The notes under the pieces: generated by a model | Database searches by the model: none | What the model saw: the letters and a program-made list of their open reading frames with translations, nothing else | Told to the model about the DNA's origin: nothing | Program-made: the position numbers and the translations under genes | Virus record (IMG/VR): IMGVR_UViG_3300042868_005134 | Location: 186,001-250,000 of that record | Length of the DNA stretch: 64,000 nt | Reading direction: 5' to 3' (one strand) | Shown: piece by piece, positions 1 through 64,000 of the stretch | Position numbering within the stretch: position 1 is the stretch's first letter | Layout: every line of letters starts with the position of its first letter

Positions 1-84
1 GATATTCCTGTACCGGAGTATTGGAAAAAATATTCTACAATAACCGACACATTCTCCAAGGAAATGCCACCCGAGAACGAGGAG

Positions 85-90
85 TAAATA
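85..90 (+). promoter_or_regulatory. T4-late-like TAAATA box
   Basis: TAAATA 5 nt before the ATG at 96. Confidence 0.55.
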
Positions 91-95
91 CTACT

Positions 96-539
96 ATGAC
101 AGCCAATCAGAAATTATTTAACAAGGTAGTACTAAAAGGCCCTGCCGGCAGAGCAACTGTGCCTGGATCTAAAACCTACAAAGGTTTTAGCAGTGTCAGC
201 GGCGACAGCAAGAGCTATAGCCTGTATGATCTAGCCTTAATTAAACAAGATATTATCAATCACTTTCATATTCGTCAAGGCGAACGGTTAGAAAATCCTA
301 CGTTCGGCACTATCATATGGGATGTATTATTTGAACCGTTGACGGAAGATCTAAAACAACTTATTGTAAAAAACGTTGAACAGATTATCAATTACGATCC
401 TCGGGTCAATGCCAACAATGTAATTGTTACAACCTACGAAAGCGGCCTACAAATAGAATGTACGCTGACTTATCTTCCTTATAACATACAAGAATCTCTC
501 CAATTTAAATTTGACCAAGCAAATGGTCTAATCGGCTAA
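96..539 (+). CDS. Baseplate wedge protein, T4 gp25-like
   Basis: gp25 signature 'GERLENPTFGTIIWDVLFEP...INYDPRV', immediately upstream of a gp6-like gene. ATG at 96 preferred over the TTG at 21 because it follows a TAAATA box (85-90). Confidence 0.88.
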   Translation: MTANQKLFNKVVLKGPAGRATVPGSKTYKGFSSVSGDSKSYSLYDLALIKQDIINHFHIRQGERLENPTFGTIIWDVLFEPLTEDLKQLIVKNVEQIINYDPRVNANNVIVTTYESGLQIECTLTYLPYNIQESLQFKFDQANGLIG

Positions 540-563
540 TTAAAATAGCATATAATAAAACCG

Positions 564-570
564 ATAAATA
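564..570 (+). promoter_or_regulatory. T4-late-like ATAAATA box
   Basis: Intergenic, upstream of the gp6-like gene. Confidence 0.6.
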
Positions 571-590
571 TCTGTATATGGGAAGCAGAT

Positions 591-3500
591 ATGTCAGCAA
601 CAGATAGACAAAATAGATTACTAGTAGCAGAAGACTGGAAACGTATATACCAGAGCTTCCGTAATGCCGATTTCCAAAGCTACGACTTTGAAAATCTACG
701 CCGCGTGATGATTAGTTATATCCGCGAGAATTATCCAGAAGATTTCAACGACTATATTGAATCAAGCGAATACCTTGCCCTAATCGACATGATTGCGTTC
801 TTGGGCCAAAGCATAGCTTTCCGTGTTGATTTAAATGCCCGTGAAAACTTCCTAGAGCTAGCAGAACGACGCGAAAGTGTGTTGCGTCTAGCACGTTTAT
901 TAAGTTATAAAACAAAACGTAATATTGCTGCATCGGGCTTGTTGAAATTTAATACTGTAAGTACTACTCAGTCAGTGTATGACAGCAACGGCAGAAATCT
1001 AGCCAATCAGGTTGTTGCGTGGAATGATCCAGCTAACACCAATTGGTACGACCAGTTTATTAAAGTTATCAATGCGGCCTTGCCGGCAACTAGACAGTAT
1101 GGAAATCCAGACGCAAAACAAGAAATTTATGGTATTCCCACTGAACAATATAGATTTCAAACAGTGAGCACTTCTATACCGGTATACTCTTTTAACAAAC
1201 CAGTAGATGGCCGCAGTATGAATTTTGAAATTGTAAGTACAACGTTTGCTGGTAAAACTGAAATATATGAAGAACCTCCTAGCATAGGAAACAGTTTGTC
1301 ATTCTTGTACAGAGACAGCGGCCGCGGCAACGGCAGTAGCAATACAGGATTCTTTTTAAGATTTACTCAAGGTACATTGAATCAAGGCAGCTTTACACTG
1401 AGCCAGCCAGCCACAGACGAATCAGTTGACCTAGACGCAGTTAACATTAACAACAGTGATGTGTGGTTATATAGACTAGATAACAACGGAACGGAAAGTG
1501 AGTATTGGGCACAAGTCCCTAGTTTCGAAGGCAATAATGTTATCTATAATAGTCTTAACAAAAGCATCCGAAACATATATGGTGTAGTAACTAGAGCCAG
1601 TGACAGAGTTAGTTTAGTGTTCAGTGACGGTGTGTTTGGTAATTTACCACAAGGCACATTTAGAACATACTACAGAACCAGCAACGGACTAAACTATACT
1701 GTTAATCCTAAAGATATTAAGAATGTTAGCATAGATATTCCTTATATTAGTCAAGTTGGCCAAGTTGAAACATTGAGTGTGACATTAAGTTTACAATCAA
1801 GCGTGTCTAATAGTGGCCCAACCGAAACTAACGACAGTATTAAGACTAATGCTCCTGCCACGTACTATACACAAAATAGAATGATTACAGGAGAAGATTA
1901 CAATATTAGTCCTCTAAGTGTTAATCAGCAAGTTGTAAAAGTAAAAGCAGTTAACCGCAGTTCAAGCGGTATCAGTCGATATTTTGACCTAGTAGACCCA
2001 ACAGGCAAGTACAGCAAAACTAACTTGTTTGCGGATGACGGTTTAATATATAAACAAGAATTCTCTGACAGTTTTAGATTTAAGTACGCCACTAGAACAG
2101 ACATAGAGGCAATTCTTTATAATGAATTGTCAGACGTTTTAAAATCATCTAATCTTAAAAATTTTTACTACGATAATTTTGAAAAAATTCCTGTAAATTT
2201 ATTAGAAGTTAAATGGTACAACAGAACATTGGATGTTAATCAGAGTACTGGCTACATTGAAGATACTGTATCGGGTACAAAGCAAAAAGTTTCTTCTTAT
2301 ACTGGTACCCTGTTACGATTTTTTACAGTGGGTGCCTTGATAAAATTTACAGCGCCCGCCGGTTATTACTTTGATAAAACAAAAAACAATGAGTTGGTGC
2401 CTGGCTCTGCCACAGTATTGAATTCTGCTACATTCATTTGGACAAAAGCAGTATCAATAGCGGGAGATGGAACAGCCAATGGTACTGGACTGTTGTTTGA
2501 TAAATCAGGACCTATTGTGTTAAATGATATAGTTCCAAATACTGCAGTATTATCTGAAATCATTCCTGCTTGGAGAACCAGCATAGAATCCAGTACTATA
2601 ACTGCCATGGTAGATTTGGTGTTTGGAAATAAAAAATTCGGTCTTCGATATGATATTGAAACAAGATTATGGAAAATTATTACAGAGACAAATCTTAACA
2701 CTAGCGAAGTCTTTAGCCTTGGTAGGCAAGGCGACGCCACTAATTCTAAAACGGACAGTAGTTGGCTAGTGCTATTCACGACAGATACAGAATACTATAC
2801 AGTGACTAGTAGATTAACACGTTACATATTTGAAAGTGCCCAACAGGTAAGATTCTTCTTTGATTCTAGCGATAAAATTTATGATACTCGTAATAATACT
2901 GTTGTTAAAGATGTAATCAAAGTTTTAAATATTAATACCAACCCGTTGTCTCCAGGCGGCACAACTCCATTTACCTATGATAGAGATTGGGAAATTACTG
3001 AAGAGTTTCGAGGTCTAGATGGTTATGTTGATACTAAAAAAATTCAAGTCACATTCAATGACAGCGACGATGATGGCGTAGTTGATGATCCTACATTATT
3101 TGATCAATTAGTAATACCTAACACATATATTGTATTAGAAAAATATGTTGTAGCACAAGGTCAAGAAGATTATCGTTATATTTCTAATGATAGTGACATT
3201 GTTGTTGTTGTTAACACACAAAATGATATAGTAATTTCTCAATACCAAGATGGCCAATATTTTTATATTGTAGATATTGACACTGTTAAAATATATGATA
3301 AAATTGCTTCTAATTTTATTCCCACTCTTGACTATAAAGTGTTTGTGGGTAGAGACAAAATTAAATTTCAATATATACATAACGCTGATTACGAGTCACG
3401 AATTGATCCAGGATTAACTAATCTTATTGACGTATTTGTACTAACCAAGCAATATGACATTGCTTATCGACAATGGTTGTCTGGCGCAGGAACTACTGAA

Positions 3501-4031
3501 CCGTTACCTCCTAGCAGCGATTTCTTGTACAATTTATTAAGTCCTGAACTTAATAAAATTAAATCTATCAGCGATGAAATTGTATATCACCCTTCAAAGT
3601 ACAAGGTTCTTTTTGGATCTAAAGCTACCACAGATTTACAGGCAACATTTAAAGTTGTAAAAAATTCTGAAATAGTAATCAGTGATAATGATATTAAAAC
3701 TAGAGTGCTAGTGGCAATATTAGAATTCTTTGCTTTAGAAAATTGGGAATTTGGAGATAATTTCTATTTTAGTGAATTATCAACCTACGTCATGAATAAA
3801 GTGTCTCCTTATATTGTAAATTTTGTTATAGTGCCTAAACAAAGTACTTTAAGTTTTGGCGGGTTGTACGAAATCCGTAGCGAAAAAGATCAAATTTTTA
3901 TCAACGGCGCCGGCATAGATGACATAGAAATTATTTCTACAATAACCGCAAGCAACATCAAGAGTGCCGTAATTCAAGCGAATCAAACAGCAGTGAGTCA
4001 GCAAACAATAACAAGTTTAGGGAGTAACTGA
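591..4031 (+). CDS. Baseplate wedge subunit, T4 gp6-like (1146 aa)
   Basis: N-terminal 'DFENLR...DYIESSE...ARENFLELAERRESVLRLARLLSY', central 'FSDGVFGNLP' and 'APATYYTQNRMITGEDY' are gp6/baseplate-J-type motifs; follows the gp25-like gene. Confidence 0.85.
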   Translation: MSATDRQNRLLVAEDWKRIYQSFRNADFQSYDFENLRRVMISYIRENYPEDFNDYIESSEYLALIDMIAFLGQSIAFRVDLNARENFLELAERRESVLRLARLLSYKTKRNIAASGLLKFNTVSTTQSVYDSNGRNLANQVVAWNDPANTNWYDQFIKVINAALPATRQYGNPDAKQEIYGIPTEQYRFQTVSTSIPVYSFNKPVDGRSMNFEIVSTTFAGKTEIYEEPPSIGNSLSFLYRDSGRGNGSSNTGFFLRFTQGTLNQGSFTLSQPATDESVDLDAVNINNSDVWLYRLDNNGTESEYWAQVPSFEGNNVIYNSLNKSIRNIYGVVTRASDRVSLVFSDGVFGNLPQGTFRTYYRTSNGLNYTVNPKDIKNVSIDIPYISQVGQVETLSVTLSLQSSVSNSGPTETNDSIKTNAPATYYTQNRMITGEDYNISPLSVNQQVVKVKAVNRSSSGISRYFDLVDPTGKYSKTNLFADDGLIYKQEFSDSFRFKYATRTDIEAILYNELSDVLKSSNLKNFYYDNFEKIPVNLLEVKWYNRTLDVNQSTGYIEDTVSGTKQKVSSYTGTLLRFFTVGALIKFTAPAGYYFDKTKNNELVPGSATVLNSATFIWTKAVSIAGDGTANGTGLLFDKSGPIVLNDIVPNTAVLSEIIPAWRTSIESSTITAMVDLVFGNKKFGLRYDIETRLWKIITETNLNTSEVFSLGRQGDATNSKTDSSWLVLFTTDTEYYTVTSRLTRYIFESAQQVRFFFDSSDKIYDTRNNTVVKDVIKVLNINTNPLSPGGTTPFTYDRDWEITEEFRGLDGYVDTKKIQVTFNDSDDDGVVDDPTLFDQLVIPNTYIVLEKYVVAQGQEDYRYISNDSDIVVVVNTQNDIVISQYQDGQYFYIVDIDTVKIYDKIASNFIPTLDYKVFVGRDKIKFQYIHNADYESRIDPGLTNLIDVFVLTKQYDIAYRQWLSGAGTTEPLPPSSDFLYNLLSPELNKIKSISDEIVYHPSKYKVLFGSKATTDLQATFKVVKNSEIVISDNDIKTRVLVAILEFFALENWEFGDNFYFSELSTYVMNKVSPYIVNFVIVPKQSTLSFGGLYEIRSEKDQIFINGAGIDDIEIISTITASNIKSAVIQANQTAVSQQTITSLGSN

Positions 4032-7000
4032 TGGCCTATAGCAACGATCAAAACGAGCCAAAGGTACCTATTTCAAATGTAGAAAAGCGTTCGAGCGCTG
4101 ACTTATTACCGAGGTTTTATAGAACACCCGGTAACAAGAAGTTTTTACAAGCAACAGTAGATCAGCTAATTCAACCTGGAACAGTTAAAAAACTTAACGG
4201 TTACGTTGGAAGACAAACTGCCAAGGCTGTTGTTAGTTCAGATACATTTCTCGAAGCTGCTGATCAAACTAGACAAAATTATCAACTAGAACCTGCTGCA
4301 GTCATTCAAGACTATCTTGGAAATACTACATTTTTTAAAGATTACATTGATCATATTAACCATATCAGTGTGTTTGATGGTGTCGTTGACAATCATAGTA
4401 GATTGAATCGTGAAGAATTTTATAGCTGGAATCCAAATATCTGCTGGGACAAATTTGTAAATTACCAACAGTATTACTGGCTTCCTTTTGGTCCTCGTCC
4501 TATTGAAGTGTTGGGTAATGAATTAGAAATTATCAGTACGTACTCTGTTACCGGAGTTGACGAGACTGATAATGTTGCGTATTTGTTTAATCCCGAAGGC
4601 CCGTTAGAGGGGTTGATTAGAAATCCTAAGATACGACTATTTAGAGGTCAAACTTATATTTTTGATATTAACGTTGTTGGACATCCGTTTAGTATTAAAA
4701 CTCAGCGCACTGCAGGCGACCTTTATAGATATACAAAAGGAGTCGATGCCTATGCTGTTGAAAACGGTAAAATTACCTTTACCGTTCCAGTGGATGCACC
4801 TGATGTATTATTTTATGTAAGTGAAAACGCAGTTGATACCGGCGGCGTATTTCACGTATTGGACATTACTGAAAATACTGCAATTAATCTAACAACTGAT
4901 TTTGTTGGAAAAAAGGAATACGTTATTCCTAACGGTACCGCAGAAGGTTTGCGAATCAGTAACGGAATGAAATTAAGTTTTGGAGGACAAGTGACTCCAG
5001 AAGAATATGCCAACGATTTTTGGTATGTAGAAGGCGTTGGAACAGCCATACGATTAGTTAGGGATAAAGATCTAGAAGTTAGAACATCATTTAATGAAGA
5101 AACTAGTATCCTTTTTGATGACAATCCATTCGATCAGTTGCCATTTGGCGACGCTAGTACATTACCTAGCACTAAAGATTATATAACAATCAATAGATCG
5201 AGCTCTGACAAAAACCCCTGGAGTAGATATAATAGATGGTTCCATCAAGATGTTATTATTGCTAGTGCTGCTGCCAATAATGTTCAATCAGGTTTGGATC
5301 AAACACAAAGGGCAATTCGTCCTATTATTGAATTTAATGCAGGCATTAAATTACACAATCATGGTCTTAGCTCTAAACAAAATATTGATGTAATTGATAA
5401 TTTTACAAAGGATGTTTTTAGTACCATCGAAGGTAGTTTAGGTTATAATGTAGATGGAATTGATCTTGCTGACGCTATGCGAGTGATTTTCACAAAAGAT
5501 ACAGATATACTTGTTAGAAACAAAATATACCGAGTAAACTTTATCGATGTAGTTGTCCCTAGTCGACAATTATCTTTTAACGGAACTACATCGGTTAATA
5601 TTACTAATAATACTTTTACCTTTGCTAGCGAACACGGCTTGTCGTCTAGTAACCGTGTCACTTACTTAAACAATGGCTTTGATACATTACCAGGATTAAC
5701 AAACAGACAAGTTTATTATGTGAAAGTTATAGATTCATTCACCATTGAATTACACACAAATACTGCGTTAACAAAACAGGTAGACATATTTTCAGCAGTC
5801 GATGCTGTTTATAAATTTGAAGTCTTTTCAGGAAGTCGTAGGCAAATAACATTAACAGAAGAATCGGACGCTGTTGCCATACTATACGAATCTGTAACAA
5901 TAAATTATGGTACTCAAGAAACACTCACATCTAGTATCAATGGCAATCAAGGTCAGACCTATTGGTTTACAGGCACTACTTGGAAACTAGCTCAAATAAA
6001 AACAAAGGTAAACCAAGCTCCGTTGTTTGATTTATTTGATAAAAATCAAATTAGTTTCACTGACACCTCAGTTTATGACGGCTCTACTTTTGAAGGTAAC
6101 AAGATTTTTAGTTATAAAGTAGGAACAGGTACAGTTGATAGTGAGTTGAACTTTCCGTTAACATATCAGAATATTAATAATATCGGTGATATTGTTTTTG
6201 AATTTAATCTATTAACAGACAAATTTGCCTATAAAGAAATAACCAATGTACTATACAAAGATACTGCAACCGGCTATTTAAAAATATCAAAAGATATCAA
6301 CAGGGCAGCTTACGAAAACGGATGGACTACAAGTTTAATTGAAGATTCACAGCCTGTGGTCAGAGTGTTTAAGGATCATATATATAACGGAACAACTATC
6401 CCTTTTCCGATTGATGTTTTTGATAATAAAAACGATCTAACAGATTTAGAAGTTCGAGTTTATATTAATGGAAATCGATTAGCAAAAGATCAATACACTG
6501 TCACTACTAGTGTAGTTAGGAAACAAGTAGAGTTGACTACAGCAGTGACAACTACAGATGTTGTAACACTACGTTGCTTTGCTAAACAAGCAAAAAATTC
6601 TAATGGTTATTATGAACTTCCAATTAGTTTACAGAACAATCCGTTAAATCACAATGTAGAACAGTTTACTCTAGGTCAAGTAATAGATCATGTAGGATCT
6701 ATTGTTGACAATATTACAACATTTACTGGCACTTATCCAGGTTACGGTAATCTTAGAGATATCGGCAATTTGAGTCCTTACGGCGTCCGCTTTGTACAGC
6801 ATAGCGGACCGATGAATCTTAGTTTATATCATATTGGATCTAAAAGTTCTAACGTAGTAAAAGCCATAGACATGGCAAGGAATGACTACGGCAAATTTAA
6901 ACGAGCATTCATAGTTGCTGCAACCGAAAGCGGAATAGATACAGATCCACGCCGACATGTCGATTTTGTTTTACAGATGATAAACAAGGACAGACCAAAA

Positions 7001-10000
7001 ACAAGCCCATATTACCTGTCAGATATGTTTGGTTACACAGCTTCGAATAGAATAGAATATACTGTTTTAGATTCAAGAATAAAAACATATCCGTTAACTA
7101 GCAAGTTTGGATTATCAACACTATCTAATAAAAGTGTCAACATTTATCTAAACGGAGACCAACTTGTACACGGCCGAGATTACGTATTTGGCGATGACGT
7201 ATTTTTCGAACTGTTAATTGACATCGTACAAGACGACCTTATTGAAGCATACGAGTATGAAACTACTGACGGATGTTTTTGCCCTGCCACTCCTACTAAG
7301 CTAGGGTTATATCCTAAATTTGAACCTAAGATTTATCTAGACGATACTTACGCTGAACCTACTCGAGTAATACAAGGACACGATGGTAGCATCACTATTG
7401 CCTTTGACGATTACAGAGATGACTTAATTTTAGAATTAGAAACTAGAATTTTTAATAACATAAAATGCGAGTATAATTCAGACATTTTTAATATTCACGA
7501 TTATATTCCAGGCTACAGCAGAACAACTCTGTATTCATTTAAAGAATTTAATAGAATACTATCTAAGTATTTCTTCCAGTGGACAACTAACATTCAAGAA
7601 GATTATACAAAACATATTGGGTACGATCAAACTGATAGTTTTACCTATAACTATCGAGGCAACTTCACACCTGACAATCAGGATGTTCCCGCAGCATGGC
7701 GCGGAATTTATACCTGGTTACTAGATACAATTCGCCCGCATAGTCATCCATGGGAATGTTTAGGATTTAGTATTGAACCATCTTGGTGGCAAGATGTATA
7801 TGGTCCAGCGCCATATACAAGTGATAACTTAATTCTATGGGACGACATTAAGGAGGGTATTATTCGACAACCTGGCGTGCCTGTTAGACGGGATGTTAAA
7901 TTTGCTAAGTCCTCGCTAGCTTATGGATTACCAGTCAACGACCAGGGCGTATTAATAAGCCCTAAAGATTCGGGAATGGTATCTGGTACTATACGATCAG
8001 GCGACAGCGGCTATTTTGAATTTGGAGATCAAGCCACAGTTGAATCAGCATGGAGACGCAGTAGCTATTATGCGTTTGCTCTTATTGAAACATGTCTGCT
8101 AATGCAGCCTAACAGTGTGTTAGGTCGATGTTTAGATAGAAGTAGAATTGTAAAAAATTTAAATAACCAATTAGTATATTCTGAAACTGGTTTACGTCTA
8201 CGATTAGAAGATATTGTTATTCCATCAACTAGCAACAGAAATGTAGATACCAGAGCTTATACTTGCGGCCTAATCAATTATCTAGTAGATTACCTATCAG
8301 GCGATAATGTCTTACGACTAGACGAATACCAGTTAGATTTAACATCTCTAACAAATAAAATAACAACACGTATAGGATCGTTTACCAGCCAGCCCAAATA
8401 TAAAATTTTATTAGACAGTAAAACTCCTAGCAGTACAGGCGGTGTGTTTGTGCCAGAAGAAAATTATTATGTAGATTTAAATATTTCTAGTGCCATAACA
8501 AAAGTTGTTTATAGCGGAGTAATAATAACAAAATTTGCTGACGGATTTGAAGTAAAAGGTTATAATTTTGACAATCCGTATTTCACTTATTATCCATCTA
8601 GACAAGATGACAGGGTAATAAATGTTGGAGGCATTAGTGAAGGTTACATTACTTGGAATTCTGGCCAAATTTATGCTGCTGGTAAGATTGTTAAAAATAA
8701 CAATCAGTATTACAGAGTAAAAACTAATCATACAAGTGTTGAAACATTCGACAGTCAATACTATGCTAGACTAGCTGAGTTGCCGGTTGTAGGCGGCAGA
8801 GACGCTATTTTAAGAAAAACTTGGGATTACGATGAGCCGCAAACTGTGGCATACGGTACTAAGATAACAACTATACAAGCTATGGTTGATTTTTTACAAG
8901 GCTATGGAGCCTATCTAGAACAACAAGGTTTTGTTTTCGACGACTTCAACAACGAGCTTGCCGTTATTACCAATTGGGAAACTAGTGTAAAAGAATTTCT
9001 ATTCTGGTCAACTCAAAATTGGGCCGCAGGTGCAGTTATAAGTTTAAGCCCAGCCGCTAACCGATTAATTTTTAAATCTAATATTGCTGCCGTAGATGAC
9101 CTTACAGATCCATTTTACGGATATAGTATTTTTAGAGTTGATGGTCAAAAATTAGATCCTGAGTTTATAACAACTTATAGAAAAGACGGCGAATTTACGT
9201 TACAGCCGCAAGATACAAATCACGGAATATTTGGAGCTACTTTATTTCTTGTACAAAAAGAACATATTGTAGTATTAGATAATACAACGTTATTCAATGA
9301 CACAGTGTATGATCCTGAAGCAGGATACAGACAAGAAAGAGTTAAGGTACTAGGTTACGTTACTAGCAACTGGAATGGCAGTTTTGAAATTCCAGGTTTT
9401 ATCTACGACAGAGCTATTGTTAATGCGTGGACACCTTGGACTGATTTTGCGTTAGGCGACATTGCTAAACACAAAGAGTTTTATTATAGTGCTAAAAGTT
9501 TCTTAGTAGGAACAGAAACATTTAATGATGATAGCTGGGTATTATTAACAGAAAAACCCAAAGCAGAACTATTACCTAACTGGGATTATAAAGCTGAGAC
9601 TTTTGCTGACTTTTATGATTTAGATACTGACAATTTAGATAGCGGACAGCAAAAAATTGCTCAACACTTAATTGGATATCAGAAACGTCAGTACCTTGAA
9701 AACATTATTCAAAATGATGTAAGCCAGTACAAGTTTTATCAAGGCATGATTATTGAAAAAGGCACACAGAATGTTTTAAACAAACTGTTTGATGTGCTAA
9801 GTGCCGATGGCATGGAAAGTTTAACATTCGACGAAGAGTGGGCATTCCGTGTTGGAGAATATGGCGCAGTGGATACATTTGACGAAGTTGAATTTAAATT
9901 AGACGAAAGAGAATTTAAAACTAATCCTCAACCGATTGAGTTAGTAAATTCTATCGATCCGTTGCTAACAGATTTTGTCTATAGACAACGCCCTGTTGAT

Positions 10001-13000
10001 GTTTATGTTAAGCCATATAACTACACTAATGATATTTGGCCAGTTAAAACTACCGGCACATATTTAAGAACTCCGGGATATATACGCTCGGAAGATGTAA
10101 AACTTAGCATAGATAATTTACAAGATTTAATCACTGTTGACATTTCGTCTTTTAAAGAAGGTGATTATGTATGGTGTGCGTTTGAAAATCGAGACTGGAA
10201 TGTTTATAGATTTAGTAAAACACCTTTTAAGATTAACAATATTACATACTCGAACAAAGTAATAACTATTGTTTGTGATAAAGTAATAACGTTAACTGTT
10301 GGAGATGTAGTAGGGATAGAGAATAGTGTCTCTGTTCAAGGATTCCACATAGTTGCTTCAGTTTCTCTTAATACATTTACTGTATCTAAAGAAGTACAAG
10401 GTTGGCAAACTTGGACTGACCAAGATACAGTGTTAAGTTATCAATTTAATTTACATCGAGTTGAAAACATCGATAACGCGAATTCTATTATTCCACGTTA
10501 TATTAAACCTAACGAATTAATTTGGGCAGACAACAACGGACACAGTAAATGGTCAACGTATCAATACGCTCCTGTTTATAGTCAAGGTACAATTTTAAAT
10601 ATCGACGTTAGGACAAATTTAAACTTTGGTTTAGCAACAGCAATTACTGACGACGGAAACGTGGCTGCTGTAACAGATATCGACGGCGTTACAATTTATG
10701 AAAAAAGTTCTTCGGATAATGTATGGTTAAGTAAACAACGCATTTTGACTACCGCTGTATTGTCGCCTGGCGAGTTTGGTTCTCTAATCAAATTTAGTAA
10801 AGACGGTCGCTGGTTGGCAATTTCAGCACCATTGGCAGATATTGGATTTACAAATCAAGGGTGTGTATTCTTATACGAACAAGGCACCGACGGACAATTT
10901 GATTTATCAAATACTATTGTTAGTCCTGTACCTTCAGCTGGCGAAAAATTTGGTATAAATCTTGCTTTTGGAAGAAAACCTAACCCTACTGTTTTGTATA
11001 GCGCACTAACAGGCACATACACTGAAAACGGTAACGGAGCAGTATGGACAGTTACACGTATCGGATCTTCTTATGTATTACTAGTTTCCGACAGAGGCTT
11101 GCGATATAAAGCCGGCGAAACTATTGTCATTCCAGGATCTCAATTGGGCGGCACAAATGTTGACAACGATTTAACCATCATTATCAATACAGTAGATTCT
11201 GTCACTGGATCTATAGAAAACTTTACTTACACTGGTTCGGGCCTAGGCGATGTTTATATCTTGGCAATAACAGCAGAAGGTTATAACAGCAATCAGGGTA
11301 GAGTTTACACTTATAAATTTGACAGTATTACAGTATGGAATCAATTTGTAACATTGTCAACTAGTACGATTTCGGGTGACTACTTTGGATACGATTTAGC
11401 AATTGACACTAATTTAACAATCGTAGCGTCTGCTCCATCAGCAGATACCGAATCTGGTAAAGTATTTGTATATTCTTATACTGGATCTAACTATTCCTTG
11501 GTTAAGACATTAGTAGGTAACATAGTTGACAACGCTGAAAGATTTGGCGAAAGCGTATCGATAACAACAGACGGTGACTATATTGCGGTTGGTAGCACAT
11601 TAATGAATGTCAGCAACAAGAAAGATGTAGGGCAAATCTTAATCTATAAGCAATCAGATTCTACATATACTACGGGCACGCCTTATCAAGTTATTGATAG
11701 TCCCCGTAACGAAGTTAACGAACGTTATGGTACCGACATTGAATTTATGAATAATAAAACACTAGTAGTGTTTTCTAAAAATGGTAACATAGAAAATATC
11801 ACGGTGTTTGATGAATTATCTACTACATTCGATAACAGTAATTTACAACTAATCGATGTAGCAGTGGATGTAGGCCGTATTGATATTTTTGATATGTACA
11901 ACACTAAATTTGTCTACGGCGAGAGTCTAGATAATATCAGTGTTATTAATTCTGGTTACGGTGAAGAAATTGCTGTGGGCAATAATACTGTCTTGGTAAG
12001 TGCTATTAAAGAAACTAGTCAAGGTTTTACAAATTCAGGAAACGTTTATTCTTATATCAAGCCCGGAGAAAAATTTAGCTGGATGCCTATTCACACGCAA
12101 GTTGATAGCGTAGACATAGGAAAAATTAAAAAAGTTTATCTCTATAATACAGTAACTAACGAGCTAGTAAAATATTTAGACGTCATTGATCCTTTACAAG
12201 GTAAGATCCCAGGAGTAGCAGATCAAGAAATCAGATATAAAACTTTCTACGATCCTGCTATCTATTCTGTTGGAACATCGTCAGTTAATGTTGATGACGG
12301 TATGAATTGGACTACGGTACAAGTTGGTCAACTATGGTGGGATCTAACACGAGCTAAATTCTTAGATACTCAAAGCGGCGATGTAATTTACAGAACAAGT
12401 AGCTGGAATACACTGTACGAAACAGCAAGTATAGACGTTTACGAATGGGTAGAAACTTCGTTATTGCCTTCAGCTTGGATTAAGCAATCAAGCACTGATG
12501 CCGGAATAGCCAGAGGTATCAGCGGCACACCAAAATACAGCGACGAAGTTTATAGTGTTAAAAAACGTTACGACTCTGTTAGTAAAACTTTTAAAGAAAC
12601 TTATTTTTATTGGGTAAAAGGAAAAAAAGATGCTCCTAACGTTTCAGGCAGAACGTTGAATAGTTATGATGTAGCACAGTTAATTGCTGATCCTGCTGGA
12701 TATGGATATAGCTTTATTGCTTTCACAGGCACAAATAGTTTCGCATTAGTGAATTGCGAAAAATATTTACAATCTAATAATGTTGCGTTAAGTGTACAGT
12801 ATTGGTTAAGCGATAACAAAACTAGCAACTATCATAGTCAGTGGAAATTATTGAGTACTAATAGAAACACTATTATACCTACAGCTATTGAAGAAAAGTG
12901 GTTTGACAGTTTAATTGGCAAGGACTCCAATGACAGAGTTATACCTGATACTAGCTTGCCGTTAAAGAACCGACACGGTATTGAATTTAAACCTAGACAA

Positions 13001-16000
13001 AGTATGTTTATGAACAGAGTCGAGGCTCTTAAAGTTTTTGTTGAAAGTGTAAATGCTTCTATTAAAAATGAACTTATTGCCGATGATTATGACCTTGCCG
13101 AATTAGATACTTACGAACCTATACCAAGCGCAGTGTCGGGATTGTGGGATATTGCTATAGACACAGATTCAGAATTACGATTTATTCCTACTACACTACT
13201 TCAAACAGCAGTGTTAAAACCTATAATTATCAATGGTAGAATTACGGGTATCACAATCGTTTCATCAGGATACGGATATGGCACACTTAGAGAATACCCT
13301 AAGACTAATACACTAGATCCTGATAGATGGTATGGTCCTAATGTAAAAATTACAGGTAGCGGTATAAACGCTAAAATTAAATCTATAATAGATGCTCAAG
13401 GCAAAATTGTTGACTATGAAATAGAAAATAGCGGTGAGGGATATACAGCGAACACCGCCATTATTGTTCGAGATGTATCGGTACTCGTTAGAAGCGACAG
13501 CGAGTCGTTAGATTTATGGAGCATCTATTCATGGAGTGCTCGCATCGAACAATGGTCTAGAATAAAAAGTCAAAGCTATGATGTTAGAAAATATTGGCAG
13601 TATTTAGATTGGTACGCCGATGAATACAATCAATTTGTAAAGATAGACTATCTTGTAGAGAACACTTACGAATTAACAACTACCTATATGGATGTTGGCA
13701 GCATTGCCAAAGTTAGGAACGTGGGCCGCGGCGGCTGGCTGCTACTACTAAAAGTTGCTGATACACAAACAATAGATTACACACAAAATTTCACAGTTAT
13801 TGGCAGACAGAATGGTACAATAAAATTCTTAGAATCACTGTATCAATTCAAAGCTAGTACACTGGGATTCGATGGTCCGTTGTTTGATGCTGATATTTTT
13901 GATAACAGTCCTACGACAGAATTGCGAATAATTCTTGAAACAATACGAGACAAAATCCTAATCGATGAATATCGCACATCCTACTTAAAAGTATTTTTTG
14001 CCTGTGTTCGATATGCACTAAGCGAACAGACGTTTATCGACTGGGCGTTTAAAACTAGCTTTGTCAAGAGTCAACATAATGTAGGTGAGCTAAAACAAAA
14101 AGTCACTTACAACAGTGACAATTTAGAATTTTTTGAAGAATACATTAAAGAAGTTAAACCCTATAGAACTAAAGTACGTGAGTACGTTAGTAACTACACT
14201 TCACTAGATTATTCTCAAAGTTCAGTATCTGATTTTGATTTACTACCTGTGGTTAACGATAACAGAAGTGTTGCGCCTTTGTTGGTTCAAGTAAATGATA
14301 ACGCTGAAATTGTTACAGATTTTAGTGAAATATTAACATATCCATGGCGCCATTGGCACGATACCGTGGGCTTTGAAATTACTTCTATAGAAATAGTAGA
14401 TGGCGGCTCCGGATATATTACCAAGCCGATAGTAAAAATTTACGAAGAATATCAAGGTATAGTTTATAAATTATCCAATAGTGTGGCAGCAGAAGCAAAA
14501 GCCTACATATCAAACGGACGAGTGAATAGAATAGAATTAGTAAGCAGCGGCACACGCTGGATACGAGCTCCTAGAATTGAAATCATAGGAGGTCTAGCAA
14601 CTACCGGATCTGCTGCCACCGCAGTGGCAATTATAGGCCAGGGTGTGGTTAGAAGTAACTATGTTAAAATTAAATTTGATAGAACTAGCAAAGTTTATGA
14701 AATTACAGAACTTATATCAGTTGAAACGTTCTCTGGTACAGGTTCACGAACTCAATATTTGTTAAAATGGGCACCTGATATAAAGGTAGGTGAAAGTTAT
14801 GTAACTATTGATAATGCTGAAGTACTCAGGGATGATTATACATTAGAAGTTGTCAAATCTGTAACTAAAGGTTATACTAGTTACAGTGGACAAATTACTT
14901 TTAAAAACGCACCTCCTGCCAACAGCGCAACACCAGTTAACATTCGTATTGAGTACAAAAAAGATTTTGTACACTTAAATGCTCCTGATAGGATTAATTT
15001 TTACTATGATCCACAAACGGGACAGCTGGGTAAAGATCTAGCACAGCTAATGACTGGCATTGACTACGGTGGTGTAGAAATCACTGGCCTCGGGTTTGGC
15101 GTTAATGCCGGCTGGGATGCACTGCCGTGGTTTAGTGAACCGTGGGATACTATTGATCCTGAATTTGAAGATTATATTGTAACTGTTAGTTCGATAACAT
15201 ATTCTTATCGTATGCCATATGTTCCAGAGGAAAATCAACAGATCAATATCTATATTAGTCGATATACTGGCACAAGCTATGAACCTTCTATTAGAATAGA
15301 TGATCCTAACTATGCTACAATTTTACAAACAAACAATGACGCATTAATGCTATCCTTTACAGGAGATGGTGAAATTGATATTATCAATTTGCCAATTACA
15401 GTAGCGTTATCTGTAGATGATAGATTGATATTCCGTAAGGATACTAGCGATGGTAGTTACGGAGCACGTCCAGACGAATATGATACAAAATTAAGTGGCG
15501 GCAATTTAGCCTATACCAGTGCTACGGGATTGGCAGCAGACGACATAATTCTAGACGGGGACGACTTAGTAAGCGCAAATACTAGTTACGCTCCTGAAGA
15601 AGTTGTTCCTGGGCAAGTTATGGACACTGTGGCAATCAAAGTCTATCACAGACCAAGCGGCGGCTGTCCGAACATAATGTTTAATCATCATCGTGGCAAC
15701 GCATCTACTACAGATTTTAAAATAGGTCAATATTTTCCTAACGATAGTTCGGTAATAGTAAAAGTTGATAATCTAATTAAAACTTTAAGCGTGGATTACA
15801 CTATTGATTATCAAAACAACAATATTGTTTTTAACACTGCTCCGAGTCAGGGTGTTGCGATTGATATTTTAAGTATCAGTTTCAACTCTGCCAACATATT
15901 AGATTTAGATTATTTTATTTCTGATGGTGTTACCACTGAGTATTTGACAAAAGCCAATTGGTTGCCTACAATAGCATCAACAGTTCTTGTTAATGGCGCA

Positions 16001-17986
16001 GTCGTTGCCTATGAACTATTCAGCACAGACGATCAGTACACTGATGTAGTAGGTCAAACATGGAGGAGTCGAGCAGGGATTAGATTTGAAGCAGTACCTC
16101 CAGCAGGCGCACTAATTAATTACATTATTGATACATCAGTTGCAGACCAAACGTCTAGTGTTGTAAAATTAGAAAATTTAACTTACACAAGTGTTGATAC
16201 ATATCCTCTGGGAAATATCATAGGCTTAAATTCTCCACTGGATCAGAATGTGTTGGTTAAAACTAATCAAACAATATTAAAACCTGCAAGTGCTAATTAT
16301 TTTATTATTGAAAATTCTATGCTTGAATACTCTTTAAGAGATTACAAGTATCTAGGAGTAACTATAAATCCTGGTAACGTTAAAGTCTATAAAGATAATA
16401 CATTACTGGCATATGGCACAGAATATATATTGGATTTTGACTATACTGGAATTGTGTATGGCATTGACTCAACATCTTTAACAATCACCGGCGGCACAGG
16501 CTATGTTGTAGGTGATGTATTGGATGCTGTTGGCGGCACAGTTTCACCTACTGGCAGCTTGGCAAAATTCGAAGTGGTATTTGTAAATGGGTCGGGCAAG
16601 ATTCAACTATTAGAAATTGTTGACGCAGGATCATATGATGTGCCGCCTACTAACCCAATTAACCTATCGGGTGGCTCGGGCATTGGCGCAGCGTTATCTG
16701 CTAATTTTGAAATTATTCAAGACCAGCCAAACATAACTGTTAAATTAAAACCCGATGCTTACACTGACGGATCCGCATTAACAGTGTTGGTAGACTCTAA
16801 CGCAGACTATATTATAAATTCTGATAATTCTATAACATTTAATAATTCATATCCTTCTAATACACCTTTTGAAATCATAAGTTTTTATAACCACAATATT
16901 TTAAAAGTTGAAAGAACTATTGACGAGTTAATCCCTGCTGCTTCTTTAACAAACGGAACTACAGAATATTACGAACTTGTTAGCAAATTGGGCGGCAACT
17001 TTAAATTACGTAACACAGCAGTGTCCGGTGATTTTGTATGGGTAATTAAAAACGGAGAGCTGTTAATGCATGGCATTGATTATTATCTTCAAGATGATTT
17101 TATTACTGTTAAGTTAGCAGACTCATTGTTTAGTTCTGATGTGTTACAGGTAATGGCCTTTACAAATGTAGTAGTCCATGAAAGTTTTGCTTATATGCAA
17201 TTCAAAGATATCTTAAATCGTGTACACTATAAGCGTCTGAACAAATCAAAATCTACACTACTTGCTAGGGATTTGTTCCAGTTTGATAAAGAAATTCATG
17301 TGGATGATGCTAGTACATTAGACAATCCGATGCCTAGCAGAAACGTGCCTGGTATTATAGAAATTAACGGAGAACGCATCGAGTACTTTGTAAAAATTGG
17401 AAATGTGCTAAGTCAGTTACACAGGGGAACGTTGGGTACTGGTATGCCTAATTACCACAGCGCAGACAGTTTAGTTCAAGGCCTTGGCGCAAGCGAAACT
17501 ATTCCGTATAAAGATGAAAGCATCGTTGTAACTCATACTGTTTCTATAGGCGACCTTGGCATAGTAACATTACCTTATATTCCTAGCATAAATGATATGG
17601 AAGTGTTTATAGCAGGGTATAGATTGAAAAAACACCAATATAGTGTTTACTCTAATTTAAATTATCCATATAGCACAGAAGGTGATGTGGTGTTTAATGC
17701 TGAGTTCGAAATTAACGGCACTGTCCAATTACAATTAAATGTGACAGATCTTACAGTCAAAGGGCTATTTGTTCCGGGAGTTAAGATAACTGTGGTAAAA
17801 CGTCAGGGTAGATTATGGAATGATATAGGTCAACGATTGGCAAAATCTAACAATCCTATTGCTAACTTCCTTAAAGAAACTGGCACAAACTGGGTAGAAA
17901 CATACCTAGATAAATATGAAGATAGAGTCTTGGGCGGTGACGGAAACCCACTCTCAGCTGGTGACGGCGAACCTTTGGAATACTAA
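4031..17986 (+). CDS. Giant multidomain virion (baseplate/tail) protein, 4651 aa
   Basis: Uninterrupted 13.9 kb ORF coupled to the gp6-like gene. Contains FG-GAP-like beta-propeller repeats (about 10620-12060), two carbohydrate-binding-like W...Y..GD.V...Y motifs (about 8650 and 9425), several 'G.GY' beta modules and 'IKEVKPYRTKVR'. Confidence 0.75.
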   Translation: MAYSNDQNEPKVPISNVEKRSSADLLPRFYRTPGNKKFLQATVDQLIQPGTVKKLNGYVGRQTAKAVVSSDTFLEAADQTRQNYQLEPAAVIQDYLGNTTFFKDYIDHINHISVFDGVVDNHSRLNREEFYSWNPNICWDKFVNYQQYYWLPFGPRPIEVLGNELEIISTYSVTGVDETDNVAYLFNPEGPLEGLIRNPKIRLFRGQTYIFDINVVGHPFSIKTQRTAGDLYRYTKGVDAYAVENGKITFTVPVDAPDVLFYVSENAVDTGGVFHVLDITENTAINLTTDFVGKKEYVIPNGTAEGLRISNGMKLSFGGQVTPEEYANDFWYVEGVGTAIRLVRDKDLEVRTSFNEETSILFDDNPFDQLPFGDASTLPSTKDYITINRSSSDKNPWSRYNRWFHQDVIIASAAANNVQSGLDQTQRAIRPIIEFNAGIKLHNHGLSSKQNIDVIDNFTKDVFSTIEGSLGYNVDGIDLADAMRVIFTKDTDILVRNKIYRVNFIDVVVPSRQLSFNGTTSVNITNNTFTFASEHGLSSSNRVTYLNNGFDTLPGLTNRQVYYVKVIDSFTIELHTNTALTKQVDIFSAVDAVYKFEVFSGSRRQITLTEESDAVAILYESVTINYGTQETLTSSINGNQGQTYWFTGTTWKLAQIKTKVNQAPLFDLFDKNQISFTDTSVYDGSTFEGNKIFSYKVGTGTVDSELNFPLTYQNINNIGDIVFEFNLLTDKFAYKEITNVLYKDTATGYLKISKDINRAAYENGWTTSLIEDSQPVVRVFKDHIYNGTTIPFPIDVFDNKNDLTDLEVRVYINGNRLAKDQYTVTTSVVRKQVELTTAVTTTDVVTLRCFAKQAKNSNGYYELPISLQNNPLNHNVEQFTLGQVIDHVGSIVDNITTFTGTYPGYGNLRDIGNLSPYGVRFVQHSGPMNLSLYHIGSKSSNVVKAIDMARNDYGKFKRAFIVAATESGIDTDPRRHVDFVLQMINKDRPKTSPYYLSDMFGYTASNRIEYTVLDSRIKTYPLTSKFGLSTLSNKSVNIYLNGDQLVHGRDYVFGDDVFFELLIDIVQDDLIEAYEYETTDGCFCPATPTKLGLYPKFEPKIYLDDTYAEPTRVIQGHDGSITIAFDDYRDDLILELETRIFNNIKCEYNSDIFNIHDYIPGYSRTTLYSFKEFNRILSKYFFQWTTNIQEDYTKHIGYDQTDSFTYNYRGNFTPDNQDVPAAWRGIYTWLLDTIRPHSHPWECLGFSIEPSWWQDVYGPAPYTSDNLILWDDIKEGIIRQPGVPVRRDVKFAKSSLAYGLPVNDQGVLISPKDSGMVSGTIRSGDSGYFEFGDQATVESAWRRSSYYAFALIETCLLMQPNSVLGRCLDRSRIVKNLNNQLVYSETGLRLRLEDIVIPSTSNRNVDTRAYTCGLINYLVDYLSGDNVLRLDEYQLDLTSLTNKITTRIGSFTSQPKYKILLDSKTPSSTGGVFVPEENYYVDLNISSAITKVVYSGVIITKFADGFEVKGYNFDNPYFTYYPSRQDDRVINVGGISEGYITWNSGQIYAAGKIVKNNNQYYRVKTNHTSVETFDSQYYARLAELPVVGGRDAILRKTWDYDEPQTVAYGTKITTIQAMVDFLQGYGAYLEQQGFVFDDFNNELAVITNWETSVKEFLFWSTQNWAAGAVISLSPAANRLIFKSNIAAVDDLTDPFYGYSIFRVDGQKLDPEFITTYRKDGEFTLQPQDTNHGIFGATLFLVQKEHIVVLDNTTLFNDTVYDPEAGYRQERVKVLGYVTSNWNGSFEIPGFIYDRAIVNAWTPWTDFALGDIAKHKEFYYSAKSFLVGTETFNDDSWVLLTEKPKAELLPNWDYKAETFADFYDLDTDNLDSGQQKIAQHLIGYQKRQYLENIIQNDVSQYKFYQGMIIEKGTQNVLNKLFDVLSADGMESLTFDEEWAFRVGEYGAVDTFDEVEFKLDEREFKTNPQPIELVNSIDPLLTDFVYRQRPVDVYVKPYNYTNDIWPVKTTGTYLRTPGYIRSEDVKLSIDNLQDLITVDISSFKEGDYVWCAFENRDWNVYRFSKTPFKINNITYSNKVITIVCDKVITLTVGDVVGIENSVSVQGFHIVASVSLNTFTVSKEVQGWQTWTDQDTVLSYQFNLHRVENIDNANSIIPRYIKPNELIWADNNGHSKWSTYQYAPVYSQGTILNIDVRTNLNFGLATAITDDGNVAAVTDIDGVTIYEKSSSDNVWLSKQRILTTAVLSPGEFGSLIKFSKDGRWLAISAPLADIGFTNQGCVFLYEQGTDGQFDLSNTIVSPVPSAGEKFGINLAFGRKPNPTVLYSALTGTYTENGNGAVWTVTRIGSSYVLLVSDRGLRYKAGETIVIPGSQLGGTNVDNDLTIIINTVDSVTGSIENFTYTGSGLGDVYILAITAEGYNSNQGRVYTYKFDSITVWNQFVTLSTSTISGDYFGYDLAIDTNLTIVASAPSADTESGKVFVYSYTGSNYSLVKTLVGNIVDNAERFGESVSITTDGDYIAVGSTLMNVSNKKDVGQILIYKQSDSTYTTGTPYQVIDSPRNEVNERYGTDIEFMNNKTLVVFSKNGNIENITVFDELSTTFDNSNLQLIDVAVDVGRIDIFDMYNTKFVYGESLDNISVINSGYGEEIAVGNNTVLVSAIKETSQGFTNSGNVYSYIKPGEKFSWMPIHTQVDSVDIGKIKKVYLYNTVTNELVKYLDVIDPLQGKIPGVADQEIRYKTFYDPAIYSVGTSSVNVDDGMNWTTVQVGQLWWDLTRAKFLDTQSGDVIYRTSSWNTLYETASIDVYEWVETSLLPSAWIKQSSTDAGIARGISGTPKYSDEVYSVKKRYDSVSKTFKETYFYWVKGKKDAPNVSGRTLNSYDVAQLIADPAGYGYSFIAFTGTNSFALVNCEKYLQSNNVALSVQYWLSDNKTSNYHSQWKLLSTNRNTIIPTAIEEKWFDSLIGKDSNDRVIPDTSLPLKNRHGIEFKPRQSMFMNRVEALKVFVESVNASIKNELIADDYDLAELDTYEPIPSAVSGLWDIAIDTDSELRFIPTTLLQTAVLKPIIINGRITGITIVSSGYGYGTLREYPKTNTLDPDRWYGPNVKITGSGINAKIKSIIDAQGKIVDYEIENSGEGYTANTAIIVRDVSVLVRSDSESLDLWSIYSWSARIEQWSRIKSQSYDVRKYWQYLDWYADEYNQFVKIDYLVENTYELTTTYMDVGSIAKVRNVGRGGWLLLLKVADTQTIDYTQNFTVIGRQNGTIKFLESLYQFKASTLGFDGPLFDADIFDNSPTTELRIILETIRDKILIDEYRTSYLKVFFACVRYALSEQTFIDWAFKTSFVKSQHNVGELKQKVTYNSDNLEFFEEYIKEVKPYRTKVREYVSNYTSLDYSQSSVSDFDLLPVVNDNRSVAPLLVQVNDNAEIVTDFSEILTYPWRHWHDTVGFEITSIEIVDGGSGYITKPIVKIYEEYQGIVYKLSNSVAAEAKAYISNGRVNRIELVSSGTRWIRAPRIEIIGGLATTGSAATAVAIIGQGVVRSNYVKIKFDRTSKVYEITELISVETFSGTGSRTQYLLKWAPDIKVGESYVTIDNAEVLRDDYTLEVVKSVTKGYTSYSGQITFKNAPPANSATPVNIRIEYKKDFVHLNAPDRINFYYDPQTGQLGKDLAQLMTGIDYGGVEITGLGFGVNAGWDALPWFSEPWDTIDPEFEDYIVTVSSITYSYRMPYVPEENQQINIYISRYTGTSYEPSIRIDDPNYATILQTNNDALMLSFTGDGEIDIINLPITVALSVDDRLIFRKDTSDGSYGARPDEYDTKLSGGNLAYTSATGLAADDIILDGDDLVSANTSYAPEEVVPGQVMDTVAIKVYHRPSGGCPNIMFNHHRGNASTTDFKIGQYFPNDSSVIVKVDNLIKTLSVDYTIDYQNNNIVFNTAPSQGVAIDILSISFNSANILDLDYFISDGVTTEYLTKANWLPTIASTVLVNGAVVAYELFSTDDQYTDVVGQTWRSRAGIRFEAVPPAGALINYIIDTSVADQTSSVVKLENLTYTSVDTYPLGNIIGLNSPLDQNVLVKTNQTILKPASANYFIIENSMLEYSLRDYKYLGVTINPGNVKVYKDNTLLAYGTEYILDFDYTGIVYGIDSTSLTITGGTGYVVGDVLDAVGGTVSPTGSLAKFEVVFVNGSGKIQLLEIVDAGSYDVPPTNPINLSGGSGIGAALSANFEIIQDQPNITVKLKPDAYTDGSALTVLVDSNADYIINSDNSITFNNSYPSNTPFEIISFYNHNILKVERTIDELIPAASLTNGTTEYYELVSKLGGNFKLRNTAVSGDFVWVIKNGELLMHGIDYYLQDDFITVKLADSLFSSDVLQVMAFTNVVVHESFAYMQFKDILNRVHYKRLNKSKSTLLARDLFQFDKEIHVDDASTLDNPMPSRNVPGIIEINGERIEYFVKIGNVLSQLHRGTLGTGMPNYHSADSLVQGLGASETIPYKDESIVVTHTVSIGDLGIVTLPYIPSINDMEVFIAGYRLKKHQYSVYSNLNYPYSTEGDVVFNAEFEINGTVQLQLNVTDLTVKGLFVPGVKITVVKRQGRLWNDIGQRLAKSNNPIANFLKETGTNWVETYLDKYEDRVLGGDGNPLSAGDGEPLEY

Positions 17987-17989
17987 AAT

Positions 17990-18826
17990 ATGGCTACAAT
18001 TAACGACTTAAACCCTATATCAGTGCCAGCAGACGACTCTGTAATAGTTGTTACTGATGCTACTTCCAGTAAAAAAATAACGGTGTTAGATTTAAAATCT
18101 AATATTTTTAAACAGGCTAGCAGCACACAGGCAGGCAGTATAAAAGTTGGCTCTGGTCTAAGCATAAACACTGATGGTATACTATCTGTATCTAACTACA
18201 GCGATTATACGCTTCCAAAAGCAACTACATCTAATTTAGGCGGTGTAATTATAGGAGCAGGGTTGGCAATAGATACAGCAGGCGTTCTTACTGTTAGTGC
18301 TACTACTATTCCAAGTGCTAGTACGTTAGTTTCAGGTACAGTTAAAGTTGGCACTGGGCTAGTTATGAATTCAGGAGTATTGTCAATTGCGTTTTCTCAA
18401 TATGAGTTACCCAGCGCAACACAAGTAGTTTTAGGTGGAATTCGGGTAGGTTCAGGATTAATCATGGATAACTCTGTGTTGTCCACACAGGCTGACCCTT
18501 TTCTTACTGAAAGTGATCAAACAGTAACTAACAATTACACTACTGCTGACAATAAAGTAGTTTATAGTATAGGTACAATTACTCTAGATAGAACAGTTAC
18601 ATTTACAGTTGAAAGAAACGCAACTTGGACAATTTACACCCCAGGCGCTGTTTCAGCTACTATTCCTGTAATCCCTCCAGCATCTCCAATTCAAGAACAA
18701 GACACCACAATTATAGCTAATTATAGCATATCCAACAATAAAATTGCTTCAAGTATAGGGCCTGTTGTTGTTGATCGTAACGTTACCGTAGAAGTTGCAC
18801 CATTATCTACGTGGATTATATTTTAA
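17990..18826 (+). CDS. Tail fibre-like repeat protein
   Basis: Four 'P.A....LGGV.VG.GL.I...G.LS'-type repeats and a duplicated C-terminal 'Q..T...NY....NK...SIG....DR.VT..V....TW.I' module. Confidence 0.65.
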   Translation: MATINDLNPISVPADDSVIVVTDATSSKKITVLDLKSNIFKQASSTQAGSIKVGSGLSINTDGILSVSNYSDYTLPKATTSNLGGVIIGAGLAIDTAGVLTVSATTIPSASTLVSGTVKVGTGLVMNSGVLSIAFSQYELPSATQVVLGGIRVGSGLIMDNSVLSTQADPFLTESDQTVTNNYTTADNKVVYSIGTITLDRTVTFTVERNATWTIYTPGAVSATIPVIPPASPIQEQDTTIIANYSISNNKIASSIGPVVVDRNVTVEVAPLSTWIIF

Positions 18827-18833
18827 ATAAATA
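18827..18833 (+). promoter_or_regulatory. T4-late-like ATAAATA box
   Basis: Intergenic, upstream of the SD and ATG at 18858. Confidence 0.55.
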
Positions 18834-18857
18834 CATTATCATTAGGAGTATTTCAAC

Positions 18858-19772
18858 ATGGCAAATTTAAAACTTTTGGGGGCATCATCTGGATACACAG
18901 AGCTAGCCGCCGCATCAGTTGCCGTACCTACAACATTTACACTTCCGGCAGCTGACGGCACCGCAGGCCAAATATTGAGTACAAATGGCGGCGGGCAACT
19001 ACAATTTATAACAAACGAAGCAGCTTCTTACAGCTTGCCCACCGCTTCAACTACCGTGCTAGGTGGTGTACGAGTAGACGGAACCACTGTTACCATCAAC
19101 GGTAGCGGCGTTATCAGCTCTGCAAGTGCTTACACATTGACTACTGCTAGCTCAACTGTGTTGGGTGGAGTTAAAGTAGGAACCGGTTTAGCCATCAATG
19201 CTGGTGTACTCAGTGTTGCTAATACAGGCGCCGCAGCACAAGCTGACAGTTTAAAAGTAGGCGCCAATTACAGAACCGCAACGATAGACGAAGCAAGTCA
19301 AGGTACTAGTTTATCTATCGCTTGCCGAGACATTGACGGAAATCTAAATGCTGTGCTTTTCCAAGGAACTGCCACTAGTTCATTGTTTGCTGACTTGGCA
19401 GAAAAATACGTAGCTGATTCTCGCTATGAAGCAGGCACTGTTTTAGAATTTGGCGGCATACATGAAGTTACAATAGCTGAAGATGAAACACGCAGGGTTG
19501 CTGGAGTTGTTTCTACAGATCCAGGTTTTATAATGAACACAGGCCTTGAGTGTAGCGTAAGCAATGGAGAGCACACCGCAGTTTTAGCGTTAACTGGCCG
19601 AGTTCCTTGTAAAGTTCGTGGCAATATCAAGAAAGGTGACATGCTTATTAGTGCTGGCGGCGGCTTCGCCCGTCCTAGTAATAACCCTTCTATGGGAACT
19701 GTTATTGGTAAAGCGCTAGAAGATTTTGATGGAGATGAAGGTCTTATTGAAGTTGTTGTAGGCAGAATGTAA
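18858..19772 (+). CDS. Tail fibre-like protein with C-terminal ADLAE (peptidase G2/IMC-like chaperone) domain
   Basis: SD AGGAG. Two LGGV.V repeats shared with the upstream gene; C-terminal 'ADLAEKY...GVVSTDP...ALTGRVPCKVRG.IKKGD.L...IGKALE'. Confidence 0.65.
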   Translation: MANLKLLGASSGYTELAAASVAVPTTFTLPAADGTAGQILSTNGGGQLQFITNEAASYSLPTASTTVLGGVRVDGTTVTINGSGVISSASAYTLTTASSTVLGGVKVGTGLAINAGVLSVANTGAAAQADSLKVGANYRTATIDEASQGTSLSIACRDIDGNLNAVLFQGTATSSLFADLAEKYVADSRYEAGTVLEFGGIHEVTIAEDETRRVAGVVSTDPGFIMNTGLECSVSNGEHTAVLALTGRVPCKVRGNIKKGDMLISAGGGFARPSNNPSMGTVIGKALEDFDGDEGLIEVVVGRM

Positions 19773-19792
19773 TTCATAATAAAGAGAACAAT

Positions 19793-20404
19793 ATGCAAGG
19801 TAAAGATCTATCTGGAATTCTAGTTGAAGGCCATATCAAAATTTGGTATCCTGAAACAGGCGAAGTGGCAGTAAACAAACGTAATGCTATTCATTATGAA
19901 AATATGAGTGTTGCCCTTGCCGAGAGTTTAGCCAACGAAGGCCAAGGATTCATTAGTTCAATGGCATTTGGCAATGGCGGTACTAGCGTAGATCCTACAG
20001 GTATCATCACTTATCTTACTCCTAACTCGACTGGTACTAATGCTAGTCTGTACAATGAAACTTATACAAAAGTGGTAAACGATAGACTAAGTTCTAATCT
20101 TGATCCGACTCGTAATAGAATTGAAACACGTCATGTAACTGGTAAAAATTATACTGATGTATTTGTAACCTGTTTACTAGATTATGGTGAGCCTAGCGGT
20201 CAAGAAGCATTTGATAATACCAGTAATAACGATAGTGCTTATGTATTCGATGAACTAGGTTTAGTTTCGTATAGTACAACTAATAATCCACGATTGCTAA
20301 CCCATGTTATTTTTCATCCAGTACAAAAGTCATTAAACAGGCTTATTCAAATCGACTACACTGTTAGAATTCAAAGTCTAACTGGATTAAGTGAGGTTGC
20401 GTAA
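19793..20404 (+). CDS. Virion structural (baseplate/tail) protein
   Basis: Lies among tail genes; 'AFGNGGT', 'FDELGL' and 'THVIFHPVQKS...IDYTVRI' resemble baseplate/fibre-attachment proteins of large myoviruses. Confidence 0.55.
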   Translation: MQGKDLSGILVEGHIKIWYPETGEVAVNKRNAIHYENMSVALAESLANEGQGFISSMAFGNGGTSVDPTGIITYLTPNSTGTNASLYNETYTKVVNDRLSSNLDPTRNRIETRHVTGKNYTDVFVTCLLDYGEPSGQEAFDNTSNNDSAYVFDELGLVSYSTTNNPRLLTHVIFHPVQKSLNRLIQIDYTVRIQSLTGLSEVA

Positions 20405-20406
20405 AG

Positions 20407-23352
20407 ATGACTTACAACATTTATTATAGTGATTCTGGTAATCCTCAAAATCCAATATCAGTGCCAGACGGCATCGGCAGTGTTGACACTAGCACCAGTT
20501 TGACATTTCCTGGAAAGAATTCTACAAGTTATGCATCTGCCATCGGTACTAATTTTTTACGTTTACTAGAAAATTTTGCTAGGAACACTGCTCCTGGCTC
20601 AGTTTTTGGAGAAGGTTCTCCAATCACTGGACAATTATGGTACGACACGTCAGCTTTTCGTCCGCAGTTAAAACTCTACGATGGTACAAAATGGACCGAA
20701 GCTGGAAACATTAAAAAAGGTTCAACACAACCTTCTGCAGAAAATAGTATCATAGGCGATTTATGGGTTGACACTACAAATCAGCAATTATATTTGTTTG
20801 CTGGAACTACTTGGATTTTAGTAGGCCCTCAGTTTAGTGAAGGCAGTGAGTCTGGAATAAAAGCAGAAACATTAGTAGACAGAAATACTAATACTAATAA
20901 AACTGTCTTAATTTTATACGTTAGTGGATTTCCAGTTATTATTGTTAGTAAAGATGAATTTATTCCAAAATTAGCAATTGACGGTTTTGAAGTAATACGT
21001 CAAGGCGTTAATTTATCTACAGCCGACTTTGATCTCGACGGAAGAGTTTTAAATAAATTCTGGGGAACCAGCGAAAAAGCAAATTCGTTAGTTGTAGGTA
21101 CTAGTATAGTTCCGTCCACGAATTTCTTACGCAGCGATACTGTAAGTACAACCAATTATACATTAAACATTAGGAATGGTGGCGGCCTAGTTTTAGGCAG
21201 CTCATTAGAAACATCGCTGTCTATATCTCCAACCGGTGCCCTGTTATATCATAAAACTCCAGGACAGTCTTTAATTTTTAAAACAACTACTTCTGGCGGC
21301 GTTGCCAACGAAGTGTTAGTTGTAACTGGAAATCAACGTGTAGGGGTGAATAAGACACCCACTGAAGCATTGGACGTATCTGGTAATTTATTAGCCAGCG
21401 GCAGCATAAAAACTACAGCAACTACTAGTTCTACAAGTACAACCACTGGCTCTTTAGTGGTTGGCGGCGGCGCAGGCGTGGCTGGCGCCTTATATGTTGG
21501 CGGTGCAGCTAATGTAGTTGGACAAGTTACAGTTGGAAATTCTGCAGCCACAGGTGCGGCCATAGTAACTAGTAACACAACGCCGTTAGTTCCAAAACAC
21601 GACATTGGTACTTCTGGAAATAATTTTAGAAATGTTTATGCTCAGAATTTTTATGGAACTACATTTGTCGGAGATGTAACTGGTAATGTGTCGGGTAATG
21701 TGTCGGGATCAGCAGTATCTCTAGCAAAGACTTCGGCATTCTCTTTAAGAGGCGATATCACTAGCAATGTCATTGCTTTCAACGGAGCATCAGCAGTTCC
21801 TATTAGATATGTATCTACAGTTTCTAAAAATGTTCTTGGGGTAGTCACTGTTACTACCATTGTTCCGCACGAATATATTTCTAGTTATATTGTTAGCTTA
21901 GAATATAATACTGTAAGTCCCGGAGCAATTTTAACTTCTTTTATAACAGCCGGTTCGGTAATCACTGTCACGGGTCTTAACACATTTACATATACCAGTT
22001 CTAACACTGTGTTAATTAGTACAACAGGTACTGTGGGCAGTATTGCTGGAAGTGGACCTTGGACAGGCACTATCACTGGTATGAGTTCGACTACTGGCTT
22101 GGTAATAGGATCAACTGTAACAGCAACTAATGGTTCAGGTAGCCTCGGATCTAGCGGAGTATATACGGTTAGCGGTTCAATTACGGGCTCGTCTGTAGCT
22201 TTTACAGCTACTGGTGGCACAACTCCAGTAGCTGGAGCAATTACTAATATAATTGCTACTGGTTCTATTGCTACAACTTCTATGCCAGTTGGTATAGTTG
22301 GTTCACTAACAGTAAATCCTGGCGGCACATTTAATACAGTACTAGATGACGAAGTTATTTCTGGAAAAATAGAATTATCAAACATAGTAGATAGTGATTT
22401 CTTTTTAGTTTATAGATCTACAGCATCGCCTGCTTTAAGAAAAATTAGCAAAGCTGTATTGTTTTCCACAGCAGGCACAGTGCCTACTGGCAGTATAATG
22501 CCTTTTGCTGGCGATACTGCTCCGGCAGGATACTTATTATGTGACGGCAGTGAACAAAGTCAGGGTCAATATTCCGAACTGTTCACAGTATTAGGCACCA
22601 AGTACGGTTCTGGCACATATAATGCTATATCAAATCCAACTGGCTTGGAAGGTTATCAAACATTTAGAATTCCAGACTTACGTGGACGTTTTGCGCTAGG
22701 CAAAGATGACATGGATAACGGTAACACTATCAATATACAAGTATCGGCCACACTAGGTTCTATGACTGCTATAACAACATTAGGTGCCATCGATGCAACA
22801 TTTACAGTTTTAAATTCAGCTACTATAAACGGACCATGGACAAGGGCATTGGGTAGAACATTAAGCGGTACACCGCTTCAAAATAATTTGTCTCCGGTTA
22901 CGATTACAGCAGTTACAGTTGGAACTACTAACACAACTATAGTTGTAAGTTGTCAAAGTCAAACTGTTGGCTATCCTACTGGTGCCACAGGACTAACGCT
23001 GGAAGCAATTGGTTCAAAAGATGGCGGTGGTGGTGTAGCTGGCAGAGTATCGAGCGCAACAATATTAGGTGTTTCAGGCGGTAATAATCAGAAAACATTA
23101 TCAAGCTCAAACATTCCAGATCACTTACATGATATGAAGGATAGTTTGAATAATCAATATGGAGCTGTTAGCAGCGCCCCTTCTACCGCACCAGAAATTA
23201 TTGCACAAAGCATACACTTTACATCCCCAGCTGGTCAGTTGTTACCAAACAGTGGCGGCATTCAGGGATATACTTCACAAACAGCACTAGACGTTATGAA
23301 TCCGTATCAAACAATCAACTATATTATATTTACTGGCAGGATCTTACCATGA
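20407..23352 (+). CDS. Tail fibre protein with phage tail-collar domain
   Basis: Collar motif 'VPTGSIMPFAGDTAPAGYLLCDG...YSELFTVLGTKYG...FRIPDLRGRF' and terminal 'MNPYQTINYII'; Gly/Ser/Thr-rich shaft. Confidence 0.82.
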   Translation: MTYNIYYSDSGNPQNPISVPDGIGSVDTSTSLTFPGKNSTSYASAIGTNFLRLLENFARNTAPGSVFGEGSPITGQLWYDTSAFRPQLKLYDGTKWTEAGNIKKGSTQPSAENSIIGDLWVDTTNQQLYLFAGTTWILVGPQFSEGSESGIKAETLVDRNTNTNKTVLILYVSGFPVIIVSKDEFIPKLAIDGFEVIRQGVNLSTADFDLDGRVLNKFWGTSEKANSLVVGTSIVPSTNFLRSDTVSTTNYTLNIRNGGGLVLGSSLETSLSISPTGALLYHKTPGQSLIFKTTTSGGVANEVLVVTGNQRVGVNKTPTEALDVSGNLLASGSIKTTATTSSTSTTTGSLVVGGGAGVAGALYVGGAANVVGQVTVGNSAATGAAIVTSNTTPLVPKHDIGTSGNNFRNVYAQNFYGTTFVGDVTGNVSGNVSGSAVSLAKTSAFSLRGDITSNVIAFNGASAVPIRYVSTVSKNVLGVVTVTTIVPHEYISSYIVSLEYNTVSPGAILTSFITAGSVITVTGLNTFTYTSSNTVLISTTGTVGSIAGSGPWTGTITGMSSTTGLVIGSTVTATNGSGSLGSSGVYTVSGSITGSSVAFTATGGTTPVAGAITNIIATGSIATTSMPVGIVGSLTVNPGGTFNTVLDDEVISGKIELSNIVDSDFFLVYRSTASPALRKISKAVLFSTAGTVPTGSIMPFAGDTAPAGYLLCDGSEQSQGQYSELFTVLGTKYGSGTYNAISNPTGLEGYQTFRIPDLRGRFALGKDDMDNGNTINIQVSATLGSMTAITTLGAIDATFTVLNSATINGPWTRALGRTLSGTPLQNNLSPVTITAVTVGTTNTTIVVSCQSQTVGYPTGATGLTLEAIGSKDGGGGVAGRVSSATILGVSGGNNQKTLSSSNIPDHLHDMKDSLNNQYGAVSSAPSTAPEIIAQSIHFTSPAGQLLPNSGGIQGYTSQTALDVMNPYQTINYIIFTGRILP

Positions 23353-26066
23353 CCTATAAGATTAACAAAACAGATGGCAGCTTGCTAACAGAAATTATCG
23401 ATAGTGCTATCGATACCACTGCCACTGACTTGGCCTTAATAGGTAAAAATGTTACGGGCTACGGCGAATATCTTAATGAAAATTTTGTAAAGCTTCTGGA
23501 AAATTTTGCCAGTACAAGTGAACCTAATAATCCTATAACTGGACAAATATGGTTTGACGTTAGTGAAAACAGATTAAAAGTTTATGACGGTAATGGATTT
23601 AGAATTGGAAGTGGTCCGATTGTATCAGGTACAGCACCGCTAAATCCTATTCAAGGTGATTTTTGGATTGACAGCAATGAAAATCAATTGTACTTTTATG
23701 ATGGCACTGATAGACAACTAGCAGGCCCAATTTATAAAGATAGTCAAGGTATTTCTGGTTGGGAAGTTGCCACAATAGCAGACACTGACAGTAATTCGCG
23801 AGTGATTGTAAAGTTATGGGCTGCTCAGACGTTATTAGGAATTTTTAGTAAGTATACAGAATTTACACCTAGTAGTTTAATACCCGGATATGCAGGTTCT
23901 ATCAAACCTGGATTTAATGCTGGTACTGTATCGGGATTCAAACTCAACGCTACAGCATCTAGTGCAGATGCGCTAGTTGATAATCTTGGAAATTTAAAAC
24001 CAGTTAGCAGTTTTATGTTAACTGCTGACGATAACAGTACTACAGGCAGTCTTACAATTATCAATCCAGAACCTTTGATACTGGGCGCAAATCAAAAAAA
24101 TACTATATTGGTATCCGATGATGATATTCGAATTCGTAGTAATTTCGGCGGCAATATCGCACACCCTGACGGTCAAAACTTTATAATAACAACCAAACAA
24201 GGATCAACATTTAGTGATGCAATCACAGTAAAAGCTGCAACTAATAGAGTTGGCATTTTTAATAATGCCCCTACAGGCATGTTACACATTGGAACTACGC
24301 TAGCACCTGGCAATGTTGTCATCGAAGGTAACTTAACAGTTAACGGTACTAGCACAACTATTAATTCCACAGTCGTAGCCATAGATGACATCAATATAAT
24401 ATTAGGTGATACTGCGTCACCAACTGATGTAACAGCCAACGGCGGCGGCCTTACACTTAAAGGCGCCAGCGATAAAACTTTATCATGGATAGATGCTACC
24501 GATTCTTGGACCAGCAATCAGAATTTTGATATTACTTTTGGCAAAACATACAAGATCAACGGCGTTGATGTATTAACCTCTACAACATTAGGATCGAGTA
24601 TTGTTAATTCTAGCTTGACCAGTATTGGAACATTGACTAGTTTACAAGTTGATAACATCAATATTAACAATAATGTAATCTCAACTACTACTACAAATAC
24701 TAATTTAGTATTATCGCCTAATGGCACTGGCGTAGTTGATGTTGCCACTAGTAGAATTACAAGTTTGTCCAATCCAGTTGCTGGCACAGACGCAGTAAAT
24801 TTACAAACATTAACAGCTAGTTTGCCAGCACCTTGGATTAATGTCAATGCCAATTATCAATCTAGTAAAAATGATAGATTATTAGTAAGCACAATTTCAG
24901 GTACACTGACTGTGACATTGCCCAATGTTGTAAGTTCTAGTGACACTATTCGTTTCTTTGACTATGACAGCACATTCGATACTGATAATTTAATCATAAC
25001 TAGATATAGAAGAATAGATCCTGCTACAATTACTGGATTAAGTGCAGGTATAGCAAATACATTTATTGGGTTGGCAACTACTACAACCAGTGTAGCAGGT
25101 AACGGAATCATTGTCACGGTAACAACAACATCCGCAACACCAGCAGGATATAATAACGTAAACACCGCCATCACAGTGACCACTTCAGGTTATGGATATG
25201 TAACAGGAGATGTTATAACAGTGTCTGGTGCTGCCGTCGGCGGCGCAAGTCCTGCTAACGATTTAGTATTTGAGTTAGATGTTATGGATAACATCTTTGG
25301 ACTAGACGAAGATTTAATTGTAAATGACGCCGCAGCATCATTTGGTTTGATATATGCTAATTCTGCTCAAGGTTGGCGCTATATCGAAAGTTTAGAACTT
25401 CCAGCAATAATTTATGTCGATGTAACTGGTAATCTAACAGGCAATGTAACAGGCAATGTAACAGGCAATGTTACAGGCAATGTTACAGGCAATGTTACAG
25501 GGTCAATATTATCTGCATCTCAGCCTAATGTTACCAGTCTTGGAACTTTATCTAATTTATCTGTTAGTTCTGATATATTAGCTAATTTAAAAGGAAACGT
25601 AGTTTCTAGCAATACTAATGTAACTGTGCTTAATACCAGTGCTGCTACTGCAACTTTTTTGGGTAACGTCACTGGCAACATTACTGGTGACGTTACTGGT
25701 GACGTCACAAATACACAATTAGTCTTAGAATCCACTACAAATTCTGTATTAATAAAATCCGGAGCAAACGGAATTAGATTAAGTTCGCTGGACGATACAA
25801 CCGTACAAGAACAATACAATGTACAGATTACACCAGGCGCATCACCAACACAACGTTCGCGTACTTTGTTATACGGCGATGTAGAAGTTGTTAATATTTC
25901 TACAAGCAATATCAACGGAGCATCTTTCAAATTACCGTCTTACTCTAATTTAGAACTTGCATCGAGAACATTGAGCGCACTAAATTATGGTGAACTTATC
26001 TATAATAGCACTGCTAACCAGGTACAAGCCTACATTAGCCCAGGCTCTTGGGTTAGTTTGAATTAA
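23349..26066 (+). CDS. Tail fibre protein (paralogous N-terminal attachment domain)
   Basis: N-terminal 'LIGKN..GYGE..NENF..LLENFA...P..GQIWFD' shared with both neighbours; TGNV repeats; ATGA overlap with the previous gene. Confidence 0.75.
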   Translation: MTYKINKTDGSLLTEIIDSAIDTTATDLALIGKNVTGYGEYLNENFVKLLENFASTSEPNNPITGQIWFDVSENRLKVYDGNGFRIGSGPIVSGTAPLNPIQGDFWIDSNENQLYFYDGTDRQLAGPIYKDSQGISGWEVATIADTDSNSRVIVKLWAAQTLLGIFSKYTEFTPSSLIPGYAGSIKPGFNAGTVSGFKLNATASSADALVDNLGNLKPVSSFMLTADDNSTTGSLTIINPEPLILGANQKNTILVSDDDIRIRSNFGGNIAHPDGQNFIITTKQGSTFSDAITVKAATNRVGIFNNAPTGMLHIGTTLAPGNVVIEGNLTVNGTSTTINSTVVAIDDINIILGDTASPTDVTANGGGLTLKGASDKTLSWIDATDSWTSNQNFDITFGKTYKINGVDVLTSTTLGSSIVNSSLTSIGTLTSLQVDNININNNVISTTTTNTNLVLSPNGTGVVDVATSRITSLSNPVAGTDAVNLQTLTASLPAPWINVNANYQSSKNDRLLVSTISGTLTVTLPNVVSSSDTIRFFDYDSTFDTDNLIITRYRRIDPATITGLSAGIANTFIGLATTTTSVAGNGIIVTVTTTSATPAGYNNVNTAITVTTSGYGYVTGDVITVSGAAVGGASPANDLVFELDVMDNIFGLDEDLIVNDAAASFGLIYANSAQGWRYIESLELPAIIYVDVTGNLTGNVTGNVTGNVTGNVTGNVTGSILSASQPNVTSLGTLSNLSVSSDILANLKGNVVSSNTNVTVLNTSAATATFLGNVTGNITGDVTGDVTNTQLVLESTTNSVLIKSGANGIRLSSLDDTTVQEQYNVQITPGASPTQRSRTLLYGDVEVVNISTSNINGASFKLPSYSNLELASRTLSALNYGELIYNSTANQVQAYISPGSWVSLN
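25437..25501 (+). repeat. 12-bp tandem repeat (ACAGGCAATGTW, about 5.4 copies) encoding TGNV
   Basis: Two ACAGGCAATGTA units, three ACAGGCAATGTT units, then ACAGG. Confidence 0.9.
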
Positions 26067-26095
26067 AAATTGCATAATGAATATGTACATAGAGC

Positions 26096-26101
26096 TAAAT
26101 A
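26096..26101 (+). promoter_or_regulatory. T4-late-like TAAATA box
   Basis: Intergenic, upstream of the tail fibre gene at 26126. Confidence 0.55.
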
Positions 26102-26125
26102 TAATAGATCAGGGGGTTAACAGTT

Positions 26126-27832
26126 ATGCCTTATAGCATTGACAAGTATAATGGAACAACCATTGCGGTAGTCGAAGACGGTACTATAGATAGTACCCTA
26201 GATATTAAATTAATTGGTAAAAATTACGCCGGCTACGGTGAAGTACAAAACGAAAACTTTGTTCATTTGCTAGAGAATTTTGCTGGAGGATCTTCACCTC
26301 CCCGCCCAATTAGCGGACAAATTTGGTACGATACCACTACTAAGAAAATTAAATTTTATGATGCTGCCAGCGCCCGCTGGAGAACAGCAGGAGGCGCAGA
26401 AAGTGCTGCCGGCCCAACTGGCCCAATAGGTCTGGGACAGGGTGATTTCTGGTTTGAAACTATCAACAAGCAGTTATATGTTTACGACGGCACCGCATAC
26501 GTTCTAGTGGGTCCACAAGGTGTTGGCGGCCTTGGCACCACTCAAATGAAATCTGTTTCAGTAACAGACACCGTCGCCGGCACACACGGAATTATACAAG
26601 CATTTGTCGATGGCGACATTGTGTTTGTTGTTTCAACAGATTCGTTTGAGTTGAGTACAGCTAGTGAAGCAACAATGCCAGGGTTTGGCATAATAAAGTC
26701 TGGTATTACGCTGGCAAATACTGATAATACTGATGGTATAACTGACCCAGGTGTTAATGCTACTCCGTTAGATATTGTTTGGGGAACTGTCAGTAACAGT
26801 CTTAAATTAAACGGTTACACATCTGACGATTTTGTTTTAAATGAGGGCACTGTTAATTTCGATGTGCTAGTACATTTTTCAGATCTAGGTTATACTGTTG
26901 GCGATAGCGATGATCTCGAAGTAAAAATTGACACTGACGGCATAACACCAATATTTAAAACTTCAATTAACAATACAATCAAGTTCCAAACTTACAACGC
27001 TCTTACACCGACCATACCAAATACGCCACTTACCTTAGTGGGCGCAAATATTTTACCAGGCGTCGATAATGTAACGAATCTAGGATCTAGTTCTTTTAAA
27101 TTTAAAGATGTGTACGGTACTACTTTTTCTGGAACTGCCGCTCAATCAGACAAGTTAAAAGTTGGCGTAGTTTACGCAGATGCAGCAGTAGCCAGCACCG
27201 CGGACACAGTGGTAGTTAGAACTGCCGCAGGAGCCATAAACGCAACTTCTTTCTTGGGTAATGCGTCTACCGCAACTACCGCAACTACAGCAACGCAGGC
27301 AAATACACTACAAGTTGCCGCTGGCGTGTATAGAACAGCTAGTGTTTCAGCTCCAGATGATGGAGTTGCAGATACTATTGCAGTAAGAGATTCAGCCGGC
27401 GACTTGTGTGCTACAATTTTCCGTGGAACAGCCACAGCCGCATTGTTTGCTGACTTGGCTGAAAAATATTTGGCAGATGACGAATACGAAATTGGCACAG
27501 TGGTAACTGTGGGCGGTGCGCAAGAAGTTACAGCATGTCAAATGGGCACCCGTGCATTTGGTGCAGTAAGTGGAAGTCCAGCTTTTATGATGAATGAAGG
27601 TCTTGTTGGCGGCACATATATCGCACTAAAAGGTCGTGTACCAGTTAAAGTTATTGGAGCAGTGACTAAAGGTGACAAATTAATAGCAGCCAGTAACGGT
27701 TGCGCAGGTCCTGCCCACGTGTTGCTACAGAATTTACCCGTCCGTGCTGGAAATTTTCCAGATACTTTTGCTATTGCATTAGAAAGTAGCGATGACGCAG
27801 GCGTCAAACTAATAGAAGCAATAATTATTTAA
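26126..27832 (+). CDS. Tail fibre protein with C-terminal ADLAE domain
   Basis: Same N-terminal domain as the 20407 and 23349 genes; same C-terminal 'ADLAEKY...ALKGRVPVKV.G...KGD.L' domain as the 18858 gene. Confidence 0.72.
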   Translation: MPYSIDKYNGTTIAVVEDGTIDSTLDIKLIGKNYAGYGEVQNENFVHLLENFAGGSSPPRPISGQIWYDTTTKKIKFYDAASARWRTAGGAESAAGPTGPIGLGQGDFWFETINKQLYVYDGTAYVLVGPQGVGGLGTTQMKSVSVTDTVAGTHGIIQAFVDGDIVFVVSTDSFELSTASEATMPGFGIIKSGITLANTDNTDGITDPGVNATPLDIVWGTVSNSLKLNGYTSDDFVLNEGTVNFDVLVHFSDLGYTVGDSDDLEVKIDTDGITPIFKTSINNTIKFQTYNALTPTIPNTPLTLVGANILPGVDNVTNLGSSSFKFKDVYGTTFSGTAAQSDKLKVGVVYADAAVASTADTVVVRTAAGAINATSFLGNASTATTATTATQANTLQVAAGVYRTASVSAPDDGVADTIAVRDSAGDLCATIFRGTATAALFADLAEKYLADDEYEIGTVVTVGGAQEVTACQMGTRAFGAVSGSPAFMMNEGLVGGTYIALKGRVPVKVIGAVTKGDKLIAASNGCAGPAHVLLQNLPVRAGNFPDTFAIALESSDDAGVKLIEAIII

Positions 27833-27843
27833 GGAATACTACC

Positions 27844-28899
27844 ATGGCAGGAAGAGGAACACGAGCTACGGCGTCGGATTTTAACAACATTCAAGCAACA
27901 GTTAACAGCGTATTAGGCCTTGGTTCGTCTACACAAGGATACGGACAAACAGTTTCCAGTGCGCAAGTAGGTTCTGGAGCAATCATTACAGTTGCTCAAT
28001 GGACTACTCTACGTGCTGACTTGGTCAAATGTAGAACACACCAAACCAATCTAGCAGTTGTAAACGGTGCAGCAAACGTTAGTGCTAATCGCGGCGGCGC
28101 ATGCCAAACGTTGGAAACTATTACTAGTAGCACTGTTATTAGTGAAGACATTCGAGATCAATACAATTTGTTTACCAACGGAAGTCCTGGTACCATTGGT
28201 ATTAATGCTGAACGATCATTGGCAAACGCAGCCCAATTGAGTGCAGCAACAGCACCAAGCGGTGTTACCAACCCTAGTCAGTATGCTGGCGCATGGGGCG
28301 TAAACGCAAGTAGTACTCGTTACCTAAGACAAATTTACACAGTAACTTTTGCCGGCTACACACATGTTGGCGGATTATCAGTTTCAGCTGCCAATCATAT
28401 CAGATGTTTCTTTAACGCAGGCGGCAAAATTCAATTTACCAGCACTAGAAGCGGTACAGCAGACAACACAAAGGATACCGATTGGACCAATATGTTGAGT
28501 GGCATGGGAAATTTCATATTTGCTGCAGCAAATTCAAGCGTTAGCGGAACTACTAACCCAGGAAACGGTGGATCAACTCCTGGATCTAGTATAGGATATC
28601 ATCAAACAACTGGCACTTACCAAACATTAGTAAATGTAGCATCTACTGTGAGCCGGTACACTGAAAATAGATTTACAGTTGAAGTGCAGACATCAGGTAC
28701 TAACGCTTTGTTATTTAGATTGACATGGGCTGACAATGACGTAATTGAAGGCGCCGAAACAGTGGACGAACCGGTTAATGGTAATGGCGGTTCCAGAATG
28801 GAAAGCAGTTGTTTTATCGTTCGTCCAAACGTAGCAATCACAGTAGACGTTCCGGCGCCTACAGCAAGCGTAGGCGCTTTTGCAGCATCGGCTTCTTAA
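27844..28899 (+). CDS. Putative virion structural protein
   Basis: SD AAGGA; Gly/Ser/Thr/Ala-rich; 'GYGQ', 'W..LR.D' and 'FFNAGG.I' motifs; last gene of the tail block. Confidence 0.55.
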   Translation: MAGRGTRATASDFNNIQATVNSVLGLGSSTQGYGQTVSSAQVGSGAIITVAQWTTLRADLVKCRTHQTNLAVVNGAANVSANRGGACQTLETITSSTVISEDIRDQYNLFTNGSPGTIGINAERSLANAAQLSAATAPSGVTNPSQYAGAWGVNASSTRYLRQIYTVTFAGYTHVGGLSVSAANHIRCFFNAGGKIQFTSTRSGTADNTKDTDWTNMLSGMGNFIFAAANSSVSGTTNPGNGGSTPGSSIGYHQTTGTYQTLVNVASTVSRYTENRFTVEVQTSGTNALLFRLTWADNDVIEGAETVDEPVNGNGGSRMESSCFIVRPNVAITVDVPAPTASVGAFAASAS

Positions 28900-28917
28900 T
28901 CAATAAACTCTAAATCG

Positions 28918-28946
28918 TTGACACTCCTAGGCTAAGATAGTATACT
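28918..28946 (+). promoter_or_regulatory. Sigma70-type promoter for the glycosyltransferase operon
   Basis: TTGACA (28918-28923), 17 bp spacer, TATACT (28941-28946). Confidence 0.8.
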
Positions 28947-28970
28947 ATACTATAAACCTAGGAGTTTTTT
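28923..28970 (+). terminator. Possible terminator or SD-masking hairpin at the end of the tail operon
   Basis: ACTCCTAGG (28923-28931) / CCTAGGAGT (28957-28965) followed by a T-run. The loop is long (25 nt), so terminator function is uncertain. Confidence 0.4.
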
Positions 28971-29321
28971 GTGGACGAACGATTTCAAAAAGCCTTTGAA
29001 ACTGCCAATTATATGACAACATTGGCCAGTCAAAAGCAAATTCTTAAAGAAGAATTTTATCAAAATTTAATTCATTATCATAATGGCGGAATCTTTACCG
29101 CATCGCGTGAGCTAATCAATTTTACCAAAACGCTAGTTGATATTGGTAACAATGAATCTACAGTACTGGTAGATAATAACGAATTACCTGTTGACATTGT
29201 TGATCTCTCTAAATTTTTAGAGGAGTTGCTGTCAAAATATCATTTTGCCGTTAACGGGTATTATACAAGATACGATCAGATGAGAAAGAATAGAACTGTG
29301 GAAGGTATTCTCAGTGTATGA
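28971..29321 (+). CDS. Hypothetical protein, first gene of the glycosyltransferase operon
   Basis: GTG start with AGGAG SD; downstream of a sigma70 promoter; stop overlaps the next ATG. Confidence 0.7.
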   Translation: MDERFQKAFETANYMTTLASQKQILKEEFYQNLIHYHNGGIFTASRELINFTKTLVDIGNNESTVLVDNNELPVDIVDLSKFLEELLSKYHFAVNGYYTRYDQMRKNRTVEGILSV

Positions 29322-30142
29322 CACAGGGCGTTTTACTTTTCGCAAATAACAACAGCGAAATAGCATACACTGATTTAGCTATTTTTGCTGCACAGCAAAT
29401 AACAAAGTATCTAAATGTGCCAGTTAGTATTGTAACTGATAGCAAACCCAGCATTTCAAAAAACGTATTTGATAAAATTATAGAAATAACTGATAATTCT
29501 TCTTATACTAAAAGATTTCACGACGGCACTGACAGTAACAAAACGTTACATTGGAAAAATACATCCAGGTCTCGGTGCTACGAGCTTACTCCATACGATG
29601 AAACGCTGGTTATTGATGTTGATTATATAGTTAATTCGACAACTTTAAACTATTGTTGGAATCAGCCGCATGATTTTTTAATTTATTCCAAATATTGTGA
29701 TCTAGCACAATGGCGAAGTAGCGCAGAATTTGATCATGTAAGCGAATATTCAGTACCGTTCTATTGGGCCACTGTATTTTTCTTTAGAAAAACTGAACTT
29801 AATAAACAATTTTTTGATTTAATAACACATATTAAATTAAATTGGGTTTATTACAAGTTTGTATATCAAATTCAAAGTACAAATTTTAGAAATGATTATG
29901 CTTATAGCATAGCAATACACATGATGAATGGTTTCACAAATGGTGTATTTGCTAACCAACTACCTAGCAAGATGTTTTATACATTGGATACTGATTTTCT
30001 TATTGATATCGATGGCGACACCATGAAATTTCTTGTTGAAAAACAAAATACACCTGGTGAGTATACCGCTTTAAAAACTTCAGGATTAGACGTTCATGTT
30101 ATGAACAAGTATAGTTTGTTAAGGTGTGTTAACAATGAGTAA
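29318..30142 (+). CDS. Glycosyltransferase, GT-A fold (GT8-like)
   Basis: 'TPYDETLVIDVDYIV' DxD motif, 'WATVFFF', 'RNDYAYSIA', terminal 'HVMNK'. Confidence 0.7.
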   Translation: MTQGVLLFANNNSEIAYTDLAIFAAQQITKYLNVPVSIVTDSKPSISKNVFDKIIEITDNSSYTKRFHDGTDSNKTLHWKNTSRSRCYELTPYDETLVIDVDYIVNSTTLNYCWNQPHDFLIYSKYCDLAQWRSSAEFDHVSEYSVPFYWATVFFFRKTELNKQFFDLITHIKLNWVYYKFVYQIQSTNFRNDYAYSIAIHMMNGFTNGVFANQLPSKMFYTLDTDFLIDIDGDTMKFLVEKQNTPGEYTALKTSGLDVHVMNKYSLLRCVNNE

Positions 30143-30968
30143 AGGTCATGTATTTTTAGCACAAAATTCCACAGTCGACTATGTTAGACAAGCCTGTGCT
30201 TTAGCTTTAAGTATTAAAAAACATAATAAACAACACAATCAAACTTGTGTTATTACCAATGACGATATTCCTGAAGAATACAAACACGCATTTGATTATA
30301 TAGTTCCTATTCCATGGACTGATATAGCAAAAGATTCTGTATGGAAAATAGAAAATAGATGGAAAATTATTCATGCTACTCCATTCAAGGAGAATATTGT
30401 CTATGATACTGATATGATATTGCTAAACTCCAACGATCATTGGTGGCCACATTTATCCAAGCATGAACTATTGTTTACATCCACAGTTACTGATTATAGA
30501 AACAACATTGTAACAAGTGATTTTTATCGTAAAACTTTTACAGCAAATGCGTTACCTAACTTGTATGTTGGAGCATTTTATTTTAGAAAAACAAATAAAT
30601 CCTATGAGTTTTTTAAATGGCTCGACTTGCTAACTGCCAATTGGAAAACTTTTTATCAAAAATTTTTATCAACACAGCCACAAAAATTTTGTAGCATGGA
30701 TGTAAATGCTGCCCTTGCTGTAAAATTTATGGATTGCGAATCGCAAGTTTTAGTTAACAAAACTTTTATACCCGGCTTTACACACATGAAGCCCGCATTA
30801 CAAGGGTGGAATAATGTACCCGCAAAATGGACAAGTGTGTTACCTAGTTATTTCTCGGATGATTGCCAGTTAAAAGTTGGTAACGTACAACAACAAGGTT
30901 TATTCCATTATGTAGAGGATGAATTTTTAACCGAAGACATACTACATAAGTTGTCTAGACAAACATGA
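30135..30968 (+). CDS. Glycosyltransferase, GT-A fold (paralog of the previous gene)
   Basis: 'TPFKENIVYDTDMIL' DxD motif, 'FTHMKP', 'FHYVE'. ATG at 30135 preferred over the GTG at 30126. Confidence 0.7.
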   Translation: MSKGHVFLAQNSTVDYVRQACALALSIKKHNKQHNQTCVITNDDIPEEYKHAFDYIVPIPWTDIAKDSVWKIENRWKIIHATPFKENIVYDTDMILLNSNDHWWPHLSKHELLFTSTVTDYRNNIVTSDFYRKTFTANALPNLYVGAFYFRKTNKSYEFFKWLDLLTANWKTFYQKFLSTQPQKFCSMDVNAALAVKFMDCESQVLVNKTFIPGFTHMKPALQGWNNVPAKWTSVLPSYFSDDCQLKVGNVQQQGLFHYVEDEFLTEDILHKLSRQT

Positions 30969-31513
30969 CAGTAATTAACAAAATGTATGTACAATACGAT
31001 GATACAGGTCGAGTACACTACGTTAACAATTTTCAAGATCCTGTACTTAAGAATTTCGAAATTGATCTAGAATTAATTTTAGACTTTTTATCGGATGGCA
31101 ATAAAGACTGTAAGAAATATAAAATTAATTATTTTTTCAATCTAAGTAAGGGTGTTGTTGAACACGAATCCGAACAACAAGATATACAAACTCCGTTTCC
31201 TGTTGTAATGTCTAGGACAACTTCTTATCAAAACGAGATTACATTAGATCATAATCTACTAGAATCTAAATGGACAATTCATGTTAGACCAGACCTAACA
31301 GATCAGTTAGCAATAAGTTCTGATTTTGTATTTTTTATTTGTAAGAAAGATGACCCGCATTATCTGTATTCTACTCTAGTTGTTCAACCAGATAATCTTA
31401 AAACTGGCAAGTTTGATTTGTTTTTTATTCATGATCATGAAAAAGACATAAACAATATAAGTGTTGTGCCGATTCGATCGTTTAAATCGTACGGGCTAAA
31501 GGAAATTAAATGA
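30965..31513 (+). CDS. Hypothetical protein
   Basis: 182-aa ORF with ATGA overlaps on both sides. Confidence 0.7.
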   Translation: MTVINKMYVQYDDTGRVHYVNNFQDPVLKNFEIDLELILDFLSDGNKDCKKYKINYFFNLSKGVVEHESEQQDIQTPFPVVMSRTTSYQNEITLDHNLLESKWTIHVRPDLTDQLAISSDFVFFICKKDDPHYLYSTLVVQPDNLKTGKFDLFFIHDHEKDINNISVVPIRSFKSYGLKEIK

Positions 31514-32427
31514 GTCAAAAATTTAAAGTTATGGACTGCGATATTGTATATTTGAGCTATGACGAACCAAATGCCGAAGAAAATTACGCAGACTTACTGA
31601 CCAAAGTGCCATGGGCAAAACGTGTACATGGTGTAGAAGGTAGTGATGCCGCACATAAAGCCTGTGCTAGGCTAAGTGAAACAGATCGATTAATAGTTGT
31701 AGATGGCGACAACAAAATTCGTCCCGAGTTTCTTAAACAAGAAGTTGAATTTAAAGATGAAGTTGAACTTGATAAAAGTGTTATTAGTTGGGGAGCACAA
31801 AATGTCATCAATGGATTGATTTACGGTAACGGCGGCATCAAATGTTGGCCTACTCAGTTAGTACTTGACATGAAAACACACGAAGCAGCTGAAAGTGACA
31901 ATTCCAAGACACAAGTAGATTTTTGTTGGGATATCAATTACATACAGATGGAACAATGTATGAGCGATGTATATAACAACGCTAATGCCCAACAGGCCTG
32001 GCGAGCTGGATTCCGTGAAGGTGTTAAAATGGGTTTGCTCGAAGGGTCAAAAGCAGACAATATTGTAAAACAAGTACACTGGAAAAATTTTCAAAGACTG
32101 TTAGTATGGATGCATGTTGGAATGGATGTTAAGAATGGTGAATGGGCAATCTATGGCGCCAGACAAGGTTGCTATATGACCAATTGTACTGACTGGGATT
32201 TCGTCAATGTTAGAGACTTTAAATGGTTAAATTCCTATTGGACAGAACATGACAGTAAAACAACTGACAAGATGTTACCATTTGAAATTATGGGTATCGG
32301 CGAAACACTTAAACATGAACTAGATATGTCTATGGCTGATCCATTCACCAGTGAGCAAAGTACACTATTTAAATCGTTGTATACCAATCCACCACGTATG
32401 AAAAACACATTTATTGTGGGATCATAA
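31510..32427 (+). CDS. Glycosyltransferase, GT-A fold (GT2-like)
   Basis: 'DIVYLSYDEPNA', 'KRVHGVEG..AAH', 'VVDGDN' DxD motif, 'YGNGGIK', 'AWRAGFRE'. Confidence 0.65.
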   Translation: MSQKFKVMDCDIVYLSYDEPNAEENYADLLTKVPWAKRVHGVEGSDAAHKACARLSETDRLIVVDGDNKIRPEFLKQEVEFKDEVELDKSVISWGAQNVINGLIYGNGGIKCWPTQLVLDMKTHEAAESDNSKTQVDFCWDINYIQMEQCMSDVYNNANAQQAWRAGFREGVKMGLLEGSKADNIVKQVHWKNFQRLLVWMHVGMDVKNGEWAIYGARQGCYMTNCTDWDFVNVRDFKWLNSYWTEHDSKTTDKMLPFEIMGIGETLKHELDMSMADPFTSEQSTLFKSLYTNPPRMKNTFIVGS

Positions 32428-33101
32428 TGTACGATATTGTATTCATAAGTTATCAAGAACCCAATGCTGACAGCAATTGGAAGTTGCTAAACCGTAGATT
32501 TCCATTTGCTAGACGTGTACACGGAGTAAAAGGTATACATCAAGCGCACATCGCCGCCGCAAAAAAGTGTTTCACTGACATGCTGTGGGTAGTTGACGGC
32601 GACGCAGTGGTGCTTGACTCATTCAACTTTGATTATGTACCACAAGATCCTGAATATGTATTTGTTTGGCGAAGTAAAAATCCCGTAAATGACTTAGAGT
32701 ACGGCAACGGTGGAATAAAATTGTTGCCCAGGCTAATGACATTAAATATGGATACTAGCAAACCTGATATGACAACTAGTATTAGTACTAAATTTAAACC
32801 TGTAAAAATAGTCAGTAACATAACGACATTTAACACCGATCCATTTAACACTTGGAAAAGCGCATTTAGAGAATGCTCTAAATTGTCAAGTACTGTTATC
32901 GACAGGCAAAAGCAAGACGAAACAGCAGACAGATTACATATATGGTGTACGAAAGGTATCGGTAGACCTTACGGTGATTGCGCTATTGCTGGCGCCCTAG
33001 CAGGTAAAGCATATGGTGACGCTAACAAAAATAATTTAGAAGCACTGAAGAAGATTAATGACTTTGAGTGGTTGGATAGAAAATTTAAGGAAACTTTATG
33101 A
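32427..33101 (+). CDS. Glycosyltransferase, GT-A fold (paralog of the previous gene)
   Basis: 'DIVFISYQEPNA', 'RRVHGVKGIHQAH', 'VVDGDA', 'YGNGGIK', 'WKSAFRE'. Confidence 0.65.
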   Translation: MYDIVFISYQEPNADSNWKLLNRRFPFARRVHGVKGIHQAHIAAAKKCFTDMLWVVDGDAVVLDSFNFDYVPQDPEYVFVWRSKNPVNDLEYGNGGIKLLPRLMTLNMDTSKPDMTTSISTKFKPVKIVSNITTFNTDPFNTWKSAFRECSKLSSTVIDRQKQDETADRLHIWCTKGIGRPYGDCAIAGALAGKAYGDANKNNLEALKKINDFEWLDRKFKETL

Positions 33102-34033
33102 GTGAAAAGCAAAGCAGTACTATCGAGTGGTTGTATGGACTAGAAGATTATTTTAATTTTTCTAACAACACAGAAGCTGCGGATTATATTAGAAATATTA
33201 TTACTATATTTTATGCAGACAATCCAGCAGCAGCATTAAAGAAATTATGTGTTAGCGCATTTGAATCTATCGATGACACTGAACAGTTTGCTAAGGTTGT
33301 CAACTTATATTTTACGGCACTAGACAAGAATTTTTCATTGCTAGAGCTTGCAAGTAATGCTAGAATCTTATTTCCTAAAGAAAAAATATTTAATGCTATT
33401 CATATGTACAGTCGTAATAATTCTAATATAGAAACATTAAACGATGCGCTGAGCAAGAGTCAAATTAAAAGTAAAATTTGGTTAGTAGAAGAACTAGCTA
33501 AGATAAAAACTAACTACGATAATGTAGCAGTTATGGCTGGATGGTACGGACAAATAAAATCAATTTATGACAAAAGGTTAACTTATGCTAAAATGAGAAT
33601 TATTGAATTGGATAAATCTGCGTGTGAAACTAGCGATTATATTTTTAATTTAAGCAATTTAGAAAATTATAAAGTTAAGTCAGTTAATGCCGATATCAAC
33701 AATCTTACACTACACAAAAATGGTTATGAGTGGGACGTTGAAAATTTTAAAGAAGGTTCTAAATATACGGAGAAATTTTTACCTGATTTAATCATCAATA
33801 CCAGTGCCGAGCACATGACCGAAGAATGGTTTCATCAAATTAGATTTAAAGAATTGGAAAGCAATCCCGTTGTGGCAATACAAAGTAATAATATGTTTGA
33901 CGGAGAAGGACATGTTAATTGTGTTCATAGTATTGACCATATGAAGAAAAAGTTTCTCATGAAGGAAATTTTGTTTGAAGGTGAGCTACAGCTTAAGGGA
34001 TATAAGCGTGTTATGCTTATAGGACGTCCATGA
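33098..34033 (+). CDS. Class I SAM-dependent methyltransferase-like protein
   Basis: C-terminal Rossmann-like pattern: 'VAVMAGWYG' (motif I), 'IIELD' (acidic motif II), 'NADI', 'DLIINTSAEHM'. Confidence 0.6.
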   Translation: MSEKQSSTIEWLYGLEDYFNFSNNTEAADYIRNIITIFYADNPAAALKKLCVSAFESIDDTEQFAKVVNLYFTALDKNFSLLELASNARILFPKEKIFNAIHMYSRNNSNIETLNDALSKSQIKSKIWLVEELAKIKTNYDNVAVMAGWYGQIKSIYDKRLTYAKMRIIELDKSACETSDYIFNLSNLENYKVKSVNADINNLTLHKNGYEWDVENFKEGSKYTEKFLPDLIINTSAEHMTEEWFHQIRFKELESNPVVAIQSNNMFDGEGHVNCVHSIDHMKKKFLMKEILFEGELQLKGYKRVMLIGRP

Positions 34034-34257
34034 TAGATTTAGAAACATTCGAATTACGTAAACTACAAACAGAAGCTGCTCGCGCATTGTCTTCGATGGA
34101 AGCAACTAATGACAATATATACAAATTTAACCAAGTTGCTAGACATGACAGTCATTTATGGTATAAAGCTGTAATTAATTGGTATATAGAACAACATGGG
34201 GGCCTCCCAAGCGAGATAGGTCCAGGCTCAACAGTTAAAATGGTAACAACACAATGA
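34030..34257 (+). CDS. Small hypothetical protein (75 aa)
   Basis: SD AGGA; ATGA overlaps with both the methyltransferase and the first radical SAM gene. Confidence 0.7.
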   Translation: MIDLETFELRKLQTEAARALSSMEATNDNIYKFNQVARHDSHLWYKAVINWYIEQHGGLPSEIGPGSTVKMVTTQ

Positions 34258-35417
34258 TGTATAATTATGATGATATAAAAACAGTTCACTTAGAAATTAC
34301 TGATAAGTGTAATGCTGCTTGCCCTATGTGTGCAAGAAATATCAATGGTGGTGAAGATAATCCTCAGTTGCCAAATACTGAAATCACACTAGCAGATGCT
34401 GAAATAATTTTTCCAGTAGATTTTGTTAAACAACTTGATCGAATGTATATGTGCGGTAATTTTGGTGATCCTATGGCAGCATCTGACACACTTGAAGTTT
34501 TTCAATATTTTAGGAAACATAATCCTAAAATGTCGTTGTCGTTACACACTAACGGCAGTGCTAAAACAACTGAATGGTGGAAAACTTTAGCAGCAACACT
34601 AAGTCCTAACGGGTATGTGGTATTTGGTATTGACGGATTAGCGGATACTAATCACTTGTATAGGCAAAATACTAATTTTGACAAGATTATGCAAAATGCT
34701 CAGGCTTTCATCGATGCGGGTGGCAGAGCTCGTTGGGATTACATTGTATTTGCACATAATGAGCACCAAGTTGAAGAAGCAGAAAAATTAGCTAACAACA
34801 TGAAGTTTGAAAAATTTCAAATTAAAAAGTCGGCAAGATTTGTTAGTAATGACGGCACTACTAAAGACCAGCACATTGCTCGTAATCGGAAAGGTATGTC
34901 TACTTTATTACAGCCCCCTACTAACCCTAAGTATCGAAATAGTGCATTACAAGAAATAAGTAAGATTGAGAGTAAGTCCAGAGTTGTTAAATTTAATCCT
35001 AGCAAAGTTTCAGAATTAACAATTTTAAAAAAACAAGTATTCAATACTGATCCTGAAAAGAAATCTCCTATTGAAAAATACTGGGATACTACTGAAATTA
35101 CATGTAAAGTTGCAGAAGAAAAAAGCATTTATATCAGCGCAGAAGGCATAGTACAACCTTGTTGTTGGACAGCTGGTCAAATGTATGTGTGGTTTTTACA
35201 ACCTAAGAGTACGCAAATTTGGTCTCTTATAGACGAAATTGGAAAAGACAAATTAAACGCTAAACTCACTTCGCTAAAGAGTATAGTTGACGGATTATTC
35301 TTTCAAGACTTACTACCTGAAAGTTGGAAGAAAACAAGTTGTGCTACTGGAAAACTGGCAATATGTGCTAGGACATGCGGCGGTAAGTATAACGCCTTTG
35401 CTGAACAATTTAAATAA
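34254..35417 (+). CDS. Radical SAM enzyme with C-terminal twitch/SPASM-like domain (type C)
   Basis: CNAACPMC; 'CGNFGDP'; 'HTNG'; C-terminal 'TCK...IYISAEG.VQPCC...CARTC'. Confidence 0.9.
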   Translation: MMYNYDDIKTVHLEITDKCNAACPMCARNINGGEDNPQLPNTEITLADAEIIFPVDFVKQLDRMYMCGNFGDPMAASDTLEVFQYFRKHNPKMSLSLHTNGSAKTTEWWKTLAATLSPNGYVVFGIDGLADTNHLYRQNTNFDKIMQNAQAFIDAGGRARWDYIVFAHNEHQVEEAEKLANNMKFEKFQIKKSARFVSNDGTTKDQHIARNRKGMSTLLQPPTNPKYRNSALQEISKIESKSRVVKFNPSKVSELTILKKQVFNTDPEKKSPIEKYWDTTEITCKVAEEKSIYISAEGIVQPCCWTAGQMYVWFLQPKSTQIWSLIDEIGKDKLNAKLTSLKSIVDGLFFQDLLPESWKKTSCATGKLAICARTCGGKYNAFAEQFK

Positions 35418-35418
35418 T

Positions 35419-36369
35419 TTAAATTATTATTTTTTTAGATATATTAGTTTCTAAGGCACAGCTACACCACGCCTGTTTACAAACTACTGGTGTTTTCGAT
35501 AATCCTTTAAAATCTTTTAAAGTTCCTAAATTCTGCCCTTGACTACAACTAGCGCCAGTTATGTCTCCAAAAAAAGAAATATATAAACAATCTGCTCCAA
35601 TATTACAAGTCCAGTTAAAAAACTTGTTTAATCTATTGTTAAGCAAATACTGATCGTCAAGAGGTTCTTCTTGTCCATTATCGTATTTTATAAATGTTTG
35701 TCCAAATCCCCGACCTTGACTTAGATTGAATGGAAACGCTTTATTTACAGGTGTTTCTTTTTCGAACCATGCCAGCTGTTGTTCTGTGTACTCGTAGCTA
35801 GTATCTTGTTCTAATTGATCTTTCTTAAATACTCTAGTAAATCCAGTATGTGCCATACTGTCCATGATTTTAAATTTATTGTATACTTCGACGCACTTAT
35901 CCCATAACGGTGGCCACATTAATACAAATACTCCAGCATTGGTAACTTTGCCAATAGCATCCATTTTTTCAAATATATCTGTATTATCCCATTCTGGATG
36001 ATAGCTCAATGTAACTTTGTACAATTTTGGAGCATATTCTTGCCACCAGGCTAAACTCCGTGTACCGTTTGTGTTAACATGGCAGTGCCAATTATATTCG
36101 TTAAACTTGTCGCACAAGAATTCAAAGTGCGGAGAAATAGTAGGTTCTCCGCCGTTTAAAAATATATGTACTGGTCTATCTTTAACTTCTTCTTTTAGCT
36201 TAGATAAGAAATTTTCTAGTATCGCACGATCTTCTACCTTGTTGATTATAGTGTTAGTGCCTCGATGTAGTAAATCAGGACAATAGGTACAGTGATATGT
36301 ACAAATACTGTTCAAAGTCCAATTAATTACAAGTACATTATTCTTGTCATAGATTTCTATAGGTTTCAT
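35419..36369 (-). CDS. Radical SAM enzyme (type D)
   Basis: CTYHCTYC; 'GGEPT'; 'NTNG'; C-terminal Cys cluster 'WTC..G...I...G.I..ASC...C....CSC'. Confidence 0.9.
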   Translation of the reverse strand: MKPIEIYDKNNVLVINWTLNSICTYHCTYCPDLLHRGTNTIINKVEDRAILENFLSKLKEEVKDRPVHIFLNGGEPTISPHFEFLCDKFNEYNWHCHVNTNGTRSLAWWQEYAPKLYKVTLSYHPEWDNTDIFEKMDAIGKVTNAGVFVLMWPPLWDKCVEVYNKFKIMDSMAHTGFTRVFKKDQLEQDTSYEYTEQQLAWFEKETPVNKAFPFNLSQGRGFGQTFIKYDNGQEEPLDDQYLLNNRLNKFFNWTCNIGADCLYISFFGDITGASCSQGQNLGTLKDFKGLSKTPVVCKQAWCSCALETNISKKIII

Positions 36370-36377
36370 ATTACGTC

Positions 36378-36397
36378 TATTTATCTAGCCATAAATA
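36378..36397. promoter_or_regulatory. Divergent pair of late-like promoters
   Basis: TATTTAT (36378-36384) and ATAAATA (36391-36397) between divergent radical SAM genes. Confidence 0.65.
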
Positions 36398-36401
36398 TCT
36401 C

Positions 36402-37679
36402 ATGACACCAAATACTATATTTCCAATTAAGTCTGAAACTGCCTGTTTATTAAAATGGGCCTGGAGCAGTCTTTTCGTATATCAAGGAACTTCTAGCTCA
36501 TGCCATCGAACAATACATTCTTCGTTTGGTCCAGAGTTAATAGGCACTTTTCACAATACTCCTGAAAAAATCAAAGAACGTGAATTAATGCTTAACGGTA
36601 AATGGCCAGGTCGCGGGTGTGAATATTGCCGAGATATTGAAGCCGCCGGCGGCACAAGTGATCGTATGAGAGAATTGGAAGGGTTGTCGGATCCACTTTA
36701 CCGAGGATTTATCCCGCCAGAATTAAAAGATAATCCCTTTGCTACAGTTGTCACTCCTACTATGTTAGAAGTTTACTTTAGTAATTTGTGTAATATGACA
36801 TGCTTGTATTGCGGCCCAGATTTAAGTACACAATGGGTCGCTGAAAATAATATTCATGCAGGTGATCGTGGTAAACAGCAATTTAAAATACATCAAGAAC
36901 GACAAAATTTATATCCTGAGCGTTTAAAATATTTTTGGGAATGGTTATCAAACAACTATCAAAGTCTCAGGATGTTTAACGTATTAGGTGGCGAGCCATT
37001 TTACCAAGATGAAACAGAACAATGTATTGAATTTTGGAATAACAATCCCAATCCCAAAATGCATTTTAGCATATTTTCTAATTTAAAAGTTAAGCCTGAA
37101 AAATTTAAAAAAATATTAGATAAATTTGATTATCTTATTAAAAATAAAAAAGTAAGTTCTATAGGGATAACAGCTAGTCTTGATTGTTGGGGCGTCGAAC
37201 AAGAATATGTGCGATGGGGCGTAGATTTAAATGAGTGGGAAACTAATTTCAAAACTCTTGTTTACGATTACCCTAGCATAAAGATTTGCGTTAACAGTAC
37301 AATAAATTGCCTTTCTATAAAAACTATGCCCGAATTACTAACTAGAATTAATGATTGTAATTCTTATCGTAAAAGTATTACAGGTAATGATATTATTCAT
37401 AGTTTTAATATGTTAACGGAACCAAACTTCATGAATGCTAAGATTTTCCCGGCAGGGTTCTTCGATGAAGATTTTAAAAAGATTTTAACTGTTATGCCTT
37501 CAGCCACAGCAAGAGAGCAGAGTCTAAAAGAGCATATGGAAGGTATTTGGAAAGCATACAATTCTGCCAAACACGATCCTAGTCAAATTGCTTTGTTAAA
37601 AGAAGTACTCGACGAAGCAGACAAGCGTCACAAAACCAATTGGCAAACAATTTTTCCTTGGTTAACGGACATACATTAA
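36402..37679 (+). CDS. Radical SAM enzyme with N-terminal auxiliary Cys domain (type B)
   Basis: N-terminal 'ACLLKW...SSCHR...GCEYC'; core CNMTCLYC; 'GGEP'. Confidence 0.9.
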   Translation: MTPNTIFPIKSETACLLKWAWSSLFVYQGTSSSCHRTIHSSFGPELIGTFHNTPEKIKERELMLNGKWPGRGCEYCRDIEAAGGTSDRMRELEGLSDPLYRGFIPPELKDNPFATVVTPTMLEVYFSNLCNMTCLYCGPDLSTQWVAENNIHAGDRGKQQFKIHQERQNLYPERLKYFWEWLSNNYQSLRMFNVLGGEPFYQDETEQCIEFWNNNPNPKMHFSIFSNLKVKPEKFKKILDKFDYLIKNKKVSSIGITASLDCWGVEQEYVRWGVDLNEWETNFKTLVYDYPSIKICVNSTINCLSIKTMPELLTRINDCNSYRKSITGNDIIHSFNMLTEPNFMNAKIFPAGFFDEDFKKILTVMPSATAREQSLKEHMEGIWKAYNSAKHDPSQIALLKEVLDEADKRHKTNWQTIFPWLTDIH

Positions 37680-37682
37680 ATA
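37677..37682 (+). promoter_or_regulatory. T4-late-like TAAATA box
   Basis: Overlaps the upstream stop codon; 4 nt before the SDR ATG. Confidence 0.5.
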
Positions 37683-37686
37683 CTAG

Positions 37687-38232
37687 ATGAAAATACTTAT
37701 TACTGGAAATCCAAATTTTGGCTTAGCATCTGAATTGTTTAAGCTATACCCTGACGCAACATTCATATCGAGAGAAAGTGGATATGATTTAACCACCCGA
37801 GAAGGTTATCGTAAACTAGGTGAGATAGTCGCAGAATACGATATTTTTATCAATTCAAGTGCGTTATGGAAATTTAATCAAACGCTAGTACTTGATGCTG
37901 TATATAAAAAATGTGTAGAGATCAAACACAATATGCGAATCATTTGTATAGGTAGCACTACAGATAGAGTTAAGAAAGCAACATCGTGGATTTATAACGC
38001 TGAGAAAAAAGCACTACGTGATTATTCAAATAGTTTAAGTTTAACAGGTGTGTGGGATTCAGGCCCAACAGTCTCGCTAATCAGTTTTGGCAGTTTGTCT
38101 AATGTACAAGAAAAACACCCAGGCCGTGTTTGTTTAGAACTATCACGTGCCGCATCTTATATTAAATGGTTGATTGACCAGCCTTCGGATATATGTATTA
38201 ATGAAATCAGTATTGACCCTTTACAACATTAA
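37687..38232 (+). CDS. Short-chain dehydrogenase/reductase (SDR)
   Basis: 'KILITG...GL' Rossmann start, 'FINSSA', 'IGS', catalytic YxxxK ('YNAEK'). Confidence 0.75.
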   Translation: MKILITGNPNFGLASELFKLYPDATFISRESGYDLTTREGYRKLGEIVAEYDIFINSSALWKFNQTLVLDAVYKKCVEIKHNMRIICIGSTTDRVKKATSWIYNAEKKALRDYSNSLSLTGVWDSGPTVSLISFGSLSNVQEKHPGRVCLELSRAASYIKWLIDQPSDICINEISIDPLQH

Positions 38233-39545
38233 TGACTAAAACCTTTTGTCCTATTCCTTGGAATTTCCAAGCAGTCCGTAATAACGGAGATATTCGTGTA
38301 TGTTGTCAAGCCAACGTAACAGAAAATCAAGGTGTGGTTAGACATGCGGACGGTACTCCGTTCAACGCTGGTAAAGATGATATGGAAATTGCTCGAAATG
38401 CCACACTGATGAAAGAAGTTCGTATGAACATGTTGACAGGCGAGTGGAGTAAAGAATGCGGCCGGTGCCAACAAGAAGAAGCAAGTGGCTTAAACAGTCG
38501 TAGACAATACGAACTAGATAACTGGAAATTTAGTATAGATGATGCTCGCAACATTACAGACGTTGATGGCACCATTAAAAATAGACAGTTAGAATATTAT
38601 GATTTACGATTTGGTAACTTATGTAACTTAGCGTGTCGTATGTGTGGTCCAACCGATAGTCATACTTGGTATGAACAATGGACAGAATATCATGGTAGTA
38701 CAGATTACGCAGACACACACGGCATTGTAAAACTAATTAAAAACTCTAAAGGCAGATTAAGTACTGAGGATTATGATTGGCATAACAGTGAAACATTCTG
38801 GCAGCAAATAGAAGCTAATATTCCAAATATCAAACATGTCTATATGGCCGGCGGTGAACCAATGATGATTGAACGTCATTATGAGTTCTTACAAAAGTGT
38901 ATCGATATGGGTCAAAGTAACAAGATGATTATCGAGTACAATACTAACATGAGTAATTTGCCACAACGTGTATTGGATATGTGGACGCAGTTTAAGCAAG
39001 TTCGTGTTGGCGCCAGTATGGATGGTATGGGCGATGTAGTAGAATATCAGCGCTGGCCTCTAAAGTGGAGCCAGGCATATAAGAACTTACAAAAGCTAGA
39101 TGAATATGCACAAAATAATTCCAATATACTTGCTTGGTTAGCGTGTACAGTAACAGCATATAACATTTGGCACATACCTCGTTTTATGAAGTGGAAATTA
39201 CAAAGTAGTGGATTTAAAAAGATTAATAGTACAAAAAAACGTCCTATCATAACACATCATGTGGCACATGGTCCAAAACGTGTTAATGTACGGGTATTGC
39301 CAGCTGACATGAAACAAGAGATAGTTGAATACTATGCTCGTTGGATAGAAGAATTTAAAACAGAATATCCAGAAGATATTGCTAAGAACGCTGAAAATAT
39401 TTTAAACAGCATTACCAAGTATATGTTAGATGCAGATTACAGTGATAAACTTCCTGAGTTTATTAAGTTTACAAAGTATTTAGACAGTGCCAGAGATCAG
39501 CATATTGTTGATATAGCACCAGAATTTAAACGATTATTTGATTAA
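38232..39545 (+). CDS. Radical SAM enzyme with N-terminal twitch-like domain (type A)
   Basis: 'FCPIPW...G.IRVCC...ECGRC'; core CNLACRMC; 'GGEP'; 'YNTN'. Confidence 0.9.
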   Translation: MTKTFCPIPWNFQAVRNNGDIRVCCQANVTENQGVVRHADGTPFNAGKDDMEIARNATLMKEVRMNMLTGEWSKECGRCQQEEASGLNSRRQYELDNWKFSIDDARNITDVDGTIKNRQLEYYDLRFGNLCNLACRMCGPTDSHTWYEQWTEYHGSTDYADTHGIVKLIKNSKGRLSTEDYDWHNSETFWQQIEANIPNIKHVYMAGGEPMMIERHYEFLQKCIDMGQSNKMIIEYNTNMSNLPQRVLDMWTQFKQVRVGASMDGMGDVVEYQRWPLKWSQAYKNLQKLDEYAQNNSNILAWLACTVTAYNIWHIPRFMKWKLQSSGFKKINSTKKRPIITHHVAHGPKRVNVRVLPADMKQEIVEYYARWIEEFKTEYPEDIAKNAENILNSITKYMLDADYSDKLPEFIKFTKYLDSARDQHIVDIAPEFKRLFD

Positions 39546-40658
39546 GATTTCAGAAGGTCTGTCTTTAGTTCTTCGTTGTCTTATAAAATGGTTACCAGTA
39601 GCATCTACACACAAGTTACTTGGTTTGGCAGCATCTGGCGCACCTATACCTAATATAGCAACAGGGTAATTATCTTCGGTAATGCCATGCTTGCTAGATA
39701 ACCAGTTAGAAATATTGCTCGGATTATAACATCCGCAAAATCCTGTCTTGTATCCTAGTAATTGTGCGGCAAGTGCTACCGCGCCTGCACTAATACCCGT
39801 ATTCAAACTTTGATGTCTTGTTAGTTCTATATCGGTATCGTATTCGAGATCGAACAGTCTATTATAAGTTTCGTCTTTATTAGCAGTCCACATAAAAACA
39901 ACTGGTGCAAGTAACTGTGTGTTATAGTTGTGCTGATTTCTGGAAGTATATGCTGTACCAATCTTTAATACTGGCATCCTTGGCAATCCGTGATTAATAA
40001 CATCGATTATAATATTAGTAAGCTGACCAATGTCGGTAGCTTCTGCTGTAATGTTAGGAATTAAAACTTGAGGTTCAGCAAGCTGAATAGCTGGTATTTT
40101 AACATTAACTAAGATATATTCTGTAATCAATCTTTGAATAAATCTATGTGCTTCAAGTTCGGCAATTTTCCTAACTTGTAAGTTTCCGTAGATATCAAAA
40201 TACTTTGATACTATGTTACGTGTGTACTTATTAGAATCTAGTTTTAGATCTTTAATGTAAGCTTCTACAACAAATCCAATATCTCTGTAACATTTGTGCG
40301 CCTCGTATACAAATCCATCAAACGGCGCACTATTAGTATCTACTTTATGCTTGATCCAAGCAGCACCTTCTCTTTTAATAAATTCTTTATTTTCTTTTAG
40401 TAATCGAACAGCGTTAGGGGCTAAATTCGGCATATTATCCGGAATATAACCTTCACTATGACAAATTTCAAATAATTCTTCTTTTGCGTCTGCGTCAGTA
40501 AATGCGATACATTTAAAGAAGTTAACATTCTGCTTGGTAGGAGTTCCATTAGCTACTTGTAACAGTAAGTTTAAATTTTCTTCAGATACGCTGTCGCTAA
40601 TCCAGTTTCTTTGACAAGCATTAATTGATGTTAGGGCTGATAATAGTTCGGTATTCAT
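39534..40658 (-). CDS. Nitroreductase-like (FMN-binding) protein with a large internal insertion
   Basis: N-terminal 'CQRNW..DSV....L..LL..A..TPTKQN' and C-terminal 'TGISAG...LAA..LGYKTGF...LGIG' follow the nitroreductase pattern. Confidence 0.65.
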   Translation of the reverse strand: MNTELLSALTSINACQRNWISDSVSEENLNLLLQVANGTPTKQNVNFFKCIAFTDADAKEELFEICHSEGYIPDNMPNLAPNAVRLLKENKEFIKREGAAWIKHKVDTNSAPFDGFVYEAHKCYRDIGFVVEAYIKDLKLDSNKYTRNIVSKYFDIYGNLQVRKIAELEAHRFIQRLITEYILVNVKIPAIQLAEPQVLIPNITAEATDIGQLTNIIIDVINHGLPRMPVLKIGTAYTSRNQHNYNTQLLAPVVFMWTANKDETYNRLFDLEYDTDIELTRHQSLNTGISAGAVALAAQLLGYKTGFCGCYNPSNISNWLSSKHGITEDNYPVAILGIGAPDAAKPSNLCVDATGNHFIRQRRTKDRPSEILIK

Positions 40659-40659
40659 G

Positions 40660-41916
40660 TTAGATTCCTTCTTTAATATTTATCATCCACGGAAATACCT
40701 GCCGCCAATTTGTATTTCTGCGTTGGTCCATTTTATCTAAGAATATTTTTAATTCTTTGACTTTTTCATAATTTGTAGGAGTTTCGATAATTTCTTTAAA
40801 AATAGCATTTACATAATTGCTGTATTCTGCGTCATTAAACATCTGCCCATTTAATTCTTGTATTTCTCTTATTTTGTCAATATATATCTCACCTGGAATA
40901 TTATGTGGATCTAAAATTTCAGGAGAAATACATTTATTGTAATTTACACTGATTTTTTTACCCTTACATGTGTTGTTCCAATGAATGACTTTTTTAATTA
41001 ATTCTGGAGTACTATGTATCGATAATGCTGACACTGTCCAGTTCATTGTGGGAATAATTTCAGGACATTCGTATATTAAGTATTCCATATTTTCTGTGAA
41101 TGTCGCAAGATCCAATCCTGTTCTAATATATTCTGATTCTATCCCCCAGCAGTCAATACTAGCAGTTAGCTCAACAGTATTACAAGTTTTTACTAATTGT
41201 TTAATTTTTTCCATCTGTTTTTTAAAAAGAGATGGTTTAATTTGCATGTTAGAAAAGATCTCAACATCGAGATCTGGATTTGGATGTGCAATCATCCAAT
41301 CTATACAATCGAAAGTTTCTTGTTGAATTAATGGTTCGCCACCTAGTATATGAAATTCTCGTAAATCACAATAATGTTTTTCCATCCACACATAAAACTC
41401 AGCTAACCTTGTTTTATAAGTCACATCATCCATTGCGATAGAATTTAAAAAAGAGTTATTACTAGGCCCGTATTGTTCCTCTTCCAACACCCACGAACTA
41501 CTTAAAAATGGCCCACAATATAAGCATTTTAAATTACATTTATTATTGAAATAAATTTCTAACATTGTAGGATTTACTGAAGTTTGTGTTGGGTTAGTGT
41601 ACAATTCTTTAGGTACATATTTCTCGTTATACGGTCTGGACAACCAATTTTTTCTATCACTAAAATTACTATATGTTTCTTGATCCTTACAGCTTTCGCA
41701 CCCGCGTCCTGGCCACTCGTTTTTTAACATTTTTTCTCTATCTATAATTACTTCGGGCGTATTGTGAAAATTTTCAATATTATCTACTTTAACATTTTCT
41801 ACCCTGTGACAAGAACTAGACGTACTAGTCCATAAGTATAAACTACTCCATGCCCATTTTAATAAACAAGCCTGTTCAGATTGGATTGGGAACCATTTTT
41901 TAGCATTTTCAGTCAT
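40660..41916 (-). CDS. Radical SAM enzyme (type B), close paralog of 36402-37679
   Basis: 'ACLLKWAWSSL...SSSCHR...WPGRGCESC'; core CNLKCLYC; 'GGEP'. Confidence 0.9.
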   Translation of the reverse strand: MTENAKKWFPIQSEQACLLKWAWSSLYLWTSTSSSCHRVENVKVDNIENFHNTPEVIIDREKMLKNEWPGRGCESCKDQETYSNFSDRKNWLSRPYNEKYVPKELYTNPTQTSVNPTMLEIYFNNKCNLKCLYCGPFLSSSWVLEEEQYGPSNNSFLNSIAMDDVTYKTRLAEFYVWMEKHYCDLREFHILGGEPLIQQETFDCIDWMIAHPNPDLDVEIFSNMQIKPSLFKKQMEKIKQLVKTCNTVELTASIDCWGIESEYIRTGLDLATFTENMEYLIYECPEIIPTMNWTVSALSIHSTPELIKKVIHWNNTCKGKKISVNYNKCISPEILDPHNIPGEIYIDKIREIQELNGQMFNDAEYSNYVNAIFKEIIETPTNYEKVKELKIFLDKMDQRRNTNWRQVFPWMINIKEGI

Positions 41917-41920
41917 GAAA

Positions 41921-41950
41921 TATTTATCGATAAAATACAGCGGTTAAATA
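41921..41950. promoter_or_regulatory. Divergent pair of late-like promoters
   Basis: TATTTAT (41921-41927) and TAAATA (41945-41950), each 4 nt from its ATG. Confidence 0.65.
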
Positions 41951-41954
41951 TAGT

Positions 41955-43358
41955 ATGAATAAAATATCCAAAACATTTTGTATTTTACCCTGGGTACATT
42001 TAAGTACCCGACCTGATGGTAGTATGAGAGTTTGCTGTACAGCCAATGCTAGTAGCGTTGGCCAGACAAACGATAGAGAACACGGCGGCATGGTAGGTGT
42101 TCTTAAGACAGACGCCGGCAAACCTAACAACTTAAATGTTAGCGATTTCAAAAGTGCATGGAACAGTTCCTATATGCGAAATGTTCGCAAACAAATGCTT
42201 AACGGTGAACAGCCTCCTAGTTGTTTAAAATGTTATAAAGAAGAGGCAGCTGGACATAATAGTAAACGTATGTGGGAAACTAAGTATTGGAGTCAACGTG
42301 TAAGTGTTAATAAGTTAATTGAAGATACTGCAGAAGATGGTAGTGTTCCACCGCAACTTGCCTATATCGATTTACGCTTTGGAACTAAATGCCAGCTAGC
42401 GTGTGTAATGTGTAGTCCTCATGATAGTTCTGGCTGGATTAAAGATTATAAAGCCATCTTTTCTGAAGTAGAAAATGCCAGTTTAAAACAAACCATGTTA
42501 TGGACTGACAAAGGCTCTACCAACGGTAGTAGTTATAATTGGCACAAACAAAACCCTGTGTTCTGGCAACAGTTTTATGAACAAATTCCTAATATGCAGC
42601 AAATTTATTTCGCTGGCGGAGAAAGTTTAATTATTGAAGAACACTACGAAATTCTTGAAGAATGTATTCGTCAAGGTCACGCCAAGAACTTAGAGTTACG
42701 TTACAACTCAAACGGCGTTGAATGGCGCGATGATCTATTTGACTTATGGAAACATTTTAAACTAGTGAGATTCCATTACAGTGTAGACAGCATTGGAGAA
42801 ATGAATGCCTATATTCGTTACCCTAGTATATGGGAACGTACTAAGGAAGTATTTCACATTCTTGATAAGCAAACAGGCAATAATGTTGAAGTTACAGTAG
42901 CTTGTGCTGTACAAGCTCTTAATATCTATTACTTGCCTGACTTTTTAAAGTGGAAATTAGAAGAGGGGTTTACAAAAATTAATATGTGGCCGTTTGGTGC
43001 AGGCGGCGTTAATTATCACTTTGTTTATCACCCGCCGCACCTTAATGTTAAAGTACTTCCTAAAGAATTCAAAGAAGCTTGTCGTAAAAAATACGAAGAG
43101 TTTTATTCATGGTGGGAAGCAAATTGGGAAAAAGGCATTCCTAGTTGGCATAAAGGTAAAGTAACATATGAAGATTGGCGTAAAGCAGAATATGGTATTA
43201 GCCGTTTGGAAGGTATGTTAAAATTTATGGAAAGTGAAGATTGGAGTAATCGATTGCCTGAAACTAAAGAATTTTTAGATTTATGCGACAAACAACGAAA
43301 TCTTAACTTTAGTGAAATTTTTCCAGAAATGAAGGATATTTTTAATGGAACAACATAA
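41955..43358 (+). CDS. Radical SAM enzyme with N-terminal twitch-like domain (type A)
   Basis: 'FCILPW.H...DG.MRVCC...SCLKC'; core CQLACVMC; 'GGES'. Confidence 0.9.
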   Translation: MNKISKTFCILPWVHLSTRPDGSMRVCCTANASSVGQTNDREHGGMVGVLKTDAGKPNNLNVSDFKSAWNSSYMRNVRKQMLNGEQPPSCLKCYKEEAAGHNSKRMWETKYWSQRVSVNKLIEDTAEDGSVPPQLAYIDLRFGTKCQLACVMCSPHDSSGWIKDYKAIFSEVENASLKQTMLWTDKGSTNGSSYNWHKQNPVFWQQFYEQIPNMQQIYFAGGESLIIEEHYEILEECIRQGHAKNLELRYNSNGVEWRDDLFDLWKHFKLVRFHYSVDSIGEMNAYIRYPSIWERTKEVFHILDKQTGNNVEVTVACAVQALNIYYLPDFLKWKLEEGFTKINMWPFGAGGVNYHFVYHPPHLNVKVLPKEFKEACRKKYEEFYSWWEANWEKGIPSWHKGKVTYEDWRKAEYGISRLEGMLKFMESEDWSNRLPETKEFLDLCDKQRNLNFSEIFPEMKDIFNGTT

Positions 43359-44172
43359 AAATTTAGAATGGGTCCCTGGCGATCCTATCACAAAAGAAAT
43401 GCTAGAGGTTAAGTCAGAAGATTACGCATTGTGGAAAAAAACGTGGGGCGATAGCTACTGTGTTGAAAATGTATTTGACGATGATGAGTTGACCTGGTTA
43501 GAAGATTTAATGTATAGAAATCATAAAAGTCGACGTGTTAAGAAAAATGGAACGCTTCACTTTAATGTAGATAACAGACTGATACAAGATAAATTTTTTG
43601 ATAAATTAAAATCAGTTATTCCTGAATTGGAAAATACTGAATTATGGGAAGGCAATTTTTTAATAACTGCTACTCCATATAATATACATATCGACACCGG
43701 TAATCACCAAGTGATGAGTAATGCTACCTATGTTCCGGGGAAGCAATTTATTATTCCTCTTTGGTTCTGTCACGGACACAAAGAGACAGATTATCCTGAA
43801 CACGGCACCGCTATTTTTAAAAATCGATTTATCATGTACGGAACAAATTTTGCCAAAGGAGACGCAAAATATGACACAAATGTTTTTTATACAGTACGTG
43901 ACTATAAGGATTTAGTATGCTATAATAAAGATGGCTCCGTGTGGAACGTTGATTGGTCTAAGCGTAGTGTAAGCGATAACGACTATATTAGATACTTTGA
44001 TCACTTTAAAAGAGAATGGCTAGACGGTTTTGAATTAGAAGCAGTCTACCAATGGAAACGTGGAAGTATTATTGTATTTGATAGATCACAAGCGCACACT
44101 GGCATCAATTTTATGAAAAACAAGGTAACACTGAAATGTGGGTTATCTATGATGACAACAGTTAAAAGATAA
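43345..44172 (+). CDS. Putative 2OG-Fe(II) oxygenase-fold protein
   Basis: HxD ('IHIDTG') and distal His ('WKRGSIIVFDRSQAH'), matching the HxD...H facial triad in a double-stranded beta-helix pattern. Confidence 0.6.
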   Translation: MEQHKNLEWVPGDPITKEMLEVKSEDYALWKKTWGDSYCVENVFDDDELTWLEDLMYRNHKSRRVKKNGTLHFNVDNRLIQDKFFDKLKSVIPELENTELWEGNFLITATPYNIHIDTGNHQVMSNATYVPGKQFIIPLWFCHGHKETDYPEHGTAIFKNRFIMYGTNFAKGDAKYDTNVFYTVRDYKDLVCYNKDGSVWNVDWSKRSVSDNDYIRYFDHFKREWLDGFELEAVYQWKRGSIIVFDRSQAHTGINFMKNKVTLKCGLSMMTTVKR

Positions 44173-45236
44173 TGAAATATTTGCCGAACCCAAAAAGACT
44201 TCAATTTGAACTTAGCAATGTATGTAATCTACATTGTTTAGGTTGTGTGCGAACTGAAACTACACTTAATTCAGTTAAAGCTGCTATCGGCGATCCTACT
44301 TATCTTTCAGTGGATACTTTTTATAAAATAATAACAGATAGCGCACTTGATAGTATTGTGGATTTAGATTTTTGTGGCAGAATAGATGACCCATTAGCAC
44401 ATCCGGATTTTCTAAAAATATTAGAAATGGCAATCGAACATAAATCTTTTAAAATTTTCATTCACACAAATGGCGGATTGCGTAATCCTGAATATTGGAA
44501 AAAACTCGGAAATTTGTTAAAAGGTACAGACCATGTTGTTATGTTTAATGTAGATGGTCTCGAAGATACTAATCACATTTATAGACAAGGGAGTGTCTGG
44601 AGCAATATTGTAGCTAATGCCAAATCTTATATTTCTACAGGTGCTAATGCTACGTGGCAATATATAGAATTTCCTTGGAACAAACATCAGATTCCGGAAG
44701 CATTGTTATTAAGTAAAGAATTGGGCTTTCAAAGTTTTAACGTTCGTCAGGACCGTAGTCGTATACAACATAAATCACTAGAACAAATAGTAGTTATGAA
44801 ACAACGAACACAAATACCAGAACAAAATAGAGACACTTTTTTATTACATCCAAGATACGATACTAGTTATGAAATCACATGTATGAATAAAGTAGACAAC
44901 ATGTATTTTATAGATCATACTGGTAAGCTATGGCCCTGCTGCTTTATTCCAAACGGTTTTATAGAAGATAATAATAAGTTAGCTCAGAAAGAATATTTAC
45001 AAGACAGAATATATGGCAGCTACTCGGATACTACATGGAATGACTGTAACTTACACGATGTATCTTCTATTATAAATCATAAATTTTATACAGAAGATTT
45101 AGTAGATAGTTGGAATTCAGAACAACACGGCATTGAAACTAAAGACAGAATTTTTAGATGTACTGAAACCTGCTCTTCTCGCGCATCCGCCATTAAGCCA
45201 TCTGCAAATTCTACAACTAAAAAATTTAATCAATGA
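44172..45236 (+). CDS. Radical SAM enzyme (type C)
   Basis: CNLHCLGC; 'CGRIDDP'; 'HTNGG'; C-terminal 'TC...FID..G..WPCC...CTETC'. Confidence 0.9.
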   Translation: MKYLPNPKRLQFELSNVCNLHCLGCVRTETTLNSVKAAIGDPTYLSVDTFYKIITDSALDSIVDLDFCGRIDDPLAHPDFLKILEMAIEHKSFKIFIHTNGGLRNPEYWKKLGNLLKGTDHVVMFNVDGLEDTNHIYRQGSVWSNIVANAKSYISTGANATWQYIEFPWNKHQIPEALLLSKELGFQSFNVRQDRSRIQHKSLEQIVVMKQRTQIPEQNRDTFLLHPRYDTSYEITCMNKVDNMYFIDHTGKLWPCCFIPNGFIEDNNKLAQKEYLQDRIYGSYSDTTWNDCNLHDVSSIINHKFYTEDLVDSWNSEQHGIETKDRIFRCTETCSSRASAIKPSANSTTKKFNQ

Positions 45237-46300
45237 TAGCAAAAGATCAAATCAAAATAGTTCATGTTGAAGCTAGTAGTAGATGTAACAGCAGATGCCC
45301 TATGTGTAGTAGATTCACTGCTGATGGATTCGTACAGCCTGAATTAAACGAATTGGATCTAACCGGCGAAGTTTTTTATAAGCTATTTACTAAGGATTTT
45401 ACTAGTCAGCTAGAGCATGTCTATTTTAGCGGAGTATACGGCGATCCTTGCTTGAATAAATTGTTGCCTGAATTTGTTAACTACTTAATGGATAACGGCT
45501 GTAAAAGTGTTAGCATAGATACTAACGGCGGATATCGTAGTGAAGAATGGTGGGCTAAACTTGCTAGAAAAGACGTTCTAATCAATTTTGCGTTGGACGG
45601 CACAGATAATGAAACGTTGGATAAGTATCGTATTGGAGTAGTGTACGACAAAGTATATGCTAATATGAAAGCATATATAGAAGCTGGCGGCAATGCTCAG
45701 TGGAACTTTATTGTATTTAAACATAACGAACATCAAGTAGACATAGCAAAGCAATTGGCATTGGATATGGGCGCAAAGTTTAGACTTAAGGTAACACAAA
45801 AGTTCCGTGGTCGAAAAAATCATAAAGTTATGATAGATGGTGAACTACAACATACATTAGAGCCACCAGATCAAGAATCATTCAGACATCCGAATATAGG
45901 AACTATTGATCATATTCCTATTAGTATTTTTAAGTTTAAAGATTATTCAAGATTATCTCATCTTAACGGAAACAAAGTCACATGTAAAATTCAACAACGA
46001 CAGGAAGTTTACTTAACAAGTATTGGCTTGCTATTACCCTGTTGCTATCTTGCTACTTATACACATGATAGTCCAGGATCCGCACAGTTTACTAGTTTGT
46101 ATAATTTAGAAAAGTTCGATTTAAAATTACTCTCCGTTGTTGAAATTTTAGAAAATTTTAAACCAATAAGTAACAAATGGAATGATACCATAGATGATGG
46201 CAATTTAATTATTTGTTTAGGCACTTGTGGCAATAAAGAAAACACTACTCTTTATCATGATAACAATTTGAAAAAAGAAAACATTTTAAAACAGCAATGA
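45233..46300 (+). CDS. Radical SAM enzyme (type C)
   Basis: CNSRCPMC; 'SGVYGDP'; 'DTNGG'; C-terminal 'TCK...LPCC...CLGTC'. Confidence 0.9.
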   Translation: MIAKDQIKIVHVEASSRCNSRCPMCSRFTADGFVQPELNELDLTGEVFYKLFTKDFTSQLEHVYFSGVYGDPCLNKLLPEFVNYLMDNGCKSVSIDTNGGYRSEEWWAKLARKDVLINFALDGTDNETLDKYRIGVVYDKVYANMKAYIEAGGNAQWNFIVFKHNEHQVDIAKQLALDMGAKFRLKVTQKFRGRKNHKVMIDGELQHTLEPPDQESFRHPNIGTIDHIPISIFKFKDYSRLSHLNGNKVTCKIQQRQEVYLTSIGLLLPCCYLATYTHDSPGSAQFTSLYNLEKFDLKLLSVVEILENFKPISNKWNDTIDDGNLIICLGTCGNKENTTLYHDNNLKKENILKQQ

Positions 46301-47658
46301 CAGCAAAATCTAAGACATTTTGTATATTACCTTTTATACATATTCAAGTTAAACCTAACGGTCAAATAAAGCCGTGTTGCCGATTCGATTTTGTACACGA
46401 CGACTACATTGACAAAGACTGGACTGCTAAAAATGGATCAGCGTATCATGTTTTTAACAAGTATAATATCTCTAACGGTTCTACTCTAACCGAAGCCATG
46501 ACTAGCAATTTATGGAACGATGTTAGAAACAATATGCTAAATGGAAAACCAGTTAGTGGATGTAGGAAGTGTTATACCGCAGAAACTTTTAACGGCAGAT
46601 CTATGCGTGTGCATGAAAATTACGCTAGGAATGATCAAATACAGGACAGTTTATCTAGCAGTATTGAACCATTAAAAATAAAATATCTTGAAATGACTTT
46701 CGGTAATTACTGTAATTTAAAGTGTAGGACATGTGCTGGGGATTTATCGAGTACATGGCACGAAGAAGAAGCATTGTTAGCAAAGGTTTACCCTGGACGA
46801 TATAGCTCACCTAAAGTTTTAAACATCCCGTTTAATTGGAAACCCGAAGATTTTGTTAATATAGAAGAAATTAAATTCACAGGCGGCGAGCCTATGATAC
46901 ATCCTGATTTTTTAAAATTAATGGATATGCTAATTGAAATTGATGTTGCTAAAAATATTGCTCTAGATGTTTTTACAAACTGTAGCTGGATTCCCGGCGG
47001 GAAATTTTTTAAGCGGTTAACTAAATTTAAACAAGTAAAAATTAGTCTAAGTATAGATGGCGTTGGAAAAACTAACGATTATATCAGAACGCCTAGTGAC
47101 TGGCGTGTTGTCGATAGTGTAGTTGATAGTTGGCTTGCTCAGGAAGCAGCTGATACTAATAAGATTCAAATAACTTGGAACCCAACTATCAACATTTACA
47201 ATATTTTAGAAATAGATAACATGATAGATTGGTGGGATAACAAACAAAACGGACATTTTCCCAATCGCTCATGGCCTAATCTAACGGAAAAAGATTATAA
47301 AGAAGATCATAACATATCAAGTTTTAGATTGATTTTTAATATACTACAAGATCCTAAGTATTTGTCAATCTCCAATTTGCCACAATCTGCTAAAGAATTA
47401 GCTAATCGTACAATAAAATCTATATATGACAAATACGATTCTTGGGATATGGCAGAAAATCCTCGTAAAGAAATTTTTAATAAAAAAATGGAAGCAATTA
47501 GAGGAGCATTAAATTCCACAGCAAACATAGAAATGTTAAAATTATTTGCTAGTTATACTGAAGATTTAGATAAATTACGTACACAGTCTTTAAAAGATTC
47601 CTTACCATTATTGTATAAAGAATTAGAAGGGCACGTGGACTATACAGGAAAATTGTAA
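46297..47658 (+). CDS. Radical SAM enzyme (type A)
   Basis: 'FCILPF.H...NG.IKPCC...GCRKC'; core CNLKCRTC; 'GGEP'. Confidence 0.9.
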   Translation: MTAKSKTFCILPFIHIQVKPNGQIKPCCRFDFVHDDYIDKDWTAKNGSAYHVFNKYNISNGSTLTEAMTSNLWNDVRNNMLNGKPVSGCRKCYTAETFNGRSMRVHENYARNDQIQDSLSSSIEPLKIKYLEMTFGNYCNLKCRTCAGDLSSTWHEEEALLAKVYPGRYSSPKVLNIPFNWKPEDFVNIEEIKFTGGEPMIHPDFLKLMDMLIEIDVAKNIALDVFTNCSWIPGGKFFKRLTKFKQVKISLSIDGVGKTNDYIRTPSDWRVVDSVVDSWLAQEAADTNKIQITWNPTINIYNILEIDNMIDWWDNKQNGHFPNRSWPNLTEKDYKEDHNISSFRLIFNILQDPKYLSISNLPQSAKELANRTIKSIYDKYDSWDMAENPRKEIFNKKMEAIRGALNSTANIEMLKLFASYTEDLDKLRTQSLKDSLPLLYKELEGHVDYTGKL

Positions 47659-48902
47659 TGAGCAAGACTTTTTGTGTTATGCCATTCTGCCATGTCAATA
47701 TTAAACAGGAAGGTAAGGTAAGTGCTTGTTGGAGATATCCTGATAAAATTGGAGATTATACCACACAGAGTATACATGAAGTTTGGAATGGTTCTGAGAT
47801 AAAAGAATTACGTAGACAACTACTCAACGACGAGCGTCCTGTAGGATGCCGTAGTTGTTGGGATATGGAAGATAGCGGAGTTCGTAGTACACGATCACAA
47901 ACAGCAGTCGATTATAAAGACATAATGAATATTGAAAAAGCAAAAGCAGTAATTACTGAAGATTTTGCTATGCCCGACGAAAATTTAAAAAGTATCGAAC
48001 TTAGATTTGATAATATTTGTAATTTAATGTGTAGGCACTGTAGTCCTGACTATAGCAGTAAGTGGGAAGCGGCAGTTAAACGAGATGAAAAACTACAAAG
48101 TAAAATGATTCAGTTTGGCACTTTTAGAAAAAGTGATGAGCATATAAATCTTAACCAGAAAATTATTGATGAAATTGGTGGTACTATTTCTTCAAATTTA
48201 ACAGAGATTATGCTAGCAGGCGGCGAACCTTTATATCACGAACGCCATTATGATTTTATTAAATCGATGTTACCGAATGCTAAAAATATAAAACTTAGTT
48301 ATAATAGTAATTTAACCACATTAGATTACAAGGGTAATTCCATTTTAGATTTATGGAAGCACTTTAAAAAGGTTAATTTGCGTGTTAGTATTGATGGCGA
48401 TCCTAGTTGTTATCAATATGTTAGAGCACATGACGGCTTGACTTTAATTGAAAAAAACATTACACTAGTACATAACGTGCCTAATACTAGAGTTAGTGCA
48501 ACATGTACTACTAGTTTATTGAATATAACAAGATTGATATCGATTATAGAATATTTTTTGTCGTTAGGCGCATATTTTCATGCCAGTATAGTTCAATACC
48601 CACGGGCGTTGAATCCTAAGTTGTTACCACTAGAATTAAAAGAAAAAATAACAACTGATTGGACTAACTGGATTGCCGACATTGACACAAACATTGTAAA
48701 CTGTGTAAAGTTATTGCCAACTACAGACGTTGAATCTCATAAGAAAAACATATTGAAGTTTGGAAATATGATAGTTGATTATATGAATTCGGAAAACTGG
48801 CACGAACACTGGCATGAATTTGTGGATTATTCTGCGGTGCTAGATGACCATTTTAAAACAGACTTGTATAGTGTGTATCCTGAATTTAAATTTGTAAAGT
48901 GA
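47658..48902 (+). CDS. Radical SAM enzyme (type A)
   Basis: 'FCVMPFCH...G.VSACW...GCRSC'; core CNLMCRHC; 'GGEP'. Confidence 0.9.
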   Translation: MSKTFCVMPFCHVNIKQEGKVSACWRYPDKIGDYTTQSIHEVWNGSEIKELRRQLLNDERPVGCRSCWDMEDSGVRSTRSQTAVDYKDIMNIEKAKAVITEDFAMPDENLKSIELRFDNICNLMCRHCSPDYSSKWEAAVKRDEKLQSKMIQFGTFRKSDEHINLNQKIIDEIGGTISSNLTEIMLAGGEPLYHERHYDFIKSMLPNAKNIKLSYNSNLTTLDYKGNSILDLWKHFKKVNLRVSIDGDPSCYQYVRAHDGLTLIEKNITLVHNVPNTRVSATCTTSLLNITRLISIIEYFLSLGAYFHASIVQYPRALNPKLLPLELKEKITTDWTNWIADIDTNIVNCVKLLPTTDVESHKKNILKFGNMIVDYMNSENWHEHWHEFVDYSAVLDDHFKTDLYSVYPEFKFVK

Positions 48903-48906
48903 AAAT

Positions 48907-50226
48907 ATGGAAGATTGGAAAAATACGTATTGTTCTAAATCCTGGACTGATGTTAATGTAGACTTTTCAAGCGAGTTTGTTAAAAATTGCTGTAAATCGA
49001 AGCCTATTAAATTTGTACCTAATTTAGATAAAACTTTCTTTGAGTTCTCTCCAGAGTTACTTAAACGCAAGACTGATAGCTTACAAGGAGTACAAAATGA
49101 AGATTGTCATTTTTGTTGGAAAGAAGAAGGTAAGCGTGTAACTTATAGAGATGTACATAATAAATGGACACCTGAATTTATAGAATTAAATCGTGATAAC
49201 TTATTATCTACTGATAAATCATTTGCGAATTATATTGAAGTTAAGTTCTCCAATACTTGCGATATGGCTTGTTTATATTGCGGCCCTAATTTTAGTAGTA
49301 AAATAGCCATAGAAGAAAAAGTTCGAATTAAAAGTGTGCCGTTAGCATCTGAATTTGAAGCTTTTAAAGAATTTTCAGATCCGCTAATTAAAAATGCAGT
49401 TGAAATTAATAGAGAATCTATTGATAATAGTGTGTGGGATAATACACAATTACGATTTGTATTCTTAGGAGGCGAACCCACGTTGATAGATCAATTTTAT
49501 GATTTTATTGAACATATTGTATCTAGAGTTGAACATCATGCTCAACTAGCAAACTGGAAGCACAAAATGAAAAATATCCGTCTTGAAATTGTCACTAATG
49601 GTAATACTACCCCGGCATTAATGGACAAGTTTTTTAAATTATTATACAGTACAAATTTTGAATGGACAATTGGGATAAGTAACGAATCTTTTGGGCATGA
49701 TGCTGAATTGATCAGACATGGGTTAAATTGGGAACGATTTCAAACTAATTTTAAAAAATATATTTCTGTTCCTAAAAAAATTGACAGCATTAATTTAGCA
49801 CCAACTCTTAATATTTTTAGTTTAAAAACATTTCATCTCTACATGGCATGGGTACATGAGCAATTCGATAATCAGTTAAAATTAACAGGTGTTTGTCCAG
49901 CTTTTACATGGCACGGCAATTTTGTAACAGATCCGGTATTAGACATTAAAGTATTGCCAGTTGAATATAGAAAGTACATTGATCTTGCCATTGAAGTTGC
50001 TGAACGTGAAAATAATCCTAAATTTAAGAATAAAAAAAGTACAATTAAATTTTTAAATCAGATGAAAGATAGGATTGGCACAACTGATCCTGAATCAGAT
50101 GATGCTGTATGGTATAGAGAACGAGCGAGAGATTGGCTTGTGATGAAAGAAAAAAAGAAAGGAGTTAGTAATCTAACACCTTTACTATTGAATATCGAAT
50201 ATCATGATTATAAAAGGTATCTGTAA
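48907..50226 (+). CDS. Radical SAM enzyme (type B-like)
   Basis: 'YCSKSW...NCCK...DCHFC'; core CDMACLYC; 'GGEPT'; 'VTNG'. Confidence 0.88.
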   Translation: MEDWKNTYCSKSWTDVNVDFSSEFVKNCCKSKPIKFVPNLDKTFFEFSPELLKRKTDSLQGVQNEDCHFCWKEEGKRVTYRDVHNKWTPEFIELNRDNLLSTDKSFANYIEVKFSNTCDMACLYCGPNFSSKIAIEEKVRIKSVPLASEFEAFKEFSDPLIKNAVEINRESIDNSVWDNTQLRFVFLGGEPTLIDQFYDFIEHIVSRVEHHAQLANWKHKMKNIRLEIVTNGNTTPALMDKFFKLLYSTNFEWTIGISNESFGHDAELIRHGLNWERFQTNFKKYISVPKKIDSINLAPTLNIFSLKTFHLYMAWVHEQFDNQLKLTGVCPAFTWHGNFVTDPVLDIKVLPVEYRKYIDLAIEVAERENNPKFKNKKSTIKFLNQMKDRIGTTDPESDDAVWYRERARDWLVMKEKKKGVSNLTPLLLNIEYHDYKRYL

Positions 50227-51398
50227 TGAGCGATGATTTATCTTGGTCAGCCTACGACTTTACAAAAATTCCATACAATGATATTCAACGTGTGGGTCAA
50301 CGCACAATGTTATATCGTGACTTGTTTACAGTAAGTTGGCTGTTAGGCCGGTTCTGTAATTATCGATGTAGCTACTGCTGGCCCTATGCTCGCAGTGATA
50401 AAAAAGATCATAGACCTACAGAGTTATGTCTGCTTACGGTAGATGAGATTAAACGTCAAGCTAGAGAGCGAGGATTTAATAGTTTTCACTTTAGTCTAAG
50501 TGGCGGCGAACCAACATTTCATCCAGGCTATATTGATATCCTAAATCATCTTAATAACGACGCAGGGAATACAAACTATACCAGTGTACACATGACAACA
50601 AATATGAGTCGCAGTTTACGTTGGTTTGAAGATGAGTATTGTCCTGCTGTAAGTAAGTTTCACAGAGCTAGTATCACTGCCAGTCTACATACCGAACATG
50701 TAGACACACCAGAGAAAATGCAAGACTTTGCTGACAAATTAATATTGTGTCAAAAACACGATGTTCAAATAACTATCAATATGGTTATGGTTCCTGAATG
50801 GTTCGAACGTGACTTTGAAAATGCATTGTTCTTTCACAATCAGGGAATTAATGTAACACTAAAACCTCAGAGTGATCCTACTGCTAGCCGTGTAGTAGAT
50901 GGGTATACTCCTGAAATGTTAAAACGATTACACAATGGAATGCCACAACGTGCCTTCACAGAGAATAAAGCAGATGAAGCTAAATTAGTCAAACGCCCAA
51001 CTCCTACATTTAGAAAAGTTCCTGATCCATTGTACAAAGAAGAAAACGCAAAAATTCCACAACATTTCCAAGTAGAATTTGTTGATAGCAATAAAAAAAT
51101 CTGGTATATGGATCAAGCTGAACGATTCAATGCGTTCAACTTTAATAAGTTTAAAGGCTGGGAATGTTCCAGTGGATATCGTAGTATTATTATACGTGAA
51201 CCAGATGGCAGCATAAAACGCAGTTATAGCTGTAGTGATGTTCCGTTAGGTAATGTAGAAACTGGCTTTAAATTGTTTGACGGTCCAACGCCGTGTATAA
51301 GTGATAGCTGTGTTAGCAGTGCTGACAGTAAGATTCCAAAAAGATCGCCTGGAACTCATTTACCATTGTGGCCAGGCGATACTACTTATCTTGCTTGA
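50226..51398 (+). CDS. Radical SAM enzyme (type D)
   Basis: CNYRCSYC; 'SGGEPT'; C-terminal 'FKGWECSSG...DG...SYSC...PC...SC'. Confidence 0.9.
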   Translation: MSDDLSWSAYDFTKIPYNDIQRVGQRTMLYRDLFTVSWLLGRFCNYRCSYCWPYARSDKKDHRPTELCLLTVDEIKRQARERGFNSFHFSLSGGEPTFHPGYIDILNHLNNDAGNTNYTSVHMTTNMSRSLRWFEDEYCPAVSKFHRASITASLHTEHVDTPEKMQDFADKLILCQKHDVQITINMVMVPEWFERDFENALFFHNQGINVTLKPQSDPTASRVVDGYTPEMLKRLHNGMPQRAFTENKADEAKLVKRPTPTFRKVPDPLYKEENAKIPQHFQVEFVDSNKKIWYMDQAERFNAFNFNKFKGWECSSGYRSIIIREPDGSIKRSYSCSDVPLGNVETGFKLFDGPTPCISDSCVSSADSKIPKRSPGTHLPLWPGDTTYLA

Positions 51399-52726
51399 TG
51401 TAGACATTCTAAATATAATTTTTTTGTGTCTAGCATAAGATATCTGTTGTAATTATACATTATAATTTCTTTCCAAGAATCATATAACTTTTGCTTTTCC
51501 TCCAATGGAAGATTAGCGATTGCCTTTACTTTGTCAATTACGTATTCTAATTCGTCAAAATAATGCCTTTCATTATTGCTCGGTAATTCGAGACCAGGAT
51601 ATTCTTTAAATCCTAGTGATTTTAAAATATTTTTAATTTTATGACCGCCCAAGGTAATGAAAGGTACTCCTGACAAGATTGCCATTGAAGTTTTTTCTGT
51701 CAACATTGACGGAGTGCAATCAAAATCTTCACCGCTAATAATGGAACAAGTTTCTAGCACTATATGAAACATTGAATTTATTTCAAATGGTATCCCTGCT
51801 ATATCTTTTCTTAAATGATCTTTAGAACCGTGATCTATAAATTTTAAGGTATTTAAATTTTCTAGCTTGGTGTGTATAAAACTTAATTGTTTTTGATACT
51901 TGTGAATAATTCCTGTATTTTTACAGTCTTCTACAAACGAATCTTTTGCAGGCAATAATCTACTGTATTGACCAAAATCAGTTATCTTTTCTTTGTCTGC
52001 CCACAATTGGAATAATGTCCTAGTTAGTCTCGGTGTCCTGCAAAACGATTGCCATACTAATGTATCTTGTGTTAGTACTCTATTTCTAATTTCTTCAAAT
52101 AATGCTTCTTTTTTAGATTTCGCATTCGAATATAAATCAGAATCAATATATGCTTTATGAAAAAACGCTCCTGGAAACATGCAGTGATCTACCTGTATGT
52201 TTCTTGACCTATTAGACATATAGTTATTAACAAGTTCGCCACCTACAACATAAAATTTAAGATTTTTAATTCCTCTAAAGAAATGATTTTTAGCAGTTAA
52301 GTAATTAACATACTCGGTTTCAAATAATTTGTAAGATCTAATATAGACATTATCCATTTCGGCAGAGCCGTCGATTATTATAGGAATTTTATTTTCAACT
52401 AAGAAATCTGTCACATCTGGATCTACAGCAAAAAAATCTGTTAAATGAAAAGTCTTAACATGTAACCAAGCTGAAATAAAATAAAATACATCGACATTTT
52501 TATCAATTGTACCGTTATTCTTTACCTCAGCAATAAATTCACCAGCTTTTCTAAAAGTAATAAAATCTGAAGAGCAATTATACAATGTCCTAGGAGTTTC
52601 TGAAATCCAGCCAAATTGGTAGCCTTCTGTAACTAACTTGGCAATCAATTTTTCGTATACTCTTTCTAGTAAAGTTACAACTTTTCCATCTACGATATCG
52701 TCAACTAAAAATATTGCTTTTTTCAT
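51386..52726 (-). CDS. Putative glycosyltransferase, GT10 (fucosyltransferase)-like C-terminus
   Basis: 'FHIVLET...LTEKT..AI..G.PFI..G' resembles the GT10 donor-binding motif (F.L.FEN...Y.TEK...A...G.VPI); coupled by an ATGA overlap to gmd. Confidence 0.45.
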   Translation of the reverse strand: MKKAIFLVDDIVDGKVVTLLERVYEKLIAKLVTEGYQFGWISETPRTLYNCSSDFITFRKAGEFIAEVKNNGTIDKNVDVFYFISAWLHVKTFHLTDFFAVDPDVTDFLVENKIPIIIDGSAEMDNVYIRSYKLFETEYVNYLTAKNHFFRGIKNLKFYVVGGELVNNYMSNRSRNIQVDHCMFPGAFFHKAYIDSDLYSNAKSKKEALFEEIRNRVLTQDTLVWQSFCRTPRLTRTLFQLWADKEKITDFGQYSRLLPAKDSFVEDCKNTGIIHKYQKQLSFIHTKLENLNTLKFIDHGSKDHLRKDIAGIPFEINSMFHIVLETCSIISGEDFDCTPSMLTEKTSMAILSGVPFITLGGHKIKNILKSLGFKEYPGLELPSNNERHYFDELEYVIDKVKAIANLPLEEKQKLYDSWKEIIMYNYNRYLMLDTKKLYLECLHQAR

Positions 52727-53721
52727 CTTGCGTTAGGATTTGTCTTATAAAAATCCATCCAGTAATCTACCATCTCATCTAACATAGATTCAAAGGTATA
52801 TGTTGGTACCCACCCAAGTGTTGTTCTAGCTTTGGATGAATCACCTTTTAAATAATGTAACTCTTCGGGTCGTTTAAATTTTTCATCGGAAAATACGTAT
52901 TTTGTTCGATCCAGTTCTAATTTTTCAAATACATAGTTAACTAAGTCATTAACTGTTTTTGTCACACCAGTCGCAATTACATAATCATCACTTTTTTCTT
53001 GTTGTAGCATTAACCACATAGATTCTACAAAATCTTTAGAATGACCCCAATCCCTTGCTGCTTCAAAATTACCTAAAATTAATTTTTTAGATTTACCTAA
53101 TTTAATTTTGACAGCCTCTAATACAACTTTGTTGGTTACAAAATTAATACCACGTCTTGGGCTTTCGTGATTAAACAAAATTCCAGAACATATAAACATG
53201 TTGTACGCATTTCTATAATTATGACATAGACTATGTGCGTATAGCTTGCTACAACCATATGGCGATACAGGTATTAATGGAGTGGTTTCTCGTTGAAACC
53301 CGTCAGAGTCACACGAGTTTCCAAACATTTCCGATGTTGCTGCATGGTAAACTTTTGAATGATTGGAAAATTTTCTAACAGCTTCAAGTACTGACAATGT
53401 TCCGCCAGCATTCACATCGAGTGTATACTTTGGTAATTCAAAGCTAATCTGTACATGACTTTGTGCGCCAATGTGATAAATTTCATCTGCCTGTACATTG
53501 CTTATTACACTTTCTACACTTAGCGGATCGGTAAGATCCATGTATTTCAACTGAATACGGTTGTCCTTGAACAAATGCTCTATGCGAGTAGTTTGAGATT
53601 CAGGCACAGAGTTACGTCTTACTGTGCCTGCCACTTTGTAATTTTTAGAGACTAATAGTTCGGCAAGGTAAGAGGCATCTTGTCCATTTGCTCCAATAAT
53701 TAATGCTGTTTTTTGAGTCAT
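52723..53721 (-). CDS. gmd: GDP-mannose 4,6-dehydratase
   Basis: 'GANGQDASYLAE', 'AQSHVQISF', 'TSEMFG', 'SPYGCSK', 'NHESPRRG.NFVT.K', 'RDWGH'. Confidence 0.95.
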   Translation of the reverse strand: MTQKTALIIGANGQDASYLAELLVSKNYKVAGTVRRNSVPESQTTRIEHLFKDNRIQLKYMDLTDPLSVESVISNVQADEIYHIGAQSHVQISFELPKYTLDVNAGGTLSVLEAVRKFSNHSKVYHAATSEMFGNSCDSDGFQRETTPLIPVSPYGCSKLYAHSLCHNYRNAYNMFICSGILFNHESPRRGINFVTNKVVLEAVKIKLGKSKKLILGNFEAARDWGHSKDFVESMWLMLQQEKSDDYVIATGVTKTVNDLVNYVFEKLELDRTKYVFSDEKFKRPEELHYLKGDSSKARTTLGWVPTYTFESMLDEMVDYWMDFYKTNPNAR

Positions 53722-53722
53722 A

Positions 53723-54877
53723 TTATTCCTGATTTATAATCGAAGCAATAACTTCGATGTCTTCCTTAACTAGTCCTTGATGATTAGGAACATAAAAACC
53801 TTGTTTATCAATAATATCGGCATTTGGTAAATCTGTCAAACGTCCGTATCGTTTGATCCAGAAAGGTTTGTTTGCCATATTGCCAGCAATTAAGGGACGA
53901 GTTTCAATATTGTTTTGTTTAAGTTTTTCTATAATTTTATTTCTATTGGGCAATACAACAGGGTATGCGAAATTTGAAACAAAGTCGTTATCTCGTTGCG
54001 CAAGTAATAATTTGTTATTGTTAATTAGTTCTTTATAAATTAAAAAGTTTTTGTTACGTATCCGACTGTACTTATCCAACTTGTCAACTGCTCCAAGTCC
54101 AATGAACGCCTGTAAATCTGTTGATCTAACATTGAGTCCCGGTACGTAAAATGTATATAATGCTTCAAAGTCAGTTACATTGGCTTGCTTTCTTAATTCT
54201 TGTTGTTTACTTGTTGGCAAATCTCTATCCCATCCATGACTACGCATCATTAGTAATCCGTGATAAAATTCTTCATTATCAGTATTAATAAACCCGCCTT
54301 CGATGGTGCTTAAATGATGACCAAAGTAAGTGGAGAACAGCGACGCAATACCAAATGATCCTAAATACTTTCCTTGATATTTAGAACCCATTGATTCGCA
54401 ATTATCTTCTACTAATAGAACTCCGTATTCTTCGCACAAGTGTACTATTCTTTGTATATCTGGTACTAATCCTAATGGAGTTACCAAAATGAATACAGAT
54501 GGTTCAAACTCTTTAAAAATAGTTTCTAAGTGGGCAAGGTCGCACGATAGGTCAACTAAATTACAGTCACATAGACGTGTTTCAAAATTTAACAGCATAG
54601 GGGAACTTACATCGGTAGACCAACTCAGTGCCGGAGCAACTAATCGATTATTCTTTAAGAAACCAAACTCTTTTAATACTGCTAACGAAAGTAAAATAGC
54701 TGACGAGCCTGAGTTGACAAATACAGAATATTTTGTTCCTATCTTCTTTGCCCATTTGCGTTCTAACTCAATTGTTAATTCGCCTTTGGTTAATCGAGGA
54801 ATCGTATCCTGCGATAGCCATTCTACAAGTTTAGCAATGTCAGATTTATCAATAGTATCACTGACCAAATTTATCAT
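53723..54877 (-). CDS. colD: GDP-4-keto-6-deoxy-D-mannose 3-dehydratase (ColD-like; DegT/DnrJ PLP family)
   Basis: 'VNSGSSA.LL', 'EDNCESMG', 'STYFGHHLSTIEGG' with His at the position of the usual PLP-binding Lys, 'RSHGWDR', 'PG.NVR'; lies between gmd and an fcl-like gene. Confidence 0.75.
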   Translation of the reverse strand: MINLVSDTIDKSDIAKLVEWLSQDTIPRLTKGELTIELERKWAKKIGTKYSVFVNSGSSAILLSLAVLKEFGFLKNNRLVAPALSWSTDVSSPMLLNFETRLCDCNLVDLSCDLAHLETIFKEFEPSVFILVTPLGLVPDIQRIVHLCEEYGVLLVEDNCESMGSKYQGKYLGSFGIASLFSTYFGHHLSTIEGGFINTDNEEFYHGLLMMRSHGWDRDLPTSKQQELRKQANVTDFEALYTFYVPGLNVRSTDLQAFIGLGAVDKLDKYSRIRNKNFLIYKELINNNKLLLAQRDNDFVSNFAYPVVLPNRNKIIEKLKQNNIETRPLIAGNMANKPFWIKRYGRLTDLPNADIIDKQGFYVPNHQGLVKEDIEVIASIINQE

Positions 54878-55754
54878 ACGTTTTCCTTATGCCATCTCGT
54901 AAGGTAGTTAAACCAAACTCTGGAAATATTTTTGTTAACTTACTTATACTAACATCTTTTCGAAGTTGTCCATTAGGCATAGTTGTATCCCAGTTTATTG
55001 ATAGATGAGTAGCATCACATACATCTAACGCAATTTCAGCAATTTCTTTTATAGTTAATGTTTCGTTTGTGGCAACATTAAAACTTTCAGTAATATTATT
55101 ATCTATTACAAATTTAATAACATTACAAAAATCATCAACATGCATAAATTGTCTTAACGGTGTACCATCTCCGAATAAAGTAATAGAGTTATCATTATTT
55201 TGTTTAGCTTGCCATATCTTTTTAATTAAGGCTGTTACAAAATGACTGTTATTGCCATGCTTGTCTCCTTCTCCAAAAAGATTACACGGAATAAGATAGC
55301 TATATTGTGTGTTGTATTGTGTATTGTACGCATCAATTTGTACTCCTAAACATCGCTTTGCATAACCGTATGAAAAATTAGTAGGAGTAGGCGGCCCTAA
55401 ATGTAGCATGTTTTCGTCGAGTGGGTATGTCTCAACTACATCCGGATAAATGCAAGTGCTTAATACTCCAATGAATTTCTTTACATTATACGCATGGGCG
55501 TATTTTACTAATAATGTATTCATCAGTATATTTTCAGTAAAGTACGGTGCTGGATTATTAATGTTATCAATGATTCCGCCAACTTTAGCGGCAAGGTGAA
55601 TAATACAATCTGGTTCTAATTCTTTATACATGTTGATTACATGTTGTTCGCAAGTTAAGTCATAATCTGCCGATGACAAATATATTGCGTCTGAAATATA
55701 TTTTTTTAAATTGGCACCGACTAATCCACTTCCGCCAGTTACAACTATTTTCAT
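54858..55754 (-). CDS. GDP-4-keto-6-deoxysugar epimerase/reductase (Fcl/ColC family)
   Basis: 'TGGSGLVG', 'HLAAKVGGI', 'STCIYP', YxxxK 'YGYAKR', 'P.NL.G', 'GDGTPLRQF.H'. True start probably the ATG at 55754, which overlaps the upstream stop. Confidence 0.9.
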   Translation of the reverse strand: MKIVVTGGSGLVGANLKKYISDAIYLSSADYDLTCEQHVINMYKELEPDCIIHLAAKVGGIIDNINNPAPYFTENILMNTLLVKYAHAYNVKKFIGVLSTCIYPDVVETYPLDENMLHLGPPTPTNFSYGYAKRCLGVQIDAYNTQYNTQYSYLIPCNLFGEGDKHGNNSHFVTALIKKIWQAKQNNDNSITLFGDGTPLRQFMHVDDFCNVIKFVIDNNITESFNVATNETLTIKEIAEIALDVCDATHLSINWDTTMPNGQLRKDVSISKLTKIFPEFGLTTLRDGIRKTYDKFGQ

Positions 55755-56515
55755 TGTTTTCTCTCTATATCTTCTTCTATACATTCTGTACCGTATTGTA
55801 TTTCCACAATACGACAAACCGCTTCGAACGGATTATGTATTTTATGCCAATTGCCCAAAGGTATTACTACCTGAGAATGTTGTGTTAATGTTAGCATAGG
55901 CAATGCGTAGCCGCTCGTCAACTGCTGTTCTAATACGCATTGTCCTTCAGCAACGTGCCAAAATTCGTGACGTTTTAAATGCCGTTGCATGCTTAATGAT
56001 TGTCCCGGTTCTATAGTAAGCTCTTTTACTTTACAACCGTTTACATCATATAGTACTTGATAGTAACCCCATGTACGTGATGTTTTAATAGATTTCCATT
56101 CTTCCAATATCCAACTACTTGAATTTTTCTTTGTGTTTCCGCCAACTCCAAATACAAACTCTAGTTTATCGTCTACTAAGTCCATTTCATGTATATTTTC
56201 TTTTGTACGGTCTCCACCGTTGGCAAAAATAATAGTAGCATCGGGGTACATAGCTCTAACACCTGTGATAGTGTTTTTACTACTACCGTCGGCATCAGGG
56301 TAACAAACCACTTTATCTACAACTTTAAGAGATTCAATGATGCGGCAACGTTCGTATTCTTCCATAAAGGCCTGACCCTTTTTACGAACTAACCAATCAT
56401 CTGTATTAATACCAACAATCAGCATGTCACCTAGTTTACTAGCTGCTTCAAAGTACTCAATATGCCCAGAATGAAGGGGGTCGAAACCCCCTGTTACAAG
56501 TACGATTCTTTTCAT
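55751..56515 (-). CDS. Nucleotidyltransferase (HxGH) fused to a mannose-6-phosphate isomerase type II-like cupin
   Basis: N-terminal 'TGGFDPLHSGH...RKKG...ANGGDR'; C-terminal 'RTWGYY...KVKEL.I.PG.SLSMQRH..R.E.W.V...EIQYG..C.EEDIER'. Confidence 0.85.
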   Translation of the reverse strand: MKRIVLVTGGFDPLHSGHIEYFEAASKLGDMLIVGINTDDWLVRKKGQAFMEEYERCRIIESLKVVDKVVCYPDADGSSKNTITGVRAMYPDATIIFANGGDRTKENIHEMDLVDDKLEFVFGVGGNTKKNSSSWILEEWKSIKTSRTWGYYQVLYDVNGCKVKELTIEPGQSLSMQRHLKRHEFWHVAEGQCVLEQQLTSGYALPMLTLTQHSQVVIPLGNWHKIHNPFEAVCRIVEIQYGTECIEEDIERKQ

Positions 56516-56519
56516 ACAC

Positions 56520-56527
56520 TATTTATA
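56520..56527 (-). promoter_or_regulatory. Exact T4 late promoter TATAAATA heading the nucleotide-sugar operon
   Basis: TATAAATA on the minus strand overlapping the thyX stop, 4 nt before the ATG at 56515. Confidence 0.65.
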
Positions 56528-57203
56528 GTGTATTTGCCATAGGAAAAATTTCAGCAATTACTTTAGCACAAGCAAGAGCGATATGTTGATGTTCTTTTTG
56601 AGTACCGTTTTCTTTGCGGAGATCAATGTAGTGAATCCAACTACGCAATGTACCATTCATATACATACGGCTGATAGTAAGCCCTTCAGGCAGCACTGCT
56701 CTAGCTTGTTCTTTAGCAATGCCGTTCTTGATAGCCCACGCATACTCTTGTTTGACCGAAAAAAGCACTCGTTTTTGGGCCCGCTCCCATTCAATGGCAA
56801 TTAATTTTTGTGCTTCGTCACTCATATCTGCTTCTACACTATTCTGACGATTTTTTGTATCTTGGAATCTAGCTTCACGCAATACAAACGCTTCGTCTAG
56901 TTCTGCTGTTGGATCAGCATAACGCTGACTAAATTCTTGAAAGCTAAAACTGCGATGACGTAGAATTTGTCTAGCAATATCACGTGTGGTTTCAATTTCA
57001 ATACAGGCACTTACCATTTCAAGAGGACTCCAGTGTTGATGCTTAATCAAATATTTGATTAATTTCTCACTTGTCTCTGTGTTAAATTGGTTGGCAGGAT
57101 TACTGACTCTCGCACAATACGCAACAAGATCTAATGCGTCTTTGATATTTTGTTGACGAAATTCTTCTGTTGGCTGACTATTCGATACTAATTTAACTTT
57201 CAT
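56523..57203 (-). CDS. thyX: Flavin-dependent thymidylate synthase
   Basis: ThyX motif 'RHRSFSFQEFSQRY', plus 'H.SPLE', 'KEQARAVLP' and 'LRSW.HY..LR'. Confidence 0.95.
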   Translation of the reverse strand: MKVKLVSNSQPTEEFRQQNIKDALDLVAYCARVSNPANQFNTETSEKLIKYLIKHQHWSPLEMVSACIEIETTRDIARQILRHRSFSFQEFSQRYADPTAELDEAFVLREARFQDTKNRQNSVEADMSDEAQKLIAIEWERAQKRVLFSVKQEYAWAIKNGIAKEQARAVLPEGLTISRMYMNGTLRSWIHYIDLRKENGTQKEHQHIALACAKVIAEIFPMANTL

Positions 57204-57520
57204 TTTAATTTCTTGTTATTTAAAAATTTGTTGGTGTGTTTGGTTATATCTTTTTTAATTCGATTAGTATCTAATTTAAAATCGACATTTTCGATAGTAT
57301 CTTCATATTCTAATACAATCTCTTTCATCTGCCGTTCAAAGTTACCCCAACTTCCTTCATTAAGTTCTTTTTCTAATTCTATTTCCCAAATCTTTTTATT
57401 TTTGAATGTAATTGTAACCGAATGAAGATATCGGAGAGGAACTACATTAAGTGTTATCTCTCCGAATACTTCGGGCCAGCGATCTATTACGTCTTTGGGA
57501 AGTGTTTTCCCACGTGTCAC
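57200..57520 (-). CDS. Hypothetical protein
   Basis: 106-aa ORF overlapping both neighbours by 4 nt. Confidence 0.7.
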   Translation of the reverse strand: MTRGKTLPKDVIDRWPEVFGEITLNVVPLRYLHSVTITFKNKKIWEIELEKELNEGSWGNFERQMKEIVLEYEDTIENVDFKLDTNRIKKDITKHTNKFLNNKKLK

Positions 57521-58137
57521 TTTACTTTCTTCGTAGGCACAAGTTCTTCAGCTTTACGTCTAAAATCAGCAGCCTGTTTTGCTAACTTGTCTGCGTCACT
57601 TCTAAACTTTTTAGCCTGAGCTTCAGGGCTAAGATTTTCTACCATGGGTTGAATATCTTCGTTTACACTTTGTGATGTGGTTTTTGCCGAAGGGCTAATG
57701 TCTTTGACAGTGGCCACATCGACAACTTCAACGTTAGTAGGAATTTTTACTACGTCTTTAACAGCTAAATCATCCACTGCAATTCCACGTTGCTCTGCAA
57801 TTAACTGATTAAGTTCATCTAGGCTAATGCGTGTTGTAAAATTTGGAATCATTTCAACTTCACTAGTAGATACTTTTGTTAACATACCCTTAGTGTGTAA
57901 ACTAGGCAGCATTGTACTACCATCTGGAAACTTTGCTCTGGCTAGTACTTCAGAAAATTCAAATGCTTCCTGTGCTGAATTATTTTCTACAAGCTGTATT
58001 AGAGCATCGTGGTAACTATCGGACAAATTTTCTGTTGGGATGATTAGACAACTGTAAGAATCGCCGGGCAATGTCCTGTACGCTACTAATACTTTACGGC
58101 CAGTTTTTTTCATTCGGCCTACGTGTTTAATATCCAT
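57517..58137 (-). CDS. Hypothetical protein
   Basis: 206-aa ORF, SD AGGAG, coiled-coil-like C-terminus. Confidence 0.75.
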   Translation of the reverse strand: MDIKHVGRMKKTGRKVLVAYRTLPGDSYSCLIIPTENLSDSYHDALIQLVENNSAQEAFEFSEVLARAKFPDGSTMLPSLHTKGMLTKVSTSEVEMIPNFTTRISLDELNQLIAEQRGIAVDDLAVKDVVKIPTNVEVVDVATVKDISPSAKTTSQSVNEDIQPMVENLSPEAQAKKFRSDADKLAKQAADFRRKAEELVPTKKVK

Positions 58138-58138
58138 A

Positions 58139-58384
58139 TTATTCTCCTTGAGCAGGCGCTGCAGGTTGTGCTTTCTGCGCCGCTTCTAAGAAGCTATTTA
58201 ATTTATCAAACAATACACCAACGCTTGATAATTCGATAGCTTTGAATGCGCCGCGTGTAGTTACTACGTCGATTAGATTACGCATAGCAATTAAATCATT
58301 AATGTTAAGTTCTGGCGCTGCAGCGGGTGCGGCCTCTACCGGCGTTTCGACGCCATTTTGTTCTGTTACAACTTGTTCAATCAT
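58139..58384 (-). CDS. Small hypothetical protein (paralog A)
   Basis: SD AGGAG; 'DL.AM...ID....RG.FK..E...VG....KL' shared with the adjacent gene. Confidence 0.75.
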   Translation of the reverse strand: MIEQVVTEQNGVETPVEAAPAAAPELNINDLIAMRNLIDVVTTRGAFKAIELSSVGVLFDKLNSFLEAAQKAQPAAPAQGE

Positions 58385-58590
58385 TTTGTTTCTCCTTGGT
58401 TTTGTTTAACACCTTCTAAAAAGGTTGTTAGTTTGTTATAAGTTTGCCCGACAATCATCATTTCGTTCGGTTTAAACGTACCTCTAGCACTTGCGATATC
58501 GATAATGCTTTTCATTGCCGCTAAATCGGTAAGTGTTAATTGAGCAGGATCCTGTTGAGGAACCTCTTGGTTATTAGTTTCTTCAGTCAT
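58381..58590 (-). CDS. Small hypothetical protein (paralog B)
   Basis: SD GAGGAG; same motif as the adjacent gene. Confidence 0.75.
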   Translation of the reverse strand: MTEETNNQEVPQQDPAQLTLTDLAAMKSIIDIASARGTFKPNEMMIVGQTYNKLTTFLEGVKQNQGETK

Positions 58591-58630
58591 ATAAACTCCT
58601 CGTAAATTATATATGCTTATAATTTATCTA

Positions 58631-58909
58631 TTAGGCTAAATGTGGACAAGCAAGTCTGAAAAAACTAAGTTCTTTTTCAGATTCGAATCCTATACGTGTA
58701 GTATAAATTATGGTATTGTCGATAATGCCTATGTATTGCCCTACATAATATCGACTATTAAGATTGGCATAGATCCAGCGATCTATATGATTAGACAATA
58801 CAGGATTGTACTTGGGTACATCTGTATAGTGAAAATGATGCGCTGGAAACGAGACTTTTCTCAGATCCAGCGCATTAAGCGGATTTATTTTACCGTTTTT
58901 TAACGCCAT
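58631..58909 (-). CDS. Hypothetical protein
   Basis: 92-aa ORF coupled by a TAATG overlap to the vWA gene. Confidence 0.65.
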   Translation of the reverse strand: MALKNGKINPLNALDLRKVSFPAHHFHYTDVPKYNPVLSNHIDRWIYANLNSRYYVGQYIGIIDNTIIYTTRIGFESEKELSFFRLACPHLA

Positions 58910-60120
58910 TAACTACTTGCTTCTTCTTCGTAATAAGCATGGGCGCCCCAAGGTGGCACAATGCTGGTAGTACCGTGAATAATAAACACTGTATCGCAGT
59001 AGTTTTCATCACCCCATGAATCCCACGGATAACCGTCTGTGAACATGATAAACTTCTTAGGGTTAATGTCATGTTGCTTCATGTATTCCCAGTTAGCCAT
59101 AAAGTCAGTACCACCACCGCCCATTGGTTCGTACTCGGTAATATCGTTGCCGCCGTAACCGTCGAAGTCTTGTTCGTTATAGACTTTAGTATCGAAACAC
59201 CAAACTTTAATACTGTAGTCCTTGTACTCGTCCATAATGCCTTTAATTTCAGTTAAGAAATCTTTAGCTTGCTCATCGCTAATAGAACCTGACATGTCAA
59301 TACTAATACAAATGTCGATAGTTTCATCAAAATTCATACCTGGCAAAATAGCACCAGTGTGCCATGCCTTACGACTAGGACGACTAAAGGTATAGTCATG
59401 CTTGATAGTGCTTTGAATTTGCTGACGCAAAATTTGACGCCAGTTCATTTTAGGTTCTGTCAACTCACGGATTATACGCTGAATTTCAGCAGGAGTGTTA
59501 CCTGCTCCAGCAGTCTGCGCCGCGGTGATAGTAGCTTCGCGAATTTCGTCACGAATCTTTTTCAATTCTTCTTTACTATATTGTGGCCGACCTTTACCGG
59601 ATCCGGGTTGATTACCACTACCATCGCCATCACCTTTTTGCCAATCGATATGTTCGTCGAGCAATTGACCAAGAGCAGACAAACTTTGTTCGTCCATGTC
59701 TTCGTAAATTTCGTCGTACACTTGTTCAGCACTTTTGCCGTAATGCTTAGGATCGTGGAAAATTTTAATACCTTTTGGCTGATCTCCAATACGGTCTCGA
59801 ACCAATTGCCCATTTACACAATAGTCGATTGCGGCATTCCAAATGCCTCGATCTCTGCCTTCTGTGCGGGCAATGTGGTCAAATACATTGTGTAGGATTT
59901 CGTGTGCCACCACAAACTCAACTTCTTTAGCACTGAGTTTTTCAAAGAACGGTCGGCTGTAGTACAGGCTGCGCCCATCTGTAGCCGCAGTATTACACCA
60001 TTCGCTGGCATCGACAATTTTCAATCGCGTTGCCATGTTGCCAAAGAAAGGATGGCGGAGTAGCAAACCAATCCGTGCTACAATAATTTTATCAACAATT
60101 GGGTCTAAATCATGCGACAT
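58909..60120 (-). CDS. vWA-domain protein with N-terminal HExxH putative metallopeptidase (DUF2201-like)
   Basis: 'TAATDG', 'VVAHEILH', MIDAS 'IDMSGSI', 'GGGGTDF', 'FTDGY'; adjacent to a MoxR ATPase. Confidence 0.85.
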   Translation of the reverse strand: MSHDLDPIVDKIIVARIGLLLRHPFFGNMATRLKIVDASEWCNTAATDGRSLYYSRPFFEKLSAKEVEFVVAHEILHNVFDHIARTEGRDRGIWNAAIDYCVNGQLVRDRIGDQPKGIKIFHDPKHYGKSAEQVYDEIYEDMDEQSLSALGQLLDEHIDWQKGDGDGSGNQPGSGKGRPQYSKEELKKIRDEIREATITAAQTAGAGNTPAEIQRIIRELTEPKMNWRQILRQQIQSTIKHDYTFSRPSRKAWHTGAILPGMNFDETIDICISIDMSGSISDEQAKDFLTEIKGIMDEYKDYSIKVWCFDTKVYNEQDFDGYGGNDITEYEPMGGGGTDFMANWEYMKQHDINPKKFIMFTDGYPWDSWGDENYCDTVFIIHGTTSIVPPWGAHAYYEEEASS

Positions 60121-60149
60121 ACTTGCTCCTGTTATTTGCTATAGTATAT

Positions 60150-60178
60150 ATTATAACACCGCCCGCAGGCGGTGTCAA
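60150..60178 (-). promoter_or_regulatory. Consensus sigma70 promoter for the vWA gene
   Basis: TTGACA, 17 bp, TATAAT on the minus strand; SD AGGAG downstream. Confidence 0.88.
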
Positions 60179-60195
60179 TTGGATTTGGCTACTAA

Positions 60196-61287
60196 TCAAC
60201 GCTTTTCTGTGGCCGCCGCAATGTACTTACCGAACTTAGCATGGAATGCGTCAAAACACTCAATCTCATCTGGATCCAAAGGCAGTTGATATTGTGTCAA
60301 CGCAAGTTTAGTACCCATAACAACCAATTCAGTTTCGAAATTGTCCATCATGAATTGGAAGAAACAGTTAACTTTATCGTTAAAGCCTTTGTCGTTTTTA
60401 TCAGACGCATCTTTCAATTCATAGCACAGGGACACAGTCAAAGAGTACATGGCACTAATTTCTTTAGTATCCATTTTCTTAACCTTGCCCTTGAGAATCT
60501 CTGTAGGGTTAGGCAGTTTAGAGGCAATCTTACGATGAGCCATAAACTTAATGGCAAGACCTTCACCAACCGCACCCGACACTAAATCTGTCAAAGTGTT
60601 TTCGTCTTCGTCGTCATCAAACAACAGTTCACTAACAAATGCCCAGCTACGTGGAGTGGCAAATGCCTTTGAGCTAGAACGAGGATCAAAATCGTACAAG
60701 TCTTTCTTGCTAAAAGTCAAAAAGCCCACAACGTCTTTGTGTTGGCGATTTTCAGTAGCCCAGCTAAAGTAGTCGTCCCAATCAACACGCATCTCCATGT
60801 GAACAAAACGGTTAGCCAACGGAGCAGGCATACGATAAGTAACGCCCTTGTCAGCTTCACGGTTACCTGCTGCCACAATGAACACATTGTCAGGCAGTTT
60901 ATAAGTACCTACGCGGCGATTCAAAACCAACTGATAAGCCGCTGCCTGTACAGCAGGAGCCGCACTGTTCATTTCGTCCATGAACAGGATAATGTTTTTA
61001 TGCTTGGACGCTTCGACTTCGTTAGGCAACTCAATTGGAGGAGCCCATGCCATGCGGCTAGTGTTAGCATCAAAGTAAGGGATACCTTTAATGTCAGTAG
61101 GTTCCCACAAGCTCAAACGAATATCAATAACATGAGCTTCTAATTCTTCGCCCAATTGCTTGACAATATCTGACTTACCAATTCCGGGAGGACCCCAAAG
61201 GAACACAGGACGTTGTGCCTTAAAAGCACGACGAAGGGACTTTTTAGCGGCTTTAGGGCCAACGGTGCGTGAAACAATCTCGCTCAT
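60196..61287 (-). CDS. MoxR-like AAA+ ATPase
   Basis: Walker A 'GPPGIGKS', Walker B 'ILFMDE', 'AAGNR', 'PLANRF', 'TPRSW'. Confidence 0.9.
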   Translation of the reverse strand: MSEIVSRTVGPKAAKKSLRRAFKAQRPVFLWGPPGIGKSDIVKQLGEELEAHVIDIRLSLWEPTDIKGIPYFDANTSRMAWAPPIELPNEVEASKHKNIILFMDEMNSAAPAVQAAAYQLVLNRRVGTYKLPDNVFIVAAGNREADKGVTYRMPAPLANRFVHMEMRVDWDDYFSWATENRQHKDVVGFLTFSKKDLYDFDPRSSSKAFATPRSWAFVSELLFDDDEDENTLTDLVSGAVGEGLAIKFMAHRKIASKLPNPTEILKGKVKKMDTKEISAMYSLTVSLCYELKDASDKNDKGFNDKVNCFFQFMMDNFETELVVMGTKLALTQYQLPLDPDEIECFDAFHAKFGKYIAAATEKR

Positions 61288-61336
61288 ATATACTCCAGGG
61301 TTAAAAAAACGTTGTAAACTAAGTGTCTATGTATGT

Positions 61337-61365
61337 ATTATAAACGATATCTGTGCCCACGTCAA
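61337..61365 (-). promoter_or_regulatory. Sigma70-type promoter for the MoxR ATPase
   Basis: TTGACG, 17 bp, TATAAT on the minus strand. Confidence 0.82.
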
Positions 61366-61372
61366 CTGTTTT

Positions 61373-61780
61373 TTAACTTTTTTCTTCGTTTTGAGCATCC
61401 TTTTTTCGAGCATTCATAGCTTTGACTAGTCCATATTTTCGAATATCATCCGAAAACATGTATAGCTCAAAAGCCTTTTTTTCCGAAAAAACGGTTAAAC
61501 TTTGTCCTGTTAAGAAATAAGGGCAGTCCAAATAGTTGTCAAAAAATATGATTGTTTGGGGACTAAGTTCAATTTTATCTGTGAAAGGAACTTCAAATTC
61601 TTCCAATTTAAGTTCGCCAATTAAAAATTCATATCCTTCTAGACTCAGTCGCAGTGCTCCGGATTCTTTGGTACGTTTACTTTGCCACCATTTGTGTAAG
61701 TGTAGTTTGACATTGGCTTCATCCGTACTACGTTCCATTGATTTAAGGAAAATTCTAGTGTAAAGTTCTCGACTAATCAT
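61373..61780 (-). CDS. Hypothetical protein
   Basis: 135-aa ORF with an ATGA overlap to the upstream gene. Confidence 0.7.
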   Translation of the reverse strand: MISRELYTRIFLKSMERSTDEANVKLHLHKWWQSKRTKESGALRLSLEGYEFLIGELKLEEFEVPFTDKIELSPQTIIFFDNYLDCPYFLTGQSLTVFSEKKAFELYMFSDDIRKYGLVKAMNARKKDAQNEEKS

Positions 61781-62637
61781 AATTGATCTTTTATTTTTTT
61801 AAACACATTTTCAGCAAATCTTCTATGTGACATTTTACCAAGGTGCATGCCATCTCTTGCCACGTCTTGATGATTAAAAGTTATATCTAAATTATTAAAA
61901 TTTGATAATCTATCACATATTGTTTGTATTATATTACAATCTGGATTATTGGACCATGTGTTTTCTTGATTTTCTATTCCGATATGGTAGTGTATTTTAG
62001 ATTCTTTAAATCTAGCAAGAGTGTTGATTAACATCAAATTTTTATAACTTTCAAAAGCGGCATAGCCCTCGTCCATAAATGTTGGATCTGCTTTAGTTAA
62101 CTTTCTCTGTAGACTGTCAGAATATTCCGCATACTCCTGCCAATTTGGAACATAGTCTACTACTGCATCTTCTAATATAATCTCACGTCTGTACATACCA
62201 GGAACTGAAAAAAATATTAATTTTGGATTAAGTTTGTGTATATGTTTTTCTAATAGCATTGCCTGTCTATCTATACTCGATCCAGCTGTTGCCAAGTTCC
62301 AAAACGGAATTTTTTTACCTGTATAGTCTTTAATTTTGTTTAACAGTACGTTTGACCATACATCTTGAATTTCTAAACCAACTCCTGATGTATGACTACA
62401 CCCTAAAAATACTATAGGTAGTTCACTGGTAGTTGTAAATTCGTCGCATCTAAATCTTTGACTATTGTACTTATAACTGTATGTTTTTGATCGTTCCAAT
62501 GCCAAGTTGGGGTGTTCTTTTAAATCATGATTTGACCAAAATCGTGGTTCGTCAGTCGCACAAAAAATATGTTCTGAACCACCTTCGTAAAAGCAAACAG
62601 TACTGGCGTGATCTAGAAGATGATTTATGCGACTCAT
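61777..62637 (-). CDS. SGNH/GDSL hydrolase-like protein
   Basis: Block I 'FLGCSHTSG', block II 'NLATAGSS', block V 'RDGMHLG' (DxxH). Confidence 0.6.
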   Translation of the reverse strand: MSRINHLLDHASTVCFYEGGSEHIFCATDEPRFWSNHDLKEHPNLALERSKTYSYKYNSQRFRCDEFTTTSELPIVFLGCSHTSGVGLEIQDVWSNVLLNKIKDYTGKKIPFWNLATAGSSIDRQAMLLEKHIHKLNPKLIFFSVPGMYRREIILEDAVVDYVPNWQEYAEYSDSLQRKLTKADPTFMDEGYAAFESYKNLMLINTLARFKESKIHYHIGIENQENTWSNNPDCNIIQTICDRLSNFNNLDITFNHQDVARDGMHLGKMSHRRFAENVFKKIKDQL

Positions 62638-62918
62638 TTAACGATTTCTCCAGCAGTTAATCTAACCACCTGAAAATCACCACAATCGAACATCTGATTT
62701 AATTTTTTTGCTAGATTGATAGCATGTCCAGGGTTGCTAAATGATACTTTCTTATATTTAGGACCTGGGTAGGATGTAAGGCTGTTAAAGCTCTTTAAAT
62801 TGAAAGGTTCGTTTTTGTAAAATACTGCCCAAATAGCATCGGACTCTAAAACTTGTTCGGTTTTATAGTTCTTTTTATTGGTGTATTCTAAAAGTACCTT
62901 AGGCTTGGGTCTACTCAT
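62634..62918 (-). CDS. Hypothetical protein (basic, 94 aa)
   Basis: SD AAGGA, upstream TAAATA box, overlap with the next gene. Confidence 0.75.
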   Translation of the reverse strand: MSRPKPKVLLEYTNKKNYKTEQVLESDAIWAVFYKNEPFNLKSFNSLTSYPGPKYKKVSFSNPGHAINLAKKLNQMFDCGDFQVVRLTAGEIVK

Positions 62919-62949
62919 ATATGCGTCCTTAATATACGCATATATTTAT
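62917..62949 (-). promoter_or_regulatory. Late-like ATAAATA box overlapped by a 10-bp hairpin masking the start site
   Basis: ATATATGCGT (62917-62926) / ACGCATATAT (62936-62945) perfect inverted repeat; ATAAATA on the minus strand at 62943-62949. Confidence 0.6.
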
Positions 62950-62952
62950 CAT

Positions 62953-63195
62953 CTAGGTAGTGGAAAATCCCCCACCATCCATTTTGATAGTAACTTCGCT
63001 GCCTTGCGCCTGTGCCAATTTGCTTAACAATTCGTCTTGATCTTCTAGCAATTTGGCAGTTATTTCACCTAGACTATAAGCCAGCATCTTTGCTGACTTA
63101 ATGTCTATTTTTACTTCTTTTTGCTGTGCCAATTCAGCACTTTTTACCTGCTGAATAAACTGCTGAATAGGCAGTGTGTTAATTGGATTTGACAT
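62953..63195 (-). CDS. Hypothetical protein
   Basis: 80-aa ORF within the minus-strand gene run. Confidence 0.65.
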   Translation of the reverse strand: MSNPINTLPIQQFIQQVKSAELAQQKEVKIDIKSAKMLAYSLGEITAKLLEDQDELLSKLAQAQGSEVTIKMDGGGFSTT

Positions 63196-63658
63196 TACTT
63201 AGTACCTGTTTCATTTCAAATTCTGTTTTAAAAGGTCCACGGTTCTCGTAGCGTTCAATTGTAATTAGTTTAGGGCAGAAACTTTTAACCCAACCTTTGT
63301 CAAATCGAATAATATAATAACCTGCGCAATACAAACTTTTGCTAGCTTCACTTTTTGTAAACAGGGGCAATTTCTTTTGTACATTATACATGGGATTACA
63401 TGGAGTACAGCTTGTTGGATACCCGTGTACATCTTTGCTTTCATCTTGACTAATAGTAGTTGTAATTTTACCACTAAAAAAATCCTTCCCGAATGCTTTA
63501 ATAAGCTCTTCTTTTTTGCCAAAGAAACTACTGCCGTCTTTGCCACTTAACATATATTTGTTATTTTCTTTCTTGTGTAATGTACCAATCTTTTCTCCGT
63601 CTTGTTCTACAATCCAAAACTTGCCATCTACGATGGGCTTGGCGTGAATTTCTGTCAT
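63179..63658 (-). CDS. Hypothetical protein
   Basis: ATG at 63658 has a GAGGA SD; the ORF track start at 63721 is an in-frame alternative. Confidence 0.7.
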   Translation of the reverse strand: MTEIHAKPIVDGKFWIVEQDGEKIGTLHKKENNKYMLSGKDGSSFFGKKEELIKAFGKDFFSGKITTTISQDESKDVHGYPTSCTPCNPMYNVQKKLPLFTKSEASKSLYCAGYYIIRFDKGWVKSFCPKLITIERYENRGPFKTEFEMKQVLSNVKSN

Positions 63659-63717
63659 AATATTTTCCTCACAATCTTGTGTTTCATTTGGACATGTATT
63701 TTTATATAAACATATTG

Positions 63718-64000
63718 TCATTTGTATTTTGCCTGAAATGGTTCAGCATACTGCTGAATGCTGTCAATCATACGTTTCATATCGTATAGTTGACAAAATT
63801 TTAATAGTCTAATGCCCACTTGATCAACAGTCTTGGGTACAGCATTAGTTGTAATTGTTTCTTTAATAAAAGACTTAATGTCTTCAGGCTGTGCTTTAAG
63901 GTCGATCAGCTGACGATTACGGTGGTAGTCATCTAGCACCCTGTGTTCACCGCCATTGTGATCAACCCACCTCTGCAACATGAGATTGTTCCACGCGAAG
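63718..64000 (-). CDS. 3' end of an RNase H / 5'-3' exonuclease (T4 rnh-like), truncated by the window edge
   Basis: 'WNNLMLQRW...YHRNRQLIDL...P.DI' matches the C-terminal RNxxLIDL motif of T4 RNase H-like nucleases; the frame is open to the window edge. Confidence 0.7.
   Translation of the reverse strand, partial: FAWNNLMLQRWVDHNGGEHRVLDDYHRNRQLIDLKAQPEDIKSFIKETITTNAVPKTVDQVGIRLLKFCQLYDMKRMIDSIQQYAEPFQAKYK

Follow-up and report, generated by a model that had tools for sequence, protein, structure and literature searches.

Why does a giant phage carry, directly beside its tail-fibre genes, a block of about 27.5 kb that encodes almost exclusively enzymes, among them sugar-transferring and radical-SAM enzymes? 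We addressed this question for a 64,000-nucleotide stretch (hereafter the window) of the IMG/VR record IMGVR_UViG_3300042868_005134, where the initial annotation had described such a block and interpreted it as one system that builds and tailors a glycan on virion proteins, or alternatively on the host surface or on DNA. The phage is a jumbo myovirus of at least 383 kb from lake water, related to PA5oct, RaK2, SCTP-2 and Atu_ph07. The described block proved to be real, whereas its interpretation is supported only in part: a single system and a sugar-based product are supported, the latter by context only, but a virion target is not shown.

Gene content and promoters of the enzyme island

Positions 28971-56515 of the window hold 28 tightly packed ORFs with 99.7% of the bases coding. 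The block has three layers: a translationally coupled chain of glycosyltransferase-like genes (GT chain) behind a conserved sigma-70-type promoter, a hypervariable radical-SAM array with four conserved anchor enzymes, and a strain-specific deoxysugar module. The parts, with ORFs named in the text by their first coordinate, are as follows.

28918..28970 (+), sigma-70-type promoter (TTGACA-17-TATACT, score 11/12), set in an 8-bp inverted repeat followed by a T-run; a TTGAC...TATAAT-like pair is kept in at least 9 of 13 orthologous upstream regions
28971..29321 (+), 116-aa protein without a family hit, first gene of the chain; orthologues in 15-17 loci and in phage RsoM2USA (33% identity)
29318..30142 (+), GT8-like GT-A protein, paralogue of 30126
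30126..30968 (+), GT8-like GT-A protein, 38% identical to RsoM2USA ORF352
30965..31513 (+), 182-aa protein without a family hit; a gene of the same size holds this position in relatives and in RsoM2USA
31510..32427 (+), GT2-type GT-A-like protein (DIVFISYxEPNA...VVDGD family), paralogue of 32427 (E 3e-29)
32427..33101 (+), GT2-type GT-A-like protein, a conserved core gene found in 54 of 80 loci; Bdellovibrionota homologues 38-41% identical
33098..34033 (+), class-I methyltransferase-like protein; Bdellovibrionota homologues 28-35% identical
34030..34257 (+), conserved, phage-specific 75-aa protein, three-helix bundle in the AF2 prediction; in 59-64 loci with 72% mean column identity
34254..35417 (+), radical-SAM enzyme, subfamily B (C-terminal Cys-rich), anchor gene; Pfam 34 bits; in 74 of 80 phage loci and 26 of 53 Bdellovibrionota loci
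35419..36369 (-), radical-SAM enzyme, subfamily C (short; N-terminal part resembles viperin/STM4011/QueE)
36370..36401, 32-nt divergent spacer with two back-to-back TAAATA boxes
36402..37679 (+), N-terminal-twitch (N-twitch) radical-SAM enzyme, NCBIfam NF033640 (232 bits, cut-off 170)
37687..38232 (+), conserved short SDR-like protein; in 20-21 phage loci and 9 Bdellovibrionota loci
38232..39545 (+), N-twitch radical-SAM enzyme, anchor gene (382 bits); in 37 phage loci and 23 Bdellovibrionota loci
39534..40658 (-), nitroreductase-like protein
40660..41916 (-), N-twitch radical-SAM enzyme (238 bits), 39% identical to 36402
41917..41954, 38-nt divergent spacer with two TAAATA boxes
41955..43358 (+), N-twitch radical-SAM enzyme, the most conserved anchor gene (424 bits); 73-100% identical in 164 viral loci and 56-62% in Bdellovibrionota
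43345..44172 (+), HxD...H protein, a putative Fe(II)/2OG-type oxygenase
44172..45236 (+), radical-SAM enzyme, subfamily B
45233..46300 (+), radical-SAM enzyme, subfamily B; its orthologue is fused to an N-twitch enzyme in L004 (L numbers denote related phage loci)
46297..47658 (+), N-twitch radical-SAM enzyme (311 bits)
47658..48902 (+), N-twitch radical-SAM enzyme (314.5 bits); Pfam SPASM matches residues 6-68, ahead of the radical-SAM core
48907..50226 (+), N-twitch-like radical-SAM enzyme, below the family cut-off (158 bits against 170)
50226..51398 (+), radical-SAM enzyme, subfamily C, anchor gene (Pfam 58 bits); 69-89% identical in 47 phage loci and 58-66% in Bdellovibrionota
51386..52726 (-), 446-aa protein of a virus-only family, a possible glycosyltransferase (weak lead)
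52723..53721 (-), GDP-mannose 4,6-dehydratase (Gmd; E 2.5e-108)
53723..54877 (-), ColD-type GDP-4-keto-6-deoxymannose 3-dehydratase
54858..55817 (-), GDP-fucose-synthase/ColC-like epimerase-reductase (E 1e-55)
55751..56515 (-), fusion of a cytidylyltransferase-like domain with a mannose-6-P-isomerase (PMI) cupin, first gene of the minus-strand operon

Twelve proteins carry a CxxxCxxC motif, as the initial annotation had stated, and each carries exactly one. Ten of them reach the Pfam Radical_SAM gathering score, and the other two, 36402 and 40660(-), pass NF033640. Seven of the twelve belong to, or sit just under the cut-off of, NF033640, an uncharacterised family with an N-terminal twitch Fe-S domain that comprises at least 7,000 clusters at 50% identity. 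The chain of overlapping stop and start codons from 28971 to 35417 is likewise real and has nine ORFs, including the 75-aa ORF, which the initial annotation had not listed. The deoxysugar module is a complete Gmd/ColD/ColC-type GDP-colitose module: the 3-dehydratase matches E. coli ColD at E 4e-56, against 2e-23 for perosamine synthase, and keeps the diagnostic His-His in place of the Lys.

Other assignments are weaker. The four GT-A-like proteins have no Pfam, PHROG or NCBIfam hit. A profile of 29318/30126 hits glycogenin (GT8) at E 0.004 with an invariant DxD, and an AF2 model of 32427 (pLDDT 91) matches in a Foldseek search the GT2-type GT-A folds of WrtF, RmlT, ppGalNAcT, SunS, GtrB and ArnC at E about 4e-4 and TM about 0.4. 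The methyltransferase-like protein is a lead from the atlas only, where neighbours and structural matches are class-I methyltransferases (TM 0.54-0.56), without a sequence hit in the PDB. The SDR-like protein shows TGxxxG and YxxxK motifs and weak HMM hits; a Bdellovibrionota neighbour family tied to it by distant similarity (24-25% identity) hits adh_short. The nitroreductase hit (Pfam E 3.9e-6) covers the C-terminal part only. The HxD...H assignment rests on motifs kept in six homologues, and in other loci the same slot holds a QueC-like PP-loop (SGGxDS) protein. The GT10-like assignment of 51386 is only an atlas lead with a score of 0.81, as searches of PDB, Pfam, NCBIfam and PHROGs returned no hit.

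The TAAATA boxes described by the initial annotation are real: 13 of 49 occurrences lie within 40 nt upstream of same-strand starts, against 0.8 expected, and they also precede baseplate and fibre genes. The T4 octamer TATAAATA occurs only once, against 11.7 expected, 10 nt upstream of the cytidylyltransferase-cupin gene. The genes upstream of the island encode baseplate, giant virion and fibre proteins and contain 18-25% Ser+Thr, against 12.5% in the enzymes.

Counterparts in related phages, Bdellovibrionota and RsoM2USA

Is this gene arrangement peculiar to one phage? The GT chain, the four anchor radical-SAM genes (34254, 38232, 41955 and 50226) and the SDR-like gene keep their order across dozens of phage loci, and the position beside tail genes is conserved. 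The remaining radical-SAM complement is hypervariable, with 4-13 such ORFs per 21-kb locus and 119 subfamilies at 40% identity in 80 loci. In some relatives (L012, L033 and L070) the two GT2-like proteins and the methyltransferase-like domain are fused into one polypeptide, and in others (L026 and L047) an N-twitch gene is inserted between the two GT2-like genes. QueC-like proteins, carbamoyltransferases and Asp/Asn beta-hydroxylase-like proteins occur as accessory families in relatives, and carbamoyltransferase-radical-SAM fusions exist in phages. The colitose module, by contrast, is a strain-specific accessory, seen only in the three 100%-identical contigs.

Here, we found two counterparts that are new. 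First, the anchor radical-SAM genes and the GT2-like and methyltransferase-like genes also lie together in chromosomes of predatory Bdellovibrio-like bacteria (Bdellovibrionota), which carry arrays of up to 12 radical-SAM ORFs with orthologues of 41955 (58-60%), 50226 (58-66%), 34254 (45%), 38232 (38-47%), 32427 (41%) and 33098 (28-35%). Their flanks hold GT2 genes (two families, each in 12 of 53 loci), in the one locus examined for it a PMT_2/ArnT-type GT-C gene, a carbamoyltransferase, QueC-like proteins and housekeeping genes, and MFS transporter genes recur near the arrays. The same accessory families recur in phage islands. Second, a minimal version sits beside the tail genes of the cultured Ralstonia jumbo phage RsoM2USA, next to the tail sheath gene and a virion protein identified by mass spectrometry; here, too, an N-twitch gene lies between the two GT2-like genes.

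Relation to described systems

The statement of the initial annotation that no characterised phage pathway has this composition holds, although the gene content had been noted before (PMC5332604, PMC7029224). Zaragoza-Solas et al. 2020 (PMC7029224) described the host recognition cluster of pelagimyophages and cyanomyophages, likewise a hypervariable island after the giant structural protein and fibre genes, with GT8-type glycosyltransferases and radical-SAM cassettes that differ between close relatives, and Nishimura et al. 2017 (PMC5332604) reported a T4-like marine viral genome with 12 radical-SAM genes. These papers only counted the genes; in the passages retrieved by term search, they did not report the conserved core, the N-twitch family or the Bdellovibrionota and RsoM2USA counterparts. 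The cultured pelagimyophage records gave no match to the anchor enzyme.

The twitch/SPASM enzymes BtrN, HygY, AprD4 and BlsE act on sugars and share with the island proteins a radical-SAM core with an auxiliary Fe-S domain and the occurrence in clusters with glycosyltransferases and NDP-sugar enzymes. Here, however, the auxiliary Cys-rich domain is N-terminal to the core (Pfam SPASM at residues 6-94, ahead of CxxxCxxC at 121-146), similarity to characterised enzymes is limited to the core (E 1e-8 at best, with a weak core match to BlsE), and seven to thirteen paralogues would work side by side.

In the virion glycosylation systems of mycobacteriophages and chloroviruses, glycosyltransferase genes also lie next to structural genes and the enzymes are soluble and cytoplasmic; the Ser/Thr-rich structural proteins next to the island fit this comparison. 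Those systems are not known to include radical-SAM enzymes or a hypervariable tailoring array, and for the present phage virion glycosylation is a hypothesis only. The Gtr-type and O-antigen seroconversion cassettes of temperate phages are also phage-borne sugar-modifying genes with strain-specific variation, but their defining membrane proteins (GtrA flippase, GtrB, GT-C) are absent from the island, and this phage has the gene content of a virulent jumbo phage. With the GDP-L-colitose pathway of E. coli O55 and Yersinia the module shares all three adjacent enzyme types; it differs in that the nucleotidyltransferase is a cytidylyltransferase-fold domain fused to a PMI cupin and not a ManC-type enzyme.

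Possible product and acceptor

Does the island encode one pathway? The conserved gene order, the fusions, the N-twitch insertions between the GT2-like genes and the co-occurrence of the same core in Bdellovibrionota support this view. A glycan is supported only by context, namely the GT-A-like proteins, the colitose module and the GT2 and GT-C neighbours in bacteria. In favour of a virion target are the conserved position beside tail genes, also in RsoM2USA, the soluble nature of all enzymes and the promoter boxes shared with structural genes. Against it, cells that have no virion carry the same core, and the GT chain has a host-type promoter rather than the box found before structural genes. 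The functional assignments remain remote: no activity or product is known for any NF033640 member, the closest solved structures match only the radical-SAM core, the glycosyltransferase similarities are weak, and a search for RNA data found none.

A possible, though less likely, alternative is a remodelling of the host envelope, in which the enzymes would make or alter a lipid-linked or LPS/lipid-A-type glycoconjugate of the infected cell, using host flippases and GT-C transferases, to block superinfection or change the surface. This is the published reading for the glycosyltransferases of the pelagimyophage host-recognition clusters (PMC7029224). It is in line with the GT2 and PMT_2/ArnT-type membrane transferases beside the bacterial core, with the conserved sigma-70-type promoter, which suggests host-RNAP and possibly early expression, and with the resemblance of the 32427 model to the polyprenyl-phosphate GT2s ArnC and GtrB. 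However, the island encodes no membrane protein, flippase, polymerase or GT-C, the TAAATA boxes on the radical-SAM units are shared with structural genes, and tight linkage to fibre genes is kept in very distant jumbo phages.

Somewhat more doubtful is a diffusible, sugar-containing secondary metabolite of aminoglycoside or nucleoside-antibiotic type, which would be made during infection and could act against competing phages or bacteria. The enzyme set (twitch radical-SAM, GTs, SDR, aminotransferase-type ColD, carbamoyltransferase, methyltransferase, nitroreductase) resembles such gene clusters, the MFS transporters near Bdellovibrionota arrays fit a small molecule, and so does an N-twitch gene beside a type I PKS in a cultured Rhodobacteraceae genome (Poseidonocella), which is, however, a single case. 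The island has no exporter or resistance gene, and the extreme cassette diversity and linkage to fibre genes fit a recognition surface better.

A RiPP-type modification, i.e. crosslinking or epimerisation of residues in a precursor peptide or in the fibre proteins themselves by the SPASM/twitch radical-SAM enzymes, is unlikely. It rests on weak sub-threshold hits to RiPP maturase models, of which no family cut-off is approached, and on the Asp/Asn beta-hydroxylase-like accessory genes. Neither phage nor bacterial loci hold a conserved precursor-like small ORF, the only conserved small protein is a uniformly conserved predicted three-helix bundle without a fold match and not an RRE or a leader-core peptide, and the GT and NDP-sugar context points elsewhere. 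Hypermodification of phage DNA bases by glycosylation and radical tailoring, to evade restriction, is very unlikely and has no support from the gene content, since, despite thyX and other small genes flanking the island, QueC-like proteins in relatives and the single radical-SAM enzymes that take part in thymidine hypermodification, the island holds no hydroxymethylase, DNA kinase, DpdA/TGT-type or base-J-type enzyme, FolE and QueD are absent, and the bacterial counterparts sit with GT2 and GT-C envelope enzymes and not with restriction genes.

In summary, what our analysis establishes is the gene inventory, the conserved core (two GT8-like, two GT2-like, one methyltransferase-like, one 75-aa and one SDR-like protein and the four anchor radical-SAM enzymes), its hypervariable complement of further radical-SAM and tailoring enzymes and the strain-specific GDP-L-colitose supply module; all that concerns the activities, the product and the acceptor is inference. 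The best reading, in which we place moderate confidence, is one modular, soluble, cytoplasmic pathway that builds a sugar-based product and diversifies it by radical chemistry. Of the acceptors, which we rank by inference only, tail-fibre or virion proteins are slightly and tentatively favoured over a host envelope glycoconjugate, followed by a free small molecule. In this view, the GT-A enzymes would assemble an oligosaccharide from nucleotide sugars, here including GDP-colitose, and the methyltransferase, SDR, oxygenase and nitroreductase-like proteins, and in relatives the QueC-like amidating enzymes, carbamoyltransferases and Asp/Asn-hydroxylase-like enzymes, would decorate it. We speculate that each radical-SAM paralogue abstracts a hydrogen from a defined sugar carbon, whereupon the N-terminal or C-terminal auxiliary cluster would complete an epimerisation, oxidation, deoxygenation or C-C bond-forming step, as the twitch enzymes BtrN, HygY, AprD4 and BlsE do on sugars, and that the swapping of cassettes would give strain-specific structures, as in O-antigen loci.

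Composition of the enzyme block

We found 28 ORFs in the block at window positions 28971-56515, of which 99.7% is coding. Upstream lie a baseplate wedge gene, a 4,651-aa virion protein and several fibre-like proteins, and downstream lies thyX. The 4,651-aa protein is encoded by a single ORF (4031-17986) and matches a PHROG virion structural protein and proteins of PA5oct-like jumbo phages (about 28% identity over 1,200 aa). The structural genes are most like those of the jumbo myoviruses PA5oct, RaK2, SCTP-2, Atu_ph07 and Phosso, at 25-44% identity. We considered whether one of the three 100%-identical viral contigs, with 383 kb, could be a dimer of a 190-kb genome, but a test 40-mer occurs in it only once; the genome is therefore truly jumbo. 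A megablast of 18 kb against 50,697 phage records found nothing, so no cultured phage matches at the DNA level, while at least 24 lake-water metagenome runs hold near-identical DNA. The best matches to the thyX product (56523-57203, minus strand) are from phages of freshwater Betaproteobacteria and Methylophilales (60-65% identity). A freshwater betaproteobacterial host is possible, but Bdellovibrionota cannot be excluded.

Twelve proteins of the block carry exactly one CxxxCxxC, the motif that binds the SAM-cleaving 4Fe-4S cluster. Ten of them reach the gathering threshold of the Pfam Radical SAM superfamily (PF04055, 29.5 bits); of the other two, 36402 scores 19.8 bits and 40660 has no Pfam hit, but both pass NCBIfam NF033640, 'twitch domain-containing radical SAM protein', whose full-length cut-off is 170 bits. 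An all-against-all comparison splits the twelve into three old subfamilies, 20-39% identical within each. Proteins are named here by the lower window coordinate of their ORF.

Radical-SAM proteins of the block, by subfamily
36402 (+): N-terminal Cys-rich (N-twitch) type, 232 bits to NF033640
38232 (+): N-twitch type, 382 bits
40660 (-): N-twitch type, 238 bits
41955 (+): N-twitch type, 424 bits
46297 (+): N-twitch type, 311 bits
47658 (+): N-twitch type, 314.5 bits
48907 (+): N-terminal Cys-rich type, 158 bits, just below the NF033640 cut-off
34254 (+): 34254 type (subfamily B)
44172 (+): 34254 type
45233 (+): 34254 type
35419 (-): short type
50226 (+): short type

In the seven N-terminal Cys-rich paralogues, which are divergent and offered no conserved stretch for a genome scan, C9, C27, C90 and C93 ahead of the core are invariant, as are C146/C150/C153 and the GGE motif. 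Pfam places a SPASM match ahead of the radical-SAM core. No solved structure matches beyond the core. A profile of the seven finds 7,064 clusters at 50% identity with E at or below 1e-30, many of them tandem fusions, and the hundred nearest atlas clusters are 95-100% viral in the rows displayed. Literature searches for a characterised N-twitch enzyme or for a Bdellovibrio radical-SAM array found nothing relevant.

The seven ORFs from 28971 to 34033 gave no hit in Pfam, NCBIfam or PHROGs, and their assignments, like those of several tailoring proteins, rest on remote similarity or on motifs.

Further plus- and minus-strand proteins of the block
29318 and 30126 (+): GT8-like; a profile of both and their orthologues hits glycogenin (GT8) weakly, at E 0.004 over 100 residues; D100 and D102 of the DxD motif are invariant in this family
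31510 and 32427 (+): GT2-like paralogues; D57 is kept in at least 90% and D59 is invariant (VVDGD) in this family
33098 (+): resembles class-I methyltransferases
37687 (+): SDR motifs
39534 (-): nitroreductase-like C-terminal part
43345 (+): HxD...H, kept among its homologues

A confident model of 32427 matches GT2-type GT-A folds in Foldseek, with a probability of about 1.0 but a TM of only about 0.4. Profiles of the GT2-like family, of the methyltransferase-like family and of the family of the 75-aa ORF found no meaningful PDB sequence match. The 75-aa protein is a predicted three-helix bundle, for which the fold search gave only generic helical bundles, so it is not an RRE or a carrier protein.

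The minus-strand operon running from 56515 to 51386 holds a GDP-L-colitose set: a ColC/Fcl-like reductase, a ColD-type dehydratase with the diagnostic His in place of the PLP-binding Lys, and Gmd. It is headed by an unusual fusion (55751-56515, minus strand) of a cytidylyltransferase-fold nucleotidyltransferase domain, not the NTP_transferase fold, with a mannose-6-phosphate-isomerase (PMI) cupin, in place of a ManC-type GDP-mannose pyrophosphorylase. The operon also encodes a virus-only protein (51386, minus strand), which the initial annotation called GT10-like; since it has no PDB match, this remains a weak lead.

No island protein has a membrane-spanning segment. The highest 19-residue hydropathy of any of them is 1.55, and no membrane flippase, polyprenyl-phosphate GT or GT-C transferase family, as would be expected of a Gtr-type or O-antigen seroconversion cassette, was hit. 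Likewise, Pfam and NCBIfam searches found no dNMP hydroxymethylase, DpdA/TGT or DNA kinase in the cluster, and only thyX lies outside the block.

Promoter motifs

The nine ORFs from 28971 to 35417, which form the GT chain, overlap stop-to-start and are preceded by a sigma-70-type promoter, TTGACA-17-TATACT, whose two hexamers recur in most orthologous upstream regions. This promoter (28918-28970) lies inside an 8-bp inverted repeat (CTCCTAGG...CCTAGGAG) followed by six T and may double as a long-loop terminator for the fibre operon; similar arrangements of a hairpin and a T-run are visible in relatives.

A second signal, a TAAATA box, is strongly enriched just upstream of starts, with 13 occurrences observed against 0.8 expected, and precedes baseplate and fibre genes, five radical-SAM-unit genes and the sugar operon. 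In the enzyme units (36392, 37677, 41921 on the minus strand, 41945, and 56520 on the minus strand) it sits exactly 10 nt before the ATG with no Shine-Dalgarno sequence, which implies, from the sequence alone, leaderless or near-leaderless transcripts. Two intergenic spacers of 32 and 38 nt hold divergent box pairs. The T4 late octamer TATAAATA itself is strongly depleted in the window, with one occurrence against 11.7 expected from shuffles, even though the shorter box is used. Calling the box 'late', as the initial annotation did, is an inference from its presence before structural genes, and the promoter data of PA5oct give only sigma-70-type motifs and do not settle its class.

Counterparts in phages and in Bdellovibrionota chromosomes

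Is the block conserved in other phages? The anchor enzyme 41955 is 73-100% identical in 164 viral loci and has thousands of metagenomic homologues. Locus maps show fixed anchors in the order fibre-like genes, 28971, two GT8-like genes, two GT2-like genes, the methyltransferase-like gene, the 75-aa ORF, 34254, then 41955, 38232, 37687 and 50226, and finally thyX, while between the anchors the enzyme set changes from locus to locus. Fibre genes lie directly upstream here, in the related phage loci L012 and L078, and in the cultured Ralstonia jumbo phage RsoM2USA. Full 21-kb loci hold 4-13 radical-SAM ORFs, with a median of 9, and the 80 loci contain 119 radical-SAM clusters at 40% identity. Accessory families include QueC-like PP-loop proteins, Asp/Asn hydroxylase-like proteins, nitroreductase, carbamoyltransferase, CMP-sugar-type cytidylyltransferase, AMP-binding enzymes and AsnB-like proteins. 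The colitose module, in contrast, appears only in the three identical contigs. Fusions link the two GT2-like domains with the methyltransferase-like domain. Two radical-SAM enzymes can also be fused in one polypeptide of about 800 aa (L004, a related phage locus, 11382-13817, and many database matches), either a subfamily-B enzyme with an N-twitch enzyme or two N-twitch units, and such tandem fusions are common among the best database matches.

RsoM2USA carries a mini-version just downstream of its tail sheath gene and a virion protein identified by mass spectrometry. It holds, in this order, an epimerase-fold gene, a fibre-like gene, homologues of 28971, 29318, 30126 and 31510, an N-twitch radical-SAM gene (ORF349, 316 bits to NF033640) and homologues of 32427 and 33098, all of which are annotated as hypothetical. 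ORF202 of this phage also passes NF033640, as do the Bdellovibrionota orthologues. This mini-cluster in a cultured phage makes the question of function accessible at the bench.

A scan of one genome per species found 235 relatives, overwhelmingly in Bdellovibrionota and including complete chromosomes. Loci such as L091 and L099 carry 8-11 radical-SAM ORFs with orthologues of 41955, 50226, 34254, 38232, 32427 and 33098, and in 53 such loci the four anchors (34254, 38232, 41955 and 50226) are each present in 20-26. On a Bdellovibrionales chromosome (OZ220490.1, locus L113, 4638-12575) six N-twitch radical-SAM genes stand head to tail in an array that continues on both sides and is as dense as the phage one. 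Recurrent neighbours in Bdellovibrionota are GT2 glycosyltransferases, a PMT_2/ArnT-type GT-C, QueC-like proteins, a carbamoyltransferase, an Asp/Asn hydroxylase-like protein, an SDR-like protein and an MFS transporter; housekeeping genes are also present, which shows that the loci are chromosomal. A search for precursor-like small ORFs shared by phage and bacterial loci found none. A different genomic context was seen in Poseidonocella sedimentorum (L153, 10001-20183), where a single N-twitch radical-SAM gene lies about 1.9 kb from a 2,317-aa type I polyketide synthase.

Contigs binned into MAGs of Bacteroidota, Planctomycetota, Actinomycetota, Chloroflexota, Verrucomicrobiota and Pseudomonadota (L081-L084, L104 and L106-L109) carry the phage-type anchor gene, in L104 and L106 with the mapped phage gene order, and, except L104, which was not in the tree, fall inside the phage clade. 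They are probably mis-binned phage DNA. We also tested whether the phage clade is nested inside Bdellovibrionota. The free tree puts all phage sequences in one clade beside Bacteriovoracaceae (support 90/94), but the AU test does not reject Bdellovibrionota monophyly (p 0.447), so that neither a donor nor a direction of transfer can be named.

Interpretation and significance

The enzyme-rich block seen by the initial annotation is indeed present. Its proposal of one system that builds and tailors a glycan on virion proteins is only partly supported: the block is one system and its context is carbohydrate chemistry, but the virion is one of several candidate acceptors. The gene inventory, the conserved core, the variable enzyme complement and the strain-specific colitose module follow directly from our analysis, whereas the enzymatic activities, the sugar-based product, any glycan on virion proteins and the timing of expression are inferred. 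The cassette diversity resembles that of surface-antigen loci.

A virion acceptor is suggested by the linkage to tail genes, the soluble enzymes and the promoter boxes shared with structural genes. The host envelope is suggested by the bacterial counterpart with its membrane glycosyltransferases and by the host-type promoter of the GT chain, and a small molecule by the polyketide synthase neighbour in Poseidonocella and the MFS genes. A RiPP reading lacks its defining parts, as we found no conserved precursor-like ORF and no RRE/PqqD-like element and all RiPP maturase models scored far below their cut-offs, and the DNA-modification reading lacks any base-activating enzyme.

We speculate, as an unlikely possibility, that the array is a combinatorial radical-chemistry diversifier. 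In this view, a conserved GT/radical-SAM core would lay down a scaffold glycan on the phage's own tail fibres, and interchangeable N-terminal-twitch radical-SAM cassettes (over 100 subfamilies) would then rewrite individual sugar carbons, giving virions strain-specific 'serotypes' that shape host range or evasion of defences. The toolkit would be shared with, or borrowed from, predatory Bdellovibrionota, which also attack Gram-negative cells from outside.

Two papers had already noted radical-SAM gene counts or cassettes in marine T4-like phages (PMC5332604, PMC7029224). In the passages and searches we used, we found no mention of the conserved core, of the identity and size of the N-twitch family, of the counterparts in Bdellovibrionota and RsoM2USA, or of the three-layer architecture of GT chain, variable radical-SAM array and deoxysugar module.

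In summary, twelve radical-SAM genes in 17 kb appears to be an exceptional density for a virus. The dominant family, with an auxiliary Fe-S domain placed before the core, has no characterised member, yet comprises at least 7,000 clusters at 50% identity, and nearly all of the nearest ones are viral. The link to Bdellovibrionota chromosomes shows that the system is cellular as well as viral. If each paralogue performs a distinct reaction on a sugar, this is a large untapped reservoir of carbohydrate radical chemistry, and it would also be a new way for phages to diversify a recognition surface.

Follow-up and report, generated by a model that had tools for sequence, protein, structure and literature searches.

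A hypervariable island of radical-SAM genes beside the tail-fibre genes of a giant lake-water phage

Twelve intact radical-SAM (rSAM) genes are carried next to the tail-fibre genes of an uncultured 383-kb freshwater jumbo myophage. A few of them are conserved in nearly all related viral loci, whereas the rest behave as swappable cassettes. The island most likely tailors a surface sugar structure, although this reading is tentative and the chemistry was not assayed. The window analysed in this study was a 64,000-nt stretch (positions 186,001 to 250,000 of IMG/VR record IMGVR_UViG_3300042868_005134), and the rSAM genes occupy its positions 34254-51398. Related loci are referred to by L numbers, of which L103 is a locus on a Bdellovibrionales MAG contig.

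Results

Twelve intact rSAM genes fall into four motif classes

A first-pass annotation of the sequence had described twelve rSAM genes in four paralog classes, and this observation was confirmed. All 12 ORFs were found at the expected starts, and each translates to an intact protein with one CxxxCxxC motif. Together they cover 14,601 of 17,145 bases (85%). The Pfam Radical_SAM score was above the gathering threshold for 10 of the 12; ORF 36402 was below it and ORF 40660 had no Pfam hit, but both passed the NCBIfam model NF033640 (N-terminal twitch rSAM). The class motifs were also present. Type A contains TFCxxPW/F...CC or CW...CxxC, type B contains ACLLKWAWSS...SSCHR...CxxC, and ORF 48907 contains YCSKSW...CCK...CHFC. 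Type C contains GxxxDP and C...PCC...CxxxC, and type D contains WxC...C...C...C. These motifs were conserved family-wide. In 110 type C sequences, C284, P302, C303, C304, C371 and C375 were 98-100% conserved and G68, D72 and P73 were 85-99% conserved, while in 70 type D sequences C314, C336, C357 and C362 were 97-98% conserved.

An all-versus-all BLASTP comparison reproduced the four groups. Trees of the N-terminal-twitch family kept type B as a clade (support 100 and 99) and B+48907 as a split (99 and 85), with all four type A genes on the other side (98 and 87). However, the classes are not four independent families. Types A, B and 48907 are sub-clades of one catalogued but uncharacterised family, NF033640, whereas type C has the same two domains in the opposite order and type D has another C-terminal 4-Cys domain. 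In 41955, four invariant N-terminal Cys (C9, C27, C90, C93) precede the core, and this region of the family was hit by the Pfam SPASM and NCBIfam twitch models. The type C C-terminal domain aligned to the N-terminal domain with the Cys columns in register. Two further corrections were made: type D keeps GGEP, and the span also holds three non-rSAM genes and overlaps a conserved 75-aa ORF (Table 1).

Table 1. Features of the island and its flanks, with positions in the window.
Position	Strand	Feature	Evidence and occurrence
29318..30968	+	Two paralogous ORFs (29318-30142, 30126-30968), each with a DxD-like motif; conserved left flank; a glycosyltransferase role is only inferred	Homologs in 19-22 viral loci and in Ralstonia phage RsoM2USA ORF353/352 (33-38% identity); no Pfam, PHROG or PDB hit
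31510..33101	+	Two paralogous predicted GT-A-fold, glycosyltransferase-like proteins (31510-32427, 32427-33101) with an invariant DxD	AF2 model of 32427-33098, pLDDT 90.5; top Foldseek PDB hits nearly all GT-A glycosyltransferases, including ppGalNAc-T, ArnC, WrtF, RmlT and SunS (probability 0.97-1.0, TM about 0.4); D57 and D59 invariant; in 63 viral loci and 3 Bdellovibrionota-bin loci
33098..34033	+	Class I SAM-methyltransferase-like protein; conserved core	Atlas feature and structure neighbours are Methyltransf_11/25/31 clusters (TM 0.54-0.65); in 68 viral and 4 GTDB loci; no direct Pfam hit
34030..34257	+	Conserved 75-aa ORF of unknown function, overlapping the stop of the upstream gene and the start of rSAM 34254	tblastn: 62 loci at 52-71% identity, always just upstream of the 34254-like gene
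34254..35417	+	rSAM type C, anchor 1; core first, then a C-terminal twitch-like 5-Cys domain	Pfam Radical_SAM 34.4 bits; ortholog in 72 of 78 loci at 44-76% identity; hhalign to the type A N-terminal domain, Prob 72%, E 3.4e-5
35419..36369	-	rSAM type D, variable cassette	Pfam 30.9 bits; BLASTP 3e-10 to 50226; orthologs (>=40% identity) in only 2 loci
36402..37679	+	rSAM type B (N-terminal twitch family), variable cassette	NF033640 232 bits (cut-off 170)
37687..38232	+	Short Rossmann (SDR-like) protein, accessory gene	Weak NCBIfam SDR hit; N-terminal GxxxxG-type motif; homologs in 19 viral and 2 GTDB loci
38232..39545	+	rSAM type A, semi-core; sister family to 41955	NF033640 382 bits; orthologs in 35 loci; 38232+41955 split, support 94 and 97
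39534..40658	-	Nitroreductase-fold flavoprotein-like gene, accessory gene	Pfam Nitroreductase 27.6 bits; its protein cluster is in 30 loci, and a representative matches Pfam Nitroreductase; direct BLAST homologs in 16 viral and 2 GTDB loci, one of them in the syntenic Bdellovibrionales cluster
40660..41916	-	rSAM type B, variable cassette	NF033640 237.8 bits; nearest relative in L103 at 47-49% identity
41955..43358	+	rSAM type A, anchor 2; most conserved gene of the island	NF033640 424 bits; 73-91% identical across the related viral loci (100% in the three copies of this phage); 2,367 90%-identity clusters with E <= 1e-5 in a word-filtered search; AF2 model pLDDT 89
43345..44172	+	2OG-Fe(II) oxygenase-like protein (DUF6445-like) with an HxD...H motif	Atlas neighbours are DUF6445, 2OG-FeII_Oxy and PhyH clusters (TM 0.5-0.78); follows 41955 in many loci; present in L103
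44172..46300	+	Two rSAM type C genes (44172-45236, 45233-46300), variable cassettes	Pfam 36.8 and 44.4 bits; BLASTP 5e-31 and 9e-52 to 34254; orthologs in L061 and L103
46297..48902	+	Two rSAM type A genes (46297-47658, 47658-48902), variable cassettes	NF033640 311 and 314.5 bits; N-terminal SPASM-model hit over residues 6-94; 47658 has a 70% ortholog in L004 and a 52% ortholog in L103
48907..50226	+	Divergent N-terminal-twitch rSAM ('B2'), variable cassette	NF033640 158 bits, just under the cut-off of 170
50226..51398	+	rSAM type D, anchor 3, with a C-terminal 4-Cys domain	Pfam 57.9 bits; ortholog at 69-89% identity in 41 loci
51386..56515	-	Accessory block between anchor 3 and ThyX: unknown 446-aa protein, GDP-mannose 4,6-dehydratase, DegT-type aminotransferase, NAD-dependent epimerase/dehydratase-family protein, and cytidylyltransferase-like/cupin (ManC C-terminal) protein	Pfam hits; in L007 and L078 ThyX follows the last island genes (the 50226-like anchor in L007) with no such block, so the block lies inside the variable part; not found in other loci
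56523..57203	-	ThyX, conserved right-hand neighbour marking the island boundary	Pfam Thy1 138.7 bits; same family right of the island in other loci

The rSAM genes belong to no characterised family and are under purifying selection

The interpretation offered in the first-pass annotation was only partly supported. Two outcomes had been set out there as fatal to it, namely that the classes would not form coherent clades or that they would match separate characterised families with high identity, and neither was observed. The paralog classes are coherent, and none matched MoaA, NrdG, QueE, anSME or viperin. All NCBIfam equivalog scores were far below their cut-offs, and no PDB chain gave a value better than E = 1.7e-5. 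The genes are under purifying selection, in line with the strong selection that had been proposed, with dN/dS of about 0.03-0.13, though dS is near saturation. The 41955 ortholog was 73-93% identical across hundreds of contigs.

The set appears assembled from a shared pool of cassettes around a conserved core

The first-pass annotation had also proposed repeated duplication and divergence, which was not supported as stated for this virus. In favor of tandem duplication within the viral lineage, the genes are adjacent, mostly co-oriented and fall into few families, and pairs such as 36402/40660 (39% identity) and 38232/41955 (34%) are each other's closest paralogs within the genome. Nevertheless, the window paralogs share only 22-39% identity, and in the tree no window paralog was the nearest neighbour of another, each having closer relatives in other phages or in Bdellovibrionota bins. 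Orthologs of the individual paralogs were spread over different phages at 45-91% identity. Eight of the 12 had orthologs (>=40% identity) in at most about 10 of 78 related loci, and a contiguous block (43345-50226) was syntenic with the L103 cluster. The set therefore looks assembled from an old, shared pool of cassettes, and tandem duplication taken literally is doubtful.

To compare copy number and content among relatives, 80 related viral loci were examined, in which 43% of genes were rSAM. About 122 rSAM families at 40% identity circulate among 78 loci. Three genes, 34254, 41955 and 50226, are near-universal anchors, which travel with the two GT-A-fold proteins, the methyltransferase-like protein and the 75-aa ORF, often together with 38232. 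The rest vary, with 2-12 rSAM genes per locus.

A glycan-tailoring island is the preferred but tentative reading

The island lies just downstream of the baseplate wedge, a 4651-aa protein and fibre-like ORFs. The analysis itself establishes that a conserved scaffold is present in nearly all relatives, that each phage carries a different selection of rSAM and other tailoring genes between and after the anchors, and that every rSAM class has the SAM-cleaving CxxxCxxC cluster site plus a conserved 4-5-Cys twitch-like domain, N-terminal in types A and B and C-terminal in types C and D. What follows from this for function is inference. In this view, the glycosyltransferases would attach one or more sugars to an acceptor, on which the rSAM enzymes would each perform a different radical C-H functionalisation, such as epimerisation, oxidation, dehydration, C-methylation or cross-linking, with the auxiliary cluster serving for substrate binding or electron transfer. 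The result would be a strain-specific, O-antigen-like glycan, built with the same conserved-flank, variable-middle logic as bacterial O-antigen loci, that, given the position of the island, most likely decorates the virion fibres, with host-envelope modification as the alternative target. The proposal of the first-pass annotation that each paralog acts on a different position or step is plausible, but was not examined experimentally. Its suggested substrates, NDP-sugars or fibre peptides, are exactly the two leading candidates and have not been resolved, and peptide, lipid and DNA targets remain open.

The link to glycans rests on the conserved partner 32427, with its predicted GT-A fold and invariant DxD, and on the accessory genes, which are mostly sugar-tailoring types. 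In this window they are the GDP-mannose 4,6-dehydratase, DegT aminotransferase, epimerase and nucleotidyltransferase. Other loci add a NodU/CmcH-type carbamoyltransferase, and the homologous Bdellovibrionota-bin clusters add a CMP-sugar-type cytidylyltransferase and a SIS sugar isomerase. However, no substrate is shown, the GT-A assignment rests on a fold match with low TM and has no sequence-level support, and the GDP-sugar genes of this window were not found beside the island in other loci. Expression is unverified, as no RNA run was listed. Some accessory genes, namely Asp/Asn beta-hydroxylase, B12-rSAM, nitroreductase, fatty-acid desaturase, AMP-binding enzyme and M16 peptidase, fit peptide or lipid targets equally well.

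Modification of proteins or peptides in a RiPP-like manner is possible but less likely. In this case, the rSAM enzymes would install cross-links, epimerisations or methylations on tail-fibre or other virion proteins, or on a small precursor, with hydroxylases, B12-rSAM methylases and a nitroreductase-type dehydrogenase as co-tailoring enzymes. Most characterised SPASM/twitch rSAMs act on peptides, and the nearest solved structures of 41955 were peptide maturases (SkfB, CteB, SuiB, anSME) as much as nucleotide enzymes (viperin, MoaA), all at TM 0.3-0.4. Related loci carry Asp/Asn beta-hydroxylases, B12-binding rSAMs and nitroreductase-fold proteins, a PqqF-like M16 peptidase flanks the Bdellovibrionales cluster, the island abuts the fibre genes, and the 75-aa ORF precedes anchor 1. 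In contrast, no RRE/PqqD or other peptide-recognition domain was detected in any of the 12 proteins by the Pfam and NCBIfam searches. The 75-aa ORF is conserved along its whole length while the enzyme set varies, the opposite of a leader-plus-variable-core precursor. The conserved partners are GT-A-fold and methyltransferase-like proteins, and the carbamoyltransferase and NDP-sugar enzymes point to sugars.

Remodelling of host envelope lipids or lipoglycans is doubtful. The island would then alter lipid A, LPS or membrane lipids of the infected cell, or of the Bdellovibrionota that carry it, with the rSAMs acting on acyl or isoprenoid chains. Fatty-acid desaturase genes were found inside the L095 cluster and in a phage locus, and an LPG_synthase_TM membrane protein lies beside L103. 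The Asp_Arg_Hydrox family includes the lipid A hydroxylase LpxO, the GT-A hits include the polyprenyl-phosphate transferases ArnC and GtrB, and there were weak Tes and GDGT-MAS similarities. However, the lipid-type genes occur in a minority of loci and this window has none, while the Tes-like scores are generic rSAM-core matches far below cut-off.

Equally doubtful is hypermodification of nucleotides or DNA, or synthesis of a nucleotide-derived small molecule, in which type D and some other rSAMs would act on NTPs or NDP-sugars in the manner of viperin, MoaA or QueE, and the GT-A proteins would glycosylate modified bases. The best named NCBIfam hits of type D were viperin, STM4011, QueE and MoaA, a QueC-like ATP-pyrophosphatase occurs in 42 loci, and ThyX is the right-hand neighbour. 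Phage DNA glycan hypermodification by viral glycosyltransferases is known (cited in PMC12619734). Nevertheless, all those hits were 5-10 times below the family cut-offs, and no DNA transglycosylase, hydroxymethylase or base kinase was found in the island. The same modules sit in Bdellovibrionota bins next to envelope-type genes, and ThyX makes ordinary dTMP.

Comparison with known systems

Six window proteins scored 232-424 bits against NF033640 over the full profile length, and share its N-terminal 4-Cys twitch-like domain followed by the CxxxCxxC core, while types C and D fall outside the family. The family has no known substrate or reaction, and a literature search found no paper on it. A profile of the type A members matched at least 9,285 clusters at 50% identity with E <= 1e-30, so membership says little about function. 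The structurally characterised twitch/SPASM enzymes BtrN, anSME, SkfB and CteB likewise combine an rSAM partial TIM barrel with a Cys-rich auxiliary Fe-S domain, and enzymes of this group were among the best Foldseek hits. In types A and B, however, the auxiliary domain is N-terminal rather than C-terminal, and there was no significant sequence match to any of them, the best being SkfB (E = 0.13). BtrN itself was not among the listed hits, so the sugar-dehydrogenase analogy is only a lead.

Bacterial O-antigen and capsule loci, and virus-encoded glycosylation clusters (chlorovirus and mimivirus fibril glycans, and mycobacteriophage virion glycosylation, the last cited in PMC12619734), have conserved flanks with a hypervariable middle of glycosyltransferases, NDP-sugar enzymes and tailoring enzymes. 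In the viral cases, the clusters lie next to structural genes and give clade-specific surface glycans. Those loci diversify mainly through glycosyltransferases and NDP-sugar pathways and carry at most an occasional rSAM, in contrast to the rSAM-rich loci in this study. No flippase, polymerase or other export gene was recognised here, and no glycan has been observed.

Radical-SAM cassettes have been noted in marine T4-like and pelagimyophage genomes (Nishimura 2017, PMC5332604; Zaragoza-Solas 2020, PMC7029224). These are also uncultured aquatic myophages with many rSAM genes, and one 183-kb genome is reported with 12. The cassettes sit in the variable 'host recognition cluster' next to tail fibres, and two related phages differ by added rSAM cassettes. 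Those papers only count or mention the genes, and homology of the marine cassettes to the present ones was not tested. The phage in this study is a Rak2/RsoM2USA-like jumbo phage from lake water, and the core-plus-variable architecture, the GT-A partners, the domain permutation and the Bdellovibrionota link are not in those papers.

The cultured Ralstonia phage RsoM2USA (MG752970) has only one rSAM at this site, with no variable cassette or anchors 1-3; all its genes there (ORF347-354) are annotated hypothetical, and the genome paper does not discuss them. The gene order after the baseplate, giant-protein and fibre genes is nevertheless the same, comprising an u28971-like gene, two c7 genes, one further ORF (ORF351), a GT-A gene, an N-terminal-twitch rSAM, a GT-A gene and a methyltransferase-like gene, at 25-45% identity. 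The single rSAM thus sits between the two GT-A paralogs, which supports the glycan reading, and this one-rSAM version in a cultured phage gives an experimental handle.

Genomic setting of the radical-SAM island

The IMG/VR record IMGVR_UViG_3300042868_005134 (383,411 bp), which the window matches at 100% identity over about positions 186,001-250,000, belongs to an uncultured freshwater jumbo myophage, and near-identical DNA occurs in at least 24 lake-water metagenome runs. The left end of the window encodes baseplate-wedge proteins, one of which (ORF 591-4031) hit phrog_10646 at E = 1e-294 and was 34-36% identical to proteins of Agrobacterium phage Atu_ph07, Salicola phage SCTP-2 and the Rak2/GAP32-like jumbo phages. 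It is followed by a single 4651-aa ORF, whose only Pfam hit is one FG-GAP repeat and whose position in the cultured Ralstonia jumbo phage RsoM2USA is taken by a 2541-aa structural protein, and then by several tail-fibre-like ORFs that run to about 28.9 kb. A megablast search of the island against isolated phages gave no match, and tblastn of ORF 41955 (ORFs are named here by their first position) against the same set returned only three distant hits, so that no cultured close relative exists. A scan for promoters and terminators gave counts at chance level.

Coordinates of features in and around the island and in related loci
Feature	Sequence	Coordinates	Strand
Baseplate-wedge ORFs	window	21-4031	
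4651-aa ORF	window	4031-17986	+
Two paralogous DxD proteins	window	29318-30968	+
75-aa ORF	window	34030-34257	+
Point of divergence of co-occurring lake contigs	window	43209-43244	
2OG-Fe(II)-oxygenase-like ORF	window	43345-44172	+
VWA/metallopeptidase (DUF2201) and MoxR-type AAA ATPase genes	window	58909-61287	-
One-rSAM module, ORF347-354	Ralstonia phage RsoM2USA (MG752970)	216-222 kb	
Second, distant N-terminal-twitch rSAM	Ralstonia phage RsoM2USA (MG752970)	126.9-128.0 kb	
Multi-rSAM cluster	L103, Bdellovibrionales MAG contig	5650-15781	
Multi-rSAM cluster	L095, Pseudobdellovibrionaceae MAG contig	5131-15289	

Twelve intact radical-SAM genes and their family membership

The first-pass annotation had described 12 radical-SAM (rSAM) genes in four motif classes, namely type A (38232, 41955, 46297, 47658), type B (36402, 40660 and, more loosely, 48907), type C (34254, 44172, 45233) and type D (35419, 50226), and this observation was confirmed. 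All 12 ORFs are present and intact, fill 85% of the 17.1 kb, and each carries one CxxxCxxC motif for ligating the SAM-binding [4Fe-4S] cluster, which is 99-100% conserved in the family alignments. Ten of the 12 scored above the Pfam gathering threshold of Radical_SAM (PF04055, 29.5 bits) with 30.0-57.9 bits, whereas 36402 scored 19.8 bits and 40660 gave no hit, although both passed the full-length model of NCBIfam NF033640 (N_Twi_rSAM, "twitch domain-containing radical SAM protein"). Reductive cleavage of SAM to the 5'-deoxyadenosyl radical was not assayed in this study. The remaining genes of the span are an SDR-like ORF (37687), a nitroreductase-fold ORF (39534, minus strand) and a 2OG-Fe(II)-oxygenase-like ORF (43345). 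The last is an O2-dependent-type gene embedded among oxygen-sensitive rSAM genes, and the pathway therefore mixes aerobic and radical-SAM chemistry in an oxic-water phage.

The class-defining motifs were all found and are family-wide features rather than chance. The extra Cys residues of types C and D are 97-100% conserved across 110 and 70 distinct sequences, respectively, and four Cys residues upstream of CxxxCxxC, as part of an N-terminal Cys-rich twitch-like domain, are invariant in the seven type A and B members of the window (48907 included) and in an alignment of 43 sequences, with CxxxCxxC at a median position of 113-145. Six proteins exceeded the NF033640 cut-off of 170 bits over the full 398-position profile (36402, 232; 38232, 382; 40660, 238; 41955, 424; 46297, 311; 47658, 314.5), whereas 48907 fell below it with 158 bits and types C and D scored 39-53 bits on the core only. 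The SPASM model (PF13186/TIGR04085) hit residues 6-94 of 41955, 46297 and 47658. However, a SPASM domain requires seven Cys residues for two auxiliary [4Fe-4S] clusters C-terminal to the core, whereas only four Cys are conserved here and the domain of types A and B is N-terminal, making it twitch-like and not a full SPASM domain. None of the 12 carries the N-terminal cobalamin-binding domain (PF02310) of B12-dependent rSAM methylases.

Relationships among the four classes

All-vs-all BLASTP reproduced exactly the proposed groups, with identities within a class of only 22-39%. A FastTree of 120 representatives and an IQ-TREE "quick" tree of 56 rows both recovered B as a clade (support 100 and 99), B+48907 as a split (99 and 85), the four A genes on the other side (98 and 87), and 38232 and 41955 as sister families (94 and 97); both trees are unrooted and their deep branches are long. 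Types A and B and, just below the cut-off, 48907 fall in the single catalogued family NF033640. Profile-profile alignment with hhalign showed that the C-terminal Cys domain of type C is probably the same domain as the N-terminal domain of type A (Prob 72%, E = 3.4e-5), with C9/C284, C27-C28/C303-C304 and C90..C93/C371..C375 in register, and outside their own class the best or second-best NCBIfam match of the type C cores was the N_Twi core (E = 1e-10 to 1e-14). Types A, B and C therefore look like one superfamily with the auxiliary domain placed either before or after the barrel. The C-terminal domain of type D matched more weakly (Prob 49%, E = 1.8e-4). The four classes were not placed in a sequence similarity network against radicalSAM.org.

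Incoherent clades, or high-identity matches to separate characterised families, had been set out in advance as grounds for discarding the four-class scheme, and neither was found. The best NCBIfam scores were far below the equivalog cut-offs for MoaA (37 against 284), NrdG2 (22 against 131), QueE (30 against 206), anSME (22 against 349) and viperin (46 against 180), and phmmer E-values against PDB were 0.08 or worse for these families, so that a reading of the genes as NrdG, QueE or MoaA housekeeping enzymes was rejected. No protein reached the cut-off of any characterised family or resembled a solved structure by sequence, and PDB sequence searches with 41955, 34254, 50226, a profile of the GT-A-like partner proteins, 30126, 39534 and 51386 (in the accessory block between 50226 and ThyX) gave nothing useful.

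Probable assembly of the gene set from shared cassettes

To investigate how the set arose, IMG/VR was scanned with 41955. As a result, 164 relatives were found, 80 loci of which were retrieved, and 619 of their 1,447 genes (43%) encode rSAM proteins. At 40% identity over 70% of the length, the 479 distinct rSAM proteins fall into 122 families, 64 of them singletons. Three families are near-universal: 41955-like, present in all loci by construction at 73-91% identity; 34254-like, in 72 loci at 44-76%; and 50226-like, in 41 loci at 69-89%, with many loci ending before reaching it. A 38232-like gene occurs in 35 loci, whereas the other eight window genes have orthologs in 1-10 loci, and the number of rSAM genes per locus of up to 21 kb ranges from 2 to 12. 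In the tree, no window paralog is the nearest neighbour of another. dN/dS against the two closest relatives was 0.03-0.13 where dS was finite, but dS was 1.9-3.1, making these values rough. When the assembled contigs of four lake runs were aligned with the window, the same phage was seen at low depth together with contigs of relatives that match up to the 3' end of 41955 and then diverge, as expected if co-occurring relatives carry different downstream cassettes, although this is weak evidence. The paralogs are therefore ancient, individually maintained and shuffled as cassettes, and are not the product of recent duplication in this genome. The first-pass interpretation, repeated duplication and divergence, was thus supported only in part, as a history of recent tandem duplication is contradicted by both the tree and the identities.

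Conserved flanks and accessory genes

The left flank is constant and comprises two paralogous DxD proteins (29318, 30126), an ORF at 30965, two further paralogs (31510, 32427), an ORF at 33098 and a 75-aa ORF that the first-pass annotation had not mentioned. The last was found in 62 loci at 52-71% identity, is translationally coupled to both neighbours, has no Cys and looks helical, and its function is unknown. Searches of the conserved unknown neighbours against PHROGs and Pfam returned no families. An AF2 model of 32427 (pLDDT 90.5) hit almost only GT-A glycosyltransferases in the PDB by Foldseek, such as ppGalNAc-T, ArnC, WrtF, RmlT, TarS/TarP and SunS/ThuS, at a probability of 0.97-1.0 but a TM of only about 0.4. 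Residues D57 and D59 of its DxD motif are invariant, yet no sequence profile in Pfam, PHROGs or PDB was hit, so that the assignment of 31510 and 32427 to the GT-A glycosyltransferases is left undecided by these data. The proteins 29318 and 30126 (274 and 280 aa, with DVD/DTD motifs) are conserved with RsoM2USA ORF353/352, and a GT8-like glycosyltransferase nature is suspected from the DxD motif alone, without support from any profile or PDB hit. ORF 33098 is class-I-methyltransferase-like by Atlas features and structure.

The right flank is ThyX, downstream of which a VWA/metallopeptidase gene (DUF2201) lies next to a MoxR-type AAA ATPase gene; the same DUF2201 family recurs to the right of the island in other loci. 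Between the rSAM genes and ThyX, the window carries an unknown 446-aa ORF and genes for GDP-mannose 4,6-dehydratase, a DegT aminotransferase, an epimerase and a nucleotidyltransferase-cupin protein. In two of the related viral loci, L007 and L078, ThyX follows the last island genes (the 50226-like gene in L007) with no such block, and the block therefore sits inside the variable part of the island. These genes were not found in the other loci, ruling out the GDP-sugar genes as a universal partner. Other accessory families in the island include nitroreductase (30 loci), a QueC-like ATP-pyrophosphatase (42 loci), a separate B12-rSAM family (14 loci), Asp/Asn beta-hydroxylase (13 or more loci), a NodU/CmcH carbamoyltransferase, fatty-acid desaturase and an AMP-binding enzyme.

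Relatives outside the phage group

To investigate the wider distribution, one genome per GTDB species was scanned with an alignment of three sequences, and 30 loci were found, most of them in Bdellovibrionota (Bdellovibrionales, Bacteriovoracaceae, Pseudobdellovibrionaceae and Oligoflexia) and all but one in MAGs. L103, a Bdellovibrionales MAG contig of 178.7 kb, carries in order 44172-like, 43345-like, 45233-like, 46297-like and 47658-like genes, a nitroreductase, a 40660-like gene and two 48907-like genes at 27-52% identity, and is thus syntenic with the variable block of the window. Its flanks hold a CMP-sugar-type cytidylyltransferase, an Asp/Asn hydroxylase, a methyltransferase, an M16 peptidase and an LPG_synthase_TM protein. 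L095, a Pseudobdellovibrionaceae MAG contig of 160.6 kb, is syntenic with the core module (predicted GT-A, 41955-like at 58%, 34254-like, 50226-like at 64%, 38232-like) and also has a SIS isomerase and a desaturase. These clusters suggest cassette exchange between jumbo phages and predatory bacteria, or mis-binned phage DNA, which is not excluded for the high-identity loci because the cellular rather than viral nature of both contigs rests on 17-21 kb of sequence. If genuine, the sharing with Bdellovibrionota is an unexpected ecological and evolutionary link. Rooted phage-versus-Bdellovibrionota trees per cassette, which would give the direction of transfer, were not built, and the clusters were not checked against long-read or complete Bdellovibrionota genomes. 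The isolate genome Bdellovibrio sp. HCB2-146 has a lone family member in a housekeeping neighbourhood, read as IF-2/NusA/RimP from the neighbouring ORF translations without a profile search.

RsoM2USA has the same gene order with a single type-B-like rSAM between the two predicted GT-A genes. These genes are annotated hypothetical and are not mentioned in its genome paper. Furthermore, a profile of type-A members matched at least 9,285 clusters at 50% identity with E <= 1e-30, and many of the best hits (proteins P0121-P0146) are 770-1400 aa long, many about 800 aa, with two N-terminal-twitch rSAM units in tandem, which may be true fusions or merged gene calls.

Possible function of the island

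The analysis itself establishes that each enzyme has the SAM-cluster site and a conserved auxiliary Cys domain, that the enzymes travel with GT-A-fold (by model) and methyltransferase-like proteins, that the island is hypervariable between conserved anchors (34254, 41955 and 50226), and that it lies next to the fibre genes. What we infer from this, and hold only tentatively, is that the enzymes carry out radical tailoring of a sugar-containing product built by the putative glycosyltransferases, giving strain-specific structures on the virion or on the host envelope. No RNA run was listed, and expression is therefore unverified. Whether cassette content co-varies with fibre-tip sequences and not with core-genome phylogeny was not tested. 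An AF2 model of 41955 (pLDDT 89) resembles SkfB, CteB, SuiB and anSME, and also viperin, MoaA and BlsE, only at TM 0.3-0.4, so that structure does not settle the substrate. Modification of peptides or fibre proteins is a less likely alternative. No PqqD/RRE family appeared in the Pfam or NCBIfam output, and the only small conserved ORF, that of 75 aa, is conserved along its whole length, for which reason it was rejected as a RiPP precursor; nevertheless, RRE-independent protein substrates are not excluded, and whether the enzymes belong with the RiPP maturases is not settled by these observations. Lipid or envelope remodelling and nucleotide or DNA modification are each considered improbable.

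A more far-reaching reading, which we regard as doubtful although the evidence does not rule it out, is a combinatorial radical-SAM diversification system. In this view, a conserved scaffold of glycosyltransferases, a methyltransferase and three anchor rSAMs would lay down a basic structure on the virion fibres, and a freely exchangeable library of more than 100 twitch-domain rSAM families would then rewrite it by radical chemistry, so that each phage strain would gain a chemically exotic, strain-specific surface. The cassettes would be shared by horizontal transfer with predatory Bdellovibrionota, which also need to recognise or evade bacterial surfaces. This would represent a new way of generating host-range or immune-evasion diversity and a large reservoir of unknown carbohydrate or protein radical chemistry.

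Comparison with known systems

The N-terminal-twitch rSAM family is very large and enzymologically unexplored. NF033640 exists as a name only, no paper on it or on N-terminal twitch rSAMs was found, and no solved structure is close enough to match by sequence. The family appears here with predicted GT-A-fold partners, next to fibre genes and in a conserved-core, variable-cassette layout, and a one-gene version exists in a culturable phage, which together provide a tractable context. If the product is a virion or envelope glycan, the island would be a viral counterpart of O-antigen diversification that runs on radical chemistry, with bearing on phage host range, on phage-host arms races in lakes and oceans, and on the discovery of new sugar-modifying radical enzymes.

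Many rSAM genes in uncultured aquatic myophages have been reported previously, with 12 in one marine 183-kb genome and rSAM cassettes in the pelagimyophage host-recognition cluster (PMC5332604, PMC7029224), but neither report analyses them. A paper on the "moraphage" lineage (PMC12619734) does not mention radical SAM and was not shown to concern the present lineage. New here are the anchor-plus-cassette architecture and its scale, the predicted GT-A and methyltransferase-like partners, the permuted twitch domain that probably links types A/B and C, the sharing with Bdellovibrionota, and the minimal version in a culturable phage. We compare the island with virus-encoded surface-tailoring islands, a kind of locus already known, with a substantial chance that its chemistry is new.

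What the first reader, a model, noticed from the sequence alone, without database searches (positions are those of the whole stretch)
36391..56527. TAAATA-N4-ATG: fixed spacing suggests leaderless late mRNAs for the enzyme cluster
Seen: five genes have TAAATA exactly 4 nt before the ATG with no room for a Shine-Dalgarno sequence: 36402(+), 37687(+), 41916(-), 41955(+) and 56515(-). The gp25-like gene at 96 has 5 nt and 36369(-) has 8 nt. Known: T4 late promoters are a lone TATAAATA -10 box and transcription starts a few nt downstream. Inference: these transcripts start at or next to the AUG (leaderless translation), and the radical-SAM and sugar genes are expressed late, together with virion assembly.
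Basis: partly seen in the sequence, partly recalled or inferred. Interest (0 to 1): 0.65.

Follow-up and report, generated by a model that had tools for sequence, protein, structure and literature searches.

The report
Late promoters abutting start codons
In this 383-kb lake-water jumbo phage, a T4-like late promoter box (TAAATA) sits 4-5 bases before the start codon of about 28 genes, so these late messages most likely begin at the AUG with no leader, an arrangement absent from T4 but conserved in related uncultivated phages.

Summary
All seven sites are as described. With gene starts called without regard to the motif, 451 genes give spacers of N4:10, N5:7, N6:4, N7:5 and N8:2. None fall at 0-3, and a second hump lies at 15-28 nt. 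The 17 sites at N4-5 compare with 1.1±1.0 expected.

TAAATA is the rarest A4T2 hexamer in the genome but the commonest in intergenic DNA. Both spacing classes share the flanks g-A-TAAATA-y. SD-like sequences occur in 2/28 short-class and 34/41 long-class genes.

A gp55-family late sigma gene lies 5 kb upstream of the window. Motif-bearing genes include large terminase, tail tube, baseplate and fibre genes.

In relatives, 58 of 70 terminase contexts keep TAAATA-N4-7-ATG, and 56 of those have an intrinsic terminator ending 1-5 nt before the box. Orthologues without the box carry an SD instead. T4, 121Q and CBB lack the short class.

Best reading: gp55-type late promoters producing leaderless or nearly leaderless mRNAs. 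No RNA data exist, so transcription starts are inferred. I rate it a new variant of a known kind.

The parts
85..90 (+). TAAATA box, N5 before the ATG at 96 (gp25-like baseplate wedge gene, 96-539). The TAA is the stop codon of the upstream gene.
   Evidence: In 64 distinct orthologue contexts, 38 keep TAAATA at 4-7 nt (24 N5, 10 N4). The 26 without it mostly carry an SD at normal distance.
36378..36383 (-). TAAATA box, N8 before the ATG at 36369(-) (radical SAM gene, 35419-36369). It lies back to back with the next box, 8 bp away, in a 32-bp intergenic region.
   Evidence: Conserved in L022, which is 82.6% nt identical overall.
36392..36397 (+). TAAATA box, N4 before the ATG at 36402. This is the first gene of unit 36402-39545 (radical SAM-like protein of 425 aa, a 181-aa protein, and a radical SAM protein of 437 aa).
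   Evidence: In L022 the box is kept while the spacer changes from TCTC to CCGT. Homologues at 41-42% identity begin at the same N-terminus.
37677..37682 (+). TAAATA box, N4 before the ATG at 37687 (181-aa protein). The TAA is the stop codon of gene 36402-37679.
   Evidence: Conserved in L022 with one spacer change.
40677..40682 (-). TAAATA box of the leadered class: N18 with an AAGG/AGGA SD before the ATG at 40658(-) (374-aa nitroreductase-like protein).
   Evidence: Conserved in L022.
41921..41926 (-). TAAATA box, N4 before the ATG at 41916(-) (radical SAM-like protein of 418 aa). This is the first gene of unit 41916-39534. The intergenic region is 38 bp.
   Evidence: Identical in L022.
41945..41950 (+). 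TAAATA box, N4 before the ATG at 41955. This is the first gene of an eight-gene unit, 41955-51398, of which seven are radical SAM genes and three have an N-terminal SPASM domain.
   Evidence: The SPASM domain starts at residue 9, so the ATG at 41955 is the only usable start. Identical in L022.
56520..56525 (-). TAAATA box, N4 before the ATG at 56515(-). This is the first gene of the sugar-nucleotide unit 56515-51386: cytidylyltransferase plus cupin, epimerase, DegT aminotransferase, GDP-mannose 4,6-dehydratase and a 446-aa protein. The TAA is the stop codon of the thymidylate synthase gene 56523-57203.
57217..57222 (-). TAAATA box, N13 before the ATG at 57203(-) (thymidylate synthase). The spacing is intermediate and no SD-like sequence is present.
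565..570 (+). TAAATA box of the leadered class, N20, before the gp6-like baseplate wedge gene (591-4031).
   Evidence: phrog_10646, E 1e-294.
18824..18833 (+). Two overlapping TAAATA boxes, N28 and N24, with an AGGAG SD, before gene 18858-19772.
26096..26101 (+). TAAATA box of the leadered class, N24, with a GGGGG SD-like sequence, before gene 26126-27832. Part of this protein matches a PA5oct-group gene annotated as baseplate wedge subunit and tail pin.
62943..62948 (-). TAAATA box of the leadered class, N24, with SD, before gene 62634-62918(-).
35419..57203 (.). Enzyme cluster organised as six short transcription units. Each begins with a TAAATA box, and no intergenic sigma70-consensus site is present.

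Best explanation
TAAATA (fuller form g-A-TAAATA-y) is the -10-only late promoter element of this phage. It is read by host RNA polymerase carrying the phage's gp55-family sigma factor.

The promoter is used in two architectures. In about 41 genes the box lies 15-28 nt before the start codon, and the 10-23 nt leader carries a Shine-Dalgarno sequence, as in T4. In about 28 genes, including all five focal genes, the box ends 4-8 nt (mostly 4-5) before the ATG. Transcription then starts at, or within a base or two of, the A of the AUG, and the mRNA is leaderless. It would be translated by direct recognition of the 5'-terminal AUG rather than by SD pairing.

The radical-SAM and sugar-nucleotide units at window 35419-57203 each begin with such a promoter. 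They are therefore predicted to be switched on with the virion genes.

Shown: the motif, the spacing statistics, the absence of SD, the presence of the sigma gene, the association with structural genes, and conservation in relatives with terminators abutting the box.

Inferred: the transcription start position, leaderless translation and late timing.
For: 1. Statistics. 17 genes have the box at N4-5 against 1.1 expected, and 28 at N4-8 against 2.7. The motif is depleted in genes and enriched in intergenic DNA.

2. The same extended motif occurs in both spacing classes. SD-like sequences occur in 2/28 short-class genes, 34/41 long-class genes and 223/451 of all genes.

3. A gp55-family sigma is encoded: phrog_12791 7e-77 and phrog_234 3e-24.

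4. Box-bearing genes are late or structural. The short class includes TerL, a tail tube-like protein, the gp25-like protein and two virion proteins. The long class includes the gp6-like protein, tail fibres and virion proteins.

5. The base at -1 of the ATG is a pyrimidine in 26/28 short-class genes against 219/423 of the rest, Fisher p 7e-6.

6. Start codons are robust. Few of the 28 genes have an alternative in-frame start with an SD, and domains begin within 3-20 residues of the N-terminus.

7. The divergent pairs 36369/36402 and 41916/41955 have intergenic regions of 32 and 38 bp. These consist of two back-to-back boxes and nothing else.

8. Comparative evidence.
- Tail-tube orthologues at 41-95% identity keep TAAATA-N4/5-ATG with varying spacers.
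- Among gp25 orthologues, 38 of 64 contexts have the box at 4-7 nt, and the rest mostly carry an SD.
- Among TerL orthologues, 58 of 70 contexts have the box at 4-7 nt. In 56 of these a hairpin plus T-run ends 1-5 nt before the box, with 43 distinct hairpin sequences. None of the 12 contexts without the box has a terminator.
- L022 (82.6% nt identity) keeps every box in 36355-41970, with changes only in spacers and flanks.

9. Geometry. The T4 box spans -13..-6 (PMC2988020), and gp55 pockets bind positions -12, -9 and -8 (PMC7892883). The start is therefore the 6th nt after the box, which is the A of ATG for N5.

10. A -10 box 6-8 nt from the start codon is the accepted computational signature of bacterial leaderless genes (PMC6028130).
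Against: - No transcript data exist. All 24 sequencing runs holding this DNA are lake-water DNA metagenomes.
- Under strict T4 geometry, N4 (the commonest spacing here) would start at the U of AUG. It needs a start one base closer than at T4 P23.
- Spacers of 6-8 nt (11 genes) imply 1-3 nt leaders, which are poorly translated in E. coli (my own knowledge).
- 9 of 28 short-class boxes overlap the stop codon of a co-directional gene, where read-through transcripts plus reinitiation could also serve.
- gp33 and gp45 homologues were not detected.
- The gp25-like gene has GAGGAG 11 nt before its ATG, which could be a long-spaced SD.
- Low 5' structure is shared with the long class, so it is not specific to the short class.
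Confidence: 0.75

Rival explanations
1. The genes are transcribed from promoters further upstream as parts of longer mRNAs. TAAATA-N4-ATG would then be an A/U-rich, SD-independent translation initiation or reinitiation signal. For the stop-overlapping cases it would be termination-reinitiation coupling.
For: 9 of 28 short-class boxes use their TAA as the stop codon of the upstream co-directional gene, including window sites 37687 and 56515. Short co-directional gaps in this genome fall into two designs, TAA-ATA-N4/5-ATG and TAA-GGAG-N-ATG. This is what alternative coupling signals would look like.
Against: - The same extended motif sits 15-28 nt upstream of SD-bearing structural genes, where it cannot be a ribosome signal. 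It matches the T4 and CBB late promoter (PMC2988020, PMC5259590).
- 19 of 28 sites are not at a stop codon. Nine face a divergent gene.
- In 56 of 58 TerL contexts an intrinsic terminator ends 1-5 nt before the box, so upstream transcripts are stopped there.
- ATA after the stop is conserved across relatives although it is non-coding.
- Sigma70-like sites are not enriched in 34000-53900, and none is intergenic in 35419-57203.
Confidence: 0.12
2. TAAATA is a late promoter, but transcription starts at the canonical 6th-7th nt after the box. For N4 genes that is inside the start codon, so the annotated ATG is not used and translation begins further downstream.
For: T4 geometry places +1 at the 6th nt after the box (PMC2988020, PMC7892883). 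For N4 that is the T of the ATG.
Against: - Most N4 genes, including four of the five focal ones, have no downstream in-frame start with an SD within 60 codons.
- Pfam and PHROG domains begin at residues 3-9 in 41955 and 56515.
- Orthologues share the same N-terminus.
- N4 and N5 interchange among orthologues of the same gene, which fits a start selected on the A.
- Pyrimidine at -1 in 26 of 28 genes.
Confidence: 0.06
3. Chance co-occurrence of an A/T-rich hexamer with ATG in an AT-rich region.
For: The window is AT-rich (36.4% GC). The raw count of TAAATA-N4/5-ATG (27) is close to that of the reversed pattern (21).
Against: - Positional permutation null: 17 observed against 1.1 +/- 1.0.
- No other A4T2 permutation peaks.
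- Intergenic enrichment together with genic depletion.
- Conservation in relatives.
- The reversed control is contaminated because ATAAAT lies inside the motif.
Confidence: 0.01

Closest known systems
Bacteriophage T4 late promoters (TATAAATA, gp55/gp33/gp45)
   Same: A -10-only A/T box with no -35 element. A gp55-family sigma is encoded. The box precedes virion genes on either strand. The leadered class has the same 20-28 nt box-to-ATG spacing with an SD.
   Different: - The core is TAAATA preceded by g-A rather than T-A.
- No gp33 or gp45 homologue was detected.
- In T4's 50-kb late region no box lies closer than 9 nt to an annotated start, so T4 lacks the 4-8 nt class that makes up about 40% of the sites here.
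Predicted ATAAATA late motif of Rak2-like jumbo phages (CBB, GAP32; PMC5259590)
   Same: Same phage supergroup: the gp55-like protein is 38-47% identical to those of PA5oct-like, 121Q, Atu_ph07 and Erwinia phages. An ATAAATA motif precedes structural genes. A gp55-like protein is present, and gp33 and gp45 were not found.
   Different: The CBB and 121Q tail-tube genes use TAAGGAG SD sites, and RsoM2USA uses box-N26-SD. TAAATA-N4/5-ATG is not above the control in 121Q, CBB or PA5oct. The paper does not mention leaderless transcripts in the passages retrieved.
Leaderless middle/late mRNAs of Thermus phages phiYS40 and Lalka27a
   Same: These phages produce most middle or late transcripts with the initiator codon at the 5' end. 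This was mapped experimentally (PMC3594737; bioRxiv 10.64898/2026.04.20.719267).
   Different: The promoter types differ (for example TAGGGT in Lalka27a), and no gp55-family sigma is described for them in the passages read. Their host phylum (Deinococcus-Thermus) itself uses leaderless mRNAs widely (PMC12340547). Here half of the genes use an SD and the early promoters are canonical sigma70.
Bacterial leaderless genes of GeneMarkS-2 'group C' genomes (Mycobacterium, Deinococcus)
   Same: A -10 box at a fixed short distance from the start codon, a dual model (promoter box or RBS) within one genome, and ATG starts (PMC6028130, PMC4007540).
   Different: Those use the housekeeping sigma with TANNNT at 6-8 nt. 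Here a phage late sigma motif ends 4-5 nt from the ATG, consistent with the gp55 box ending at -6.

Membership tests
T4-type (gp55-dependent) late promoter | Phage encodes a gp55-family sigma factor | tested here: met
   The ORF at genome 179845-180669(-), 274 aa, matches phrog_12791 'sigma factor for late transcription' at E 7e-77 over its full length, and phrog_234 at 3e-24. phmmer against T4 gp55 gives 2.5e-9. It sits next to gp46- and gp47-like genes as in T4.
T4-type (gp55-dependent) late promoter | A/T-rich -10 box related to TATAAATA with no conserved -35 element | tested here: met
   The logo of 69 sites shows an invariant TAAATA core, A at the position equivalent to -12 in 44/69, G at -13 in 30/69, and nothing conserved further upstream. 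In TerL contexts the -35 region is occupied by a terminator hairpin of variable sequence.
T4-type (gp55-dependent) late promoter | Located upstream of late (virion, packaging) genes | tested here: met
   Found upstream of TerL, tail tube-like, gp25-like, gp6-like, tail fibre, head-tail adaptor and virion structural genes.
T4-type (gp55-dependent) late promoter | Co-activator gp33 and sliding clamp gp45 | tested here: inconclusive
   PF02916 gave only a sub-threshold hit, to a glycosyltransferase-like ORF. PF09116, phrog_223 and phrog_254 gave no match. A clamp loader is present (phrog_168, 2.9e-82), so a divergent clamp may exist. CBB likewise lacks detectable gp33 and gp45 (PMC5259590).
T4-type (gp55-dependent) late promoter | Transcription starts about 6 nt after the box; activity is late and depends on replication | not testable with these tools
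   No RNA run holds this DNA.
Leaderless bacterial mRNA | Primary 5' end at the A of the start codon | not testable with these tools
   Only DNA metagenomes hold the sequence. The feature is inferred from the 4-5 nt spacing and from T4 geometry (PMC2988020).
Leaderless bacterial mRNA | -10 promoter element at a fixed short distance from the start codon | tested here: met
   Spacer mode is 4-5 nt, 17 genes against 1.1 expected. The same spacing holds in orthologues.
Leaderless bacterial mRNA | No Shine-Dalgarno sequence | tested here: met
   2 of 28 short-class genes have an SD-like sequence, against 34 of 41 long-class genes.
Leaderless bacterial mRNA | AUG start codon and little 5' structure | tested here: met
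   27 of 28 starts are ATG (the start-calling rule favoured ATG). Mean MFE of the first 25 nt is -0.23 against -1.05 kcal/mol, p 9e-4, but the long class is similar at -0.40.
Stop-start translational coupling | Start codon within a few nt of the upstream gene's stop codon on one mRNA | tested here: not met
   This holds for 9 of 28 sites only. The other 19 are divergent or follow gaps or terminators.

The most novel reading that the evidence does not exclude
A large clade of uncultivated freshwater jumbo phages has rebuilt the T4-type late programme into insulated 'terminator - gp55 box - AUG' cassettes. About 40% of late transcription units, including terminase and tail tube, would then be made as leaderless mRNAs in a host that otherwise uses SD-led initiation. 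The phage's own ribosomal protein bS21, or another factor, may bias late ribosomes towards these 5'-AUG messages. That would amount to a translational as well as a transcriptional late switch.
Probability: 0.2. Interest if true: 0.8.

Novelty: new variant of a known kind. Interest (0 to 1): 0.6.

Why it matters
T4 late transcription is a textbook system, and its promoters are described as a lone box followed by a leader with an SD. Here the same kind of box is fused to the start codon in about 40% of predicted late units, including terminase and tail tube genes, and this holds across many related environmental phage contigs. If start-site mapping confirms it, three things follow.

- gp55-type holoenzymes would be shown to produce leaderless mRNAs as a routine strategy.
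- There would be a simple sequence rule (box-N4/5-ATG against box-N15-28 with SD) for annotating starts and operons in this large group of jumbo phages.
- It would become testable whether such phages retune host ribosomes late in infection, since this phage also encodes bS21.

The finding also predicts that an unusual cluster of at least 12 radical-SAM genes and a sugar-nucleotide operon are late functions. This points to virion or late-stage cell-envelope chemistry rather than early host takeover.

Tried and rejected
- RNA evidence. The look-up of sequencing runs returned 24 lake-water DNA metagenomes and no RNA run. Read laying was therefore not used, because DNA contigs cannot show a transcript start.
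- Megablast of 36000-44000 against the phage collection found nothing.
- gp45 and gp33. T4 protein queries and the profiles PF02916, PF09116, phrog_223 and phrog_254 found nothing credible. The one weak PF02916 candidate is glycosyltransferase-like.
- The reversed-pattern control for raw TAAATA-N4/5-ATG counts is uninformative in this genome, because ATAAAT is part of the motif. It is still useful to show that there is no excess in PA5oct, 121Q, CBB or T4.
- RNAalifold on a MAFFT alignment of TerL upstream regions recovered only 3 pairs, because the hairpins are out of register. The per-sequence folds are the usable measure.
- 5' structure is low in short-class ORFs but equally low in long-class ORFs, so it does not discriminate between them.
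- Sigma70-type and terminator scans of 34000-53900 are at shuffle level.
- IF3_C and S1 domains are absent from the genome.
- The phiYS40 primary paper (PMC1885378) is not held. Secondary sources were cited instead.
- The host was not identified.
Full report
**Setting.** The window is bases 186001-250000 of a single 383,411-bp virus record, 40.7% GC overall and 36.4% in the window. The DNA is held by many lake-water metagenomes and by no RNA run. Its closest cultured relatives, by the late sigma factor and structural proteins, are the PA5oct, 121Q/Rak2, Atu_ph07 and Erwinia jumbo myoviruses at 38-47% identity.

**Observation.** TAAATA-N4-ATG occurs at 36402(+), 37687(+), 41916(-), 41955(+) and 56515(-). 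The spacer is N5 at 96(+) and N8 at 36369(-).

I called 451 genes with a length-greedy ORF procedure. Starts were chosen without regard to the motif: the first ATG of each ORF. In those genes the distance from the end of TAAATA to the start codon is 4 nt in 10 genes, 5 in 7, 6 in 4, 7 in 5 and 8 in 2. It is never 0-3 and rarely 9-17. A second broad hump at 15-28 nt holds 41 genes.

A null that permutes each upstream column among genes, and so keeps the SD and A-rich positional composition, gives 1.1 +/- 1.0 sites at N4-5 (maximum 6 in 2000 trials) against 17 observed. For N4-8 it gives 2.7 against 28. None of the other 14 permutations of A4T2 shows a comparable peak. TAAATA is the rarest of these 15 hexamers in the genome (285 copies) yet the commonest in the 5.6% of the genome that is intergenic (97 copies). 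That is the pattern of a signal avoided inside genes.

**What the motif is.** The short (N4-8) and long (N15-28) classes share the same flanks: G then A before the core and a pyrimidine after it, g-A-TAAATA-y. The T4 late promoter TATAAATA spans -13 to -6 (PMC2988020: 'A(-13) in place of T'). gp55 pockets take the bases at -12, -9 and -8 (PMC7892883).

A gp55-family protein is encoded 5.3 kb upstream of the window, at genome 179845-180669(-). It matches phrog_12791 'sigma factor for late transcription' at E 7e-77 over its full length, phrog_234 at 3e-24, and T4 gp55 at 2.5e-9. It lies next to gp47- and gp46-like genes as in T4.

Genes preceded by the box are typical late genes:
- Short class: large terminase (phrog_36964, 1.6e-127), a tail tube-like protein, the gp25-like baseplate protein and two virion structural proteins.
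- Long class: gp6-like baseplate wedge (E 1e-294), tail fibres, virion proteins and a head-tail adaptor.

The related phage CBB was reported to have a gp55-like protein, no gp33 or gp45, and an ATAAATA motif at 35 sites before structural genes (PMC5259590). I also found no gp33 or gp45 homologue here, although a clamp loader is present. I conclude that TAAATA is this phage's gp55-type late promoter element.

**Why the short class is best read as leaderless.**

(a) SD-like sequences occur in 2 of 28 short-class genes, 34 of 41 long-class genes and 223 of 451 genes overall. The phage therefore uses SD where there is a leader and omits it where the box abuts the ATG.

(b) With the box ending at -6 as in T4, the A of an N5 gene is +1 and the A of an N4 gene is -1. 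Polymerases choose among neighbouring positions and prefer a purine preceded by a pyrimidine. The base before the ATG is C or T in 26 of 28 short-class genes against 219 of 423 other genes (Fisher p 7e-6).

(c) The start codons are sound. For most of the 28 there is no alternative in-frame start with an SD in the next 60 codons. Domains begin at residues 3-20, and homologues share the N-termini.

(d) The divergent pairs 36369/36402 and 41916/41955 are separated by 32 and 38 bp. These regions consist of two back-to-back boxes and their 4-8 nt spacers. A leader would have to start inside the opposite gene.

(e) Comparative evidence from relatives:
- A contig 82.6% identical over 10 kb (L022) keeps every box at window 36378-41950. 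Its substitutions fall in spacers and flanks, for example TCTC to CCGT.
- Tail-tube orthologues at 41-95% identity keep [A/C]TAAATA-N4/5-ATG with at least nine different spacers.
- Of 64 distinct upstream contexts of gp25 orthologues (58-100% identity), 38 have the box at 4-7 nt (24 N5, 10 N4). The 26 without it mostly show AAGGA, GAGGA or GGAGG at normal SD distance. The two designs are thus alternatives.
- Of 70 distinct contexts of terminase orthologues (70-87% identity), 58 have the box at 4-7 nt (40 N5, 14 N4). In 56 of these a stable hairpin followed by a T-run ends 1-5 nt before the box, with 43 different hairpin sequences. None of the 12 contexts without the box has such a terminator, and several of those have an SD.

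A terminator directly in front of the box, and an ATG 4-5 nt behind it, leaves this promoter as the only source of the mRNA. It also leaves no space for a leader. In this genome the terminase gene has the same arrangement, with the stem ending 7 nt before the box.

**Contrast with known systems.** In T4's main late region (50 kb), no TAAATA lies closer than 9 nt to an annotated start. The usual distance is 21-28 nt with an SD. The tail-tube genes of 121Q and CBB use TAAGGAG, and RsoM2USA uses box-N26-SD. Counts of TAAATA-N4/5-ATG in PA5oct, 121Q, CBB and T4 do not exceed the reversed-pattern control. The short class is therefore a feature of this environmental clade, not of gp55 phages in general.

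Leaderless late or middle mRNAs are known experimentally in the Thermus phages phiYS40 and Lalka27a (PMC3594737; bioRxiv 10.64898/2026.04.20.719267). Those have other promoter types and a host phylum that is itself rich in leaderless genes (PMC12340547). A -10 box 6-8 nt from the start codon is the standard computational signature of bacterial leaderless genes (PMC6028130). My literature searches found no report of leaderless mRNAs from gp55-type promoters. That is an absence in the held library only.

**The enzyme cluster.** Window 34254-51398 holds at least 12 radical-SAM or radical-SAM-like genes, three with an N-terminal SPASM domain, plus a nitroreductase-like gene. Window 51386-56515(-) is a sugar-nucleotide operon: cytidylyltransferase plus cupin, epimerase/dehydratase, DegT aminotransferase, GDP-mannose 4,6-dehydratase and a 446-aa protein.

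From 35419 to 57203 the genes form six units:
- 36369 to 35419 (-), box at N8.
- 36402 to 39545 (+), box at N4, with an internal N4 box at 37687.
- 41916 to 39534 (-), box at N4, with an internal N18 box plus SD at 40658.
- 41955 to 51398 (+), box at N4.
- 56515 to 51386 (-), box at N4.
- The thymidylate synthase gene at 57203 (-), box at N13.

Sigma70-like sites in 34000-53900 are at shuffle level. No near-consensus sigma70 site lies in intergenic DNA between 35419 and 57203. Genome-wide, by contrast, 50 of 87 such sites fall in intergenic DNA. The cluster is therefore predicted to be late-only. One near-consensus site, with its -10 hexamer ending at window 28946(+), precedes the neighbouring unit 29013-35417, which may be expressed earlier.

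**Caveats and rivals.**
- No transcript ends are available, so the start position is inferred.
- N4, the commonest spacing here, needs initiation one base closer than at T4 P23.
- Spacers of 6-8 nt imply 1-3 nt leaders.
- Nine of 28 short-class boxes, including 37687 and 56515, use their TAA as the stop codon of the preceding gene. Read-through plus reinitiation may contribute there. This cannot explain the conserved non-coding ATA, the 19 other sites, or the terminator-box-ATG modules.
- The gp25-like gene has GAGGAG 11 nt before its ATG, which could be a long-spaced SD. It also encodes the conserved C-terminus of the upstream protein.
- Low 5' structure is not specific to the short class.

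**Verdict.** It still awaits start-site mapping. It is a new variant of a known kind: T4-type late promoters combined with leaderless expression.

| Claim | Confidence |
|---|---|
| The box is the late promoter | about 0.9 |
| The short class gives leaderless or near-leaderless mRNAs | about 0.75 |
| The cluster is late | about 0.7 |

Noticed in passing
window 34254-51398: At least 12 radical-SAM or radical-SAM-like genes lie in one cluster: 34254, 35419(-), 36402, 38232, 40660(-), 41955, 44172, 45233, 46297, 47658, 48907 and 50226. Three carry a SPASM domain at the N-terminus rather than the usual C-terminus. A nitroreductase-like gene at 39534-40658(-) sits among them. This is an unusual concentration for a phage, and the substrate is unknown.
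   Followed up: partly
window 4031-17986 (+): A single 4651-aa ORF follows the gp6-like baseplate gene. It is presumably a giant baseplate or fibre protein. It was not analysed.
   Followed up: no
genome 10739-11017 (-), outside the window (L003:10739-11017): The phage encodes a ribosomal protein bS21 homologue (PF01165, 56.6 bits, above the cut-off of 27). Phage bS21 has been proposed to favour phage transcripts late in infection (PMC9723584). Any link to the leaderless late mRNAs is speculation. No IF3_C or S1 domain is present in the genome.
   Followed up: partly
whole genome; window sites with -10 hexamers ending at 28946(+), 60150(-) and 61337(-): Near-consensus sigma70 promoters (TTGACA-N16-18-TATAAT, at least 11/12) are strongly enriched in intergenic DNA: 50 of 87 sites fall in 5.6% of the genome. 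They cluster at 80-100 kb and 340-360 kb. This suggests a host with canonical sigma70 promoters (not Bacteroidota-type) and marks probable early regions. One such site precedes unit 29013-35417, next to the late-only enzyme units.
   Followed up: partly
window 39534-39545 and 51386-51398: Convergent transcription units end in genes whose 3' ends overlap by 12-13 nt, with no terminator-like hairpin between them. Late transcripts from opposite strands would therefore overlap.
   Followed up: no
L205, L206, L212, L214, L215, L218 (TerL orthologue loci), about 13 nt before the ATG: TerL orthologues that lack TAAATA and a terminator carry ATAAGTA-N6-ATG at the same place. L142 has CAAATA-N4-ATG. 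These may be variant late boxes in sister lineages.
   Followed up: no
L131 (PA5oct, NC_071039.1 around 123795): The PA5oct tail tube gene follows a terminator-like hairpin and T-run by about 16 nt, with neither TAAATA nor an SD before the ATG (..attggatttatatATG). PA5oct has published RNA-seq and could be examined for a leaderless start.
   Followed up: no
window 57204-57222 (-): The thymidylate synthase gene (56523-57203) has a TAAATA box at the intermediate distance of 13 nt and no SD-like sequence. It fits neither spacing class.
   Followed up: no
window as a whole against the genome: The window is 36.4% GC against 40.7% for the genome. The enzyme cluster may be of foreign origin, yet it carries the phage's own late boxes.
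   Followed up: no
genome 123251-125041 (-): Two adjacent tail tube-like genes. The 212-aa gene (phrog_4542, 8e-49) has an SD. The 356-aa gene has an intrinsic terminator upstream and box-N5-ATG.
   Followed up: partly
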